From the NCBI GenBank assembly GCA_965248755.1, contig OZ252149.1, forward strand, positions 704,001 to 768,000: DNA of 64,000 nt. Reading direction: 5' to 3'. The translations under genes were made by a program, and so were the position numbers. This stretch comes from Candidatus Latescibacterota bacterium. GTDB lineage: Bacteria > Latescibacterota > CBDEFO01. Below are positions 1 to 64,000 of this stretch, in pieces (the stretch's first letter is position 1; every line of letters begins with the position of its first letter). Under the pieces are notes generated by a model. That model did not search any database. It was not told where the DNA came from and saw only the letters and a program-made list of their open reading frames with translations.

Positions 1-358
1 AATTGTAAGCTCGGTAATCAGCCTCCCAGATAAAACATTCGTAGTCAAAGTCTACATCCTTGAACTTTACCAGACCCACCTTTCTATTGACTTTGAAAGT
101 GGCCCTGACCTTATTTGCCTTTTTCTCCAGATTCTCGAGGTATCTTGACACCAAACGTGAAATGGAGATCCCCTCATGCGACGGTCTCCACTCCACCTCC
201 ACCCTTGCTATCTGGGAGTCATCGAGTCTCAAATAGCCGGAATCTTTCTTCCTGTTAGGATCAGAAGTAACGCTTCCCAGGTTCCAATCTTTCGGAACGT
301 CGAAGGTTATGCCCTTCCAGCCGAATTTGTACCATTCTGAATAGGTTTTAGATTTCAT
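1..358 (-). CDS. hypothetical protein, 5' part (runs off window start)
   Basis: Manual translation from ATG at 358 gives an open frame MKSKTYSEWYKFGWKGITFDVPKDWNLG... to the window edge; not in the ORF track because it is truncated. Confidence 0.65.
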   Translation of the reverse strand, partial: MKSKTYSEWYKFGWKGITFDVPKDWNLGSVTSDPNRKKDSGYLRLDDSQIARVEVEWRPSHEGISISRLVSRYLENLEKKANKVRATFKVNRKVGLVKFKDVDFDYECFIWEADYRAYN

Positions 359-463
359 ATATCAACTATTTAGAATATGGCCATGCCACAACATTATACA
401 CCTTGAAAGTGTTGATTCATAACCTGTCTGGATATCTACTACGTCCTGATCTTGGTTGTTGAA

Positions 464-820
464 TTACCATTCTGTCTCTTTGAGGTAGAAATGGAAATAT
501 TGCGTGGACATCTCAATAAGGCATGAGAAGTGTTTGGAATATGACCAAGAACCTTTGATTCCATTTAGATGGTTTCTACCTTCGGGTTGTCCTTTGTCTT
601 TGTCAACCATGAAGTGGTTACCACAGATAGATAGAGAAGAGTAGGCGTGCCAGTCATCGGTGTAGTAGAGACAGTCTTTTCGCTCCTGCCTTCCGTCTAC
701 AGCGGCGATGAGCTTATCGTAATCCAGAAGCACTCTGTGAGTCCTCCCACAAAGCCGCCATACCGATCGGTAGAGCTTTTTGTTAACCTTTTGTCCTACC
801 TGATAGACCTCATGTTTCAA
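464..820 (-). pseudogene. IS1595-family (ISXO2-like DDE) transposase remnant
   Basis: Motifs YTDDWHAYSSL, H(L)NGIKGSWSYSKH (cf. HINGIEGFWS) and FHFYLKETEW are typical of IS1595 transposases; short and degenerate. Confidence 0.7.
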
Positions 821-1060
821 AGCGAAAAAATAGCCTTATATTCAAGCTGCAGAAGCGAAATTTCTTCCTCTTTCTATGTCTCAATACCGAGCTTTGCGTA
901 ACCTCGCAGGGAATCTATACCCCATCTTCAATATAAATATATCTCCACAATATAGTCAAGCCTTTTCTTTTTCTGGCTACATACGCGTAGCGGCAGAAAA
1001 CTTGCTAGCAGACACGGTGATTTACATCGCGTATGAACCTTGGTAAGAACGTCTTCATCC

Positions 1061-2043
1061 TTACACCAATTCTCCTACAAACCAACTGGAATTACGAACC
1101 AGCACCACGCTTGAGAAGCCTTCAATCATCTCCAGAAGCGGTTCAGCATGGGCGATCTCCTCTCCGGGATCCGGCTGCACCAAGCCCACAAAGACCACTA
1201 AGGCCTCCCGAGATTCTTCCCACTGTATGAGGAAAAGATAGTTGCCCCAGAGCCCGGGAAAGATCGGAGCTGGAGCAAGGCGTGCCGCGCATCCCAAGTT
1301 AGGGCGTCGGTCAGAGAACATCCGTATGCGCGCTGAACGCCAGGACTATTGGCACAGGAGGACAGACGATGACACAGATTGTGATAGCAGCAATAGTGTC
1401 AAAGGGAACGGATCGTTGCGGATGCTTCAGGTCTCCGAACAGGGCCTCGCCAGCCGTAATCTCCGGAACCTCCCGAAGGAAGACTGCAAGTACCCTCCAG
1501 AAGAGGGGAGTCTTACCTTGAACGCTTGAACGTGCCACCAAGAATGGGAGTGATGGCCCTATAGCCCTCATAGTAGGTATGTGCAGTTTCAGGGCTATTT
1601 TCGGCTCCTGTGGTGGAGATCGGTGTCAGAGCGGCGATCGTTACTGCAGGCACAATCTGGATGGGCACTTCTGGGCACACGGTCTGGAGCGACTCAGCAA
1701 ACCAGAAGGCGTAGAACGTCGCCGACAGCGACTTTGACAGGAAGAGCGGAATACCGATTGCTCCGCTGATCTCTACGCCTTAGGCTACGGAAAATGATAT
1801 ATTAGGCTCCCCAGCAACCCTCCACGCTACGTAGCCAGTACCGATAGCGACAGGGCTGTTATCAGAGTGATTCCGTTGGATAGACATGCGCTTGTCAGAG
1901 TCGGCAGGATCCCCGCGTTTCCGACCACCCAGCCGACGCCGGACATAAACAATTACGCCTAAGATAGTTACCATCAAAGGCGTAAAGACTTCCAACAATG
2001 TTCCCAGTTTAGACAAATTCATCTGTTTCTCGGCTTGAGCATA
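1061..2043 (-). pseudogene. amino-acid permease / cation-chloride cotransporter (SLC12-like) remnant, multiply frameshifted with a large internal deletion
   Basis: Consecutive fragments in different frames: KLGTLLEVFTP..TILGVI; GVEISGAIGIPLFLS..FYAFWFAESL; FWRVLAVF..ITAG..GDLKHPQRSVPFDTIAAI; C-terminal VVLVRNSS. Confidence 0.7.
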
Positions 2044-2283
2044 AGGAGTCTAAAGATCGGAAGAAACATACCTGCCGGTATTGGATGTCGCCTTACCTTC
2101 GGCTATCGCAAAGCTGCTGGGGGCGGATAGGCGAAAGCCATATTGAACTCAGCTGGTGCGCGCAGAACCTCCGTTCAAGGGCTCTCGAGGACCTCCCGTG
2201 CTTGCTATTCGTTGTAGATGAGTAGGTTTCGCCGAGACTCCTTTCTCTGACTCTAAAGCGCCGGACACTGTCATCTCGAAGGT

Positions 2284-3015
2284 TTAGTCCTGCACCTTGT
2301 TTGCACGAATAATCATACTCAAAGAATCCCACGAATATTCACCCTCCTTAAAGTCGCCCCAGACATCTGTAGTCCTTAACCCTGCTGAATTCATCAACAT
2401 CTTAAGCTCCGTGAAGCAATAGAGCCTGACAGAATGCCGGTATTTTCTTTCTCGGTTTCCCTCAACAACTGTCACCTCGACATTAGACATCCCCGTTACT
2501 ATATCGAACGATCTCCTCTCCAATACGACCATCTTGCCGTATTTGAACCATTCCACAGGATAGAAATGTTTGACAACGAAGTCCCTATTGGCCGCCTCTA
2601 ACAGCAATGTTCCATCGGGGGTTAAGGCCCTGCCCATCAGCTTGAAGATGTCAAAATCTACTGCCTCATCTTCAAAATACCCGAAAGAAGTGAACATACT
2701 TATTATACCGTCGAACTTTTCCTCAAACCATAAGTTCCTTATATCACCACATATCAGATCAATATCTACGTGCTCAGTTCTGGACCTTCTCCTTGCTACT
2801 TTGAGCAAAATCGGGGAAAGATCGTATCCCGTTACCTTGTAGCCCCTCTTTGCCAGTTCCACCGCGTGCCGACCGTAGCCGCAGCAAAGATCCAGTATCC
2901 TGGCCGATGCGGGAAGATCCAACTTGGCCTCCAGGAAATCTACTTCCCCGCGTGTATCCTCGTGCACATCGAATTTTAGGTAATCTTCGCCGAAGAAAGT
3001 CTTGAACCACTCCAC
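2284..3015 (-). CDS. class I SAM-dependent methyltransferase
   Basis: ILDLCCGYGRH motif I, GYDLS, FTSFGYF; GGAGG RBS before GTG start. Confidence 0.9.
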   Translation of the reverse strand: MEWFKTFFGEDYLKFDVHEDTRGEVDFLEAKLDLPASARILDLCCGYGRHAVELAKRGYKVTGYDLSPILLKVARRRSRTEHVDIDLICGDIRNLWFEEKFDGIISMFTSFGYFEDEAVDFDIFKLMGRALTPDGTLLLEAANRDFVVKHFYPVEWFKYGKMVVLERRSFDIVTGMSNVEVTVVEGNRERKYRHSVRLYCFTELKMLMNSAGLRTTDVWGDFKEGEYSWDSLSMIIRANKVQD

Positions 3016-3170
3016 AGTTTATCCTCCATCAAGAACCGTTGGCAAAACCCGATTTTGAAGCCTTGCCATAAGAAAGCTTACGGGGCCAGTCCTGTTGTGA
3101 CGGTTATTCCATTCGTAATGGCTGAATAGTAGACAACTTACGGGGAAGGGAAGAGGGACCCGGTCTAACT

Positions 3171-3208
3171 CCGATTGAATCCCCGATTGAGTCTGTCAGG
3201 GATCGGGG
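3171..3208. repeat. 21-bp palindrome family, one copy nested inside another
   Basis: CCGATTGAAT[CCCCGATTGAGTCTGTCAGGG]ATCGGGG. Confidence 0.75.
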
Positions 3209-3220
3209 GCTGCTCTCTAC

Positions 3221-4285
3221 CTATTTAAATTCTCCTGTTAGAGAGAACCTGTGAACTTCTCCCAAGTCCGCAAACGAACTGAAGGCGTAATCGAATCTAT
3301 ACCTGTCTATCACAAAGCCTGCTCCGGCTGATATTCCCGCTCCTTCGCCTGTTTCCAGGCCGTTCGAGACAGAGCTGTATCCCGGACGTATCATAAAGTT
3401 CTGTGAAATTTCAAACTCGCCGCCTATGGAAAAGTAAAGGTCGTTATCGTTAGGTAGATTAGCGTCTACAACGATCATCAGTGGAAGATGTTCAGGCTTG
3501 TGGGTGATACCTATCTTCAAGTTTACGGGCAGACTATCCTTCAAATCTTCGGAAAATCCGCTCCTGACGAAGCCCAGATTTAGAATCGAAACCCCTAAAG
3601 TCGTCCTTTCGCGGGGCCTTATGAATATACCCAGATCCAGGGCGTAAGCGTCCGACGAAAACTCATCTATTCGTGAAAAGATAAACTTCAGATTACCTCC
3701 AACAGATACCTTGTCGGAGGTGAATCTTGAATAAGAAACGCGAGCCGCCAGATCACCCGCTCCGAAATCTCCTATCACGATCCCATTCTCATCCGTCTTG
3801 TCAAACGTCCCATACGATATATAACTTATCCCTATTCCGAACGTGGCCCTATTCTTGAGAGGAAATGCTAGGCCCACAAAGCCTGACTGAGTGTCCACCA
3901 GATAATTCGTAAAGGAGGCCGTAGCCATCTTGTTTTCTATTGTAGCCATAGCCCCGGGATTCCACACTATAGAGTTTATGTCCTCAGCCACAGCCGCAAA
4001 GGCGCTTCCAAACGCCGCCGACCGCGCAGAGTTGTCTATCTTCAGAAAGTTGAATCCTGTGGTTCCGACCTTGTCGTTTACTTCCTGTGCCCAAACTCCC
4101 CTTACAAATAGCGCAGAGATGGACAGGGCTATGCCGAAAAGCAGTAGAAAGTAGGTAGTAGGCCCCGATAGATTCAATCGGGGGAGATAGGGCATTGCCT
4201 CCCATCCCTGTATGCTGTCTACTGTTTGCTGTCTACTTTCTTTTATGTTGTGCTTCAGAATCTCCACTAACCTCTTCATATCCAT
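3221..4285 (-). CDS. PorV/PorQ (UPF0164)-family outer-membrane beta-barrel protein
   Basis: GTTGFNFLKI..SARSAAFG.AFAAVA.D..SIVWNPG N-terminal motif, alternating beta-strand pattern, signal peptide ending VWA/Q; the N-region carries an in-frame repeat insertion. Confidence 0.85.
   Translation of the reverse strand: MDMKRLVEILKHNIKESRQQTVDSIQGWEAMPYLPRLNLSGPTTYFLLLFGIALSISALFVRGVWAQEVNDKVGTTGFNFLKIDNSARSAAFGSAFAAVAEDINSIVWNPGAMATIENKMATASFTNYLVDTQSGFVGLAFPLKNRATFGIGISYISYGTFDKTDENGIVIGDFGAGDLAARVSYSRFTSDKVSVGGNLKFIFSRIDEFSSDAYALDLGIFIRPRERTTLGVSILNLGFVRSGFSEDLKDSLPVNLKIGITHKPEHLPLMIVVDANLPNDNDLYFSIGGEFEISQNFMIRPGYSSVSNGLETGEGAGISAGAGFVIDRYRFDYAFSSFADLGEVHRFSLTGEFK
4163..4183. repeat. 21-bp palindrome family, in-frame inside the PorV-like gene
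   Basis: Exact reverse complement of CCCCGATTGAATCTATCGGGG; encodes PRLNLSG. Confidence 0.9.
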
Positions 4286-4322
4286 AGGGATCTCCTCTGT
4301 TCAGGAACACATAGCTACCAGT

Positions 4323-5774
4323 TCATTCTTCTAACTTCTGCTTCAAAAACCGATTCACAAGCTGAGGGTCAGCTTTTCCCTTTGTCTCCCTCATTACCTG
4401 TCCAATGAAGAACGCTAGGAGCTTGGTCTGGCCTTCCCGGTATCGCTGAACCTCATTATCGTTCGCAGCGATTACGTTATCTATAATTCGCCCTATTTGG
4501 GAATCATCCGTAATCTGTGTTAAACCTTTCCGTTTCACAATCTCCTCAGGCCCTTTTCCACTCTCCGCCATTTCCTCGAACACAGCCTTTGCGATCTTTA
4601 AATTTATAGTCCCGACCTCCACCATTTTGATCAGTTCAGATAGACGCTCGGGCTTTACGTTAAATTCATCCGCCTTTATCTTCCTCTCGTTCAAGACCTT
4701 CAGGACATCTCCCATAACCCAATTGCTCGTCTTTTTTGGATCAGCTCCGGTTTTTACCACAAACTCATAATAGTCCCCCAACTCCGGCGTAGACGTTAAA
4801 ACCTCTGCATCGTAGTCTCTTATGCCATACTGGCCTGTGAATCGGTCCATTCTCTCTAAGGGAAGTTCGGGGATTTCTTCTCTTATCTGGTCGACCCACT
4901 CCTTACTTACTTCTACAGGCATCAAATCGGGCTCTGGGAAATATCTGTAATCCTCCGAAATTTCCTTGCTCCTCATAGGGACGGTAACGCCCCTTTGGGC
5001 ATCCCACAACAGAGTCTGGTGCATCACCTTATCGTTCTGCCTGAGTATTTCGGTCTGCCTCAGTGTCTCGGCCTCTAAAGCCCTCTGCAGATTCCTGAAC
5101 GAATTCATGTTCTTGATTTCAGTCTTCGTGCCCAGTTCGGACGATCCCTTGGGACGCAGTGAGATATTGGTATCTATCCTTATATTGCCCTCCTCCATAT
5201 TGCAGTCAGATATATCCAGATACTCAAGTACCTGCTTTAGTCTCGTAAGATAGACGTAAGCCTCCTGTGGAAAAGCCATATCTGGATAGCTCACAATCTC
5301 GATTAAGGGAACACCGCATCGGTTCACGTCAAAAAAGGAAGAGCCCTCCGACACATACTCCTCATCGTGTACTAATTTCCCCGCGTCCTCCTCCATGTGT
5401 ATTCTAACCAACCTTATCACTTTGGACTTCCCGTTAATCTCAATATCTATGTGACCGCCAATCGCAAAGGGCATCTCGCTTTGAGACTGATACTGAGATA
5501 TCTGATAGTTTTTCGGAAGATCCGGATAAAAGTAGCTTTTCCTGAGGAACCTGCTCCTCGGCTGGATCTGGCAGCCTAAAGCTACAGCTAACTTCAGAGC
5601 GCACTCCACAACTTTCCTGTTCAAAACCGGCAGTACCCCCGGCATGCCCAGACACACGGGACAGCCATGAGAGTTGGGATCAGCGCCGAACGTTGTGCTG
5701 CAGCCGCAGAATATCTTGCTCTCAGTAGAAAGCTGAACATGTACCTCTAAGCCTATATTTGCCTCATACTCCAT
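4323..5774 (-). CDS. gatB: Asp-tRNA(Asn)/Glu-tRNA(Gln) amidotransferase subunit B
   Basis: IGLEVHVQL, YFYPDLPKNYQISQ, HMEEDAGK, DYRYFPEPDL, C-terminal Yqey-like domain. Confidence 0.98.
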   Translation of the reverse strand: MEYEANIGLEVHVQLSTESKIFCGCSTTFGADPNSHGCPVCLGMPGVLPVLNRKVVECALKLAVALGCQIQPRSRFLRKSYFYPDLPKNYQISQYQSQSEMPFAIGGHIDIEINGKSKVIRLVRIHMEEDAGKLVHDEEYVSEGSSFFDVNRCGVPLIEIVSYPDMAFPQEAYVYLTRLKQVLEYLDISDCNMEEGNIRIDTNISLRPKGSSELGTKTEIKNMNSFRNLQRALEAETLRQTEILRQNDKVMHQTLLWDAQRGVTVPMRSKEISEDYRYFPEPDLMPVEVSKEWVDQIREEIPELPLERMDRFTGQYGIRDYDAEVLTSTPELGDYYEFVVKTGADPKKTSNWVMGDVLKVLNERKIKADEFNVKPERLSELIKMVEVGTINLKIAKAVFEEMAESGKGPEEIVKRKGLTQITDDSQIGRIIDNVIAANDNEVQRYREGQTKLLAFFIGQVMRETKGKADPQLVNRFLKQKLEE

Positions 5775-6003
5775 AGTATCTGCTCCATCTTCTGTAATCC
5801 CCCCCGCCGCCGAAGGGGAGCGCTATCACTTCATCAGACGTTTCAATCCTTAAAGTCGTTCCCTTTTAGAGTCATCCCTCTTCCTCACCTTACTGTGCTT
5901 TACGGCCACGTCCACAACACCGTTGCATCTTTTGTCAGGGATCCACGATTACTTCATCTCTGAACAGCAGATCACATTTTATTGATTTCCCTGATTCTAG
6001 GAG

Positions 6004-6045
6004 CGTATGCTCCTTTAACTCTGAAACGTATGCTCCTTTAACTCT
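6004..6045. repeat. 19-bp direct repeat CGTATGCTCCTTTAACTCT x2 (4-bp spacer) upstream of gatB
   Basis: Exact copies at 6004-6022 and 6027-6045. Confidence 0.9.
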
Positions 6046-6232
6046 ATCTTATCATTATGAGGAAATAATATAAGCCAAAACGTGCTGAAGTCAAGGATGT
6101 TTAGAAATTTTTTGTTCTCCGATTCGGAACGGTTGTATTTTTCAAGCTCGTCTTAGCGAATTATTAGAATTCCCTTGTGGATTGTTTCAGGACATGACAA
6201 CTTCAAAGAATGTTTCCTCCTTGCGACACTTA

Positions 6233-6340
6233 GTCATTGCGAGTCCCTGATTGACTCTATCGGGGGGGGGGCGGGGGGAAGCCCAGGATCTTTAGCCCAG
6301 AGCTAGGGGAAGGGTCTGCTACGGGTCAGATTAGCAATCT
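6233..6340. repeat. GTCATTGCGAG...GCAATCT element containing a 21-bp palindrome (6245-6265)
   Basis: Terminal motifs plus CCCTGATTGACTCTATCGGGG. Confidence 0.7.
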
Positions 6341-6546
6341 GAATATCAGGCGACCGTAAGGTTCCAGATAAGCAGCGTCATTCTCCTTCAACCATATCTC
6401 ATTTGCAATACCTAGTCCAGATCAACTTATCCTCCCCAATCAGTGAAGATTCTTCATCTTTTCATTCTGATAGTCCACGAAGAACTGGTATTTCAGTACG
6501 AAGGGCAGCTTATTTCACCATAAACCTCAAAAATACATCTATAGGG

Positions 6547-6575
6547 TTGACACGCAAAGCACTATAGCTTATATT
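6547..6575 (+). promoter_or_regulatory. sigma70-type promoter for the nuoBCID operon
   Basis: TTGACA-17 bp-TATATT about 110 bp upstream of nuoB; AGGAG RBS follows. Confidence 0.6.
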
Positions 6576-6686
6576 ACTAATGTGAAATGTAAGGAGTCAA
6601 TTCGCCTGCCGATATGAAGGCAAAACCATTGACCTATACTCAACGCTCCGATAATACTACAGATACTTGTCAGGAGGAGAACATAG

Positions 6687-7232
6687 ATGCCCCAAGAGGA
6701 GATAATAACGGAGGGCAGGTACGGAAACAACATTATCATAACCTCCGTGGATAAGATATTTAACTGGGCAAGGGAATCATCCCTGTGGCCTATGACGTTC
6801 GGACTTGCCTGCTGCGCCATCGAGATGATGGCCACGGGGGCCTCAAGATACGACCTTGACCGCTTCGGGGCCGGCGTCTTCAGACCTAGCCCCAGACAGT
6901 CCGATCTCATGATCGTAGCCGGAACAGTAACCTTGAAGATGGCAACCAGGATAAAGCGGCTTTACGAGCAGATGCCCGATCCTAAATACGTCATCTCGAT
7001 GGGGAGCTGTGCCACCTGCGGAGGTCCCTACTGGAACTTCGGCTACCATGTCCTAAAGGGTGTAGATCAGGTTATCCCCGTAGATGTCTACGTCCCGGGA
7101 TGTCCTCCCAGACCTGAAGCACTTATGGAAGGACTTATGAAGCTTCAGGAGAAGATCAAAGATGAGTCCCTTTTGGCGGATAAGATCAATAAGCTGACCG
7201 GGAGTGCAAGTGCTGAGGAGGAGGCTGCATGA
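6687..7232 (+). CDS. nuoB: NADH-quinone oxidoreductase subunit B
   Basis: [37 protein letters not shown]. Confidence 0.97.
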
Positions 7233-7807
7233 ACGCCGAGGAGATCCACAATAAACTTAAAGAGAAGTTCGGCGATTCTATCTTGGAATTTAACCCCCAA
7301 GCAGTCCAGCTATACGTGAAACTCTCTCCCAAATCTGTGCTCGACGTAGCCCGCTTTATGAAAGACGACGAGGAACTTGCCTTCGATTGTCTGATGTGCT
7401 TAAGTAGTGTTGACTACCCGGAAAGCATCGAAGTCGTCTATCACTTCTACTCCAACGTAAAGGGACATAAGTGCGTGCTGAAAGTCGAAGTCCCAAGAGA
7501 AAATGGCTCCGTCCCATCGGTGGAATCCGTATGGAGAACGGCTGACTGGCACGAAAGAGAAGCCTACGACCTTGTCGGCGTGGTCTTTGAGGACCATCCC
7601 GATCTCAGAAGGATACTCCTCCCCGAAGATTGGGAGGGATACCCCTTAAGAAAGGACTATCAAGTGCAGGAGTTTTACAGAGGTATGAGAGTTCCCTACG
7701 ACGAAGATCTGGATCCAAACAGAGGGACCTTCATAGAGCCGATGTTTCGTAAAGAAACTGCTCAAAAAGAGACGGAGTCCGAAAAAGAGGAGGAAAGCGA
7801 GTCGTGA
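7229..7807 (+). CDS. nuoC: NADH-quinone oxidoreductase subunit C
   Basis: [39 protein letters not shown]; 4-bp overlap with nuoB. Confidence 0.95.
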
Positions 7808-8538
7808 GAGGATATTTTTCCGACATATTCTCAGGGGTGTGGACTGTCCTGGTCGGTATGAGACTTACGTTCAGACACCTTTTTACCAGGGCCGTCACAC
7901 TCCAATATCCGGATGAAAAGTGGGAACTGCCACCAGGGGCAAGAGGCCAGCTCTTCAACGACATAGACGACTGCATAGGCTGTGACAAGTGCGCCAGGAT
8001 CTGCCCTGTGGACTGCATCTATATAGAGACAGTCAAAGTTGGCCCCGGTGAAGACCTGAGTGAGACCACTACGGGGCATAAAAAGAGACTGCACGTTGTG
8101 CGCTTTGATATAGACATGTCCAAGTGCTGCTACTGCGCCCTCTGCGTCTATCCCTGTCCCACAGAATGCCTCGTCATGACGCCAGAATATGAGAGCTCCG
8201 TCTATGACAGGGACGATTTCATCTATCGCTACGCCACATACACCCCTGAAGAGGTAGAAAAGATCAAAGAAGAAGGGGCTAAGAGGGATGTTGAAATGGC
8301 CGCAAAAAAAGCGGCGGCGGCCAAAGCCAAGGCAGAAAAAGCCAAAGCCGAGGGCGGTGGAGAGGAGAAGCCTGCCAGAGTCAAAGCATCGGCTACCAAA
8401 GCCGCAGGGAAAACCGAGGGTGGCGATGCTGAAGAAACACCCAAACCTGCGAGAGTAAAACCCAGAGCCGCAGAGGAGGCGATGGTGTCAGGTGAAGCTG
8501 CCCAGAAAGAACCCACATCCTCCGAAGATGAACAGTAG
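7804..8538 (+). CDS. nuoI: NADH-quinone oxidoreductase subunit I with a long Ala/Lys/Glu-rich C-terminal tail
   Basis: VTLQYPDEK, two 4Fe-4S motifs [12 protein letters not shown] and [12 protein letters not shown]; 4-bp overlap with nuoC. Confidence 0.93.
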
Positions 8539-8569
8539 ATAGGTTCGATTGCCATAAACGGAGAACATA

Positions 8570-9772
8570 ATGTTAAGGTCTCTGTTCCAGAAAAAAGAGG
8601 AAAAGCCCGAGCTTCCGGTTGGATTTGACAGTCCCCCTCCACACACCATTGGCGTTGAATTTGAAGGCGAGGACATGATCTTAAATATGGGTCCTCAGCA
8701 TCCGAGCACCCATGGGGTTTTGAGATTAGAGCTTGTGACCGACGGCGAAATCGTGGAGAAGGTGACGCCACATATAGGCTACCTCCACAGATGCTTCGAA
8801 AAACACTCGGAAAATATGACATATCCCGAAGTCATGCCCTATACGGACAGGATGGACTACATTGCTTCAATGAACCAGAACTTCGCATATGCACTGACAG
8901 TAGAAAGGCTCATGGACCTTCAGGTCCCGGAGAGAGTCGAATATATAAGGGTCATAGTAGCCGAACTCAACAGGATCGCAAGCCACCTTGTCAGCGTCGG
9001 CACCTACGGACTCGATATAGGGGCGTTCACGCCCTTTCTGTGGGCGTTCAGGGATCGAGAAAAAATATTAGACCTTCTGGAATGGCTCAGCGGGGCAAGG
9101 ATGCTCTATAACTACATCTGGATCGGAGGTGTCGCAAGAGACCTTCCTGACGGCTTTCTCGATAAGACGGAAGAGTTTCTGGATTACTTCGAGCCCAAGA
9201 TTGATGAGCTTAACGGCCTTTTGTCCTTCAACAAGATATTCATCGCAAGGACAGCCGAGGTCGGCATCCTCCCTCCCGAAGTAGCGATAAGCTACGGGGT
9301 CACGGGGCCCAACCTCAGGGGTTCAGGTGTCAGATGGGACCTCAGATTAGACGATCCTTACTCTATCTACGACAGATTTGAATTCGACATCCCCATCGGA
9401 ACCGACCAACACGGACCTGTAGGCTCCTGCTGGAACAGATACATGGTCAGGATATGGGAGATGAAGGAGTCCGTTAAGATCATACACCAAGCCCTGGACC
9501 ATGGCATCCCCGAAGGCGATGTTCACGAAGCCATACCCAAAAGGATCAGACCTCCCGAAGGCGACATATACGTCCGCACAGAGACGCCAAGAGGAGAATT
9601 AGGCTTCTATTTAGTCAGCGACGGATCCGACACACCCTACAGGCTCAAGGCAAGATCTCCCTGCTTTACGGCTATAAGCGTCCTGAATGAAATCGCCCGC
9701 GGCGGGATGGTAGCAGATCTGGTGGCTATCGTCGGAAGCTTGGACGTAGTCATGGGAGAAATAGACAGATAG
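8570..9772 (+). CDS. nuoD: NADH-quinone oxidoreductase subunit D
   Basis: NMGPQHPSTHGVLRL, GYLHR, ELNRIASH, C-terminal D.VMGEIDR; no NiFe CxxC motifs. Confidence 0.97.
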   Translation: MLRSLFQKKEEKPELPVGFDSPPPHTIGVEFEGEDMILNMGPQHPSTHGVLRLELVTDGEIVEKVTPHIGYLHRCFEKHSENMTYPEVMPYTDRMDYIASMNQNFAYALTVERLMDLQVPERVEYIRVIVAELNRIASHLVSVGTYGLDIGAFTPFLWAFRDREKILDLLEWLSGARMLYNYIWIGGVARDLPDGFLDKTEEFLDYFEPKIDELNGLLSFNKIFIARTAEVGILPPEVAISYGVTGPNLRGSGVRWDLRLDDPYSIYDRFEFDIPIGTDQHGPVGSCWNRYMVRIWEMKESVKIIHQALDHGIPEGDVHEAIPKRIRPPEGDIYVRTETPRGELGFYLVSDGSDTPYRLKARSPCFTAISVLNEIARGGMVADLVAIVGSLDVVMGEIDR

Positions 9773-9827
9773 AAGATGTGCAAAAGGTCTGTTCTAAGCA
9801 GATTACTCATCTTAAACGCCTTTCTAC

Positions 9828-9880
9828 ATAGGGCTCCTGAATCCCCGGATGACAAGTCCAGACAGGAGCCCTATTATTTT
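9828..9880 (+). terminator. probable intrinsic terminator after nuoD
   Basis: 12-bp stem ATAGGGCTCCTG/CAGGAGCCCTAT followed by TATTTT; the loop is unusually long (23 nt). Confidence 0.55.
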
Positions 9881-9899
9881 GGTAAGTGTTGGTCAGCAG

Positions 9900-10260
9900 G
9901 AAAGACCAGACGGGTATTAGTACGCAGGTAGATGGACGGGTGGCGGAGGTTTCAGTCTCTGTGCACTGAGGGAAGGGCTTTTTGTCAGAGTTAAAGACGC
10001 GGGACTGCTGATGATCAGTTCTGAGTACACCGATGAGCTTCTGGTAGCTGTAGTGGCAACCTGGAGGATTTGAGGCTGAACAATGCTGAAGAAAAGATTA
10101 CGAAATCCTTCCTTGAAGCCATAGTTAAGTGATTTTCCGATGGTAAATCCCTGACCATATACTGTTTTAAGCGGGCAACGGGTCTGAAGATGCCAGAGGA
10201 GGTCAAGGTCAAGCGGATGCCGAAGGAGTTACAAATCCCAAGATATCTTTACACTTTACA
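9900..10260 (+). pseudogene. type III R-M Mod (DNA methyltransferase) C-terminal remnant
   Basis: Broken frames give GGGGFS, ..ISSEYTDELLVAVVA, IYCFKRATGLKMPEEVKVKRMPKEL, resembling Mod C-termini; a Res-like remnant lies downstream. Confidence 0.45.
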
Positions 10261-10275
10261 AAATGGAGGTCCAGA

Positions 10276-10452
10276 ATGAAAACCTTCACCCCTTATGTTG
10301 AGTGGGACCGTGAGACCAGACTCTATGGGGGTATAGTTCCGGGCATCCCAGGCGCACATACTCAAGAGGCCACCTTGGATGAACTCCGTAAGAATCTCAA
10401 GGAAGTGCTGGAATTGTGCGCAGAGGAGAGCAAGGAGGTTCAAGATGTCTAA
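10276..10452 (+). CDS. hicB: HicB-family antitoxin (58 aa)
   Basis: MKTFTPYVEWDRETRLYGGIVPGIPGAHTQEATLDELRKNLKEVLELC; GGAGG RBS; below the ORF-track cutoff. Confidence 0.75.
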   Translation: MKTFTPYVEWDRETRLYGGIVPGIPGAHTQEATLDELRKNLKEVLELCAEESKEVQDV

Positions 10453-10666
10453 GAAGTTTACTGCTGTGATCACGAAGGAGGAAAACTGGTATGTGGCCCA
10501 TTGTGTGGAATTGGGAGTAGTCAGCCAGGGAAAGACGATAGAGGAGGCACAAGCGAACCTTAAGGAGGCTGTGGAACTTTACCTGGAGAGTTTTGGGACA
10601 GAAGACTTACCTGAGAGCTTGGGGGAGGTAGTTCTTTATCCTCTTGAGGTAGTAGTCAGTGGCTAA
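10445..10666 (+). CDS. hicB: HicB-family antitoxin
   Basis: MSKKFTAVITKEENWYVAHCVELGVVSQGKTIEEAQANLKEAVELYLE; AGGAGG RBS. Confidence 0.88.
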   Translation: MSKKFTAVITKEENWYVAHCVELGVVSQGKTIEEAQANLKEAVELYLESFGTEDLPESLGEVVLYPLEVVVSG

Positions 10667-10884
10667 ACTCCCTGTACTTTCGGGTGATGAGTTGATCAAG
10701 GCTCGTCAGGAAGACAGGTTTCCAAGTCGTGCGTAAAAGAGGGAGCCATGTTACCCTTCGGAAGGGAAGCTACAACACGGTCGTTCCCCTTCATCACGAG
10801 TTGGCAAAAGGTACACTTCTTGGAATCCTTAAACAGTGTGGTCTCAGCCGAGACGACCTTGAAGAATTGCTGGAGAAGATATGA
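10659..10884 (+). pseudogene. hicA: HicA-family toxin, frameshifted by one extra base
   Basis: MAKLPVLSGDELIKA / RKTGFQVVRKRGSHVTLRKG..TVVPLHHELAKGTLLGILKQCGLS; one extra base near 10706 breaks the frame. Confidence 0.8.
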
Positions 10885-11070
10885 ACATCATAAAGGACTT
10901 TGCGCGGGATATGAGCCTCTGTAAACCTCAACGAGAGGGTCTGGAGGTCTTTGATCGAGTTGTGACATCCTCTCCGATTGGTCGGGGTATCACAAAAAGC
11001 AGAACCTTGGTGCTATGATGGTCGGTGAACCTTCAGTCTCCTATGCCGTTGCCCCAGGAGAAAGAGGAAT
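10881..11070 (+). pseudogene. type III R-M Res (helicase/endonuclease) N-terminal remnant
   Basis: MNIIKDFARDMSLCKPQREGLEVFD (cf. LSLRxPQxESLE) and PSVSYAVAPGERG (cf. degenerate PSxxFALATGVGKT); ATGA overlap with the hicA stop. Confidence 0.5.
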
Positions 11071-11165
11071 AAAGAAAAAACAGGAAGAATGGGCAGAGAC
11101 AACAAAAATGACGCAAGCAAATATTGCAGCGAGTACAAGCATAGCAATGAAACTCGAAAAGGATA

Positions 11166-12578
11166 ATGGGGAAAGATCAAATGGCAGATGAATTCGATTT
11201 AGCCATCATCGGCAGCGGACCGGGAGGATACACCGCGGCTATCAGGGCGTCGCAATTGGGAATGAATACAGCCCTGATCGAAAGAGACAGGCTCGGAGGC
11301 GTATGCCTAAACTGGGGATGCATCCCCAGCAAAGCCCTCCTGAGGAGCGCGGAGATCTACCAGCTCATCCGTAGAGCAGACGAATTCGGGATAAAACTGG
11401 ACAATCTCGGCTTCGATTTTGAAAAGATTATCAAAAGGAGCAGAAGGACAGCCCAGAGACTCTCAAAAGGCGTAGAATATCTGATGAGTAAAAACAAGAT
11501 CACCGTCTATAAAGGGAGCGGAAGGTTTTCCTCAAAGGGCAATATAGACGTCATAGACGACGATGGGAAGGTTGTTGAATCCCTTACCTATAAAAATGCA
11601 ACAATATCCACAGGTGCAAGACCGAGATCTCTTCCCAATGTGGCGATAGACAGGGCGAAGATCATCACAAGCAGCGAGGCTATGAACCTGGAGACTTTCC
11701 CCGAATCCATGGTAATCATCGGAGGAGGAGCCATAGGAGTGGAGTTTGCCTACTTCTACAACGCCTTCGGATGCGAGGTCACACTGATGGAGATGATGCC
11801 CAGCATCCTCCCCCTGGAAGATAGTGAAATTACAGACGTACTCACCAAATCGCTTTCCAAGAGCAGAATAGAGATATTGACAGATTGCAGAGTGGAAAGT
11901 GTAGATACGACCTCAGAAGATGTTAAGGTGATCGCATCTGCAAAGGGGGATAAGATAGAACGCAGCGGAAATATCGTTCTGATGGCTGTAGGAGTTCAGG
12001 GAAATATAGAGAACATAGGACTGGAAGAATTAGGCATAGAGACAGAAAGAGGATTTATAAAAGTGGATGAAACCCTCCAGACCACCGTCTACGGAATATA
12101 CGCCATAGGGGACGTAGTCGGGCCCCCCTTATTAGCTCACGTCGCATCCTCAGAGGGCGTTTCAGTGGTAGAGACGACGGCAGGTATCGAAAGAGATCGT
12201 ATTGACTATGGCAACATCCCCTCCTGCACATACTGTCAACCCCAGGTAGCAAGCACAGGGCTTACAGAAGAGCAGGCAAAAAAGGAAGGTTACGAGGTCA
12301 AAATAGGAAGATTCCCGTTTCAAGCCAGTGGGAAGTCGATCGCCATCGGAGAAAACGAAGGACTGGTCAAGCTCATCTTCGACGCCGAGTACGGACAGAT
12401 ATTGGGTGGCCACATCGTAGGTGCAGAAGCCACAGAGATGATAGCCGAGCTCTGCACAGCTAAAACCCTTGAATCCACATACCATGAGCTTTTAAAGACC
12501 CCTCATGCTCACCCCACCCTATCAGAAGCCGTAATGGAGGCCGCAGGACAGGCTTACGGTGAGGCGATCAATATTTAG
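11166..12578 (+). CDS. lpdA: dihydrolipoyl dehydrogenase
   Basis: IGSGPGGY, GGVCLNWGCIPSK, IGGGAIG.E, HAHPTLSE; start may be ATG 11181. Confidence 0.96.
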   Translation: MGKDQMADEFDLAIIGSGPGGYTAAIRASQLGMNTALIERDRLGGVCLNWGCIPSKALLRSAEIYQLIRRADEFGIKLDNLGFDFEKIIKRSRRTAQRLSKGVEYLMSKNKITVYKGSGRFSSKGNIDVIDDDGKVVESLTYKNATISTGARPRSLPNVAIDRAKIITSSEAMNLETFPESMVIIGGGAIGVEFAYFYNAFGCEVTLMEMMPSILPLEDSEITDVLTKSLSKSRIEILTDCRVESVDTTSEDVKVIASAKGDKIERSGNIVLMAVGVQGNIENIGLEELGIETERGFIKVDETLQTTVYGIYAIGDVVGPPLLAHVASSEGVSVVETTAGIERDRIDYGNIPSCTYCQPQVASTGLTEEQAKKEGYEVKIGRFPFQASGKSIAIGENEGLVKLIFDAEYGQILGGHIVGAEATEMIAELCTAKTLESTYHELLKTPHAHPTLSEAVMEAAGQAYGEAINI

Positions 12579-12700
12579 CAGAGACAAGAGCGTGCGCTTT
12601 ATCTCGTACTAACAATTTATTTACCTGAGTTATCTTTCGATCTGGTGCAAACTTAGGAAATTCTCTCCCATAATCGACCCGAAAATTCTGAAATGGGGGG

Positions 12701-12729
12701 TTGACATTTCGTGTGATATGAATTATGTT
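12701..12729 (+). promoter_or_regulatory. sigma70-type promoter candidate upstream of dnaE
   Basis: TTGACA-17 bp-TATGTT. Confidence 0.5.
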
Positions 12730-12920
12730 TACTACCACAAAAAGATCCCCTTTCCCCTTTGAATTAAACCTAATCTCCCCGATAAGTTAAACAAGTACAG
12801 GTTCTTATGAATGTAATGTCTTCCCGTACCAGGGAGATGTCATCTTTCCTGAAACTCCCCTTTTGAGCTATACTCTTTCACTCTAACACCTTTATCTTTG
12901 GAGCGATTCGGAGGAGCCTC

Positions 12921-15900
12921 ATGCCATCAGCCGGTTTTGTTCATCTGCACAACCATACCATGTACAGCCTTCTGGACGGTGCCGTCAAGATCGAGGATAT
13001 GGCTCAGCGAGCATCAGACTTGGGAATGCCCGCCATCGCCATCACCGATCACGGAAACATGTTCGGAGCCGTGGAGTTCTACAAGAAAGTTAAGGAAAAA
13101 GGCATAAAACCCATAATCGGCTGCGAAGTCTACGTCGCAATCGAGGGGATGAATAGCAGAAGAGAGGTTATGGGCATAAAGGACGGAGCCAATCACCTCG
13201 TCCTCTTAGCCAAAAACAACAAGGGCTACAAAAACCTTATGAAGATAGTCTCAGCAGCCTATCTGGAAGGTTTCTACTACCACCCGAGAGTCGATAAAGA
13301 GATCCTGAAAGAATACTCCGAAGGACTCATATGTCTTTCGGCCTGTCTCAAAGGTGAACTCCCCTACCTTATCAGCATGAATCGACCGGAAAAAGCTAAA
13401 GAAGCCGCCTCGAAGTACCTGGAAATATTTGGTGAAGGGAACTACTATATAGAACTCCAAAGACACGGGATAAAGGAACAGGGGGAAGCCAATCCCGTCC
13501 TGATAGAAATAAGCAAGGAACTCGGCATACCGCTTGTGGCTACCAACGACGCCCACTATCTCCAGCAGGACCACACAAGCATGCACGACGTTTTGATCTG
13601 CATTCAGACCGGAAAGACCATAGAAGACGAAAAGCGGATGAAGTTCATAACTGACCAGGTCTATCTCAAATCCCCCGAAGAAATGCACAACCTATTCTCA
13701 GACGTCCCCGAAGCTGTGGAAAACACAGTGCAGATAGCCGAGAAGTGCGACGTAGAGATAGAACTTGGTAGACTCCACCTCCCGGCCTATCCCCTCCCCC
13801 AAGGATACGATTTTCCTGAGAAGTATCTGGAAGACCTTGCGCGCGAGGGGCTCCAAAAACGCTACGACGAGATCATGCCCGAAGTAGAAGAACGCTTCAA
13901 CTTTGAGATGGATATCATCAAAAAGACGGACTATGCGGGATACTTTCTCATCGTAGCCGACTACGTAAGATACGCACTGGAAAATGGAATAAGAGTAGGA
14001 TACGGCAGAGGCTCAGGTGCTGCAAGCATTGTAGCTTATGCCCTGGGTATAACGGGAATAGACCCGATCAAATACGACCTGATATTCGAAAGGTTTCTGA
14101 ACCTTGAGCGCATCGAGATGCCCGACTTCGACATAGATTTTTCGGACAAAGATAGGATCATCTCTTACGTGACAGGCAAGTATGGTTCCGACAGCGTATG
14201 TCAGGTCATCACGTTCGGGACGATGGCGGCAAAGGGCGTCGTCAGAGACGTAGGCAGAGCCATGGGAATACCTTACTCAGAGGTGGACAGGATTGCCAAA
14301 CTGATACCCAATGAGTTGGGAATAACTCTTGAGGGAGCCTTAAAGTCAGTCCCCGAACTCAAAGCGATGGAAAAGTCCGACGGTCCACAAGCTGAGCTCA
14401 TACACTACGCCAAATTCTTAGAGGGCTTAGCCAGACATGCGTCCGTACATGCGGCTGCAGTAATCATAGTCCCCGGTAAACTCACAGACTACGTGCCGCT
14501 TTACAAATCCCCAAAAGGAGACAAGATTACAACGCAGTACGACATGGACATCTGCAAGGATCTGGGTCTTTTAAAGATGGATTTTCTGGGTTTGAAAGAG
14601 CTTTCCCTACAAGACAACGTCGTTAAAATGGTAAGCGAGTACACCCCCGACTTCAATATCGAAAAGATACCTCTCGACGACAAGAAGACCTATGAACTGT
14701 TCGGAAGGGGAGACACCTGGGGCGTATTCCAGTTTGAAAGTCAGGGCATGAGAGAGAGTTTAAGGAAGTTGAAACCCGACAACATCGAAGACCTGATAGC
14801 TATGAATGCCCTCTACAGACCCGGTCCTATGGCTTACATACCCGATTACATAGCCCGCAAGCACGGGGTGAGTATAGAATACGATCACCCTCTATTAGAA
14901 CCCGTACTGAAGGATACCTATGGGGTCATAGTCTATCAGGAACAGGTGCTTAGGATAGCAAGAGACTTAGCTGGCTTTACCTTGGGAGAGGCGGACATAT
15001 TAAGAGCTGCTATGAGCAAAAAGAAGATGGAAATTATGGAGAAGCAGAAGGGAAAATTTTTTGAGGGATGTGAAAAAAAAGGCGTCGAGCCCAAGATCGC
15101 CGAAAAGATTTACAACGATATTGCCGTCTTCTCAGGCTATGCTTTCAACAGAGCTCATGCCGCCTGCTACGCTGTGATGGCTTACCAGAACGGCTACCTA
15201 AAAGCCAACTATCCTAAAGAATTTATGGCTGGCAGCCTTACCAACGACATGTCCGACAGCGACAAGATGGCATTGATGATCGAAGAATGCAAAAGGATTG
15301 GTATCGAACTCTTGCCTCCGGACATCAACGAAAGCCAGGCGGACTTTACAGTCACAGAAGAAGGTGTAAGATTTGGCCTTGCCGCCCTCAAGAACGTCGG
15401 AAGAGGAGCAGCAGACGCTATCAGCCAGGCCATAAAGAGAGTCGGAAAGTTCGAGACAATATTCGACTTCTGTGAGACAGTCGATCTGAGAACTGTGAAC
15501 AGAAGGGCCATAGAAAGTCTTATATGTGCAGGAGCTACAGACTCTATAGAGGGACACCGAGCACAACTCATACAAACTCTGAATACCGCTATCGAATCTG
15601 CCCAATTTGCGCAGGACCAAAGGGTGAAGGGCCAAATTTCACTCTTTGACGATAATCAGATAACGTCTGGTCGCACAGGTAAAAGGACCCTTCCTCCAGT
15701 CGAGGAGTGGACTGAGACACAAATGCTCGAAAAGGAAAAGGAGGTCTTGGGATTTTTCATGTCAGGTCATCCGCTCAAAAAATACGAAGATCAGCTAAAC
15801 GCCCTCATTGCCCATCCTTCGGACACCCTCCCTCAGCTTTCAAAGGGGGCCCCAGTCAAAATAGGAGGCATCATAACAGATGTCCGCCGAAACACAGATA

Positions 15901-16340
15901 AGAAAGGCGCACAGATGGCGTTCATCACACTGGAAGATCTCAAAGGCGCTGTGGACGTAGTCGCCTTCTCGGAGACATACGGAAAATACAGCTCTTTGAT
16001 TGAACCGGACAAATTAGTCATCATAAAAGGCAGGATGTCCGCCAACGGAAATAAGAGTGTCCAGGCAGAAGAGTTTGTCGTTCTGGATGAAGCCCTAAAG
16101 GGCAACGTCAAAGCCGTTAACCTTTCTATCCCCTTTGAACTTGTTGAAAGGGGTAAATTGATGGAGCTGAGGAAACTCTGCGAAATGTACAGCGGAGAAT
16201 GTGATATTCTAATCCATCTGGAAGACGAAGGCAACTCTAAATCTGTAATAAGGTCCAGAACCGTGACCGTCTCCCCCTCCAGCGATCTTATATCCGCTCT
16301 CAAATCCAGATTGGGAGAGGACAGGGTATGGATGAAATAA
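12921..16340 (+). CDS. dnaE: DNA polymerase III alpha subunit
   Basis: PHP domain FVHLHNHTMYSLLDGA, GRGSGA, MPDFDID, KMDFLGL, OB-fold C-terminus. Confidence 0.98.
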   Translation: MPSAGFVHLHNHTMYSLLDGAVKIEDMAQRASDLGMPAIAITDHGNMFGAVEFYKKVKEKGIKPIIGCEVYVAIEGMNSRREVMGIKDGANHLVLLAKNNKGYKNLMKIVSAAYLEGFYYHPRVDKEILKEYSEGLICLSACLKGELPYLISMNRPEKAKEAASKYLEIFGEGNYYIELQRHGIKEQGEANPVLIEISKELGIPLVATNDAHYLQQDHTSMHDVLICIQTGKTIEDEKRMKFITDQVYLKSPEEMHNLFSDVPEAVENTVQIAEKCDVEIELGRLHLPAYPLPQGYDFPEKYLEDLAREGLQKRYDEIMPEVEERFNFEMDIIKKTDYAGYFLIVADYVRYALENGIRVGYGRGSGAASIVAYALGITGIDPIKYDLIFERFLNLERIEMPDFDIDFSDKDRIISYVTGKYGSDSVCQVITFGTMAAKGVVRDVGRAMGIPYSEVDRIAKLIPNELGITLEGALKSVPELKAMEKSDGPQAELIHYAKFLEGLARHASVHAAAVIIVPGKLTDYVPLYKSPKGDKITTQYDMDICKDLGLLKMDFLGLKELSLQDNVVKMVSEYTPDFNIEKIPLDDKKTYELFGRGDTWGVFQFESQGMRESLRKLKPDNIEDLIAMNALYRPGPMAYIPDYIARKHGVSIEYDHPLLEPVLKDTYGVIVYQEQVLRIARDLAGFTLGEADILRAAMSKKKMEIMEKQKGKFFEGCEKKGVEPKIAEKIYNDIAVFSGYAFNRAHAACYAVMAYQNGYLKANYPKEFMAGSLTNDMSDSDKMALMIEECKRIGIELLPPDINESQADFTVTEEGVRFGLAALKNVGRGAADAISQAIKRVGKFETIFDFCETVDLRTVNRRAIESLICAGATDSIEGHRAQLIQTLNTAIESAQFAQDQRVKGQISLFDDNQITSGRTGKRTLPPVEEWTETQMLEKEKEVLGFFMSGHPLKKYEDQLNALIAHPSDTLPQLSKGAPVKIGGIITDVRRNTDKKGAQMAFITLEDLKGAVDVVAFSETYGKYSSLIEPDKLVIIKGRMSANGNKSVQAEEFVVLDEALKGNVKAVNLSIPFELVERGKLMELRKLCEMYSGECDILIHLEDEGNSKSVIRSRTVTVSPSSDLISALKSRLGEDRVWMK

Positions 16341-16352
16341 ATAGAGGGCAGC

Positions 16353-16373
16353 CCCCGATAGATTCAATCGGGG
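16353..16373. repeat. 21-bp palindrome family, between dnaE and dusB
   Basis: Exact reverse-complement copy. Confidence 0.9.
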
Positions 16374-16429
16374 GTGAGCAGGGACATCTCCTCTCTCTAC
16401 CAGCTATCTCAGTGAATGGGAGCTCCTCA

Positions 16430-17422
16430 ATGGTCAAAATAGGAAATTTGCAGATCCAAGAAAAGACCATCTTGGCGCCGATGTGCGGCATATCCGATTC
16501 CCCCTTTAGACGACTCTGTAAAGAGTTTGGAGCAGGACTGGTCTATACAGAGATGATAAGCGTAGATGGAATATTAAAAGGAAACGAAAAGACAAAGCGC
16601 TTGGCAAAATTCACCGAGTCCGAACACCCTATAGGAATACAGGTCGTCAGCAGCGATCCCAGACTCGCTGCAGAAGGAGCTAAGATCGCGGCGGACCTGG
16701 GTCCCGATCTGATAGATATCAACTTCGGATGCCCCGTCCCCAAGATCGTCAACCAGATGGCAGGAGCCGCCGCACTCAAGGACCCACCCTTGATGAGCAG
16801 AATCATAAAATCAGTATCCAGTGCTGTAGATGTTCCAGTCACAATAAAGACCAGGAGTGGGTGGTCACAAGACACAATAAACGCTCAAGAGATAGGGAGA
16901 ATTGCAGAAGAGTCCGGCGCCAGTGCAATAGCACTCCACGCCAGAACCAGGAAGATGAGATTCTCCGGAAGGGCTGACTGGAGCTTAATAAGACAGGTAA
17001 AAGATGCAGTATCCATCCCCGTCATAGGAAACGGGGATATTACGACTCCCGAAGGTGCCCTTGTGATGCTTCAGGAGACCGGGTGCGATTTAGTCATGAT
17101 CGGAAGGGGAGCTGTGGGGAACCCGTGGATATTCAAGAGGATGAAGGGCCTCCTGAAGACTGGCAAACTTACTCCCGAACCGACTCCTGCAGAGAGAATA
17201 GAAATGTGTATTAGACACCTGGATATGCTCATCGAGGAAAAGGGCGAATACGTGGCTGTAAGAGAGATGAGAAAACATATAGGCCCGTACACAAGGGGCA
17301 TGAAAAACGGTGCTATCTTTAGAGATAAGATTGTCAGAAAAGACGAACCGGATGAGATCAAAGGATTGCTGAGACAACTTGCTCAACTACAAGAGGAACT
17401 ACCGGTGACTTTACCCCTGTGA
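16430..17422 (+). CDS. dusB: tRNA-dihydrouridine synthase B
   Basis: LAPMCG, DINFGCPV.K, HARTR, IGNGDI, MIGRGA.GNPWIF; start set at ATG 16430 because the upstream extension contains a palindromic repeat. Confidence 0.92.
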   Translation: MVKIGNLQIQEKTILAPMCGISDSPFRRLCKEFGAGLVYTEMISVDGILKGNEKTKRLAKFTESEHPIGIQVVSSDPRLAAEGAKIAADLGPDLIDINFGCPVPKIVNQMAGAAALKDPPLMSRIIKSVSSAVDVPVTIKTRSGWSQDTINAQEIGRIAEESGASAIALHARTRKMRFSGRADWSLIRQVKDAVSIPVIGNGDITTPEGALVMLQETGCDLVMIGRGAVGNPWIFKRMKGLLKTGKLTPEPTPAERIEMCIRHLDMLIEEKGEYVAVREMRKHIGPYTRGMKNGAIFRDKIVRKDEPDEIKGLLRQLAQLQEELPVTLPL

Positions 17423-17465
17423 GGATTACAAAGCAGCAGGACAGACATTCACCTCCCCCAGTGCG

Positions 17466-18233
17466 ATGAATCCAGAGAGAATAAGAGAAATTCTACAGAA
17501 GATAGAAGATGGCACACTCGATGTGGATGAGGCGACAGATCAATTAAGATCGCTGCCCTTTGAGGATCTGGGGTTTGCCAATGTAGATCACCACCGGGCC
17601 TTAAGGCGCGGCTTTCCAGAGGTGGTGCTCTGCCAGGGCAAGACAAAGGAACAGATAGTCCGAATCTCCGAAAGCATACTTGAGGCAGGATCAGTACTCC
17701 TTGCCACAAGAGCCGATCAAGAGGCGGGAGAAGCCGTAAGAAAAGCCATTCCTTACGCCCGGTACAACCCCGTAGGCAGAACCATCATCGCCCGTCCTAA
17801 AGGGTCACAAGAATTACAGGAAGACGGCAAAGGCACAATCTTAATAATCACAGCGGGCACGTCAGACATCCCCGTAGCAGAGGAGGCCTCCGACACGGCC
17901 CAGGTAATGGGCAACAGGGTCGAAACGCTCTTCGACGTAGGAGTTGCAGGCATTCATCGCCTCTTGGAACGAAGAGAACTCATCCACTCTGCGGCCGTCA
18001 TTATCGTGGTCGCCGGGATGGAAGGGGCGCTGGCAAGCGTGGTCGGTGGTCTGGTAGACGTTCCCGTCATCGGCGTTCCGACGAGCGTGGGCTACGGGGC
18101 TAGTTTCGCCGGTCTGGCCGCCTTATTAGGAATGCTCACGTCCTGCGCATCGGGAGTTACGGTCGTTGGCATAGACAACGGCTTTGGAGCGGGCTACGCC
18201 GCAAGTTTGATAAACAGGGTCAGAGAGGATTGA
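17466..18233 (+). CDS. larB: nickel pincer cofactor biosynthesis protein LarB (PurE-like)
   Basis: DHHRALRRGFPEV, AGTSDIPVAEEA, DVGVAGIHRL, VAGMEGAL, VPTSVGYG, IDNGFGA. Confidence 0.93.
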   Translation: MNPERIREILQKIEDGTLDVDEATDQLRSLPFEDLGFANVDHHRALRRGFPEVVLCQGKTKEQIVRISESILEAGSVLLATRADQEAGEAVRKAIPYARYNPVGRTIIARPKGSQELQEDGKGTILIITAGTSDIPVAEEASDTAQVMGNRVETLFDVGVAGIHRLLERRELIHSAAVIIVVAGMEGALASVVGGLVDVPVIGVPTSVGYGASFAGLAALLGMLTSCASGVTVVGIDNGFGAGYAASLINRVRED

Positions 18234-18575
18234 GCACTTCGCCACGTTCAAATCTCAGATTCAAAAGATGAGACTAAACTACTTATCAAGACTTGGCACC
18301 TTAAATGAAACCAATCGAGCCTACCGCCTTCGGCACGTCTCGACATAGGCACTGCGCGGGCGGGGCTTCAGACCTGGCCCTTAGGTGCTGCCCCCTACGA
18401 TGCATGAGATGGCATTCCTCCGCCACTGGTGAGTGATGGTATTCCGTCATATTTTTTATAAAGGAGATAGACAGTAAAATAGTTGGACTATCCCCGCTGG
18501 TCTGCCCTGACAGTAGTCAGGCTATCTCCTGCCCTCCCTGTATGCTTTCTGCTGGAACAAAAGAAACCTAATAAT

Positions 18576-19772
18576 ATGACACTAATAGTATTCTGTGCTG
18601 TCCTGACACTGTTAGTCGCTTTGAACGCTACTGTCTATGCGCAAGACCTTTCCGACACCAAGATCGCCTTTGTGTCATTCCGCGACGGCGACTTTGAGAT
18701 CTACGTGATGGACACAGATGGAACAAACTAAATGCGGCTTACCAACAACTCGGCGATTGACGTAAAGCCTTCTTGGTCGCCTGACGGGATGAAGATTATC
18801 TTTGAGTCAAACCGCGTTGGCAACGCGGAACTCTACACAATAAACGCTGATGGAACAGACCTGACGCGGCTTACTAACAACTCGGCTAATGACTTCAGTC
18901 CTCGTTGGTCTCCTGACGGGACGAACATCGTGCTTATGCGCGATGCCCCGGGCTATGAGATATACACAATAAAGGAGGATGGAACAAACTATACGCGGCT
19001 GACCAACAACAGGGCGCTTGACGTAAGCCCTTCCTGGTCTCCAGATGGGATGAAAATCCTCTTCAATTCAAACCGCGATGGCGATCCGGAAATCTATGTG
19101 ATGAACGCTGACGGGACAGAACCAGTAAATCTGACCAACAACCTGGTGCGTGACTTTGCCCCTTCTTGGTCGCCTGACGGTTCGAAGATTGCCTTTATAT
19201 CATACCGCACTGACGGGCCGCACATTCACGTTATGAACACGGATGGAACAGACGAGATGCAGTTGGCCAATATCCATGTGACGGAATTCGTCCTTTCCTG
19301 GTCACCGGACGGACAGAAGCTCGCCTTTACAACAGCCCGCTTTGGCCGCCGTAATATTTACGCGGTGAACTCCGACGGGACAAATTTACGTAATCTGACC
19401 AACAGCTCGACCCAGGACATGCTTCTTTCTTGGTCTCCGGACGGACGGAAGATCACCTTTACAACTGACCGCGATGGCAACGATGAAATCTATGTGATGG
19501 ACTCCGACGGGACCAACCCAGTCAATTTGACCAATATCTCAACAAATGACGGCGGGTCTGTTTGGTCGCCGTTCCTCTCATCTGCCCCTGCTCCTCTTGC
19601 AGGAGATTTTGACGGGGACAATGAAGTTGATCTATCCGACTTTGTCCTTTTTCTGGATCTGTTCGGGAGGACGGTCGCTTCAGGAAGCAAATTTGATCTG
19701 GACGGCAATGGAGAGATCGGTCTATCCGACTTTGTGGTCTTTCTGGATAACTTTGGAAGGACAAACAAGTAG
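18576..19772 (+). pseudogene. secreted TolB-like PD40 beta-propeller protein with C-terminal dockerin/EF-hand-like domain; in-frame TAA at 18729-18731
   Basis: Signal peptide (..VYA/Q), repeated P.WSPDG.KI.F.S.R.G..EIY.MN.DG, GDFDGDNEVDLSDFVLFL tail; the two ORFs are in one frame separated only by TAA. Confidence 0.85.
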
Positions 19773-19965
19773 ACAGGGAGTAAGGGGAGGGCACTTCGTG
19801 CTCTGCTCTGCTGCCACCTCAGGTGGGCTTATGTCTTACCGTATCATATCAGGCGGAATGGCGACATATTGCTTACTGGGTTTCCACCTCACCATCCCTA
19901 CCATTTGCTACTGCACATCCATTAGTTCTACTGTCTGTTCTACATCATTTGCTCAAGGATCACCG

Positions 19966-20460
19966 TCAATACTTCTTCTTCTCGGCTGAGATGACGATGT
20001 CTTTCTTCGTGCTTTCCACTATGGCGATTAGTTCCTCTTGCTCCTTTTCGGGGACTTGGAACTTGTCCAGGGTCTTCCGAAAGTCAACTACCATCGCCTG
20101 CCACTCTTTCTCGGTGATGTTCATATGCTGATGTACCACCTTCATCGAACGCCCCGTATATTTCTGAGGTCCACCGGTTACCTGGCAGACCAAGGAGGTG
20201 ACGCGGTACTTGAGCCCTGCCTTGGGCACCCGATCCCTGGCCTTGTTGACCACTGGGTTGGCGTTCAGGACGTCGTTGACCAATAGACGCTCGATGAAGT
20301 CGTCCACCACAGTCGCGATATTGTACACGCCGCCGAGCCGCTCATAGAGCGTCTTTTCCAATTTTTCCTGGGCTACGCCCGGTGTCCCATTCCACAGCAC
20401 GACCAGAACAAAAGCTAAAAGAGGATGGAATATCCTCACGAACAAGCGTTCTATTTGCAT
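19966..20460 (-). CDS. group 1 truncated (2/2) hemoglobin with N-terminal signal peptide
   Basis: TLYERLGG, VVDDF, TGGPQKYTGRSMK..H (proximal His); hydrophobic leader ending VA/Q; AGGAG RBS before ATG 20460. Confidence 0.88.
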   Translation of the reverse strand: MQIERLFVRIFHPLLAFVLVVLWNGTPGVAQEKLEKTLYERLGGVYNIATVVDDFIERLLVNDVLNANPVVNKARDRVPKAGLKYRVTSLVCQVTGGPQKYTGRSMKVVHQHMNITEKEWQAMVVDFRKTLDKFQVPEKEQEELIAIVESTKKDIVISAEKKKY

Positions 20461-20528
20461 ATTGTTCACTCCTTTCCTTGCCGCTATTCCGCCTATGTGT
20501 TCAGAGTTGCCGAACTGCCTTGTGCAAT

Positions 20529-20549
20529 CCCCGATTGAATCTATCGGAG
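20529..20549. repeat. 21-bp palindrome family
   Basis: CCCCGATTGAATCTATCGGAG (1 mismatch). Confidence 0.88.
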
Positions 20550-20840
20550 ACAATATCACTAAGCATAGATTCCAATTTTTCTTTCAGTTTCGATTCAACA
20601 GCTTGGTTAACATATAACGTTCTCATTGTTACCTCCCCCCTTCTGCCACCGTTTCGCTTAATTAGTTTGTATCCGAAGTCTAAAATGCGAAGTGCTTCGG
20701 ATTAACAGTGGAGAATATACAAAAGAAGCCTCTTAATGTCAATGGGTTAATGAAAACACTTGGCAGATGACCGATTATACATTACATTCTGGCAGTCTAC
20801 TAATACAGGACTGGGAGACGGTATCATGTGTGCTGTCTAC

Positions 20841-20985
20841 GAGATTGCTTCGCCCACTTCGTGGCTTGCCCCGATTGAATTTATCGTGGGCTTGCTGCCT
20901 CCCGAGCCAGGCGGCCACGCCGCCTGGCAATGACAGCTGCTGAGACCCTTAGTCATTGCGAGGGGCCAAACCCCGAAGCAATCTC
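20841..20985. repeat. pair of inverted GTCATTGC...GAAGCAATCTC elements; the first carries a 21-bp palindrome at 20869-20889
   Basis: GAGATTGCTTCG...GCAATGAC (20841-20934) and GTCATTGCGAG...CGAAGCAATCTC (20952-20985). Confidence 0.85.
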
Positions 20986-21012
20986 AACGTGCTAGACCGT
21001 TATAGAGACCAT

Positions 21013-22209
21013 ATGGAAAAGCGACCTATTTGGATTTTACCTACTATTATAATTTCTCAATTTGCAGGGACCTCTCTTTGGTTTGCAAGCAACGCAGTCA
21101 GTACAGATTTACAAAATCTGTGGAATCTTAGCGCCGATTCTCTGGGCTATATGACATCCGCCGTTCAATTCGGTTTTATCGTGGGGACACTCTGTTTTGC
21201 TTTCTTTAATCTATCGGACAGATTTTCGCCCAGAATTCTATTTTTTATCTGCTCTCTTTTGGGCTCCCTTTCAAACCTGTTTATCTACCTGCTGGCGGAG
21301 GACCTCTCTTCTTTACTGCTTTTCCGCTTTATTACAGGAGTATTTTTGGCGGGCATTTACCCTGTGGGGATGAAAATAGCTACCGGTTGGTACCACAAAG
21401 ATCTGGGGAAGGCGATAGGCTTCCTTGTGGGGGCATTAGTTTTAGGGACTTCTTTTCCGCATCTCCTGAAGAGTCTTGGCCAAGTCGTCGGCTGGGAGAC
21501 AGTCATTTTGTCTGTCTCTGCAAGTTCCACGGTAGGCGGGATACTTATGTTCCTTCTGGTCCCCGACGGACCTCACCTGTCAAAAGGGACGGGATTTAGT
21601 AGCAAAGCCCTGATTGTAATATTCAAATCTAAAGATTTTCGTTCGGCATCGTGCGGGTACTTTGGACACATGTGGGAGCTATATACATTCTGGGCATTTA
21701 CCCCTCTTATCTTATCTGTCTATGCCTCTATGAATGCATTTGCAGATATTAATATCTCCTTTGGGTCGTTTTGCATCATTGCGGCAGGCAGTCTTGGGTG
21801 TGCTGGAGGAGGGCTGATCTCAAGAAAGATAGGCAGTTCAGCGGTCGCTTTTACTCAATTGTCACTATCGGGCCTCTTCTGTCTTATCTCGCCGCTCCTT
21901 TTTCACGCCTCTAAAGAGGTATTTTTGGGGTTTCTAGTCCTCTGGGGAATAGTCGTCGTAGGTGATTCCCCTCAATTTTCGGCTTTAACAGCTCAAACAG
22001 CGCCCAAGGAGCTGATCGGCTCTGCCTTAACAATAGTAAACTGCATCGGATTTTCTATCACTATTGTTAGTATTCAGATCACAAGTTACTTATCCAATAT
22101 TATGAATTCAAGCTGCATCTTCTCTCTCCTTACTATAGGGCCGATATTCGGCTTGGTATCTCTTTGGCCGTTATTTCGATATAGTGAGGAAAAGATTTAT
22201 CAAACGTAG
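21013..22209 (+). CDS. MFS transporter
   Basis: About 12 hydrophobic segments, TSLWF, LAGIYPVGMK, GYFGHMWELY, GDSPQFS. Confidence 0.88.
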   Translation: MEKRPIWILPTIIISQFAGTSLWFASNAVSTDLQNLWNLSADSLGYMTSAVQFGFIVGTLCFAFFNLSDRFSPRILFFICSLLGSLSNLFIYLLAEDLSSLLLFRFITGVFLAGIYPVGMKIATGWYHKDLGKAIGFLVGALVLGTSFPHLLKSLGQVVGWETVILSVSASSTVGGILMFLLVPDGPHLSKGTGFSSKALIVIFKSKDFRSASCGYFGHMWELYTFWAFTPLILSVYASMNAFADINISFGSFCIIAAGSLGCAGGGLISRKIGSSAVAFTQLSLSGLFCLISPLLFHASKEVFLGFLVLWGIVVVGDSPQFSALTAQTAPKELIGSALTIVNCIGFSITIVSIQITSYLSNIMNSSCIFSLLTIGPIFGLVSLWPLFRYSEEKIYQT

Positions 22210-22240
22210 AAACCCATTAGAGCATAAGAGATCAGTCTCA

Positions 22241-23362
22241 TCAGTGGGATGAATGAGTATCAGGTCCCTTGCAAGTCAATATCTCCCTTAACCTTTTGGC
22301 AATTACCATTTCGTCTCCCTGCATAAGCGTGTTTGTGCTGATCGCTACTCCCATCTCAGTGGTCAAAAGCTCGATGCTTGGCTCGCCGCTCCTCAAGACT
22401 TTGAGCATTTCATCGGGAGTCATCCTCACTGTATTCTCATCAAACTTTATGTATAGCCTCGGGACGTGGTTCATCAGCTGATCAGGCACGCGGCCTGTCT
22501 CCACGTAATCTATGTCCGAAAGGACATCTGCTATATAGTCTATCTGTCCTTCCCACCTTCTCCACTCGGCCTCGTGATCTTTCTGGATGTAGAGTTCCAC
22601 AGCGGTCAAAAGTCCCACTATCTCCTCCTTCCCAGCCTTCATAGGTCTGCCTATGCTGTGGTTTGGAGAGCTATTTGCAAGACATGCAGAGATTATGTCC
22701 TTCCTCCCCAACACTAAACCAGAAGCCTGGGGACCTCTTAGTCCTTTGCCTCCGCTGAACGTCACGAAGTCCGCTCCCATCTTTATGAATCTCGTCAGAT
22801 TCTCGGCGGGAGGCAACTCCCCAGCGGCGTCCACCATCAATGGCACATCGGCAGCTTTGGCGATCTTTATGGCATCCGAAAGAGACACCGCCCCGTCCCG
22901 TTCGTAAACCGCGATGTGAGCTATCGCAGCTGTCTGTTCGGATATAGCGCTCTCCATCTGTTCCTCGGTCTCAACTTCAACTAGCTTGACCCCCACCTGA
23001 CTTATCGCCTGATCGTATCTAGTTCTGTGGGCTTTCTGGATTATGACCTGACTCTTCATACCTGTCGTGTCCGGGAGTCGGGCGATCTTCTCATGATCGC
23101 ATCCCGCTACACACGCGGCTGTGCATTCAACCAGTGCCGCCGCTGCGCCCGTAGCGACATAAGCGGCCTCTGCACCGGTTAGCTCGGCGAGCCTTTGACC
23201 AACTTTCTGCTGAAGCTCGTGTATACCCACATAGTTCTTTGAGGCCTCAGCCATCTCCTCGACCACCTCCGGCGGCATAATTGAGCCGCCTAGTACGGTG
23301 TATGTCCCCTGCCCGTTGATGAGTGTCCTCACGTCCAGCTTATCGTAGACTCTGTTACTCAA
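22241..23362 (-). CDS. SelA-like / DgaE-family PLP-dependent enzyme
   Basis: INGQGTYTVLGGS, VDAAGE, FSGGKGLRGPQ (PLP Lys), GRPMKAGKEEIVG. Confidence 0.85.
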   Translation of the reverse strand: MSNRVYDKLDVRTLINGQGTYTVLGGSIMPPEVVEEMAEASKNYVGIHELQQKVGQRLAELTGAEAAYVATGAAAALVECTAACVAGCDHEKIARLPDTTGMKSQVIIQKAHRTRYDQAISQVGVKLVEVETEEQMESAISEQTAAIAHIAVYERDGAVSLSDAIKIAKAADVPLMVDAAGELPPAENLTRFIKMGADFVTFSGGKGLRGPQASGLVLGRKDIISACLANSSPNHSIGRPMKAGKEEIVGLLTAVELYIQKDHEAEWRRWEGQIDYIADVLSDIDYVETGRVPDQLMNHVPRLYIKFDENTVRMTPDEMLKVLRSGEPSIELLTTEMGVAISTNTLMQGDEMVIAKRLREILTCKGPDTHSSH

Positions 23363-24116
23363 AGTTGCAGCCCTTTCTACATGGAAAGTTAGCTATTTTC
23401 CCCAAAGGTTTTCCGATAAGCCTCATTCCCAACGACTCGTCACAGGCACGCCAACGTGTCTCTTCCGAATCTTGTGGAAGTGACGCCAATCAATTACGAG
23501 ATCGTGCGTCAGCTATCGGCTGTGCACCTGGAGATCCTCTTCAGGCGGGCAACAGGCGACCGGCTCGAAGTCAGCAGCGGCACGAATCGTATGGGTGTCC
23601 GGGGTCTGATAAATGGTCGGCAGGGAGGCGTCTAATGAGACTTTGGTCAAATCGTTTTCGTTTCTCCCTCTCAGTCAATATCTAAGTGGCGCTTATTTAA
23701 ATCTGAAATGTCATTCCGGAGCAATTTAGCAACGTTCATCACCTAATCGTACTGGGGACAAGAAGTAGCACAAGTAGGTGCAGAGTTTACCTTCCAAGTT
23801 TTACTTGTCGTTCACTGTGTACCCTGGGAACTATTCGGGAGTGCGTTCGATGATGTTTCCTACCGGTCGTCAGGTAAAATTGATGGTGTCGCGGAGTGTG
23901 GGAACTATGGAGTCAGGGGAGATTTGTTTGGACGTTCGGCACTTGTTGGTTTCTCTGCTCTTCCTCAGGTGGAGAGACGCTTATACTATTGTTGACCCCT
24001 TTTGTAACCTACTATGTACTCGATCTTTCCCTATTCATTTTCTATAGCGCTTCATACTTGAGGTGGATATCCGTCTCTCTAACTTTTTGCGCAAAAGAAC
24101 GCTCGATTTTCACTCA

Positions 24117-25073
24117 TTATCGGACATACGACACTGACACACCTTCTCTCAGGAAATCCGGAATCTGCTCCTCGACAGCAACACCGCTGAGAGGGTTGTT
24201 TCTCAATCTCAGACTTGTCAGTTGCTTCAAATCCGACAGCGGGGATAGATCGGTGATACGGTTGCGCTCCAATTCCAGATGTGTCAGTTGTGTCAGTCCA
24301 GACAACGGGGACAGATCGCTTATCCGGTTGGTGGTCATCCTTAGGTGCACTAGTTGTTTCAGTCCAGACAGTGGGGATAGATCTTCGACGCGGTTATCCC
24401 CCATATACAGCCTTTCCAATTGTGTCAATCCAGCCAACGGTGATACATCAACAGTATCGTTACCCTGAAGATTCAACTCCGCCAATTGTGTCAGTCCCGC
24501 CAGGGGTGATAGATCACTGATACTCCCTCTTTGAATGTTGCAAGACAGGTTCAGAAGTGTCAGCTCTGTCAGTCCAGACAACGGTGATAGATCCGTGAGA
24601 CTGTTGTCCCCCAGATCCAGTTCTTTAAGTCCATTCAGACTGAACAGCGGTGATAGATCGACGATATTGTTAGCCCGCAGATTCAGATTTGTCAGTTGTG
24701 TCAGTCCACTCAAAGGCGAAGCATCCTTAATATGGTTGTTTTCCAAATCCAGATGCGTGAGTGTAGTCAGTTGGGACAGTGGAGACAGATCACTGATCAG
24801 ACTGCCCGCCATGCTCCCACGTTTCAAGTTGCCCGCCAACTGCAACTTTGTCAGTTGAGCCAACTGCTCGATTCCATCCAATTCAGCAATTAACAGTGGT
24901 GGATCTATTGCCCGCAATTCCGTCAGATTCAAGAGATCATCCAGGGTTGGTTTTCTGGGGAGAGTAAAACTAAAATCTAAGAAGCGGATCCGTTTTTTCT
25001 CCTTCACAGTATTACGCACTACCTTTTCCAAACCCGCATCAGCAAACTTGATGATATTGCCTTTCTCCTGCAT
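24117..25073 (-). CDS. leucine-rich-repeat (internalin-like) protein
   Basis: About 10 repeats of 22 aa, L..N.I.DLSPLSGLTQLT.L; cap F.D..LEK.VR; no signal peptide. Confidence 0.9.
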   Translation of the reverse strand: MQEKGNIIKFADAGLEKVVRNTVKEKKRIRFLDFSFTLPRKPTLDDLLNLTELRAIDPPLLIAELDGIEQLAQLTKLQLAGNLKRGSMAGSLISDLSPLSQLTTLTHLDLENNHIKDASPLSGLTQLTNLNLRANNIVDLSPLFSLNGLKELDLGDNSLTDLSPLSGLTELTLLNLSCNIQRGSISDLSPLAGLTQLAELNLQGNDTVDVSPLAGLTQLERLYMGDNRVEDLSPLSGLKQLVHLRMTTNRISDLSPLSGLTQLTHLELERNRITDLSPLSDLKQLTSLRLRNNPLSGVAVEEQIPDFLREGVSVSYVR

Positions 25074-25136
25074 CGCATCTACCTCCTGAAGAATAATACT
25101 TTGAACAAAATATTGATTGCTTGTCCAGCCCTTTTT

Positions 25137-25248
25137 TCATTGCGAGGCGGCGTGGCCGCTTTGCTGGAAGTGGCAGCAAGCCACGAAGTGGGCGAAGCAA
25201 TCTCCGTGTTTTGTGATCGCTTATAAGGCTCATGCTCCTTGCAATGAC
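25137..25248. repeat. GTCATTGCGAG-family element plus degenerate inverted partner
   Basis: TCATTGCGAGGCGGCGTGG...GGCGAAGCAATCTC (25137-25204) and ...TTGCAATGAC. Confidence 0.82.
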
Positions 25249-25330
25249 ACGGAACTATCCATAGGGCGAAAGTTTTCCAATGATTTTAGCGTGGAGTACA
25301 GTGTACTGCTTCCCAGGAAAGCGACACCAA

Positions 25331-26194
25331 TTAAGCAACCTGGGGTAGTAGATAAAATTGTTTTCTCCACTCTTTTGGGGTCTTATATCCCAGGGATGAA
25401 TGAAGCCTGTTCTTGTTGTAATTATCGATCCACTGAGATATGATCTTCTCAGCCTGTTCAAAGGATTCAAACTTGTGAAGCCAAACACACTCTTGCTTGA
25501 GGGTCCTGAAAAAACGCTCTACAACACCGTTCCAATCGGGTTTACCACTTGGTATGTATTCCTGACGAATTCCCCAATATTCGGTACTGGCCAAATAGGC
25601 CCGAGCCAAAAAGATGGAACCATTGTCAGAGCGCAAAGTGAGACCCTGGGGGACAGCCTCCTTGGAAGTGTATCGAGAGATCACGGCCCGATCCAGGGCA
25701 TCTGTGGCCTCCAGTGCCCTCCCTTTTCGACTAAAACGATACCCAGGAACCTCCCGGCTTCCGTTGTCCACCACCGCAATAAGAGGACACCAACCATCTT
25801 TTCCACAGTAAATCTTTGTCAAGTCACTCGACCACAAACTGTCGGGACTATCCACCACAGAACGCTTCTGGGCAACCTGTGGCCCCTTTCTCCCGGGACG
25901 ATTCCACAGCTTACACTGCCACCCCTTAAGCTTCATTATCCTATGAACCTTCTTAACGTTGACACATTCCCCTTCCTTGAAACGAAGATGCGCCCAAACC
26001 CGCCTGTGACCAAATGCCTCTTCTTGGTCCAGTATCCCTCGAATACGAAAAGCAAGCTCCTCATCTATCACAGGCTCTTTAACAGAAGAACTGACACCTC
26101 TATCCCTAAACCTATACAGAGTCGAACGATGCAAACCCAAAGCCAAAGCTACCACCTTGCGGGAATAGCCTCGACCCAAAAACCGCCCACTCAA
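25331..26194 (-). CDS. IS3-family transposase OrfB (DDE)
   Basis: WSSDLT, RSDNGSIF, NGVVERFFRTLKQE, YNKNRLHSSLGYKTP. Confidence 0.92.
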   Translation of the reverse strand: MSGRFLGRGYSRKVVALALGLHRSTLYRFRDRGVSSSVKEPVIDEELAFRIRGILDQEEAFGHRRVWAHLRFKEGECVNVKKVHRIMKLKGWQCKLWNRPGRKGPQVAQKRSVVDSPDSLWSSDLTKIYCGKDGWCPLIAVVDNGSREVPGYRFSRKGRALEATDALDRAVISRYTSKEAVPQGLTLRSDNGSIFLARAYLASTEYWGIRQEYIPSGKPDWNGVVERFFRTLKQECVWLHKFESFEQAEKIISQWIDNYNKNRLHSSLGYKTPKEWRKQFYLLPQVA

Positions 26195-26520
26195 GGCAAC
26201 CGCTTCGTTTTTTTTAGACGGGCTACCTCTTCGAGTATCTCCAACTGGAGCGTCAACTGCCCTACCTTGCGCTCCAACCGGCTAACCTCTCGCTCCTTCG
26301 GATCCTTGCGACCACGCCGAGACTTCAGACTCTCCTGGCCCCCTTCTAAGAAACTATCACGCCAAGCATACGCCTGCGACTGGCTAATTCCATTCTTACG
26401 ACACACCTCAGATAGATCTGCTCCTCTCAAAAGAGCCAACACAATCTCTCCCTTACGGGTCGCCGTCCAGCGCTTACCATCTTTCACTTCGGGGCTCGAC
26501 ACCTTGACCTCCCTTCTCAA
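26191..26520 (-). CDS. IS3-family transposase OrfA (HTH)
   Basis: RWTATRKGEIVL..VCRKNGISQSQAY.W, LERKVGQLT; A8 run just before the stop. Confidence 0.9.
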   Translation of the reverse strand: MRREVKVSSPEVKDGKRWTATRKGEIVLALLRGADLSEVCRKNGISQSQAYAWRDSFLEGGQESLKSRRGRKDPKEREVSRLERKVGQLTLQLEILEEVARLKKTKRLP

Positions 26521-26799
26521 ACCCCAATTTGCGAAATATTTGTCGCTCTGTCAAGGGGAGCGGTATGACAGGCTGCACTTTAACATGTATATCGGCAATA
26601 ATATGGTGCTTCTTACGTAACGTTCCTTACCTGTCCTTAGAGCAAAAATTAGGACGTCGCTGAGTTTAAGTACAATGGGGTTGAGGGAGATGGCATCTGT
26701 GTATGGATTTTTTCTCATCGATCTTTCGAACGGTCTGCTCAAAGGGAATCGTTATCATCAGGCTCTCTCGTAGGCTATTTAGACCCTATTTTTTAGTTC

Positions 26800-27541
26800 T
26801 CAAAACAATTCTTTCTCTATCAACTTTAGGTACTTATTGACATAGAACATATCAGGTTCATGTTTGATTGGTCAGACCCTGATTTCAAATTGAGGGTTTT
26901 CTGCATTGCCATTGACGAATAGAACTAATCCCATGCCGAAAATCAGACATAGAGAGTCTAGCCTTGAGATGTCACCCTGAGATGAGTTTTTGGGAATCAC
27001 TATATGGCACTTATGACTGAACAACTTATATGAACAAGTTTGCCCAAATGCTGTAATTAAATCTCTTGTAGCCGCTTTTATCTCCGCTGAAATAACTTCA
27101 GTAGGAAACTGTATAATATCGCTCGGAAGTGGATTTTTTATTACTATAATATCGGGAGTTCCCCATTGGTCCTTAAATATATTTCCTCCCAGAGATATTG
27201 CTTTCGTACATTCCTCCAAATCGTCAACAAGCCAGTCTGCCATAGGTTCATAAAAATCCTCTTCTCTTATCTTCTCAATTTCTGAAGGAATTATTCGCTC
27301 CTCTTGACTAATTTCTTTTTCCCGAAAAGAAATATGGCGAAAAATTCCTCGTTCAGGCCTATAGACTTCATCAAGACTTGCGTAAATCTAAGTCCCAAAC
27401 AGCACCACGGATAGTATTTAAGTTAATGTTTGGTAATTCTTCTTGTATTGTTTCCAAAAGGATCGAGTGACGAACACCATCAGGCTCCGATTCAAGTTTC
27501 TCTATCGCCTTGGACGTGATCGTGTCCTTTCTTGTTGCCAT
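26800..27541 (-). pseudogene. conserved hypothetical protein (HTH-like N-terminus plus PD-(D/E)xK-like C-terminus), disrupted
   Basis: MATRKDTITSKA... frameshift near 27380 ... WGTPDII..AEIK..AFGQ; premature TGA at 26872 followed by PIKHEPDMFYVNKYL. Confidence 0.6.
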
Positions 27542-27589
27542 ATTGCTACCTCATTTTTAACTCATTCTCTGTCACACCTTTTTCCCGAA

Positions 27590-28783
27590 CTATCCCAAGG
27601 GCGAAAATGTACGTACGATCTTATCGTGCATCAGGGGTTTTACATCTTTTCGAATCGAGGCAATACGGTCTTCGATCTCTTTCACAGCTTCCGCGCTGTC
27701 GCACACTCCTATGGTAAGAGAGGTCAAATAGCTCTCCCGGGGGGAGATGGAGACTACTCTGCCCTGTTCCCTTTCAAATTTCCTCTCGTTGGGATAGTCT
27801 GTACCCGGCTCCAGTCCTGTCACATATCCGTCCTCTAAAGCGGCTGTATTTTTCCATACAGTAAAGCATGGCAAGTCAGCCGTAGAGTAGCAAAGATAAC
27901 TGCCCTTGTCACCCTCGGCGTTTTTCAAAAGAACGCATGTCTCTTGATTCTCGTCGCTCAAAAGATCGAAGTAATAGACCCGTTGTACGTACCCGGATTC
28001 AGGTCCCCCGTAAACATCGTAAGAATCTAGGTCCGCCAGTGCCCTCCTGTCCCTTGGGCTCATCTCCTTGACAGGGACGACCAATCTTGAGCCTTCTTCA
28101 AGGAGGGGTGTGCCGTAGTTGCAGTGATAGAGAAGCTCCAACTCAGCAGGGATAGTCTTCAGATTCTCAACCTCATCTTGGATAGTAAGCTCATTCGATC
28201 CCAACTCTGTGGAAATAGTTGTGTGAAGCCTCAACGCCGGGCCGAACAGCATCGTCTCGTCCACGATCCCCGATACGCTTAAAGTGTGGGGTTCATCCAA
28301 ATCTACTGTAACCTCCACGTGCCACGCCGGGATATTGGCTATCTTCCCATGGAGTGTAAGCTGAGTTTTCATCTCTTCACCGTCGTGGTCGATCACGACA
28401 TCCTCGCACGGTATGCCGTTGCTGTCCAGCCCACACCTTACTACCCACTCGTCAAATCCTGATAGCCATCCCAATCCTGCTCTGTCCCCTAAATCCACGA
28501 ACGAGGGATGCACAGGCCCCGTGACGGGAGATTCCCAGCCCAGAGCAAAGTCATTATACAGGCCAGTCCATATTCCCATTCCCCTTGTAGGAACTATCGA
28601 AAAGGACATGGCCCCGTTATCCACGACAATTATATCCACGCCGTCCTGGAGCCCGCCCTTCAAGGTCATCTTGGTCACGCTCCATTCGAGATCTGTGCCT
28701 AAATCCAGTACCTCATGGTCTACATGCCACAGGTCAAGCCAGATGTTCTGCTCAGTATCGGTAAGAACCCGATTGTAGGTCAT
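27590..28783 (-). CDS. aldose-1-epimerase-like (DUF4432) protein
   Basis: GVDIIVVDNG, PTRGMGIW, RCGL, TLHGKIAN.PA, LYHCNYG.PLL, GYVTGLEPGT. Confidence 0.85.
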   Translation of the reverse strand: MTYNRVLTDTEQNIWLDLWHVDHEVLDLGTDLEWSVTKMTLKGGLQDGVDIIVVDNGAMSFSIVPTRGMGIWTGLYNDFALGWESPVTGPVHPSFVDLGDRAGLGWLSGFDEWVVRCGLDSNGIPCEDVVIDHDGEEMKTQLTLHGKIANIPAWHVEVTVDLDEPHTLSVSGIVDETMLFGPALRLHTTISTELGSNELTIQDEVENLKTIPAELELLYHCNYGTPLLEEGSRLVVPVKEMSPRDRRALADLDSYDVYGGPESGYVQRVYYFDLLSDENQETCVLLKNAEGDKGSYLCYSTADLPCFTVWKNTAALEDGYVTGLEPGTDYPNERKFEREQGRVVSISPRESYLTSLTIGVCDSAEAVKEIEDRIASIRKDVKPLMHDKIVRTFSPLG

Positions 28784-29185
28784 AGTCTTTCTCCTTCTAA
28801 TGTTCTTGGGCCTGCCAGGTTGATATATCGTACGTAATGTTACGGTCCTGCCATGTGGTCGCCCACTCCGTTTCTAAATATGCTTCTGAGCTCTTTTGTT
28901 GATTACATATTTTTTCGCCTCACCTACGTTGTTGTAGGACAATCAGTTAGAAGGAACAAGTGTGCCATTTTTGTACATGTTTCTTACCTTTTGGTACACT
29001 TCTGTAATGTACCTTTCTAGCAGACTTCCTAGTAGACTTCATCTCCCTCGGTGCTGACAGTTCCGAAAACCATTACAGTCAGAATTAAGGTTTCGTTTAA
29101 TATCCAAAAGATAAAGTTACTTAGATTTAACCGATGTGTCAAGGGAAAGATCAAGGTTTTTATTGGTTTGAATTGATGAAAACCT

Positions 29186-29216
29186 TTGATTTTTGTCAAG
29201 AATGTCGTTATATTTG
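29186..29216 (+). promoter_or_regulatory. promoter candidate upstream of the radA remnant and ABC transporter
   Basis: TTGATT-17 bp-TATATT, extending to TATATTTG (also fits the Bacteroidota TAnnTTTG element). Confidence 0.4.
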
Positions 29217-29221
29217 CAGCA

Positions 29222-29404
29222 ATGGCTAAGGTCAAAACGAAATACGTGTGCCAATCGTTTGGCGCAGGAGACGGTGCTGGGATTAGGTTCCCTAACCGGT
29301 ATCTACTGAAGTTAAGGATCGCCTCACCCACGTGCTGTCTTGCGGCCTATCCAGAAAAGCGGCCACGCGCCTCGCTAATGACAGGTCTATTAATGCTGAG
29401 GTAA
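29222..29404 (+). pseudogene. possible collapsed remnant of radA/sms
   Basis: MAKVKTKYVCQSFGA resembles the RadA N-terminus (MAK.KT.YVCQ.CG); the remainder is not clearly assignable. Confidence 0.35.
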
Positions 29405-29407
29405 ACT

Positions 29408-31291
29408 ATGAATTTGTTGTTCCGCACGCTTGCCAGAATCAAGAAATACTGGCGCCACATGATAGTCTCTATTATCCTCACGGTGGCCTATGCCCTTCTG
29501 AGCGGTTTTAGCATTTGGATGCTCATACCCTTTATCGGCAATATATTTGACGCCGATAAGAAGCAAGAGATCATCCAATTCGAAAAGAAGGTTAAGGTAG
29601 GCACACTTGCCGACTTTAAGGCTAAGATAAAAAACCAGGTGGATGAGCTAGTAGCAGGAAAGACTAAACGGGATACGCTCAAGCGACTCTGTATATTAAT
29701 CGTGGTCGTCTACTTTCTGAAAAACCTCATCGGCTACGCCCAATCATATACGATGTACTTCATAGAGCAGAGCGTCGCAAGGGATTTCAGAGATTCTCTG
29801 TACCGGCACCTCCACAGACTCTCGCTTATGTACTTCCACCAGCATAAGACAGGGGAGCTCATCTCCACAATCATAAACGACATAAGAATTGTCAATGAGA
29901 CCATCGGGATGAGTCTTATTTACTTTATACGAGATCCTGTACTGCTTCTGTCGTATCTGGCAATTATGATACTTCTGAGCTGGAAGCTCACGCTGATGGT
30001 GCTCTTAGTAACCCCTTTAAGCCTGTTTATAATTGTAAAGATCGGAGCTAAACTCAAGAGGTACAGCGCGAGGTCGCAGGAAGGAATGGCCGAGATGATC
30101 TCTATCCTTCAGGAGACCATATCCGGTATCAGAATCGTTAAGGCCTTTGCAATGGAGAGGTTCGAGATAGAAAAATTTAAAAAGGAGCTGAACAAGTTCC
30201 TCAAGACCATGCTCAAGATGGCCCGGGTCGGCAGGGCTGCATCGCCTATCAACGAGTTCTTAGGAGTCTTATTCGGGATGATCATCCTGTGGGTAGGCGG
30301 AAATCAGGTCCTCTCTGGGGCTCCGGATGCGCTTCGACCTGAAGAATTTATCGTCTTTTTGGTGGCGCTATTTATGCTGATGCAGCCTGTAAGGAACCTC
30401 AGCCGCGCCAACAATAAGATACAGGTTGGGCTCGCCGCCGCCGAAAGGGTGTTCAGGATGCTGGATACAAAACCCAGGGTAGCTGACCGTCCTGGTGCAA
30501 TAAGGGTCAATTATATAAGAGATTCAATACGCTTCGAGGACATTTCTTTCAGATACGACGACAACGACGCTGTGCTTTCAGACGTAAATCTGGACGTTAC
30601 AGCAGGAGAGATGGTCGCCATAGTCGGTCCCTCGGGAGCGGGGAAATCCACGCTTGTGGACCTTATCCCACGTTTCTACGATCCCTCAAAAGGACGCATC
30701 ACCATAGATGGAGTAGACCTGAGAGACATCCAGATAGATTCGTTAAAAGGGATGATGGGAATAGTCACTCAGGAGACCGTCCTCTTCAACGATACACTCT
30801 GGAACAACATCGCTTACGGGTTATCTGATATTGCAGAGGAACGCGTCATAGAGGCCGCCAAAGCTGCCAACGCTCACGACTTTATAGTGGAGTTTTCCGG
30901 TGGATATGAAACTATTATCGGAGACAGAGGGGTCAAACTTTCTGGCGGACAAAGACAGCGCATCGCTATTGCCAGGGCAATACTCAAAGACCCTCCCATA
31001 CTTATACTCGACGAAGCCACGTCGTCTTTGGATACTGAATCTGAGGCGTTGGTACAAGAGGCTATAGAGCGTTTGATGGAAAACAGGACATCCATAGTCA
31101 TCGCTCACCGTCTTTCTACTATACGGAAGGCCCACAGAATAATCGTTATAGATGAGGGAAGGATAGTCCAACACGGGACGCATCGGGATCTTATAGCGGG
31201 CGATGGAGTCTATAAGAAGCTCTACGGTTTGCAGTTTTCGCATTTCCAATTCGATGACACCCTCTATTTGAAGCGCGCAGAAGAAAAATAG
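29408..31291 (+). CDS. MsbA-like ABC exporter (TMD plus NBD)
   Basis: GPSGAGKST, LSGGQRQRIAIARA, ILDEATSSLD, IAHRLST; N-terminal TM domain. Confidence 0.93.
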   Translation: MNLLFRTLARIKKYWRHMIVSIILTVAYALLSGFSIWMLIPFIGNIFDADKKQEIIQFEKKVKVGTLADFKAKIKNQVDELVAGKTKRDTLKRLCILIVVVYFLKNLIGYAQSYTMYFIEQSVARDFRDSLYRHLHRLSLMYFHQHKTGELISTIINDIRIVNETIGMSLIYFIRDPVLLLSYLAIMILLSWKLTLMVLLVTPLSLFIIVKIGAKLKRYSARSQEGMAEMISILQETISGIRIVKAFAMERFEIEKFKKELNKFLKTMLKMARVGRAASPINEFLGVLFGMIILWVGGNQVLSGAPDALRPEEFIVFLVALFMLMQPVRNLSRANNKIQVGLAAAERVFRMLDTKPRVADRPGAIRVNYIRDSIRFEDISFRYDDNDAVLSDVNLDVTAGEMVAIVGPSGAGKSTLVDLIPRFYDPSKGRITIDGVDLRDIQIDSLKGMMGIVTQETVLFNDTLWNNIAYGLSDIAEERVIEAAKAANAHDFIVEFSGGYETIIGDRGVKLSGGQRQRIAIARAILKDPPILILDEATSSLDTESEALVQEAIERLMENRTSIVIAHRLSTIRKAHRIIVIDEGRIVQHGTHRDLIAGDGVYKKLYGLQFSHFQFDDTLYLKRAEEK

Positions 31292-31395
31292 ATCCGGACT
31301 CACTGTGCGGGAAAACATAAGATATGGGAAGCCATTAAGATGGAAAGGAATGATAATAATTATGCGCTTGCCAAAGTCTCAGATCTCATCCTTCT

Positions 31396-32240
31396 ATGAG
31401 AACGGCTACCTGCTCTTATGAGGAAGTGCTGAACGAGGACGACATAAGCCCGGTGATGGAGGAATATTCCTCCATCACCGACAAATGTGCACAGCAGTTG
31501 TATAAAGAGGGAAAACTCAGCGAGCTTTTCGCAGATGAACCCTTTGAAAGGCGACTGGTGTCCTTAGCCAGGGAAACCCCACAAATCGCCGGAGGGCTTG
31601 CCATTATGCAGGAGCGCAGGGTGGCGACCTTCAACTTTTTGAAGATTCCCAAGATTCTGGACCTGGCTGAATCGCTTGTCGGCTCTGAGATTGTGTGCAA
31701 TCCCATCCAGCACATAAGGGCAGTCCTTCCGCACCAACAGACCGGCACACGGCCGAGCGCCTGGCATCAAGACGCCGGCGTGTAGCTGGCCCGACGCTGA
31801 CCCCTACTTTATGCTCACAATCTGGGTACCCCTTGTGGACGCAACGCTGGAGAACGGCTGCTTAGAGGTGATGCCCAGAAGCCACACAGACGGTCTTAGG
31901 CGGCATACTCAGAACTCTTACGGGCTGGGCATAATTCCCGAAGATCTCCCATCCATCGAACCACAGCCCCTGCCTCTGCAGAGAGGCGGAGTCATCCTGT
32001 TCCACAACTACACCTTGCACCACGCTCGACCAAACGAGACAGATGCAGTGCGATGGAGCTTTGACCTGCCGCTACAACGACGCATATCAACCGACAGGAC
32101 TCCCCTTCCACCCGGCGTTCCTTATGCGCAGCAAGCTGCGCCCAGAGGTGGCGCAGACCGACTACGAGACCTGCCGCCAGAGGTGGGAGTTTGCACTGCG
32201 GGCATCACATGAAGCCAAGCACTATCGCTGGTCGTTATAG
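31396..32240 (+). pseudogene. PhyH-family Fe(II)/2OG dioxygenase, frameshifted
   Basis: WHQDAG / WVPLVDATLENGCL / FHNYTLH / RWSFDL-RY split across three frames (breaks near 31783 and 32068). Confidence 0.85.
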
Positions 32241-32268
32241 GGATCTACTTGAAAATTGGATATGATCC

Positions 32269-33411
32269 ATGTCACAACATAGATTCTACAGAATATTTAT
32301 ATTAATACTGCTGTTAATTCCTATTCTGGTCTATAGAGAAAAGTCCGGAGCCTTTCCGGCAGTCCAAGAGAAAAAGTTTCGTCCCACCTGGCAAAAGGGC
32401 GTCTCTTATACGCACGGATACCGGCAGGACAATAGCTTGAGGTCGCGAAAGTCCAGGAAATCTCTGGGGATACTCTCAGACATAAACGTAGAATATATAT
32501 CTATAACTCCCTTTGCATTTCAGAAGAAATTTGACGATGTTTATATCGGTTTCGGAGTGGATCCAACAGATACGGATGTCATACATGCCGTAAAAGAGGC
32601 GCACCGTATGGGCCTCAAGGTTATGATCAAGCCCCACATCTGGCTCGGGAAGAGATGGGATGGAAACTGGAGGGGTACTATAAGGATGCCGAACCAGTCG
32701 GCGTGGAAAGAGTGGTTCCGAAACTATAGAATCTTTATCCTCCACTACGCCCGGATAGCCGAAGACTATAACGCTGACATCTTCTGCGTAGGCACCGAAC
32801 TTATGGCCACCGCTGTGCAGAGGAAGGACGACTGGAGAAAACTTATAAAGGAGATCAGGACCGTCTACAGCGGACCGTTGATCTATGCCGCGAACTGGTG
32901 GCAGGAATACAGTTTAATAGAGTTCTGGGACCTTTTGGATTACGTGGGCATAAACGCCTTTTTTCCCTTGAGCGACAAAGAGGACGCCTCGCTTGAGGAG
33001 CTTCAAATGGGATGCGAACTGATAGCCGATCAGTTGGATGAATTTAACAAGAAAGTGAATAAGCCCATAATCTTTACGGAGGTGGGATACAAAAGTGTCT
33101 ATGGCACGAGCGTTCGGCCCTGGGAGTGGACTTCGCGCTCTCCTGTAAACCCCCAGGAACAGGCCGAATGCTACCAGGCTGTGTTAGAGACTTTCTGGGG
33201 AAGGCCCTGGTTCTACGGCCTCTACTGGTGGAAATGGTTCACCGACCCCAACATCGGAGGATATTCCAACAGAGGGTTTACGCCGAGGAAGAAGCCAGCA
33301 GAAAAGGTCATAGCCCGATGGTTTGAAAGACCTGCGCCGAGGGGATTTTACGGATATTTCCCCGGTGAATCTGAAGCGGAAATTGCTCAGGTTTCCACAG
33401 CTATAAAATGA
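32269..33411 (+). CDS. glycoside hydrolase, GH113-like TIM barrel, with N-terminal signal/anchor
   Basis: VMIKPHIW, CVGTEL, YAANW, GINAFFPL, IFTEVGY, GLYWWKW. Confidence 0.82.
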   Translation: MSQHRFYRIFILILLLIPILVYREKSGAFPAVQEKKFRPTWQKGVSYTHGYRQDNSLRSRKSRKSLGILSDINVEYISITPFAFQKKFDDVYIGFGVDPTDTDVIHAVKEAHRMGLKVMIKPHIWLGKRWDGNWRGTIRMPNQSAWKEWFRNYRIFILHYARIAEDYNADIFCVGTELMATAVQRKDDWRKLIKEIRTVYSGPLIYAANWWQEYSLIEFWDLLDYVGINAFFPLSDKEDASLEELQMGCELIADQLDEFNKKVNKPIIFTEVGYKSVYGTSVRPWEWTSRSPVNPQEQAECYQAVLETFWGRPWFYGLYWWKWFTDPNIGGYSNRGFTPRKKPAEKVIARWFERPAPRGFYGYFPGESEAEIAQVSTAIK

Positions 33412-33777
33412 CCAAAATAACAGAAAAACTCATACGGGATATCAAAGACAAAATAGTCGAAAAGATACATCCCGAAAAGATTATATTATTCGGATCGCAC
33501 GCCTATGTAATTCCAAATAAGGGCAGCGACTTAGATAAAGTCCTGATTAAAGAATCCGATCTGCTGAGGCATAAGAGGGCAGTAGAGGCATAAGAGGGCA
33601 GTAGAGGCATACGAGGAGATCTCTCCCTTCGGCGTTCCGATTGATATCATCGTCTATACGCCCCAGGAGGTGGAAGAATACGAAGATGTGAAAGGGGCTT
33701 TCATAAACAAGGTTGTAAGAACGGGCAAGACGCTCTACCAGCAGCCAGGACAGGAGAAAAAGAGGGTGCAGAAGACT
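33408..33777 (+). pseudogene. MNT (minimal nucleotidyltransferase) antitoxin disrupted by a 19-bp tandem duplication
   Basis: PEKIILFGSHAY...SDLD; GAGGCATAAGAGGGCAGTA duplicated at 33566-33603; downstream frame continues PIDIIVYTPQE. Confidence 0.8.
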
Positions 33778-34218
33778 ATGAACCACCGAGATACTATTAA
33801 AAAGTTAGTTCGGGAATGGTTCAAAAAAGCCCGGAGTGATCTAATAGCCGCCGAGGCTCTGATCGAACTGGACTCTCCCCCTGAGGATATTATCTGCTTC
33901 CACTCGTAGCAGGCGGCGGAGAAATACTCGAAGGGACTTCTGGTCTTTCACCAGATTGAATTTGAAAAGACCCATAATTTAGTCGATCTGAAAGACCTAT
34001 GTGCGTTGGCAGAACCAGCGTTTAATAGCATAACGTCTGAGATAATAAGTTTAAATCCTAACGCTGTAGCAGTAAGCTATCCAGACGATTTTCGGGATTA
34101 CTCTCTCGAAGATGCAAAAGAGGCTATCCAGATGGCACAGAAAGTGGAGAGTTTTGTGTTAGAAAGATTTCCTGAATTCTTGGCGGAAGAGGAAAGAAAG
34201 AATTGTCGCAATACGTAG
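33778..34218 (+). pseudogene. HEPN-domain protein with in-frame TAG
   Basis: EWFKKARSDL...ICFHS*QAAEKY..KTHNL; TAG at 33907-33909 replaces the Gln of FHxQQAAEK. Confidence 0.85.
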
Positions 34219-34520
34219 TTATATTCGTAACGGCAAGCTCAGACGAAGAGGCGCAAAGAATCGGACGGGCGCTTGTGGAGGAGAAGCTTGTGGCTTGCTC
34301 CAACATAGCTTCCTCTATAAGGTCGTTCTACTGGTGGAAGGGCAAAATTTGCGACGAAACCGAAGTCCTTTTGATAGCCAAAAGCACGCAGGATCATATG
34401 GAGGAAATAATAAGAAAAGTCAAAGAACTGCACAGCTACGAGGTCCCTGAGATAATAGCCCTTCCCATCTTAGGCGGTTCAAAGGACTATCTAAATTGGA
34501 TAGAGGAGGAGACTAAGTAA
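34203..34520 (+). CDS. cutA: divalent-cation tolerance protein CutA
   Basis: LVEEKLVAC.N, SFYWWKG, E.LLIAKS, HSYEVPEII. Confidence 0.93.
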   Translation: MSQYVVIFVTASSDEEAQRIGRALVEEKLVACSNIASSIRSFYWWKGKICDETEVLLIAKSTQDHMEEIIRKVKELHSYEVPEIIALPILGGSKDYLNWIEEETK

Positions 34521-34679
34521 AAAGACAGGGCACCTTGTCCTTTCCCTGGAGGTTAGATTCATTTCCAAGGAGATAGAGGTAGAAAAGTAAGATGTACAAT
34601 CTTTCCGGATGTCCCTATAAGGATTTTGGAGGGATACCGATAGGTGAGCAAGAGAAGTAGCTTTAGACAGTCAGTGCCA

Positions 34680-34930
34680 AGGGAGGAATCTCGCGATTCC
34701 AACAGTTCAAAAGATTCTTGAAAGTGTCTGCAAAAATGGAGGGATAGACAGAAAGGTAGCGGTACACTATTTGAGGCACAGTTTCACTACGAATTTGCTT
34801 GAAATTGGCATTGTTTTGAGATATATTAGGGAACTATGCGGGCACAGAAGCAGTAAGACTACTAAACTTTAGACGCATTTACAGAAGTCTTGCATCCGTA
34901 AAAAGTCCAGTTGATAGGTTATTTGAAGAG
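34680..34930 (+). pseudogene. tyrosine recombinase/integrase C-terminal remnant
   Basis: VQKIL...VAVHYLRHSFTTNLLE.G..LRYIRELCGHRSSKTT.L*TH ... KSPVD; catalytic Tyr codon replaced by TAG. Confidence 0.75.
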
Positions 34931-35053
34931 CAAGTAGGTGAACAATATATGACAAGAGAGCAATACTGGTCTTTCACCGAAAGTGATGCATGTCCGAGGT
35001 TTGCATATCACACCGAAGTAGAAAGATAAGAGAAATAGATCACATATAAGCAA

Positions 35054-35875
35054 GTGGAGGACAGCCCCATGACTGATACCGTGACGGCCCGTCACACCGA
35101 TGTTTTCAACTACTTCATGCTCACGGACGAACAGATCAAACGATATGGCGAAGAGGGCTACCTCAACATCGGCAGCACGCTGACGCACCAGGGACTGGAG
35201 CTGATGCGGCAGGAAGTGATGCAAGCCTGGAGTGCAGAGAAAGACGCGTTTGATCCAAACAAAACATGGCTGAACAATGCGTTGCTTCCCAACATTCATC
35301 ACCGCTCGGACGTGGTACGCCGATATTACTTCAGCGGACCCCTGGTGGACATCGCAAGGCAGGTGATCGGGCCGAACATCAAGGCCGCGACTTCCCAGTT
35401 AACATTCAAAATGCGCGGCAACACACAGCCGTTTGCCTGGCATCAGGACAACGCGTATGGTGAGTTGGACCCCTACAGCGCGATATCCTGTTTGACGGCT
35501 CTGGACGACACTGACGTGGGCAACGGATGCCTGTGGCTGGTCCCTGGCAGCCACCAACAAGGCCAGTGTGAGGTCTCGCGCACGAAGGCGGACAAGGGGG
35601 GCAACCGTCCCGTGGAGCTGACCGTGGATGACAGCCTTGGCGTGCCGATGCCGGTGAAGGCTGGCGAATGCTTTTTTTTCCACTGTCACATGCTGCACAA
35701 GTCGCAGGGTAACCTATCAAAAGATCGCGACCGACGTATCCTTTTCATGCGATACGCCGACGCCGACGCGGTAGAGGTTTACGACGATCGCCGCCCGCGA
35801 TTAGGCCGGCTGCTGTGCGGCACGACACGGTTTCCAGAGGTCGAAGCCTACGAAGCAGACTTACCGTTAGACTGA
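35054..35875 (+). CDS. PhyH-family Fe(II)/2OG dioxygenase
   Basis: WHQD, ALDD...NGCLWLVPGSH, FHCHMLH.S..N...RR. Confidence 0.9.
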   Translation: MEDSPMTDTVTARHTDVFNYFMLTDEQIKRYGEEGYLNIGSTLTHQGLELMRQEVMQAWSAEKDAFDPNKTWLNNALLPNIHHRSDVVRRYYFSGPLVDIARQVIGPNIKAATSQLTFKMRGNTQPFAWHQDNAYGELDPYSAISCLTALDDTDVGNGCLWLVPGSHQQGQCEVSRTKADKGGNRPVELTVDDSLGVPMPVKAGECFFFHCHMLHKSQGNLSKDRDRRILFMRYADADAVEVYDDRRPRLGRLLCGTTRFPEVEAYEADLPLD

Positions 35876-35947
35876 TTGGTACGGCCAATCCGGAAATTTG
35901 GTAACGCCAGACCTGACGAATACTGAATAATAGCGAAAGGAGAAATC

Positions 35948-36709
35948 ATGGACTGGAAGAAAAACGCCCAAGAGATCAAGGAAGCCTTCGACAGGGATGG
36001 TTACATGGTACTGCGCGGATTTTTGAGTTCGGAAGAAGCAGAAGAAATCAATCTCCAGACCGACCGCTACATTGCCGAGATACTGCCCCGACTTCCAGAC
36101 AATGCGGCTTTCTACGAGGTGAAGGACGACCCCGAGGCCATCATGCGGCTGGAGAGCATGTCCAAACACGACGCCTATTTCAAGGACCTTTGCACCAGCA
36201 GCAGCCTTGTTGAACTCGCCGAGTTGTTGATGAACGACCAGGTGGTGACCAACGGAATGTCGTGGTTCAACAAGCCCGCCCGGGTTGGCAAGGTGACCCC
36301 ACCCCACCAGGATGGGTTCTACTTCATGCTTGAGCCCAACGAGGCCGTGACCTTGTGGCTGGCCCTGGATACAATCGACGATGAGAACGGCTGTATGCGC
36401 TTTGTGCCGGGGTCGCGATGGCGGGATATGCGTCCGCACCAGAGCTCCAATGTGCTGGGTTTTTCCCTGGGCATAACGGACTACGGCGAGGCGGACTACC
36501 AGATTGAGGCGGCGATTCACGCCGAGCCGGGCGACCTTATCGCGCACCACTGCATGACCATTCACCGGACTGACGCGAATCCAAGCGAACGGCACCGGAG
36601 GGCCCTGGGGTTTGTCTACTACGCCCAACGCGCCAAAGAGGACAAGGAACGGGTCGAGGCCTACAAGAAGCAACTATTTGAGGAATGGGAAAAAGAAGGC
36701 AAGGTCTGA
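35948..36709 (+). CDS. PhyH-family dioxygenase, copy 1
   Basis: FNKP, TPPHQD, WLALD..D.ENGC, HHCMTIH. Confidence 0.9.
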   Translation: MDWKKNAQEIKEAFDRDGYMVLRGFLSSEEAEEINLQTDRYIAEILPRLPDNAAFYEVKDDPEAIMRLESMSKHDAYFKDLCTSSSLVELAELLMNDQVVTNGMSWFNKPARVGKVTPPHQDGFYFMLEPNEAVTLWLALDTIDDENGCMRFVPGSRWRDMRPHQSSNVLGFSLGITDYGEADYQIEAAIHAEPGDLIAHHCMTIHRTDANPSERHRRALGFVYYAQRAKEDKERVEAYKKQLFEEWEKEGKV

Positions 36710-36781
36710 GCTGCTTCTTCAATCCGACTCCTCAATAAACTCCTCCCTGATCGATACTGAATAATAGCGAAAGGAGAAATC

Positions 36782-37543
36782 ATGGACTGGAAGAAAAACG
36801 CCAAGGAGATCAAGGAAGCCTTCGACAGGGATGGTTACATGGTGCTCCGCGGCTTTCTTAGCTCAGAGGAAGCAGAAGAAATCAATCTCCAGACCGACCG
36901 CTACATTGCCGAGGTACTGCCCCGACTTCCAGACAATGCGGCTTTCTACGAGGTGAAGGACGACCCCGAGGCCATCATGCGGCTGGAGAGCATGTCCAAA
37001 CACGACGCCTATTTCAAGGACCTTTGCACCAGCAGCCACCTTGTCGAACTCGCCGAGTCGTTGATGAACGAGCAGGTGGTGACCAACAGAATGTCGTGGT
37101 TCAACAAGCCCGCCCGGGTCGGCAAGGTGACCCCACCCCACCAGGATGGGTTCTACTTCATGCTTGAGCCCAACGAGGCCGTGACCTTGTGGCTGGCCCT
37201 GGATACAATCGACGATGAGAACGGCTGCATGCGCTTTGTGCCGGGGTCGCGATGGCGGGGTATGCGTCCGCACCAGAGCTCCAATGTGCTGGGTTTTTCC
37301 CTGGGCATAACGGACTACGGCGAGGCGGACTACCAGATTGAGGTGGCTATTCACGCCGAGCCTGGCGACCTTATCGCGCACCACTGCATGACCATTCACC
37401 GGACTGACGCGAATCCAAGCGAACGGCACCGGAGGGCCCTGGGGTTTGTCTACTACGCCCAACGCGCCAAAGAGGACAAGGAACGGCTCGAGGCCCACAA
37501 GAAGCAACTATTTGAGGAATGGGAAAAAGAAGGCAAGGTCTGA
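36782..37543 (+). CDS. PhyH-family dioxygenase, copy 2
   Basis: 253 aa, about 10 substitutions relative to copy 1. Confidence 0.9.
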   Translation: MDWKKNAKEIKEAFDRDGYMVLRGFLSSEEAEEINLQTDRYIAEVLPRLPDNAAFYEVKDDPEAIMRLESMSKHDAYFKDLCTSSHLVELAESLMNEQVVTNRMSWFNKPARVGKVTPPHQDGFYFMLEPNEAVTLWLALDTIDDENGCMRFVPGSRWRGMRPHQSSNVLGFSLGITDYGEADYQIEVAIHAEPGDLIAHHCMTIHRTDANPSERHRRALGFVYYAQRAKEDKERLEAHKKQLFEEWEKEGKV

Positions 37544-37552
37544 TCTGCTTCT

Positions 37553-37864
37553 TTAATCCGACTCCTCAATAAACTCCTCTAGGGCCTCTCTGTAGGGCCC
37601 CATTGACAGCAAAAATCCGTCGTTGTGGCCCCCAGCGATCTCGAGGAATTTCCTGAGTTTCCTGGCCGCCTCGTCGAGCCGCCGGCCGCGGACTGAAGGT
37701 ATGAAATCATCCTCGCGGCTGTGAACCACCACCGGACGGGCCTGTAGGGAAAGGTGCTGAGGGGTATTGCACTGATAAAGCGCAAGCACGTGGCTCCAAA
37801 AGCGGGTACAGATCCTGGCCGAGATCCGGGTATGCAGATTACTATTGCGGATCTCTATAATCAC
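37553..37864 (-). pseudogene. alpha/beta-hydrolase C-terminal remnant
   Basis: PVVVHSREDDFIP..GRRL...K.FLEIAGGHNDGF (Asp/His of the triad); N-terminal half missing. Confidence 0.65.
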
Positions 37865-37913
37865 CTCCAGACTATGTTGACACGATACCGGAACAAGGTC
37901 AAAGGAGAGGAAT

Positions 37914-39029
37914 ATGGCAACATCTAAGGTGGCAGTGCTTAAGACTACCCCTGAGACGGTAGTGGACGATTATGCGAAACTTATGCGCCTTGCAGAGTAC
38001 GAACGGTTCATCTCCAAAGATGTAGATACGATAATCAAGCTGAATCTCTCCTGGACAAAGTACTTTCCCGCCTGCTCGTCCCAGCCGTGGCAGTTAGAGG
38101 GCGTTCTTAATACCCTTCTTCGAGATGGATTCGAAAGGGACGCCATCTTTCCCCTGGAAAATAGGACCGTGGTTACAGATCCCAAAAAGGGGGCGGTGGA
38201 GAACAACTGGATGCCCGTGCTCGAATCATTCGGACTGCCCTTTATACCCCTTCCCGAAGTAGAGTGGACTACTTACGAGTTCCAAGAAGAGCTCCTCGTC
38301 CTTAAGGAGATATTCCCTCTCGGGATACAGATTCCGAAGATATTTATCGGGAAGAATATAGTGCACCTTCCCACAGTAAAGACGCACGGTCACTCTACAA
38401 CCACTGGGGCTATCAAGAACGCCTTCGGCGGGCTGTTGAAGGAGGTCCGCCACTATGCCCACAAATATATTCACGAAACGCTGGTAGACCTTATGATCAT
38501 GCAGAAGGAGATCCACCCGGGCGTCTTTGCCGTTATGGACGGGACGGTCTGCGGTGATGGGGCAGGTCCCAGGACTATGGACCCCCATATCAAGGACTAC
38601 ATATTAGCCAGCGGGGACAGCGTAGCCATAGACAGCATAGCCGCCAAGATGATGGGGTTCGAACCTATGGAGATACCCTACATCAGGATGTGCCACGAGA
38701 GGGGATTAGGTGTGGGTGATCCCAGGGAAATAGAGATCGTCGGAGAGGATATATCGGACACAAACTTCGGATTCGAGGCAAAAAGGAGCTTCGTTATATG
38801 GGGAGATCAGATGCTGAGGAAGGGCGCTCTGCGTCCCTTTGAAAAGATACTTCTGCACTCTCCTTTAGTTGCCTGGGCTCCATTTGCTTCCAACGTCTAC
38901 CACGACTTTATGTGGTATCCCACGGTGGGCAAGAGGATCATTGACGAATTTATGGATACAAAGTGGGGGCATCTCTTTTGCGAATATGGAGAGGGAAAAC
39001 TAAAGACGAGGCAGTCTGCTTCCGTCTGA
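37914..39029 (+). CDS. DUF362-family (putative Fe-S-binding) protein
   Basis: IKLNLSW, LPTVKTH, TGAIKNAFG, VMDGT..GDGAGP, D.VAID; GGAG RBS. Confidence 0.85.
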   Translation: MATSKVAVLKTTPETVVDDYAKLMRLAEYERFISKDVDTIIKLNLSWTKYFPACSSQPWQLEGVLNTLLRDGFERDAIFPLENRTVVTDPKKGAVENNWMPVLESFGLPFIPLPEVEWTTYEFQEELLVLKEIFPLGIQIPKIFIGKNIVHLPTVKTHGHSTTTGAIKNAFGGLLKEVRHYAHKYIHETLVDLMIMQKEIHPGVFAVMDGTVCGDGAGPRTMDPHIKDYILASGDSVAIDSIAAKMMGFEPMEIPYIRMCHERGLGVGDPREIEIVGEDISDTNFGFEAKRSFVIWGDQMLRKGALRPFEKILLHSPLVAWAPFASNVYHDFMWYPTVGKRIIDEFMDTKWGHLFCEYGEGKLKTRQSASV

Positions 39030-39129
39030 TTCGGAACGTTGAATCCCCAGGGAACTGGATATGTGTACGGGCTGAGTTTATCGCCCCTATACTGAACATT
39101 GACCGAAATACAGAACGCATGCTGCGCTT

Positions 39130-41088
39130 ATGCTCTTATCAATAGCGGACAGGAAAATCGAAAGGAAGGATATCTATGTCGCCTCCCTATGTTCCCTTAT
39201 CTCCTTTGTAGTCTACCTCAATACCCTCTGTCCGACGGTCTATGTGGTGGGAAGCGGAGAACTCATAACCGCAGCTCATACGCTCGGTATAGCACACCCT
39301 ACAGGCTATCCTCTCTACTGTCTTTTGGCAAGAATATTTTCTCTGCTCGTCCCCGGAGGCAACGTTCCCTTTAAGATCAACCTTATATCCGCCATTTTTG
39401 GATCGTCCTCCATATTCGTCTTCTACCTTCTCCTCTACAGACTCACAAAATCTGTAGCGGCATCCTTCTCGTCTGCCCTTATCTTCGCCTTCTCATCGGG
39501 GTTCTGGTCTCAGTCCGTTACAGCTGAGGTCTATACGCTTAATATCCTTTTAATGAGTCTTCTTACCTTTGCGCTTTTGACGTGGGAACGGACTCTGGAT
39601 AAAAGATACCTTGCGCTTTCGGCATTTATGTTTGGACTTTCCCTGTCGAACCATCTGACGTCTGTTCTGCTACTTCCGGCTCTGATCTTCTTCCTCGTAT
39701 CGTCCCCCGGCAGAATAAGGCTCAAAGATTTCGCGTATCTACTTCCCCTTGTGATCCTGGGCCTGACCCCTTATATATATCTTCCCCTCAGAGACGATCC
39801 ATCTCTACCATTTAGGTGGGCTCCTGTAGATACCTTGAGCGACTTTTTAAGATACATGCTCACATATTCTCACAGGATGTTCAGCCTTCCCTTCCAGCTG
39901 CAGGCCGAGTCCGCGCTCTATAATCTGCTGAAGTACATTAAATCTCTCCCTCGAGAGTTCACCACATACGTAATCTGGCTTGCGCCCGTGGGAATGGTCG
40001 CAAATATGAAGTCTAACAGGAGGATATTCGCCTTCTCAGCTCTGATATTTACTCTCTCAGTTTTCTATGCGATCAACTATAGAATACTAGATATTCAGGT
40101 GTTCTTTATCCCATCGTTTTTCGTGGTCTCCATCTGGATCGCATACGCTCTGACGTATATTCAGCAGAAAACGGGGGAAATATCCTTCGGATTTTCCACA
40201 CGAAATGTAATATCGGCGGTTATGATCGCACTTGCTGTCTTTCCTTTAGCGTTTAATTTCCACAGAAATGACCTGAGCCAGAACAGGCTCGCATACGACT
40301 ATGGAAGAGATATACTAAGGTCTTTGGATCATTCGGCCGTTCTCTTAACAGAGGGTGACGACGCATCGTTTATACTGGACTATCTGAAGGTCGTAGAGAA
40401 CATGCGACCCGATGTGGATCTTTACCACAGGGATGGTCCTGTATTCAGCGGTATCTACGGGAAGGATTACGCCAAACTCCCCTTCCAGCAGAAATCAAAG
40501 TTTCGGCGCAGAGTTGAAAGGGCCCTCATCCAGAAGGAAGATCGCCCTGTCTACTACGTTATCAAGAAAAACCTCGACTTTGCTCCCGGATACACCCTTA
40601 TGCCCGAGGGACTCTGCTACCGGGTCGTAAAAGAAGGCTCCGACTATCGGATCCGGGACCATTTTGGGAACTTTGTAGATCCGGATTCCCTCTCTACCAC
40701 CCCCTCTTACAAGGACAAATGGACGGCCAAGATCGTTTCCAACTATCATTTCTCGAAGGCGGACTTTTACATAGCTTTACAGGACACCCTGAAGGCTTTT
40801 CAGGAGTACGAGAAGGCTTCTACTGTAGCCCCAGAGTCAGCGACGCTCCATTACAACCTGGGGATAGTGTATTTCCGAGCTAAGAGATACTTCAAGGCTG
40901 AGGAGAAGCTGAAAAAGGCGATCCAGCTGGATCCGTATCGTTCTCCGCCTTATTATCTCCTCGCGCGGGTCAAACTGGCGCAGAGAGAAAGAGGGGAAGG
41001 CAGGAGTTATCTCGAAAAGGCGGTCCCTCTCAACCCGAACAACAGGAAGGCGGCGGAGTACCTCCGACGGATGAGAGGCAGGCTTTGA
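39130..41088 (+). CDS. DUF2723 (TMEM260-like GT-C glycosyltransferase) membrane protein with C-terminal TPRs
   Basis: GSGELI.AA..LGIAHPTGYPLY, WSQSVTAEVY.LN, GLSLSNH, EGDD..F; TPR HYNLG..Y. Confidence 0.87.
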   Translation: MLLSIADRKIERKDIYVASLCSLISFVVYLNTLCPTVYVVGSGELITAAHTLGIAHPTGYPLYCLLARIFSLLVPGGNVPFKINLISAIFGSSSIFVFYLLLYRLTKSVAASFSSALIFAFSSGFWSQSVTAEVYTLNILLMSLLTFALLTWERTLDKRYLALSAFMFGLSLSNHLTSVLLLPALIFFLVSSPGRIRLKDFAYLLPLVILGLTPYIYLPLRDDPSLPFRWAPVDTLSDFLRYMLTYSHRMFSLPFQLQAESALYNLLKYIKSLPREFTTYVIWLAPVGMVANMKSNRRIFAFSALIFTLSVFYAINYRILDIQVFFIPSFFVVSIWIAYALTYIQQKTGEISFGFSTRNVISAVMIALAVFPLAFNFHRNDLSQNRLAYDYGRDILRSLDHSAVLLTEGDDASFILDYLKVVENMRPDVDLYHRDGPVFSGIYGKDYAKLPFQQKSKFRRRVERALIQKEDRPVYYVIKKNLDFAPGYTLMPEGLCYRVVKEGSDYRIRDHFGNFVDPDSLSTTPSYKDKWTAKIVSNYHFSKADFYIALQDTLKAFQEYEKASTVAPESATLHYNLGIVYFRAKRYFKAEEKLKKAIQLDPYRSPPYYLLARVKLAQRERGEGRSYLEKAVPLNPNNRKAAEYLRRMRGRL

Positions 41089-41103
41089 AAGGAGAAACAT
41101 AAT

Positions 41104-42066
41104 ATGCTAATTCGAAAAGACATCAACATCGTGGGAGTGGTGGGAGCGGGAAATATGGGAGCAGGGATAGCCCAAACCTTTGCAGAGTCCGGTTTCGACG
41201 TCATAATGCACAGTAGAACCCCCGGTGGGCTTCAAAGGGGTCTGGACCTTATAAGGCTGAATCAAAGGCAGTTTCAAGAAAACGGCCTTATCACAAAAGA
41301 GAAATCTGAACAGGCTTTATCCAAGATCTCCACTACCACAGATATTCAGGATCTGTCCGACTCGGACTTTATAAACGAAAATGTCCCGGAAGATCTGGAG
41401 ATAAAAAGGTCCATCTTCTCAAAGTTAGACCAGATATGCAGGCAGGACATTATCCTATCCACAGACACGTCCGGTCTCCCCATAACCGAAATCTCCAGAG
41501 CGACAGAAAGGCCAGAAAGGGTGGTGGGTATGCACTGGTGGAACCCGCCGCACATTATGCCATTAGTCGAGATAATCAAAGGAGAAAAGACGGAGGCCGA
41601 GGCTCTCAGAAAAGTTCGCGATCTTTGTCCTAAAATTGGCAAAAAGCCGGTGATGGTCAAAAAGGACGCCCCGGGCTTTGTAGCCAACAGGATGCAGTTT
41701 GCAATCGCACGAGAAGCCTACAGCATCCTCCAGGAAGGGATCGCGGACGCAGAGGACATAGATCTTTCGATAAGGGAGGGACTCGGATTCCGATACTCCG
41801 TAATAGGTCCCCTGCAGACGTTCGACATAGCCGGACTCGACACGGTCTATAAGATCGCCGGCTATCTGTTGAAAGAGATCGATAATTCTACAGAGCCTCC
41901 GAAGATCCTCAAGGAACTTGTGGAAAATGGACACTACGGCGTAAAGACAGGCAGGGGTGTCTATGACTACGCATCAAAAACCCAGGAGGAGGTCGTATCC
42001 GAGAGGAATTTGGGGCTGATAAAGATGCTCAAAATGTTCAGATATATGAAGTCCGAGAGCGATTGA
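41104..42066 (+). CDS. 3-hydroxyacyl-CoA dehydrogenase family protein
   Basis: VVGAGNMGAGIA, ENVPEDLEIK, GMHWWNP, PGFVANR, YGVKTGRG. Confidence 0.93.
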   Translation: MLIRKDINIVGVVGAGNMGAGIAQTFAESGFDVIMHSRTPGGLQRGLDLIRLNQRQFQENGLITKEKSEQALSKISTTTDIQDLSDSDFINENVPEDLEIKRSIFSKLDQICRQDIILSTDTSGLPITEISRATERPERVVGMHWWNPPHIMPLVEIIKGEKTEAEALRKVRDLCPKIGKKPVMVKKDAPGFVANRMQFAIAREAYSILQEGIADAEDIDLSIREGLGFRYSVIGPLQTFDIAGLDTVYKIAGYLLKEIDNSTEPPKILKELVENGHYGVKTGRGVYDYASKTQEEVVSERNLGLIKMLKMFRYMKSESD

Positions 42067-42074
42067 AAATATTG

Positions 42075-42103
42075 TTGACAAGGATAGCAAAAGAGAGTAG
42101 CTT
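42075..42103 (+). promoter_or_regulatory. sigma70-type promoter for rpsT
   Basis: TTGACA-17 bp-TAGCTT; AGGAGG RBS before the TTG start. Confidence 0.55.
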
Positions 42104-42180
42104 TATATATTGAGTTAAACTAAAGAACACATTTCCAATGCGAATACTGAAACTATAGGTCAAACCAAAGGAGGCCGTAC

Positions 42181-42438
42181 TTGCCGCAACATAAGTCTGC
42201 TATCAAAAGGATGAAGACCAGTAGGGCTGCAAGAGCTAAAAACAGGGCGTCGCGCTCGACTCTAAGGACAGCTATTAAGAATGTCCGGACAGCCAATGCC
42301 AAAGAGGACGCCCAGAAGGCTCTCGCCGCCGCGATTCCCATAATCGACAAGATGGCTCAGAAGGGAATTATACACAGGAATACTGCTGCCAGAAATAAGT
42401 CCAGATTGACGAGACAGGTCAACGCTCTGGAGTCTTGA
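42181..42438 (+). CDS. rpsT: 30S ribosomal protein S20
   Basis: HKSAIKR, RSTLRTAIK, IDKMAQKGIIHRNTAARNKSRL. Confidence 0.97.
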   Translation: MPQHKSAIKRMKTSRAARAKNRASRSTLRTAIKNVRTANAKEDAQKALAAAIPIIDKMAQKGIIHRNTAARNKSRLTRQVNALES

Positions 42439-42654
42439 AAAATAAACCCGGAGAATTCGGCAGGAAAGAGTTCTTTGTCTTTGTGAAGACGGGCTCCCTT
42501 GTTTGTAATAAAAACACGATAGGGCATCGCGCAAACTTTTGCATCGACACCCTACCGTGCGAGGGAGGGATTACATTTATAAGACGCCTGTAGAGAAGAA
42601 TAGGTTCCCATAATTCTTGGGATAAACTTTGAAGGGACAAGATCAGTTCAGTTC

Positions 42655-42903
42655 TAGCACCCTCTGAGCTCCGCGACGCTCTGTGCGGCTAGAATTCCTG
42701 AGGAGTTCCGCAACGCAAGAATAAGCGATGAACCTCATGCCCTTTTCTATCCACATCTTCAGGCTTTCCACGTTTCTGTTGCGTATTCCCCGCCACCACT
42801 TTGTGCCTTTGACAGCTTACCAAGACCTTCCCGATGTGCTCTATCACTAACGGATAATCTATTTGGCCAAGAACTCCCAAAGAAATAGAAGGGTCGTTCA
42901 GGC
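42655..42903 (-). pseudogene. HpcH/HpaI aldolase C-terminal remnant
   Basis: GLNDPSISLGVLGQIDYP (cf. GPNDLSISLG.PGQ.DHP), then a shifted frame LKMWIEKGMRFIAYS. Confidence 0.6.
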
Positions 42904-43767
42904 CTATTGCTCCCCCAGTGTAAAGTTTTCAACGGGCGGTATATCGGGTCTCCCCGCTTTTACCCACGCTGTGTACCACAGAGACGCGATTGCCCAGACA
43001 GCCTGATTCAACCTGCTTTCGGCCAATTTCCCTGTCCGTTTCCACAGCGCTTCGTAATACTCGTTATCGTACTTGTCCGATACTTGCTTGGCTCCGTCGT
43101 CCGCTTTGAGGACAGGTTCTACTCCCTTCCACGATTCGGTCAGGATCTGGAACGCAAACTCCACAGGGTCATCCACAAATACAACTTCGTCAGTACTCAG
43201 ATCCAAATCGGCTATATGCCTGTCGATCATCTCCACTTCGAACCTCTTGTGGATGCCCTCATTTCCCGTAAGTTGTCCGTTGTAGTTTTCGGTGGCGTGA
43301 AGAGGCTGGCAGGCATCACAGACGTAGTGCCCTAATACCGAAGCCAGCCACGCTGTATGGAGCCACCAACTGTGCTTCATTGACTCTGAGAGCCTCTCTG
43401 TGTACTCTCCCACAGCCCAGGCGAGGAGTCCCGCCTTGTTCAACTTTTCCCTTCCGAACTTCTTTATAGCCTCGTCCTTGTCTCTGGGAGCGTTTTTGAA
43501 AGGATACTCGTCCAGCATATCCAAATCCATGTAGTGCCGGTTCTTGTCCTCTGTGTATATATATTTTAGGAAATCCAAGTCCGAAGCGTGGTCCCCCAAA
43601 AACTCGGCGTAGCTTTTAAAGGCCGACATCTCATCGGGCAGAGAAAGCACAGCCTTTCTATTTATAAGCCTGTGTGTGTTGTACCCCCAACCGTAAGCTG
43701 TCCCACAAAAGATAAAACATAGCCCTAAAAGAACTGCAAATGATAATGTCCTGGTATATGTGTTCAT
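42904..43767 (-). CDS. S1/P1 nuclease / zinc-dependent phospholipase C family, secreted
   Basis: Signal peptide then WG..TH, HYMD, GHYVCDACQPLH, IH.RFE zinc ligands. Confidence 0.88.
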   Translation of the reverse strand: MNTYTRTLSFAVLLGLCFIFCGTAYGWGYNTHRLINRKAVLSLPDEMSAFKSYAEFLGDHASDLDFLKYIYTEDKNRHYMDLDMLDEYPFKNAPRDKDEAIKKFGREKLNKAGLLAWAVGEYTERLSESMKHSWWLHTAWLASVLGHYVCDACQPLHATENYNGQLTGNEGIHKRFEVEMIDRHIADLDLSTDEVVFVDDPVEFAFQILTESWKGVEPVLKADDGAKQVSDKYDNEYYEALWKRTGKLAESRLNQAVWAIASLWYTAWVKAGRPDIPPVENFTLGEQ

Positions 43768-43770
43768 TTT

Positions 43771-45069
43771 TTATGTGCGCCCGGAAACTCGTATGCCCTC
43801 TTCTTCGTCAACAGACGCTAAAATCAAACTACCCGTTACAAAAAAGAGGAGAACGACAGACATACCTGCCCTCTGGGAACCGAATATTTCCACGAGGAGG
43901 CCCAAAAGAAACGGTCCCAAAAACGCCGTGGCCTTTCCCGAAAAGGAGAAGAAACCGAAAAACTCAGTCTCCTTATCGAGCGGAACAAAGCGTCCCATAA
44001 GGGAACGGCTGGCCGCCTGGTTGGGACCTACGAAGATGGCCAAGATTATCCCGGCCGCCCAGAATACAATTTTGTTAGGAGCAAATACCGCCATAGCGGA
44101 AGATAAAATGAGAAAAAAAAGACTGATCTGAATGGTCTTCTTCCCTCCGAGAACATCATCCATAAATCCCATAACCAAAGCGCCGATTGCGGAAGCGATG
44201 TTCAAAACAATGCCGAAGATCAGGATATCTTTAGGAGTAAAATCGAAAGTCCCTGCCGCATAGATAGTGCCAAAGACGAAAATCGTGATCAACCCGTCGT
44301 TGTACATCAGGCGGGCGGCAAGAAATTTGACAATCTGCCGATACCGTTTAATTTCATGAAAAGTATCCACTAATTGTTTTATGCTGGAGGAGAAAATCTT
44401 TTCACCTCGTAGTGGTCGCACCACTTTTTTGACGATCCGGGATTTATCCTCTTTGACCCACAGGAAAATCGGAAGACTGAAGACCGTAAACCAGGCCGCC
44501 ACCAGAAGGTTGGCCGCCCTTATGTTCTGGCCGGCTTCCGTAGATAAACCGAACCACAGCACATCTGGCTCCATAAATCCAACCATGGCGATGAACATTA
44601 CCAGCAGACCACCTGCATATCCCAACGACAGACCGTAACCTGAGATGCGTCCTATCACCTCCGGCGGTGCGATGTCAGGCAGAAAAGCATTATAAAAGAC
44701 CGATCCCATTTCGACCGCGATATTCGCCACAACAAACCAAAAGAGCGCTTTTGAAATCTGCCCAGGCAGGGTGGTGTAGAGAATAACCGAACCTGTTACC
44801 GCAACGGCAGTTGTGATCAAAAGGAACAGTTTGCGATAGCCGCCGCGGTCCGCTAACGCGCCCATAAAGGGAGAAAGTAACGCAACTGTTATTCCTGTAA
44901 TGGCAACGCCCCAGGACCATAAAGCCATGCCCTCGATCTCATTGCCTACAATTTCCTTGACGAAATAGACGGAATACATAAAGGTCACCACTACCGTCGT
45001 GAACGAGGAATTTGCAAAATCGTACATGCACCACGAAAAGATGCTTAGCCTATTTGTCCCTTTTTGCAT
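43771..45069 (-). CDS. MFS transporter (Atg22/UMF1-like)
   Basis: SWCMYDFANSSF, FYNAFLP, YNDGL, QAASRSLM, EFFGFF...GK. Confidence 0.88.
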   Translation of the reverse strand: MQKGTNRLSIFSWCMYDFANSSFTTVVVTFMYSVYFVKEIVGNEIEGMALWSWGVAITGITVALLSPFMGALADRGGYRKLFLLITTAVAVTGSVILYTTLPGQISKALFWFVVANIAVEMGSVFYNAFLPDIAPPEVIGRISGYGLSLGYAGGLLVMFIAMVGFMEPDVLWFGLSTEAGQNIRAANLLVAAWFTVFSLPIFLWVKEDKSRIVKKVVRPLRGEKIFSSSIKQLVDTFHEIKRYRQIVKFLAARLMYNDGLITIFVFGTIYAAGTFDFTPKDILIFGIVLNIASAIGALVMGFMDDVLGGKKTIQISLFFLILSSAMAVFAPNKIVFWAAGIILAIFVGPNQAASRSLMGRFVPLDKETEFFGFFSFSGKATAFLGPFLLGLLVEIFGSQRAGMSVVLLFFVTGSLILASVDEEEGIRVSGRT

Positions 45070-45072
45070 CCC

Positions 45073-46404
45073 TCAATCCTCTTCGACCCAGAACGCGTTT
45101 TCGATGTGCTCTAACCTCTCTTTTTCACCCTTAAGATCTACAGTTATCACATCGAATCTGAGATCCACATCTGGCACGTTATTATTCTGCAAGAAGGCCG
45201 CAGCCACTTTCGCAATCCTCTTTTGCTTTTTCCTATCCACCTTCAGCTCTGGTGCCCCGAAAGCACCTGTCTTATCAGCTTTCACCTCCACAAATGCGAG
45301 AATATCTCCCTTTTTGGCTATTATGTCTATTTCTCCTTCGGCGGATCTATAGTTCCTTTGGACTATGCTGTACCCCTCCTTTTCCAGAAACTCTGCGGCT
45401 ATCATTTCCCCTTGGTTTCCTGTCTTCTTGAAAAAGTCCTGATATTTTCTATACATACCTCTCAACTCGGATAACTGATCTTTTGTAAGCTTCCCCTTTA
45501 CCTTCCCTATAGACGTTCCTATGTCTTCAAGCTCCGAAACACTTCTTGCCCTCTTAATCTTCTCTTTGAAAATAACAAAGTCCCTGGATTCGGGATTTTC
45601 CAAATCCCTTACTACTTGAAAAGAACGCCTGTGGATCTTGCAAGATCCGTATTGCCTGAGAGCATCTATGTGCCTTGCTGTCCCGTAGCCCTTGTGTTGG
45701 GCAAATCCGTATGCGGGGAATTTCCCCTCGTATTCGAGCATCGCTCGATCCCTCGTCACCTTGGCTATAACGGAGGCGGCCGCTATGGACATAGACAGGG
45801 CGTCGCCATCTACAACGGGCGTTTCGGGAAATCCCGTCTTTGGATGTATATTGCCATCTACAAGGATATGATCCGGTTTAACTCCCAGATTCATTACGGC
45901 GATCCTCATGGCCTTTAAAGCCGCCTGCAGTATCGAAGTGCTGTCTATCTCTTCGTTATCTACCGATCCCACACCTGTATATAGCGCAACTTCTTTGATA
46001 GTATCAAATAGCTCATCTCTTTTCGGGGGCGTAAGCTTCTTGGAGTCGTCCAATCCTGCGATGATTGTGTCCTCGGGAAGGATCACGGCCGCCGCTACCA
46101 CTGGTCCGGCAAGGGGTCCCCTTCCCGCTTCATCCACTCCGGCTATCAATTCCACTCCCCTATCCCAGAGTCTTTCCTCCAGACGCCGCATATTCTTCAG
46201 CCGCTCCCTCTCTGCAGTCTGACGCGCTATCATTTTCCGAAAGGATAGACCAAGTCTTCGCACCCCCGCCCTTGGATCCCTCTCTAATGCTTTCATAACT
46301 TGAGGTTTTATCTCATTCCATTCTGAAAGTATTGCCTTGATCCGGGGGATGGTAAGGGATCGAATATCTATACAATCATAAGACGCCATAGCAAATCCTC
46401 GCAC
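45073..46404 (-). CDS. rnhB: ribonuclease HII fused to a C-terminal YraN/UPF0102 endonuclease domain
   Basis: GVDEAGRGPLAGPV, DSKKL, DGN, SIAAAS.IAKVTRD, HKGYGT, HRRSF; then G..GE..AA..L, RNYR...GEIDII, FVEVK, RFDV, HIENAF in the same frame. Confidence 0.93.
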   Translation of the reverse strand: MRGFAMASYDCIDIRSLTIPRIKAILSEWNEIKPQVMKALERDPRAGVRRLGLSFRKMIARQTAERERLKNMRRLEERLWDRGVELIAGVDEAGRGPLAGPVVAAAVILPEDTIIAGLDDSKKLTPPKRDELFDTIKEVALYTGVGSVDNEEIDSTSILQAALKAMRIAVMNLGVKPDHILVDGNIHPKTGFPETPVVDGDALSMSIAAASVIAKVTRDRAMLEYEGKFPAYGFAQHKGYGTARHIDALRQYGSCKIHRRSFQVVRDLENPESRDFVIFKEKIKRARSVSELEDIGTSIGKVKGKLTKDQLSELRGMYRKYQDFFKKTGNQGEMIAAEFLEKEGYSIVQRNYRSAEGEIDIIAKKGDILAFVEVKADKTGAFGAPELKVDRKKQKRIAKVAAAFLQNNNVPDVDLRFDVITVDLKGEKERLEHIENAFWVEED

Positions 46405-46790
46405 ATAATTTACCGATCCACAGCTTTTAAGTCAAGCATAATCTCCCCTTTTATGAACGCTGGCTTTGGAGGATTTAACAGGGAGTGAACGGTTAACAGG
46501 TCTGTTAACCATCTGTGCTGTTTTGGCAGACATAACTGTCATTGCAACATCAAATATGTAATAATGGCAGTAGTATCGAGGTCTCTGTGATCTCTTTTTC
46601 CCTTATATTACTTTTGGGTAATACGTTAGGATATACATAAGTTATCGAACAAGCGATAACATCTCCAGTTCCTTTGGAACGGAATTTGCTTATTAATACT
46701 GTATTTGGAGATATATCCGTATAGTCTGTGAAGGAGTATATAGCAGACGTTAGGGTCTGCATAATCTATGCTTCAAAAGGGGAAATTGCG

Positions 46791-49190
46791 ATGATAGATG
46801 ACTCCAAAACAAAAGATCAAGATTCAGGGATAGCCGTAAAAGAACCCCTCTCTGGTCCGGTGAAGGAGTTCGGCGTCCTACCGGTACGAGGAATGGTTCT
46901 ATATCCCTCAATAATGTCAACTCTTACAGTAGGTCGCGAACGCTCGGTTAGACTGGTGAACGAAGTCATAGCCAACGACAGGACTATTGTAATAGTAACA
47001 CAGAAGGATCAGGATGTAGCGGAGCCCGCGCCCGATGATCTATACGATGTGGGTGTGATAGCTGAGATCGTGCGGATGCTGAGGATGCCGGACAATAACA
47101 TCCATATCCTTGTAAATAGCAAGGGAAAAGTAAGACTTAAGGAGTTTACGCAGACCGATCCCTATCTGAAAGCCTCCGTAGAGAAACTCTACGATATACC
47201 GGACGATTCTCCAGAAGTTAAAGCATTAGCTCGTAATATATCTTTGCAGTTCCAAAGGATAGTCTCCATCGTCCCGCACCTTCAGGACGAACTCCAAATA
47301 TCGGTGATCAATCTTGAGGACGAGCCTTCAAAGATGGCCGACTTTGTGGCGTTCTGGATGGTTAACATGGACGTTAATGAAAAGCAGGAGATTTTAGGGA
47401 CGTTGAACGTTAAGGAACGTCTCTCCAAGCTCACGATCCTGGTAAGCAGGCAGCTGGAGACGCTGGAAGCCGCATCTGAGATCCAAAGTCATGTGCAGGC
47501 TGAGATGGGCAAGCTGCAAAGGGAGCACTATCTAAGGGAGCAGCTCAAGGCTATACAAAAGGAATTGGGCCAGGGGAACGAGCAGGAGATGGAGATAGAG
47601 GAGCTGAGGCAGAAGATAGAGGCCGCCGGGATGTCCGAGGAGGGCAAGAAGGAAGCCGAAAGGGAGCTGAACAGACTAACAAAGATGTCTCCCGCTGCTG
47701 CGGAGTACACTGTGGCAAGGACGTATCTGGACTGGCTGATCTCCCTGCCCTGGTCAGTTTCTACAGAGGATAATCTGGACATTAAGGGTGTCAAGCGCGT
47801 GCTGGATGAGGATCACTACGGCCTTGAGAAGGTAAAGGAGCGGATATTAGAATATCTGTCCGTTCGAAAGCTAAAGCCAGATACCAAGGGTCCCATCCTC
47901 TGCTTTGTCGGACCTCCGGGCGTAGGAAAAACTTCCCTGGGAAGGTCCATAGCCAGAGCGTTAGGGAGAAAGTTCATCAGGATCTCGTTGGGGGGCGTAA
48001 GGGACGAGGCGGAGATCAGAGGTCACAGGAGAACCTATATAGGGTCCCTGCCCGGAAGGATCATACAGAGCATAAGGAAGGCCGAATCCAATAACCCGAT
48101 CTTCATGTTAGACGAAATAGACAAAATGGGTGCAGATTTCAGAGGTGACCCCTCGGCGGCGCTCTTAGAGGTTTTGGACCCTGAGCAGAACTTTTCGTTC
48201 TCCGACCACTACCTGGACGTTCCCTTCGACCTTTCCAAGGTTATGTTCATAACCACTGCCAACCTCCTTGCGCCGATTCCTCCGGCATTGAAAGACAGGA
48301 TGGAAGTTATAGAGCTGCATGGATATACAGCACAGGAAAAGGTCCGTATAACGCTGCATCACCTGATACCGCGGCAATTGAACGAACACGGCATTAACAA
48401 GGAGGATCTCAAGCTGAGCAAGCAGGCTATCTTAACGATGATAGGGAACTACACGCGCGAGGCTGGATTGAGGAACATCGAAAGGGAGATCGGGGCTATA
48501 TACAGAAAAATTGCAAAAAGGAAAGCCGAGGGAGAAAAGGGCCCATTTAAGGTGGGAAAGAACGACCTCCACAAATACCTGGGTCCTGTCAGATTCTTTT
48601 CGGATGTAGCCGAAAGGGTCAGCGACCCTGGGGTCGCCACCGGATTGGCATGGACTGAGTCAGGAGGGGATATTCTGTTTGTTGAGGCTACGAAGATGAA
48701 GGGGAACAAGGTCTTGACCCTCACAGGCCAACTCGGAGACGTAATGAAGGAATCGGCCGAGGCGGCTTTAAGCTACGTGAGATCGAAAGCGGTGGATCTG
48801 GGCATAAACGAGGATTTCTTCGAAAAGAACGATATTCACATCCACGTGCCAGCAGGAGCTATCCCCAAAGATGGACCCTCTGCCGGAGTTACCATAGTGA
48901 CGGCTTTAGTTTCCCTTATGAGGGGTCATCCTGTAAGATGGGACGTGGCCATGACCGGAGAGATCACGCTGAGGGGAAAGGTCCTACCGATAGGGGGAGT
49001 CAAGGAGAAGGTGCTTGCGGCTCAAAGGGCGGGCATAACGACCGTCGTACTCCCCAAGAAGAACGAAAAAGACCTGGAGGATGTGCCCCAGAATATCAAA
49101 GGCAAGATGACGTTCATACTTGCCGAAAGTATAGATGATGTCCTTAAGGCCGCATTCAAGATCCAGATATTCGAAAAAGAGGTAGCGTAA
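46791..49190 (+). CDS. lon: ATP-dependent Lon protease
   Basis: GPPGVGKTS, RGHRRTYIG, LDEIDK, PKDGPSAG, TGEITLRG..LPIGG.KEK. Confidence 0.97.
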   Translation: MIDDSKTKDQDSGIAVKEPLSGPVKEFGVLPVRGMVLYPSIMSTLTVGRERSVRLVNEVIANDRTIVIVTQKDQDVAEPAPDDLYDVGVIAEIVRMLRMPDNNIHILVNSKGKVRLKEFTQTDPYLKASVEKLYDIPDDSPEVKALARNISLQFQRIVSIVPHLQDELQISVINLEDEPSKMADFVAFWMVNMDVNEKQEILGTLNVKERLSKLTILVSRQLETLEAASEIQSHVQAEMGKLQREHYLREQLKAIQKELGQGNEQEMEIEELRQKIEAAGMSEEGKKEAERELNRLTKMSPAAAEYTVARTYLDWLISLPWSVSTEDNLDIKGVKRVLDEDHYGLEKVKERILEYLSVRKLKPDTKGPILCFVGPPGVGKTSLGRSIARALGRKFIRISLGGVRDEAEIRGHRRTYIGSLPGRIIQSIRKAESNNPIFMLDEIDKMGADFRGDPSAALLEVLDPEQNFSFSDHYLDVPFDLSKVMFITTANLLAPIPPALKDRMEVIELHGYTAQEKVRITLHHLIPRQLNEHGINKEDLKLSKQAILTMIGNYTREAGLRNIEREIGAIYRKIAKRKAEGEKGPFKVGKNDLHKYLGPVRFFSDVAERVSDPGVATGLAWTESGGDILFVEATKMKGNKVLTLTGQLGDVMKESAEAALSYVRSKAVDLGINEDFFEKNDIHIHVPAGAIPKDGPSAGVTIVTALVSLMRGHPVRWDVAMTGEITLRGKVLPIGGVKEKVLAAQRAGITTVVLPKKNEKDLEDVPQNIKGKMTFILAESIDDVLKAAFKIQIFEKEVA

Positions 49191-49222
49191 ACAAGTAGAC
49201 AGGGTACTGCCTCCCTTACCTT

Positions 49223-49375
49223 GAGATTGGTTCCGCTTCTCGCATCTCCTGACAGGGTCTGGGCAAGTGCCCCTCGCGATGACAATAAGCAAAAGCCAAG
49301 TAATATCATTGCGGGTCCCTTGCGACCGTCATTCCGATCCCCGATTGAATCTATCGGGGATAGCGAAGCAATCTC
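49223..49375. repeat. pair of GTCATTGC-family elements after lon; the second carries a 21-bp palindrome at 49339-49359
   Basis: GAGATTG...CTCGCGATGAC and ATCATTGCG...GCGAAGCAATCTC. Confidence 0.8.
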
Positions 49376-49423
49376 ACCTGTACTGACTTAATATTTCCGA
49401 CAAATTTTGTCAAGATACTTAGT

Positions 49424-49704
49424 TTATTTTACACACGTTATCTCAGGTGGAAGATCCTCCAGGCAAATACTTCCCTCCTTACCCATCACAATGACCTGCT
49501 TGATGACGTTCTCCAACTCCCGGATTTACCCGGCCAGGAGTAGGACAAAAATGCCTGCATCACCTCTGACGATACCCCCTTAACCCTTCCACCTAACTCC
49601 TGATTGTATTTCTCAATAAAGTAATCGACAAGGAAAAAGGGAAGGTCCTCGATATGCTCGCGTAGCGGCGGCAGGACGATAGGAACGACGTTAAGGCATA
49701 AGAA
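49424..49704 (-). pseudogene. C-terminal part of a sigma-54-dependent activator split by IS1380
   Basis: LNVVPIVLPPLREHIEDLP...YSWPG / RELENVI...LEDLP; continues the FREDLF motif across the IS. Confidence 0.85.
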
Positions 49705-51330
49705 CCGACATTCCCCATATCACATTCATGAGGGATTATATTTCGATACATTCTTGTTTCTGAATTAATATTACCACTTTTACATTTTTCAACAAGTACT
49801 TTTTTCAATTAAAATAGTATTTTCCTCTGAATTATCACTTTCTTTGTGTTTAAATCCTCCAATTAGAGACACCTCTCCATCGACTCACAAAAAAATGTGG
49901 CAGTTTAAACAGAATAACATCGCAATCGTTCAATCCGGGATAATATTTCGGCAAATAACCTCTTGTCTATCCCAACCTCAGCCATTTGAAACGTAATATA
50001 TCCGCTGTGTCTGACAATCTTCGCTCCGATTTTGATAAATTTCACGAGGAGGCTGCGTAGTGACCAGTGTTTGATTTTCTTCGGAAGAACAAAACGTCGC
50101 AGGAAGTTGCCCAAGTTGTAAGCCAGAACAAACAGCCAGAGCCTCACCTGATTGGAGACGAAACGCTTGCATGAGAGTCGGGTCCAGTTCAGAGCATACT
50201 TGCCCTCCTTAATCCACTGCTCAGCTCTGCCACGGCCATTGTAGAAGTGTACCACGCCTTCTGGCTTGGCGCTCATGTTGGTCACGATAAATCCCACTCT
50301 TGGGAATAACTCCCCTTGGTGCCATTCAACCTTGGCGACCACTCGCCTCGATTGATCCCAACTGGCCGCTTTATATTGAAATTCATATAACGATACAATC
50401 GGTTTCCTCGGCGGTCGTCCAACTGGCCGAGTCAGCAGGTATCGTATCTTTTCATAGAGTATCTCATTTGCGGGAAGCCGAATGGCATACAAATAGCCGT
50501 TTCCCTCCAGATAATCATAAATCTCAGGCTTTGCGAATGCAGCATCGCCTCGAAAGTATTTCCTATTCTTCTTGCTCTCGTATCTCTTGACGATCGGTTC
50601 CAGAACTTCCTTCCAACGATCAGCACTGTGAACATTACCAGAGCGAAGTAGGACTCCTTCACAATCCCCGAACTGATTGAAGCAGAACACTGGATGAAAA
50701 CAGGTACATCCGAAATGACCGTTGTAAGCTGATCCTTCCTGCTGGCCATGTACCGGACTCTCCGAACTGTCCATGTCCAGAATGATTCGTTGATGCTGTG
50801 TTTTACTCATCGCTTTTTGAACCCACTTGCCATTGATATCTGACAAGTTTCTGAGATTGTCATGCTGAGTCAGTATATCAGTTTCAAAACGTCCTATCGT
50901 GTTGGAGCTGGCAGCTTGCCTGCCTTTGTCCTTCTTTCCGGTAATCGCTCGCATGACGGGATCAACGGATAATCGCTCGGCGTCATTTACATCTTCATAT
51001 CCTGCAAGACGGCTGTATATCGATTGACGCAGGAGAGTAGATATATCATGTTGGATATTACGGCCTGTGCGTTTATCGGTAAAAACCGCTGATACCGAAT
51101 CAAATAATCCCAGTGCGTAATCAAGGTCACGATACGCAAGAAGTCCACCGTTTGATGTCACCTTTGCACCATGAAATTCAAGCTTTATTCCTCCATCAAA
51201 ACCTACTTTGATTCTTTCACCCTCTGGATGATCAATATTTATCCGCCATTTATGAGTCTTATTTATTGTAATATAACATGTTCTGGCGACTTTGACAACC
51301 ATTTTTCGGGTCTAATATGGCGAATGGGGG
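49705..51330 (-). mobile_element. IS1380-family element, 1626 bp, with 5-bp target duplication AAGAA
   Basis: IRs CCGACATTCCCCATATC vs rc CCCCCATTCGCCATATT (13/17); AAGAA at 49700-49704 and 51331-51335. Confidence 0.92.
49905..51302 (-). CDS. IS1380-family DDE transposase
   Basis: F.G..VTS.GGLL, GYEDVND, LDMDSS, RGDAAF, FYNGRG.AEQWIKEGK, LAYNL; true start may be somewhat downstream. Confidence 0.93.
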   Translation of the reverse strand: MVVKVARTCYITINKTHKWRINIDHPEGERIKVGFDGGIKLEFHGAKVTSNGGLLAYRDLDYALGLFDSVSAVFTDKRTGRNIQHDISTLLRQSIYSRLAGYEDVNDAERLSVDPVMRAITGKKDKGRQAASSNTIGRFETDILTQHDNLRNLSDINGKWVQKAMSKTQHQRIILDMDSSESPVHGQQEGSAYNGHFGCTCFHPVFCFNQFGDCEGVLLRSGNVHSADRWKEVLEPIVKRYESKKNRKYFRGDAAFAKPEIYDYLEGNGYLYAIRLPANEILYEKIRYLLTRPVGRPPRKPIVSLYEFQYKAASWDQSRRVVAKVEWHQGELFPRVGFIVTNMSAKPEGVVHFYNGRGRAEQWIKEGKYALNWTRLSCKRFVSNQVRLWLFVLAYNLGNFLRRFVLPKKIKHWSLRSLLVKFIKIGAKIVRHSGYITFQMAEVGIDKRLFAEILSRIERLRCYSV

Positions 51331-52400
51331 AAGAAGAGATCCTCTCTGAACGTCCCTTCTTTCACAGCCAGTTTGAGATCCCGGGTTGTCGCAGCGATCA
51401 AGCGCACGTCAACCCGGCGAACCTGGGTCTCCCCGACTCGACGGATCTCCCCCTTCTGCAACACATGCAGCAGCCGGGTCTGAAGTTCCAGCGGTGCATT
51501 GCCGATCTCGTCTAAGAATATCGTCCCACCATCCGCCACTTCAAAGAGACCCTTCTTGTAGCCGAACAGTTCACTCTCCCAGAGCCCCTTCGGCATCACC
51601 CTACAATCCGCAGTCAAAAAGGGCTTATCCCGCCGGGGGCTCCGATCATGGATCACCCGGGCGACCAGCCCCCTCCCTGTCCCACTCTCCCCCAACAGCA
51701 GAACAGTTACTTCTCGCTGGACAGCGCGTTCGATCTGCAGGGCAACCCCCCGCATTGCCTGGCTCTGCCCGATTGTATGCTCCAGCTCTAATCGTATCTG
51801 AAGCCGTCGATTTTCCGCTATAAGCTCCTCGTGGAGTCCCGCGTTATCGATACCGATGGCTGCCAAGTCTGCAAAGATTGTGAATACCTTCAAATCCTCA
51901 TCGTCGAAGAACTGTCCACCTCGCTTGTTGAGTACCTCCAGGACGCCGAAGATCTTCCCCTTGACCTGCAGCGGCACAGCCAGGACCGAATGGGTCTTGA
52001 ACCCCGTCATCTGGTCAATACTCTCCAAGAAGTGCTTGTCTTGCCGGACGTCTGTGACGATCCTAGGCTCCCCTGTCTCGGCAACCAATCCTGCGATTCC
52101 CTCACCCTTTTGGAACCTCTTATCCTGCACCTCTTGCCCCTTCAGTCCTGTGGCTATCTTAATGACCAACTCGTCCGATATCTTATCCAGAAGGATAACA
52201 GACCCAGCCTCCGCGTCCATCGCCTTAGTTGCCCACTCCAGGGTCAACGGCAGAACTTCCTCTAAAGCGAGTGAGGAGGTGATCAGCTGGGCTACCTCCA
52301 TTAGCATAGCCTTCCGGTGGTCAATCCCAACTTCTCCAGCAGGCGATAGCTTCCCGACCGACCTCCTATCAGCTTTTAACTGTTCCTTTGATTCGGTCAA
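51331..52400 (-). pseudogene. GAF plus AAA+ sigma-54-dependent activator, N-terminal part (degenerate)
   Basis: GAF domain; GESGTGRGLVA (Walker A K to R), ESELFG with the GAFTGA loop deleted, FLDEIG, RLIAAT, FREDLF. Confidence 0.85.
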
Positions 52401-52668
52401 ACAGCAATCCCCTTATTGAAGGCTCATCCTGTTGCCATACCACCAACAGGCTCTTTACTCGGATCAGGAAACACCTCAAACAGCTACTGACCACCAATAT
52501 ACGACAATTCTAACTCTTTTCCAACCTTTTTTGATCATATATATATACTTAACAACTATTTAGTATTTATCAACTATTCTACAATAGTGTCATATGTGAT
52601 GAAGATGAGAGGAATAAGGTTGTTCAGGTTAGAGATCTTTGGTGGAAAAGGTGGTATGTTTCCAAAGT

Positions 52669-53556
52669 TCATACCCCGGAGATCCTTATAAGCTCTCTTA
52701 TCTTAGGGATCTGCTCATCTAAATCTTCGAAGAACCTTTCCATGTCCATCTTTTCCAGTCTCGGATTTTGACTTTGGAGTATCCTCCATCCCCCGCTATC
52801 GGTAAGTGAAGGCAAGGGGGCGTTAGTCTGTTTGCCTATACCTTTGTAGTTGCACAGTATGTTTGAAAGATAGACGATGGACGTGAGTATGGGATCTACC
52901 GTCGATTCAAGAGGATAGTGGTGGCAGGATATGACGTCTATCATTGGACTTGGGAGGTTCCATTTTCTTCCAAGCCAGCTTCCTATGTATGTATGGTTTA
53001 CGCCGAAGACGGAGTCCTCAGCGTCGATCATCGGGATTTCATCTTTCAGCGATTTGTCGAACGCTTCTATAAATTCCTCGTGAAAGTATTGATCCATAAA
53101 TATCTTCCCCATATCGTGCAAGAGCCCCGCAACGTATTCCCGCCCTTCCATCTTATATCCCAGGCGGTCGGCGATCATCCTGGCCACCATACCACATCCG
53201 ATTGAATGTTCCCAGAACTTGGATCTGTCAAATTCATCCTTCCCGGATACCTCCGGAAACGCGCTGAAGACTGAGACGCTAGTGACGACTTCGCGGACTC
53301 TCCCGAGACCAAGAATGACTATGGCGTCTGTCAGAGAAGTTATCTCTCTTTGAATAGAATAAAAAGCGGAGTTAACTATCCCAAGCGTCTTCGTCGCTAT
53401 AGAAGGATCCTCCAATATCACCTCACTTATGTCGACTATAGATGAATCGGCATCAGATGACAGCTCCATGATCTTCATAGCGACAACAGGAAGGGTCGGA
53501 AGATCAGTTATTTTCTCTATCTTCGCTTCTATCTGTCTTATTTTGTCGTCTTCCAT
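52669..53556 (-). CDS. HDOD-domain protein
   Basis: LPTLP, DPSIA...L..VNSAFY, FWEHS, AGLLHDMGK, W.LP, HH.P; start set at ATG 53556 because the upstream extension is repeat DNA. Confidence 0.9.
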   Translation of the reverse strand: MEDDKIRQIEAKIEKITDLPTLPVVAMKIMELSSDADSSIVDISEVILEDPSIATKTLGIVNSAFYSIQREITSLTDAIVILGLGRVREVVTSVSVFSAFPEVSGKDEFDRSKFWEHSIGCGMVARMIADRLGYKMEGREYVAGLLHDMGKIFMDQYFHEEFIEAFDKSLKDEIPMIDAEDSVFGVNHTYIGSWLGRKWNLPSPMIDVISCHHYPLESTVDPILTSIVYLSNILCNYKGIGKQTNAPLPSLTDSGGWRILQSQNPRLEKMDMERFFEDLDEQIPKIRELIRISGV

Positions 53557-53601
53557 CCTAAGTCTCTCCGTTTGATGTCTAACAAATGAGCGGGAAACAA
53601 G

Positions 53602-53747
53602 GTCATTGCGGCGAGGCGTGGACAGTGCGTGTGCTGCTGCCACGCCTTTTTCAGTGAGCGCAAAGTGCCAACGAACCACGAAACGAGAGGCACTGTCGCT
53701 TTGCTGGGGGAGGCAACAAGCCACGAGGTAGTACGCGAAGCAATCTC
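53602..53747. repeat. GTCATTGC-family element with a 75-bp internal insertion bounded by ACAGTGC/GCACTGT
   Basis: Aligns to the 25137 copy once 53622-53696 is removed. Confidence 0.78.
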
Positions 53748-53959
53748 AATGTTGTCGATGAGCTTGCATCGAGGCTTGGCACCTAGTAATGAGCGTAGTC
53801 CGAAGCGATAGCGGCACCGTGGGTTAACGGCCACCCGCTCTGCCAAGTGAGCAACAGATGAAGGCTTATCATATAGTGTTAAGATTTCCGCCGGTTTCTT
53901 GTCGATTCAGTAAGGCACGACGGGTGCTTGCCGAGGATGAAAAGGAATATGATCTTGAT

Positions 53960-54382
53960 TCAGGAAAAAGCGGACTTCAGATCAGACAACAGGGCCTTAT
54001 ATATAGGATTACAAAATTCCGCAACACCGCCGCCACTACTTTCCCAACTCGATGTCCAAAGGACAAAGGTGGCCTCTTCGTCCGTCACGGGAAATACTCT
54101 GATTTCTCCGATATAGCCAACTACATTGTCTTTGGACACGGCCTCTGGCCCATCATCAATGCTATATCGTACTACCCGAGCCTCTTCCTCAAGGGCAAGC
54201 AAGGTCTCATGAATAACACCGTTCAAGACTCTTTTCGCGCCTATCTGCGTGCCAGGCGCATCGCCCACGATGTCAAGCTTCTCTACAACATTGGGAAAAA
54301 CTGACATATTGTGAAAATCTCGAAGTGCTGCCCATACCTTTTCTACAGGAGCATTGACGACAGCAGAGTTGTAGCAACCCAT
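53960..54382 (-). CDS. SRPBCC/polyketide-cyclase-like protein
   Basis: S.VVNAPVEKVWAALRDF, G..R.L, ETLL.L, YSI.DGP. Confidence 0.85.
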   Translation of the reverse strand: MGCYNSAVVNAPVEKVWAALRDFHNMSVFPNVVEKLDIVGDAPGTQIGAKRVLNGVIHETLLALEEEARVVRYSIDDGPEAVSKDNVVGYIGEIRVFPVTDEEATFVLWTSSWESSGGGVAEFCNPIYKALLSDLKSAFS

Positions 54383-54526
54383 AGTAAAATCTCCTCTCTA
54401 TTTCCAGGAAGCAACTTGTCTTAAAATAGATAGATGGATGGGAAACCTCGCGTTCAGATCTCATTATCGTAGCTGTTGGAATATAATTGATCCTGTGCTG
54501 GTTGTCAACAGCAAAATAAACTGGAG

Positions 54527-55709
54527 AGAAGAGTAAAGACACATGGTATCCACCCTCACGGGATAATTTTGCCTATATTTAGGTGAGGACTGAAAAAAGG
54601 AGGGTAGATACCATGGAGAATGCTATCACTTATAGTGATGTTCTTGTTCTTAATCGTAATCCTGTTGATCTTCGTATCAAGATGGTTCAGACTGCTCAAC
54701 AATACGGTGTCTCGTATGCTGCAAGGGCTTTTAATACAACACGCAAGAGTATAAGAAAATGGCTGAAACGTTATCTTGAAGACCGATCCTTGAAGAGTCT
54801 AGAAAATCATACGAAAGCACCCATAAACCCTCACTGTTTGTTACCGGAGGAGATCAGAAAGATCATCGTAAAGTTCCGACAGACCCATCGTTCTTTGGGA
54901 TATCCCTATCTATTGGGCTTTCTGCAAAAACAAAATGTTCCAACTGATCAAATCCCCTCCAAGCCGACTGCCTATACTATCTGGAAAAAACACAATCTCA
55001 TAAAGAAACGCAGGCGAAAATGGAGGAGAAAGAAACTTGTGTGCCAGTGGAAAAAGAAACTACGCCCCTTTGAATATATCCAGATCGATGTCAAACATCT
55101 GTGCGATATCCCCAACTACCTGAAACAACACTACAAAACAGGTGCCCAACTCCCTATGTTTGAGTATACTGCCGGAGATATCAAGACAGGCGGTCTCTTC
55201 GTAAGCCTGGCAGACGAACAGAGCCTGATCAACTCCTGCATCTTGGCCGAAGCATTACTCCAACACCTGGAAGACCACAAGGTCTATCCACGAAAGATCC
55301 AAACCGACAACGGCAGCCAATTCGTCAATACATAAGGATGCCCTTAAAAAGACCCTCTTTACCGACTTCATCCAACAAAGAGGCGTAGAACATAAACGCA
55401 TCCCACCAGGGGATACTACATACCAATCCGATGTAGAACGCGCCCACGGCCTAATCGAATATGAATTCTACGACACCATCAAGACTACCAACCGTGCCAA
55501 CCTCTGCCGGAAACTCCAGACTTATCAATGGTTGTTCAATACCCAAAGACATAATAGCTACAAAGAATCCAAAACCCCTCTGCACATAGCAACCGAACAT
55601 ACACCCACAGAAAACCTCGACCCTCAACTTTTTAACTTCCCAATCTTGATTCTTGACTCTCTTCTCTCTATCTTTATCAAGGGTGGATACCATGTGCCTT
55701 TACCCGACA
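54527..55709 (+). mobile_element. IS481-like element, copy 1 (1183 bp), transposase frame broken
   Basis: About 30-bp IRs (..GTAAAG(A/G)CACATGGTATCCACCCT); HTH plus IQIDVK, IQTDNGSQF and, after a frameshift, DVERAH. Confidence 0.85.
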
Positions 55710-55835
55710 AATTCTTACTGATCGCGAAAAGCTAACAAGGAACCCATATCCTCCGAGTGCTCCGATCCATGGCTGACCTCACACCTGACGAGGAAGCACT
55801 GTGCTACCTGCTGGAATAATCTTCTTGACTATCAT

Positions 55836-55856
55836 CCCCGATTGAATCTATCGGGG
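55836..55856. repeat. 21-bp palindrome family
   Basis: Exact CCCCGATTGAATCTATCGGGG. Confidence 0.9.
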
Positions 55857-56081
55857 AGAGGTGCTATACATTTCCTTCTGTGAGAGGGCCGATTGTGAAA
55901 GTTTCCAAGCGATACCGGTACTGTCCGCTGAAATTTTGATATTTACCGGAACTCAGATAATCTTATCCAGAAAAAAGCTTGACGGAGCGGATACACGTTA
56001 GTATCTTTGGGATCAACGTGGAGACAATTTTTCTGGAGGAACTCTCTTCCTCGTCGCAATCAATATAAAAAGGAGAACTTC

Positions 56082-56321
56082 ATGAGTGCAGCACGTAAGA
56101 GTCGTCTCGTCGGACCCGTAATTGCAATTCGCACCTATCGGACCGATGACGGCAAGCTGGACCTGGCGAAACAGCGGAGGCAACTTCGCTGGATGATAAA
56201 TCAACGTATGAACGAGGGGAACGGGATCATCATGGGCGCCGGCAGGGGCGGCGATGGCTACTTTATGAGCTATGACGATAGGTGGACTGGAAGGAGTAAC
56301 CGTACAGTAGACAGAATGTAG
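56082..56321 (+). pseudogene. dihydrodipicolinate-synthase-like N-terminal fragment
   Basis: GPVIAI.T...DDGKLD....R..LRWMI..G..I...G..G.G..MS; truncated at a GTAG repeat; AGGAG RBS. Confidence 0.55.
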
Positions 56322-56435
56322 GGTCATGGCTCCCTTCGCTTAGGGTAAAGGGGCTCACCCCCTATAAATATGAAAACACGACCGTAACCTCACCCCTACG
56401 AAAATATATTATGTTGTGAAGAGGAGACCCGAATA

Positions 56436-57497
56436 ATGTTGATCGTTGACAGTCATTTAGACCTGGCTCACAATGCCTTGGAATGGGACAGGGACCTGAC
56501 GAAGCCTGTGGCCGAAATCCGAAAGGACGAAGCCGGTATGAGCGGGAAGGCGCGCGGACAGGGGACCGTTGCATACCCCGAATTGCGGATGGGCAAAATC
56601 GGACTCTTTTTCTGCACCGTGCACTGCCGACTAGCTTCCTGCGAAGGAAAATTTGCTGGCGTTAGAACACAGGACATTGCCTACGCCAAAGCACAGGCAG
56701 AGGCCGCATACTACAGGCTGATGGAGCAGAAGGGCATCCTCAGGAAGGTGGTGGATCGAGATACCCTCGACGCCCATCTAGAAGATTGGGAGCGCAATCC
56801 TGACGGGACACCTTTCGGATATGTACTCAGTATGGAGGGTGCCGATCCTATCGTAAGCCCCGACCAAGTTCCCGAATGGTGGGACATCGGTCTTCGCATC
56901 GTAAGTCTAGTGCACTACGGTGTCAGCACCTACGCTCACGGAACCCAGACAGAAGGAGGACTACTGCCTGCGGCCCGTGCGCTCCTGGAGGCTATGGAGG
57001 AAGTGGGAATGATCCTGGATCTGACGCACACATCGGAAGGCAGCTTCTGGGAGGTGCTGGACATTTTCAACGGGCCAGTCATAGCTACCCACAACTGCTG
57101 CCGGGCGCTTGTACCCCACGACAGGCAGTTTACCGACGAACAGATCAGAGCTATCATCGAGCGTGACGGTGTTATCGGCGTGGCTTTGGACGACTGGATG
57201 CTGGATCCCCTCTTTGACCCTGAAAATGCCGACAATTCCCGCGTTACTTTGTCTACTGTCGTGGACCACATTGACCACATCTGTCAATTGGCGGGCAACC
57301 CTAATCACGCCGCCATCGGCAGTGACCTGGACGGCGGATACGGCAAGGAGCAATCGCCCTACGACCTCGACACAATTGCGGACTTTCAAAATATACCGAA
57401 GATCCTCGAGGATCGAGGCCACAGCGAGGGTGACATTTCCAATATCTGTCACGGAAACTGGATCCGACTGCTTCGGCGGGCCTGGAGCTCTGACTGA
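56436..57497 (+). CDS. membrane dipeptidase (peptidase M19)
   Basis: IVDSHLD, SMEGAD, LDLTH, ATH, IGSDLDGG, GNWIR. Confidence 0.92.
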   Translation: MLIVDSHLDLAHNALEWDRDLTKPVAEIRKDEAGMSGKARGQGTVAYPELRMGKIGLFFCTVHCRLASCEGKFAGVRTQDIAYAKAQAEAAYYRLMEQKGILRKVVDRDTLDAHLEDWERNPDGTPFGYVLSMEGADPIVSPDQVPEWWDIGLRIVSLVHYGVSTYAHGTQTEGGLLPAARALLEAMEEVGMILDLTHTSEGSFWEVLDIFNGPVIATHNCCRALVPHDRQFTDEQIRAIIERDGVIGVALDDWMLDPLFDPENADNSRVTLSTVVDHIDHICQLAGNPNHAAIGSDLDGGYGKEQSPYDLDTIADFQNIPKILEDRGHSEGDISNICHGNWIRLLRRAWSSD

Positions 57498-57534
57498 TAT
57501 TTTATGATCATTTTACAACTGGTTATCCTCTAAT

Positions 57535-57583
57535 GTAGGGGCATGGTTACCCTGCCCCTGGGGCGAGGAGACCTCGCCCCTAC
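57535..57583. repeat. GTAG-type REP-like palindrome (related degenerate copies at 56318-56399 and 60237-60284)
   Basis: GTAGGGGCATGGTTACCCTGCCCC-TGGGGCGAGGAGACCTCGCCCCTAC. Confidence 0.7.
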
Positions 57584-57612
57584 ATATTGATTAACATAAG
57601 GAGACTGTAATT

Positions 57613-58896
57613 ATGGCGACAGACCTTCACTATCACATACAGAATACACCTCTGTGCGATACGCACGAGCATTTAAGTTTGGAGGACGAATGGGTTCAAA
57701 ATGGACCAGACATTCTCCAAGATCTCTTCGGAAACTACGTGCCCGCCGATTTAGTTGTTGCCGGCGCCAGTCAGGAGGTGGTGGATAAGCTTCAGGATGG
57801 TTCAGACCCCGATATAAAGGGACGCTTTATGGGCATCCAGAAGGCCTGGGAAGCGACCCAACATACTGGGTACGGTGAAGCGGTGAGACTGATCGCAGAG
57901 CACATTTATGGTCTATCGGAGATTACTCCGCCAGGGCTTGAGCAAGCTCAGAGCAAACTTTTACAACTTCGCCGTCCCGGGGAGCGACTTCGCCTTCTGC
58001 GAGACGTTGCTAAATTAGACCACGTCCAGATCGACAACTTCAACAGGCCCTGTCTCCCAGATGCATCAGGTCCGGATTTCTTCCTCTACGATATATCGTG
58101 GCGGGGATTCTGCAACGGAGACCTTAAGCTTGAGGAACTGGCTGAAGAGACCGGGGTCACGGTGGAAAATATAAGAGATCTGGATGAGGCTATGGCGGCG
58201 ATATTTGAGAAATTCGGATCCTATGCCATAGCAGTCAAGGCCCAGCATGCGTACAATCGAACGCTGTTGTGGAAGGAGAGGAGCGACGAGGAAGCTGCCT
58301 CTGTGCTCGAAAAGGTTTTGAAAGGTTCTGAGCTATTGGAGGAGGATCGTCTATGTTTAGGTGACTGGTGTTGGGCGCGTGGCGTTGAACTTGCAATCCA
58401 GCACAACCTGCCCTTCAAGTTGCACACCGGATACTATGCCGGATATGGACGCATGCCGATAGATCGTATCAAGGGAGGCAACCTGTGCGGCATTCTGGCC
58501 CAATATCCCAAAGCTCAGTTTGTACTTATGCATATCGCCTATCCCTACAACGACGAATTGGTCGCTCTGGCCAAGCACTATCCCAACGTTTACGCAGATA
58601 TCTGCTGGGCATGGTCTATCAACCCCTACGCCTCATGCGAATTCGTCCGCCGCTTCATCCACGCCGTGCCCTCCAACAAGCTCTTCGCCTTCGGAGGGGA
58701 CACCGTATGGCCCACAAGCTCTGTGGCTTACGCGGTTCAGGCGCGAAAGTGGCTAACCAGGGCGCTAGAGGCAGAAGTGAGCGAAGGGGATCTGACAGAA
58801 AAGCAGGCTATGTATCTGGCGACGCGCTTTATGCGCTCAAACCAGATGGATTGCTTCGATCTGGAGGGCACAAAAGCTGCGCTCCGTGCAGCTTGA
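57613..58896 (+). CDS. amidohydrolase-superfamily protein
   Basis: DTHEH, KLHTG, LMHIAYP, DICW, FGGD. Confidence 0.85.
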   Translation: MATDLHYHIQNTPLCDTHEHLSLEDEWVQNGPDILQDLFGNYVPADLVVAGASQEVVDKLQDGSDPDIKGRFMGIQKAWEATQHTGYGEAVRLIAEHIYGLSEITPPGLEQAQSKLLQLRRPGERLRLLRDVAKLDHVQIDNFNRPCLPDASGPDFFLYDISWRGFCNGDLKLEELAEETGVTVENIRDLDEAMAAIFEKFGSYAIAVKAQHAYNRTLLWKERSDEEAASVLEKVLKGSELLEEDRLCLGDWCWARGVELAIQHNLPFKLHTGYYAGYGRMPIDRIKGGNLCGILAQYPKAQFVLMHIAYPYNDELVALAKHYPNVYADICWAWSINPYASCEFVRRFIHAVPSNKLFAFGGDTVWPTSSVAYAVQARKWLTRALEAEVSEGDLTEKQAMYLATRFMRSNQMDCFDLEGTKAALRAA

Positions 58897-59004
58897 TACC
58901 ATCCCGGGAAATAGTAGTCAGGAGACAGGCGGCACCACCTCCCAGCTTCGGGATTACCTTGAGGGCAAAGCTCCTCGGAATGAACTAAGGTAGATGGAAG
59001 CACC

Positions 59005-59032
59005 GTCATCGCGAGCGAAGCTAAGCAATCTC
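59005..59032. repeat. minimal GTCATCGCGAG...AAGCAATCTC element
   Basis: GTCATCGCGAGCGAAGCTAAGCAATCTC between convergent genes. Confidence 0.8.
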
Positions 59033-59054
59033 CCTGTTTGCTGTCTACTTGTTT

Positions 59055-59963
59055 TCAGCTTCTGGCCTCCACTCCTGCCTGCCTTTCGTAGGCCTTAATC
59101 AGGGCCTGTGTGCCGTCAGCTGCAAATCCCGCGCCTTCAACGATGTTAAATGCCTGGTGAGCCAGACTGACACCCGGCAGAGATAATCCCAGTTCGTTTG
59201 CCGCCTCTATTACGAGTTTGAGGTCTTTCTGCTGAAGCTTGACCATAAATCCCGGATCGAAGTCCCCTTTTAGCACCCTTGGCGCTAGGTTGGTCATCTG
59301 CCACGACCCGGCGGCGCCTCCTGAGATTGCAGCCAACATATTGTCCAGATTGAGACCCGCCTTGGCTCCGAGCATAAGGGCTTCCGCGGTGGCTAAATTT
59401 GTCACGGAGACCGCTATCTGGTTGCAGAGTTTGGTCATCTGACCTGCACCGTTATCGCCTATCAGCGTGATCTTACCGCCCATAACTTCAAGCACGGGAA
59501 GGCACTCGTTGAATACATCCTCTGCCCCGCCTAACATGATGGAGAGCGTTCCTTCGATAGCCCCTTTGTCCCCCCCGCTCACGGGTGCGTCCAGCATATT
59601 TACGCCCTTTTCAAGGAGGCCCTCTGCCATCTCCTGAGTTGCCTTGGGTGATATGGTGCTCATATCTATGACTACAGATCCGCTTTGGGCTCCTTCTATT
59701 GCTCCATTTTCTCCTAAGATCACCTCCTGAACATCAGGCGTGTCGGTTACTATCGTGATCGTTATGTCCGATCCTTCGGCCGCCTCCTTGGGGCTTGAGA
59801 CCCGTGTGGCTCCCAGCTTGACTACCTCCTTTACTATGGTTCTATCGCTCCTGTTGAAGACTTTAAGCTCGTATCCCGCATTAACGAGGTTTCTGGACAT
59901 CGGTCCGCCCATAATCCCAAGTCCTATGAATCCTATCTTAGTCTTTCCGGGTTCCGCTGGCAT
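59055..59963 (-). CDS. NAD-dependent beta-hydroxyacid dehydrogenase (GarR/MmsB family)
   Basis: GFIGLGIMGGPM, DMSTISP, DAPVSGG, KLCNQ, F...LQQKDL. Confidence 0.92.
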   Translation of the reverse strand: MPAEPGKTKIGFIGLGIMGGPMSRNLVNAGYELKVFNRSDRTIVKEVVKLGATRVSSPKEAAEGSDITITIVTDTPDVQEVILGENGAIEGAQSGSVVIDMSTISPKATQEMAEGLLEKGVNMLDAPVSGGDKGAIEGTLSIMLGGAEDVFNECLPVLEVMGGKITLIGDNGAGQMTKLCNQIAVSVTNLATAEALMLGAKAGLNLDNMLAAISGGAAGSWQMTNLAPRVLKGDFDPGFMVKLQQKDLKLVIEAANELGLSLPGVSLAHQAFNIVEGAGFAADGTQALIKAYERQAGVEARS

Positions 59964-60390
59964 TAGGTACCTCCTTCCAAAATGAGCAGACAGTAGAAAG
60001 GGTACTGCCTATCTTCCCAAAGTGCTGTCTGCTTGTTCTATCCCTCCTTCAATTGGACACGGTACAATCTCCTATCAGTTCGATTTATCCGACTTAGACA
60101 CTACCTTTTGAAATATATTCAGTATGTAGTCAAAGTCAATTGAAAAGTGTCCATTGTGATTTCTAAAAGTTATATTTGCTTCACCTTTTCGGTTATCAGG
60201 CAGCGTTGAAGCCTCCAAATAAGCAAGTCAAATCAAGGGCAGGGGAGTTATCCCACCCTGGGGTCGAGCAGACCTCATCCCTACGAATTCATACGCTAGA
60301 GTAAATCGTAACCTGTATGCAAATTAGTACAACTTGGACCTGATCCGATTCAGAGTCAAGAGCATCGGTAAATAGTTTGAAGAGATCAAA

Positions 60391-61573
60391 TGTCGGGTAA
60401 AGGCACATGGTATCCACCCTTGATAAAGATAGAGAGGAGAGAGTCAAGAATCAAGACTGGGAAGTTAAAAAGTTGAGGGTCGAGGTTTTCTGTGGGTGTA
60501 TGTTCGGTTGCTATGTGCAGAGGGGTTTTGGATTCTTTGCAGCTATTATGTCTTTGGGTATTGAACAGCCATTGATAAGTCTGGAGTTTCCGGCAGAGGT
60601 TGGCACGGTTGGTAGTCTTGATGGTGTCGTAGAATTCATATTCGATTAGGCCGTGGGCGCGTTCTACATCGGATTGGTATGTAGTAGCCCCTGGTGGGAT
60701 ACGTTTATGTTCTACGCCTCTTTGTTGGATGAGGTCGGTAAAGAGGGTCTTTTTAAGGGCATCCTTTGGTATTGACGAATTGGCTGCCGTTGTCGGTTTG
60801 GATCTTTCGTGGATAGACCTTGTGGTCTTCCAGGTGTTGGAGTAATGCTTCGGCCAAGATGCAGGAGTTAATCAGGCTCTGTTCGTCTGTCAGGCTTACG
60901 AAGAGACCGCCTGTCTTGATATCTCTGGCAGTATACTCAAACATAGGGAGTTGGGCACCTGTTTTGTAGTGTTGTTTCAGGTAGTTGGGGATATCGCACA
61001 GATGTTTGGCATCGATCTGGATATGTTCAAAGGGGCGTAGTTTCTTTTTCCACTGGCAGACAAGTTTCTTTCTCCTCCATTTTCGCCTGCGTTTCTTTAT
61101 GAGATTGTGTTTTTTCCAGATAGCATAGGCAGTCTGTTTGGAGGGAATTTGATCAGTTGGAACATTTTGTTTTTGGAGAAAACCCAATAGATACGGATAT
61201 CCCAAAGAAGGATGGGTCTGTCGGAACTTTACAATCAGCTTTCTGATCTCCTCCGGTAACAAACAGTGAGGGTTTATGGGTGCTTTCGTATGATTTTCTA
61301 GACTCTTCAAGGATCGGTCTTCAAGATAACGTTTCAGCCATTTTCTTACGCTTTTGCGTGTTGTATTAAAAGCCCTTGCAGCATACGAGACACCGTATTG
61401 TTGAGCAGTCTGAACCATCTTGATACGAAGATCAACAGGATTACGATTAAGAACAAGAACATCACTATAAGTGATAGCATTCTCCATGGTATCTACCCTC
61501 CTTTTTTCAGTCCTCACCTAAATATAGGCAAAATTATCCCATAAGGGTGGATACCATGTGTCTTTACTCTTCT
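60391..61573 (-). mobile_element. IS481-like element, copy 2 (1183 bp), inverted relative to copy 1
   Basis: Same IRs, same length, near-identical ORF (60753-61517) with the same frame break. Confidence 0.85.
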
Positions 61574-61591
61574 GATCAGTAAGAATTCCTA

Positions 61592-61620
61592 TTGACATCC
61601 ACTGTTTACTTTTGTATCTT
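61592..61620 (+). promoter_or_regulatory. sigma70-type promoter candidate upstream of the GH-like tandem genes
   Basis: TTGACA-17 bp-TATCTT (with TG extension). Confidence 0.55.
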
Positions 61621-61857
61621 ACCTCCTGCATTAATCTTCATTCCGCCAGTGTATTCTCCTTTTTAGGATATAGTCTACACGTAAGAATTTCAAAATTAGG
61701 CCCTGACTTAACTTTAGCAAGTCCTACAACACAGACCACATCCTGGAACCATAGGTTCTGAGCTGATTGGGTAGAAGGTAGTCGAACCACGGAACACCAG
61801 AAAAAAGGAGGCAAAGTCTCCAAGGATAAGGAGGAAAAGCCTCAAGGAGCATGACGA

Positions 61858-63399
61858 ATGAGTAAACGACGTTTGCTGTTTTACAACGACGCTCGGCACT
61901 ATCACCTGTATTGTTTCGAGCCGCCGATAAGCCTCGAAGACGCCAGGTTGCCGGTAGATGAGATAGCCGGAACGAGGGTCGATACCTTTGTCTATGGATT
62001 CGGCGCCGGGCCTGCCATGTTCCACCTTACTGAGGTAGGTGAGGTCTTTGGCTCGCATCTCAAGACGTTCAAGGACATTCCGGGACTTCATTGTGGCACA
62101 CTCCCGACGTGGCGCGCACATGAGAATATTATGAGCCTCAAAGAACGCGGCGTGGACCTGCTGCAACTGCTTATTGAAAGGGCGCACGAAAAGGGGTTGG
62201 AGTTCTACGCCAGCCTGCGGCAGACACACTCGGTAGCCCCGGACGACGTAGACAACTACTTCAACTGGCAGTTCAAGATCGACCATCCCGAGTGGTGTCT
62301 GAAGGGAAGAGGGAAGTACGCCTTCAACTTTGCGTACCCGGAAGTGCGCGCCGAGAGATTCGCTCTGGCTGAGGAAACGGTCAATAGGTACGATGTAGAT
62401 GGCTTTGAGATCGATTGGGACTTCTGGCCTTACTTCTTCGAGGAAGACGAAGTCGAACAGAACACACCGATCCTAACTGAGTATATGCGCGAGCACAGGC
62501 TGATGATCGACGAGACGGCCAAAAGGCGCGATAGGTCTATCATGTTTGGAGCGCGCGTCCTCCCGACGCTCGCAGGCAATCTGGCTGCTGGCATGGATGT
62601 TGAGACATGGGTGAAGGAGGGCCTGCTGGATTTTGTGGTGCCCAACTACTACGTGGACGAGCAGATGGACGCGGATTTCCCGTTTGAGTGGCTCGTTGGA
62701 CTGGCAAGCGGGACGGGCTGCAAGGTGTTCGCCGCGCTTCAGCGACAGATAGGGCGCCCGGCCGAAGAAGACGGAGAACCTGTAGGGGAAGAGATGGCGA
62801 CCCCTGAGCACTACAACGCAGGAGCGGCTGCTTATTGGAGCAAGGGCGCCGACGGCATATACCTCCCCTGGTTCAACTGGCCGATAGAGGTTCCCGACCG
62901 TCAGGTGCTCTCAGAGATTCACGATCCTGACTTACTCTCCGAAAAGGCCAAACACTATGTGGTAAGGGGGCACAAGGAGGACGCTGCTAGCCACGACTAC
63001 ACAGCTCAGTTGCCAGTGCTGTTAATGAATGGGCAGGATGTCCCCGGACAGACAGTGCGCCTCTTCATCGCGGATGACCCGGAGAAGGTGGATGCAATCT
63101 TGAGAGTCCGGCTGAGATTCACCACAATCCATGACTCGCTGACGGTCAGCGTGAATGGGGAGGCTCTGTCCAACGATGCTTGCCGGCGAGAACCACACAA
63201 CTATACTCCGGTGGAGGCTGCATTATCTGGAAAGGGTATCAGTTCAGTTGCGTACACCTGGTTGGAGTACCCGGTGCCGCTCGGAGTGCTGCTAAATGGG
63301 GCGAACGAAGTCGGGGTCGCGATACACTCCCGGCCTCCAAACTTAGAAGGTCAGGTCGTGCTGGACAGAGTCGATCTGATTGTGAAACATCCTGTGTAG
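61858..63399 (+). CDS. glycosyl-hydrolase-like TIM-barrel protein (GH10-like/DUF187-like) with C-terminal beta domain
   Basis: YNDA.H, IERAHEKG.EFYASLR, HPEW, NFAYPEVR, YDVDG.EID, GADGIYL..FN. Confidence 0.75.
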   Translation: MSKRRLLFYNDARHYHLYCFEPPISLEDARLPVDEIAGTRVDTFVYGFGAGPAMFHLTEVGEVFGSHLKTFKDIPGLHCGTLPTWRAHENIMSLKERGVDLLQLLIERAHEKGLEFYASLRQTHSVAPDDVDNYFNWQFKIDHPEWCLKGRGKYAFNFAYPEVRAERFALAEETVNRYDVDGFEIDWDFWPYFFEEDEVEQNTPILTEYMREHRLMIDETAKRRDRSIMFGARVLPTLAGNLAAGMDVETWVKEGLLDFVVPNYYVDEQMDADFPFEWLVGLASGTGCKVFAALQRQIGRPAEEDGEPVGEEMATPEHYNAGAAAYWSKGADGIYLPWFNWPIEVPDRQVLSEIHDPDLLSEKAKHYVVRGHKEDAASHDYTAQLPVLLMNGQDVPGQTVRLFIADDPEKVDAILRVRLRFTTIHDSLTVSVNGEALSNDACRREPHNYTPVEAALSGKGISSVAYTWLEYPVPLGVLLNGANEVGVAIHSRPPNLEGQVVLDRVDLIVKHPV

Positions 63400-63531
63400 A
63401 AATCGTTTTGATAAGATTCTGTCCGCGTTGCAGAGAAGGAAATGGAGTCTGTCGCCAGCGGACCTGGGTAGAAGGCAGCTGCACCTCAGAAAGCCACAAA
63501 ACAGGAGACAAAGCCCTTAAGAGGATGACGA

Positions 63532-64000
63532 ATGAGCAAACGACGCTTGCTGTTTTACAACGACGCTCGGCACTATCACCTGTATTGCTTCGAGCCGCCG
63601 ATAAGCCTTGAAGACGCGAGGTTGCCAGTAGATGAGATAGCCGGAACGAAGGTCGATACTTTTGTCTATGGATTCGGCGCAGGGCCTGCCATGTTCCACC
63701 TTACTGAGGTAGGCGAGGTCTTTGGCTCGCATCTCAAGACGTTCAAGGACATTCCGGGCATTCATAGGGGCACACTCCCAACCTGGCGCGCACATGAGAA
63801 TATTATGAGCCTCAAAGAACGCGGCGTGGACCTCCTGCAACTGCTTATTGAAAGGGCGCACGAAAAGGGGTTGGACTTCTACGCCAGCCTGCGCCAGACA
63901 CACTCGGTGGCCCCGGACGATGTAGACAACTACTTCAACTGGCAGTTTAAGATCGACCATCCCGAGTGGTGTCTGAAGGGACAAGGGAAGTACGCCTTCA
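63532..64000 (+). CDS. near-identical paralog of 61858-63399 (runs off window end)
   Basis: MSKRRLLFYNDARHYHLYCFEPPISLEDARL... same sequence with few substitutions; similar upstream leader. Confidence 0.88.
   Translation, partial: MSKRRLLFYNDARHYHLYCFEPPISLEDARLPVDEIAGTKVDTFVYGFGAGPAMFHLTEVGEVFGSHLKTFKDIPGIHRGTLPTWRAHENIMSLKERGVDLLQLLIERAHEKGLDFYASLRQTHSVAPDDVDNYFNWQFKIDHPEWCLKGQGKYAF

What the first reader, a model, noticed from the sequence alone, without database searches (positions are those of the whole stretch)
3171..55856. A 21-bp hairpin (CCCCGAT-TGAATCT-ATCGGGG) behaves like a minimal mobile insertion
Seen: copies at 3181, 4163, 6245, 16353, 20529, 20869, 49339 and 55836, in both orientations, four of them exact, with a 7-bp stem and a conserved asymmetric 7-nt loop. 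The flanks are unrelated between sites. One copy lies in the loop of another copy (3171-3208) and one is in-frame in a gene. The length is a multiple of 3 and four of six frames are stop-free (PRLNLSG, PIESIG, PIDSIG, PDRFNR), so it can be tolerated in ORFs. Inference: a non-autonomous element spread by an enzyme acting in trans. It is much shorter than a typical MITE, lacks the GTAG/CGTC foot of classical RAYT REPs, and no candidate enzyme is in the window.
Basis: partly seen in the sequence, partly recalled or inferred. Interest (0 to 1): 0.75.

Follow-up and report, generated by a model that had tools for sequence, protein, structure and literature searches.

The report
Tiny hairpin swapping four target bases
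A 23-base DNA hairpin found in about 530 copies in this bacterium's genome is present at some sites and absent at the same sites in a close relative, usually replacing four bases where it lands and sometimes flanked by a four-base repeat instead, so it is likely one of the smallest mobile DNA elements, moved by an enzyme that was not found.

Summary
Real and mobile, but the unit and the frame argument need correcting. All 8 window copies are confirmed; the genome holds 530 (105 exact; 0 in a simulated genome), a congeneric genome a similar number, and unrelated bacteria the identical sequence. Filled/empty comparisons show a 23-nt unit (Y-21-R, ends Watson-Crick paired in 411 of 530). Of 61 simple events, 24 replace exactly 4 target bases (+19), 9 add a 4-base overlap (+27), none are a clean +23. 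Targets resemble R|TCGA|Y; the element's own loop holds such a site, which explains nesting. +19 events lie outside long ORFs (0 of 24); +27 events often inside (5 of 9). A 17-nt-core sibling follows the same rule. No RAYT, TnpB, Cas1, IS110, DUF559, GxxExxY or small GIY-YIG gene was found in this genome; an IS1380 transposase with look-alike ends is a weak candidate. Closest kind: cyanobacterial SDRs. The scan already noted this family elsewhere in this genome (e1-1524658, e1-356784/5) and similar ones in other genomes; the two-outcome 4-nt rule and target motif are what this report adds. Interest 0.6.

The parts
3180..3202 (+). 23-nt hairpin copy (3 mismatches) nested in the loop site of an older copy, replacing the 4 loop bases; in G001 a third copy is nested inside this one (+19)
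3169..3208 (+). outer (older) copy split by the nested insertion
4162..4184 (-). exact copy; possibly read in frame in the N-terminus of the PorV-like ORF 3221-4285; shared with G001
6244..6266 (+). copy inside a REP-like repeat; shared with G001
16352..16374 (-). exact copy between dnaE and dus; shared with G001
20528..20550 (+). copy upstream of a globin-like gene; shared with G001
20868..20890 (+). copy inside a REP-like repeat; shared with G001
49338..49360 (+). exact T..A-type copy inside a REP-like repeat downstream of lon; shared with G001
55835..55857 (+). exact T..A-type copy, intergenic; shared with G001
59019..59021 (+). empty target in a REP-like repeat; G001 carries a 23-nt copy in place of these 3 bases (+20)

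Best explanation
It is a 23-nt palindromic insertion element (pyrimidine-21 nt-purine) that lands in either orientation at R|TCGA|Y-like sites, mostly replacing the four central bases (+19) and less often keeping a four-base overlap on both sides (+27), and it is likely moved by an unidentified enzyme acting in trans that likely binds the folded single-stranded hairpin and would cut the target with a four-base stagger. Shown: unit length, both outcomes, target bias, polarity, nesting, identical sequence in unrelated bacteria. Inferred: (1) the arms, not the loop, are the cis signal (a 17-nt-core sibling and nested composites obey the same rule); (2) recognition is of a folded strand (compensated pairs, a conserved asymmetric T/T position); (3) one staggered cut gives both outcomes, depending on which ends are joined; in the +27 class the extra 4 bases come sometimes from the target and sometimes from the donor; (4) the enzyme is a nicking strand-transferase with a covalent intermediate (HUH-like or topoisomerase-like in chemistry) that belongs to none of the families tested here or is supplied transiently. 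About 28 of 530 copies spread passively inside an IS3-like element and an IS1380 MITE.
For: 530 copies within 3 mismatches, 0 in a Markov-5 simulation. End bases covary: T..A 250 and C..G 159 of 530; 96 of 100 distinct copies in other loci. Compensated pair 5-17: 19 double changes vs 12+9 single. Of 61 distinct simple events, 24 replace 4 nt, 9 replace 5, 8 replace 3, 9 add 4, 0 replace 0 or 1; an independent indel census peaks at +19 (29) and +27 (10). In 15 of the 24 four-base swaps at least one end base differs from the target, and all 24 are paired. Exact 4-nt direct repeats around the 23-mer: 20 vs 3.0 in shuffles, max 9. 27 of 44 nested copies replace 4 nt, 26 at the same loop site in both orientations. 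8 of 13 non-nested +19 targets have a central CG, p about 6e-8 (hand count, test). Sibling with a 17-nt core: 23 copies, +15 by replacing a 4-base TCGA. Polarity from the IS3-like frame.
Against: No enzyme was found: Y1/RAYT 0 in G000 and G001, TnpB 0, Cas1 0, IS110 0 in G000, DUF559 0 in G000, GxxExxY 0, small GIY-YIG only in G001 and flanked by other repeats; no recurrent enzyme gene beside copies in G000/G001 (30) or in other loci. 26 of 61 events fall at +/-1-2 nt or odd offsets from the two main classes, so the register is not strict. 11 of the 24 four-base swaps are in copies of the element itself and several others in multi-copy hosts, where gene conversion can mimic repeated insertion; 14 of 14 'opposite' nested copies start with C and most carry one variant, which looks like conversion or spread of one composite. 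No replication-strand or transcription-direction bias, which single-strand HUH elements often show (recalled).
Confidence: 0.6

Rival explanations
1. The resident IS1380-family transposase (intact copy at G000:C1:2921195-2922841, 444 aa) made or moves the hairpin: the hairpin is an extreme deletion derivative of its ends.
For: This IS and its 229-bp MITE make 4-bp duplications; its terminal 13-mers match the hairpin arm at 10-11 of 13 positions, in terminal register of the inner 19-mer, against 4-7 of 13 for other IS ends; one 130-bp MITE ends exactly at a hairpin arm with a 4-bp duplication, so the enzyme has used an arm as an end once.
Against: Its targets are CTAA/TTAG (35 of 40), not RTCGAY; deletion of 4 bases, the main outcome, is not a DDE signature (established knowledge); the two outer bases on each side, beyond the TIR register, are donor-derived and conserved; PF13701 and the exact TIR were not found in 5 of 5 fragmented deltaproteobacteria-like genomes carrying the hairpin; the match was found post hoc.
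Confidence: 0.12
2. A host type II topoisomerase (gyrase/topo IV), which cuts with a 4-base stagger and binds REP hairpins, captures and ligates the hairpin without any dedicated transposase.
For: 4-base register; no dedicated enzyme found in a 98% complete genome; gyrase targeting of E. coli REPs is stated in PMC3733652 (passage); the 4-nt stagger is recalled textbook knowledge.
Against: Patchy distribution (0 of 39 other genomes of the phylum) although all bacteria have these enzymes; sequence-specific TCGA bias not expected; no test here.
Confidence: 0.1
3. The hairpin is copied from RNA by target-primed reverse transcription; deletion versus duplication depends on where the second strand is cut.
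For: Deletion-or-duplication outcomes are known from R2-type retroelements (recalled); an RNA intermediate was proposed for SDRs (recalled, paper not held); G000 has two RT genes.
Against: Both RTs look like defence-type enzymes (one retron-like and cut by an IS, one Abi-like; my reading) and no copy lies in their loci; no excess of G-T over C-A mispairs on either strand (120 vs 110, summed); no orientation bias to transcription (171 vs 158).
Confidence: 0.1
4. Not self-mobile: copies spread only by gene conversion between repeats and as passengers of IS elements and MITEs.
For: 15 copies in an IS3-like element and 13 in an IS1380 MITE; about 70% of copies have a repeat motif within 45 nt versus 27% of random non-ORF positions (loose motifs); repeated nested variants.
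Against: Many events are in single-copy DNA with no flank homology, including in-frame insertions in long ORFs; fixed 4-base register and TCGA bias in such sites.
Confidence: 0.06
5. A transcription-factor operator, terminator or assembly artefact.
For: Near-palindrome, mostly intergenic.
Against: Polymorphic and nested; breaks a transposase; T-rich tails in 20 of 530 versus 41.6 expected; present at orthologous sites in an independently assembled genome and in unrelated organisms.
Confidence: 0.02

Closest known systems
Small dispersed repeats (SDR) of Nostocaceae (Elhai et al. 2008, Genome Res 18:1484; paper not held; seen only through passages of PMC4390886, PMC5861425, PMC2884548, PMC3116915; other details recalled)
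   Same: About 20-27 nt, dispersed, structured, inserts into other short repeats and into itself, mobile with no known enzyme.
   Different: Different phyla (reported confined to Nostocaceae, PMC5861425); SDR5 is described as a precise insertion between bases 3 and 4 of HIP1 (PMC4390886), whereas this element replaces or duplicates four target bases; sequence relationship untested.
GTAG REPs/REPINs with RAYT (TnpAREP) (PMC3116915 passages, PMC8266576 abstract, PMC3733652 passages)
   Same: Short imperfect palindrome with unpaired bases, high copy number, intergenic.
   Different: No conserved foot, no RAYT in either host genome, single units rather than doublets, and REPs are its targets.
CGTC REPs and Rickettsia palindromic elements (PMC3733652 passages)
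   Same: No dedicated transposase known; in-frame copies in genes.
   Different: No CGTC tag or tail; smaller; defined 4-base swap at a target motif.
MITEs of IS1380-family elements
   Same: Arms resemble the resident IS1380 terminal repeats (10-11 of 13); 4-base register.
   Different: Too short for two separate ends; different target motif; deletion is the main outcome.

Membership tests
SDR-type tiny mobile repeats | 21-27 nt dispersed multi-copy unit (size recalled; 'some 20 bp' in PMC2884548) | tested here: met
   23 nt, 530 copies
SDR-type tiny mobile repeats | conserved secondary structure with compensatory changes (recalled) | tested here: met
SDR-type tiny mobile repeats | inserts into other repeats, mini-transposons and itself (recalled) | tested here: met
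SDR-type tiny mobile repeats | recent mobility shown by empty sites in relatives | tested here: met
SDR-type tiny mobile repeats | precise insertion with no loss or gain of target (SDR5, PMC4390886) | tested here: not met
   0 of 61 simple events are +23; 24 lose 4 nt, 9 gain 4
SDR1-8 families proper | sequence homology to a named SDR family | not testable with these tools
   paper not held
GTAG REP / REPIN | conserved GTAG foot | tested here: not met
   no conserved tetranucleotide in flanks
GTAG REP / REPIN | cognate RAYT (PF01797) gene in the genome, flanked by the repeat | tested here: not met
   0 in G000 and G001; RAYTs of G041-G045 lie 1.3 kb or more from listed copies
GTAG REP / REPIN | imperfect palindrome with unpaired bases | tested here: met
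CGTC REP | CGTC tag and 3-bp tail | tested here: not met
IS1380 MITE | ends match the TIR of a resident autonomous IS | tested here: inconclusive
   10-11 of 13, post hoc; one use as an end
IS1380 MITE | fixed target duplication at the IS's own target motif | tested here: not met
   CTAA/TTAG for the MITE vs RTCGAY with mostly deletion
intrinsic terminator | T-tract after the stem | tested here: not met
   20 of 530 vs 41.6 random

The most novel reading that the evidence does not exclude
A cross-phylum class of minimal single-stranded hairpin transposons whose only cis signal is an 8-bp stem, so that any loop cargo (a shorter loop, a nested copy) is carried, and which are swapped into RTCGAY-like sites for four target bases by an enzyme outside every known transposase family, or by a host core enzyme moonlighting as an integrase.
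Probability: 0.3. Interest if true: 0.85.

Novelty: new variant of a known kind. Interest (0 to 1): 0.6.

Why it matters
How 20-27-nt repeats such as SDRs move has been open since 2008. This family gives a concrete, testable signature: a defined 23-nt donor, a target motif, a 4-base register with two outcomes, tolerance of loop cargo, and identical copies in unrelated phyla. That is enough to design cleavage and transfer assays and a gene co-occurrence search. It also explains recurring 6-9 residue insertions in proteins and frameshift inactivation of IS transposases in these genomes.

Tried and rejected
Enzyme hunt, all without a lead: PF01797, PF01541 (10, 45; the 107-aa G001 gene has its own different inverted repeats, 74), PF05635 (one broken copy, 31), PF00078 (32, 35), PF00589 (15 matches in G000, none tied to the element, 50), PF01548 (51), PF04986 (0 of 12 but the control did not ring either, so no conclusion, 91), PF01867 (92), PF13366 (93), PF04480 (94), PF01385 (95); ORFs flanked by copies on both sides are housekeeping genes (30); neighbours in 134 other loci likewise (86); a motif regex scan was too noisy and its output was cut (65). 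No autonomous element bounded by the arms among 40 isolated half-sites (39) or among large G000/G001 insertions (77, output partly cut). A 15+4 model (sticky 19-mer) was rejected: only 4 of 256 cores are one-sided (39). Independent end processing was rejected: no +23 events (34). No match in viral contigs (46); no Rfam match in the window (67). No RNA holder listed (59). Contigs of four runs laid on 2100-21500 gave no further filled/empty sites in the rows shown (63, tables cut). The sequence was not found in the paper library (68); searches found no description of this element or of a 4-base swap, but the library lacks Elhai 2008 and most subscription papers. Only 2.8 of about 4.6 Mb of G001 was compared.
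Full report
Observation. The eight copies are at the stated places, four exact, none expected by chance. The window lies in genome G000 (4.54 Mb, one contig, 98% complete). Genome-wide there are 105 exact copies and 530 within three mismatches; a Markov-5 simulation gives none. The congener G001 (about 94-96% identical over the window) has a like number (491 versus 462 strand-matches at two mismatches), and 0 of 39 other genomes of the phylum have any. Five of those genomes hold 8-54 strand-matches each; metagenome loci with the exact sequence range from 36 to 68% GC. Viral contigs gave none.

The unit is 23 nt. The base before the 21-mer is a pyrimidine in 498 of 530 copies, the base after a purine in 496, and the two are Watson-Crick partners in 411 (T..A 250, C..G 159); 96 of 100 distinct copies in other loci are so paired. 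Pairing stops there (next pair 27%). Both strands fold to an 8-bp stem (z about -3). Pair 5-17 shows 19 double changes against 12 and 9 single ones. Position 7 is more variable than positions 8 and 15 (72 of 118 variants T versus 102 of 118 at position 8), so the upper stem may carry unpaired bases rather than a plain 7-nt loop (inference).

Filled and empty sites. I compared G000 with 2.8 Mb of G001. Of 554 site pairs taken from both directions, 158 were dropped for poor flanks and 6 as ambiguous; of 390 resolved, 226 were filled alike (shared sites count twice), 6 duplicates were dropped, and 158 differed. Sixty-one of these are simple presence/absence events: the 23-mer replaces 4 target bases in 24, 5 in 9, 3 in 8, 2 in 3, 6 in 2; it adds a 4-base overlap in 9, and other overlaps in 6; it never replaces 0 or 1. 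The other 97 are small decays, 12-nt slippages in nested copies and extra nested copies. A separate census of 548 indels of 10-80 nt gives the same peaks for element-bearing ones: +19 (29), +27 (10), +18 (9), +20 (9). Genome-wide, exact 4-nt direct repeats around the 23-mer number 20 against 3.0 in shuffles. In the +27 class the extra four bases equal the target in some cases and are donor-like in others: a variant with a fixed CCTG tail entered three different nearby sites without duplicating them, and the same tail precedes the same variants in unrelated organisms. Some pairs lie in multi-copy hosts, where the 'empty' partner is a paralogue, not an orthologue.

Target. The 33 four-base events give a symmetric R|TCGA|Y logo; 11 of the 24 swaps are nested, and among the 13 others 8 have a central CG (hand count; p about 6e-8). 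The element's own loop holds a one-mismatch site: 27 of 44 nested copies replace four bases, 26 of them there, 14 in one orientation and 12 in the other. The window's nested copy is one of these, and G001 has a further copy inside it. A sibling with the same arms and a shorter loop (23 copies) gains +15 by replacing TCGA, and composites of +34 and +38 occur, so the arms appear to be the signal.

Polarity and selection. In an IS3-like element 55 empty copies keep a 259-316 aa frame and 15 filled ones stop at 124 aa, so filled is derived. Only 121 of 530 copies lie in ORFs of 150 aa or more, which cover 80% of the genome, and 47 lie well inside them. None of 24 +19 events is in such an ORF, whereas 5 of 9 +27, 5 of 9 +18 and 2 of 3 +21 events are. 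All eight window copies are shared with G001; the window has an empty site at 59019-59021 that is filled in G001. There is no orientation bias to transcription (171 versus 158) or consistent bias to local skew, and no terminator tail.

Enzyme. Not found. G000 lacks matches to RAYT/TnpA, TnpB, Cas1, IS110, DUF559 and GxxExxY, and its only GIY-YIG match is a 608-aa UvrC-like frame. One lead emerged: a 229-bp MITE and its intact 1647-bp IS1380 parent make 4-bp duplications and have terminal repeats matching the hairpin arm at 10-11 of 13 positions; one truncated MITE ends exactly at a hairpin arm with a duplication. But its target motif differs, it does not explain deletions or the conserved outer bases, and it was not found in five other hosts, which are fragmented. 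I rank it a rival.

Mechanism. Both outcomes are symmetric about one four-base core and the intermediate +23 is absent, which points to one concerted four-base-staggered cut whose ends are joined in two ways (inference). Covariation and the asymmetric unpaired positions point to recognition of the folded strand (inference). I commit to a trans-acting nicking strand-transferase of unknown family (0.6), with IS1380 (0.12), host type II topoisomerase (0.1), reverse transcription (0.1) and passive spread (0.06) as rivals.

Known kinds. It works like the cyanobacterial SDRs. I could not read Elhai 2008; I saw passages of PMC4390886 (SDR5 inserts precisely in HIP1), PMC5861425 (no SDR outside Nostocaceae), PMC2884548, PMC3116915 and PMC3733652, and the abstract of PMC8266576; other SDR details are recalled. 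It fails the REP/RAYT and CGTC tests. The sequence is not in the searched library. The scan had noted the same family in this genome (e1-1524658, described there as without target duplication; e1-356784; e1-356785) and similar tiny hairpins in other genomes; these are unchecked notes, not support. Verdict: real, mobile, a new variant of a known but mechanistically open kind; interest 0.6.

Noticed in passing
G000:C1:2921195-2922841 and about 25 MITEs of 226-276 bp: Intact IS1380-family element (444 aa) with a MITE family making 4-bp CTAA/TTAG duplications; the MITE carries REP-like repeats that the hairpin hits at two sites.
   Followed up: partly
G000:C1:4501773-4501902: 130-bp MITE whose right end is a hairpin arm, with a 4-bp duplication: alternative end use by the IS1380 transposase.
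   Followed up: partly
G000, 23 copies: Sibling hairpin with the same arms and a 3-nt loop, same end pairing and 4-base swap.
   Followed up: partly
G000:C1:2129267-2132134; also L236, L247, L253, L268, L312: 27-nt subfamily with a fixed CCTG tail, inserted at three nearby sites of one paralogous cluster and seen in unrelated organisms.
   Followed up: partly
G001 versus G000 indels: Two 18-nt insertions in G001 share a different small hairpin, and 22-24-nt insertions share a third: further tiny-repeat families.
   Followed up: no
G000:C1:3731484-3733370 and 3677787-3679310: A retron-like RT cut by an IS3-like element beside a 301-aa ORF, and a 507-aa Abi-like RT (labels are my reading).
   Followed up: no
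L355:937-1260: 107-aa GIY-YIG gene of G001 flanked by its own inverted repeats, inside a duplicated stretch.
   Followed up: partly
window 49705-51330: IS1380 copy (the abundant type) with a 5-bp duplication, absent at this site in G001.
   Followed up: no
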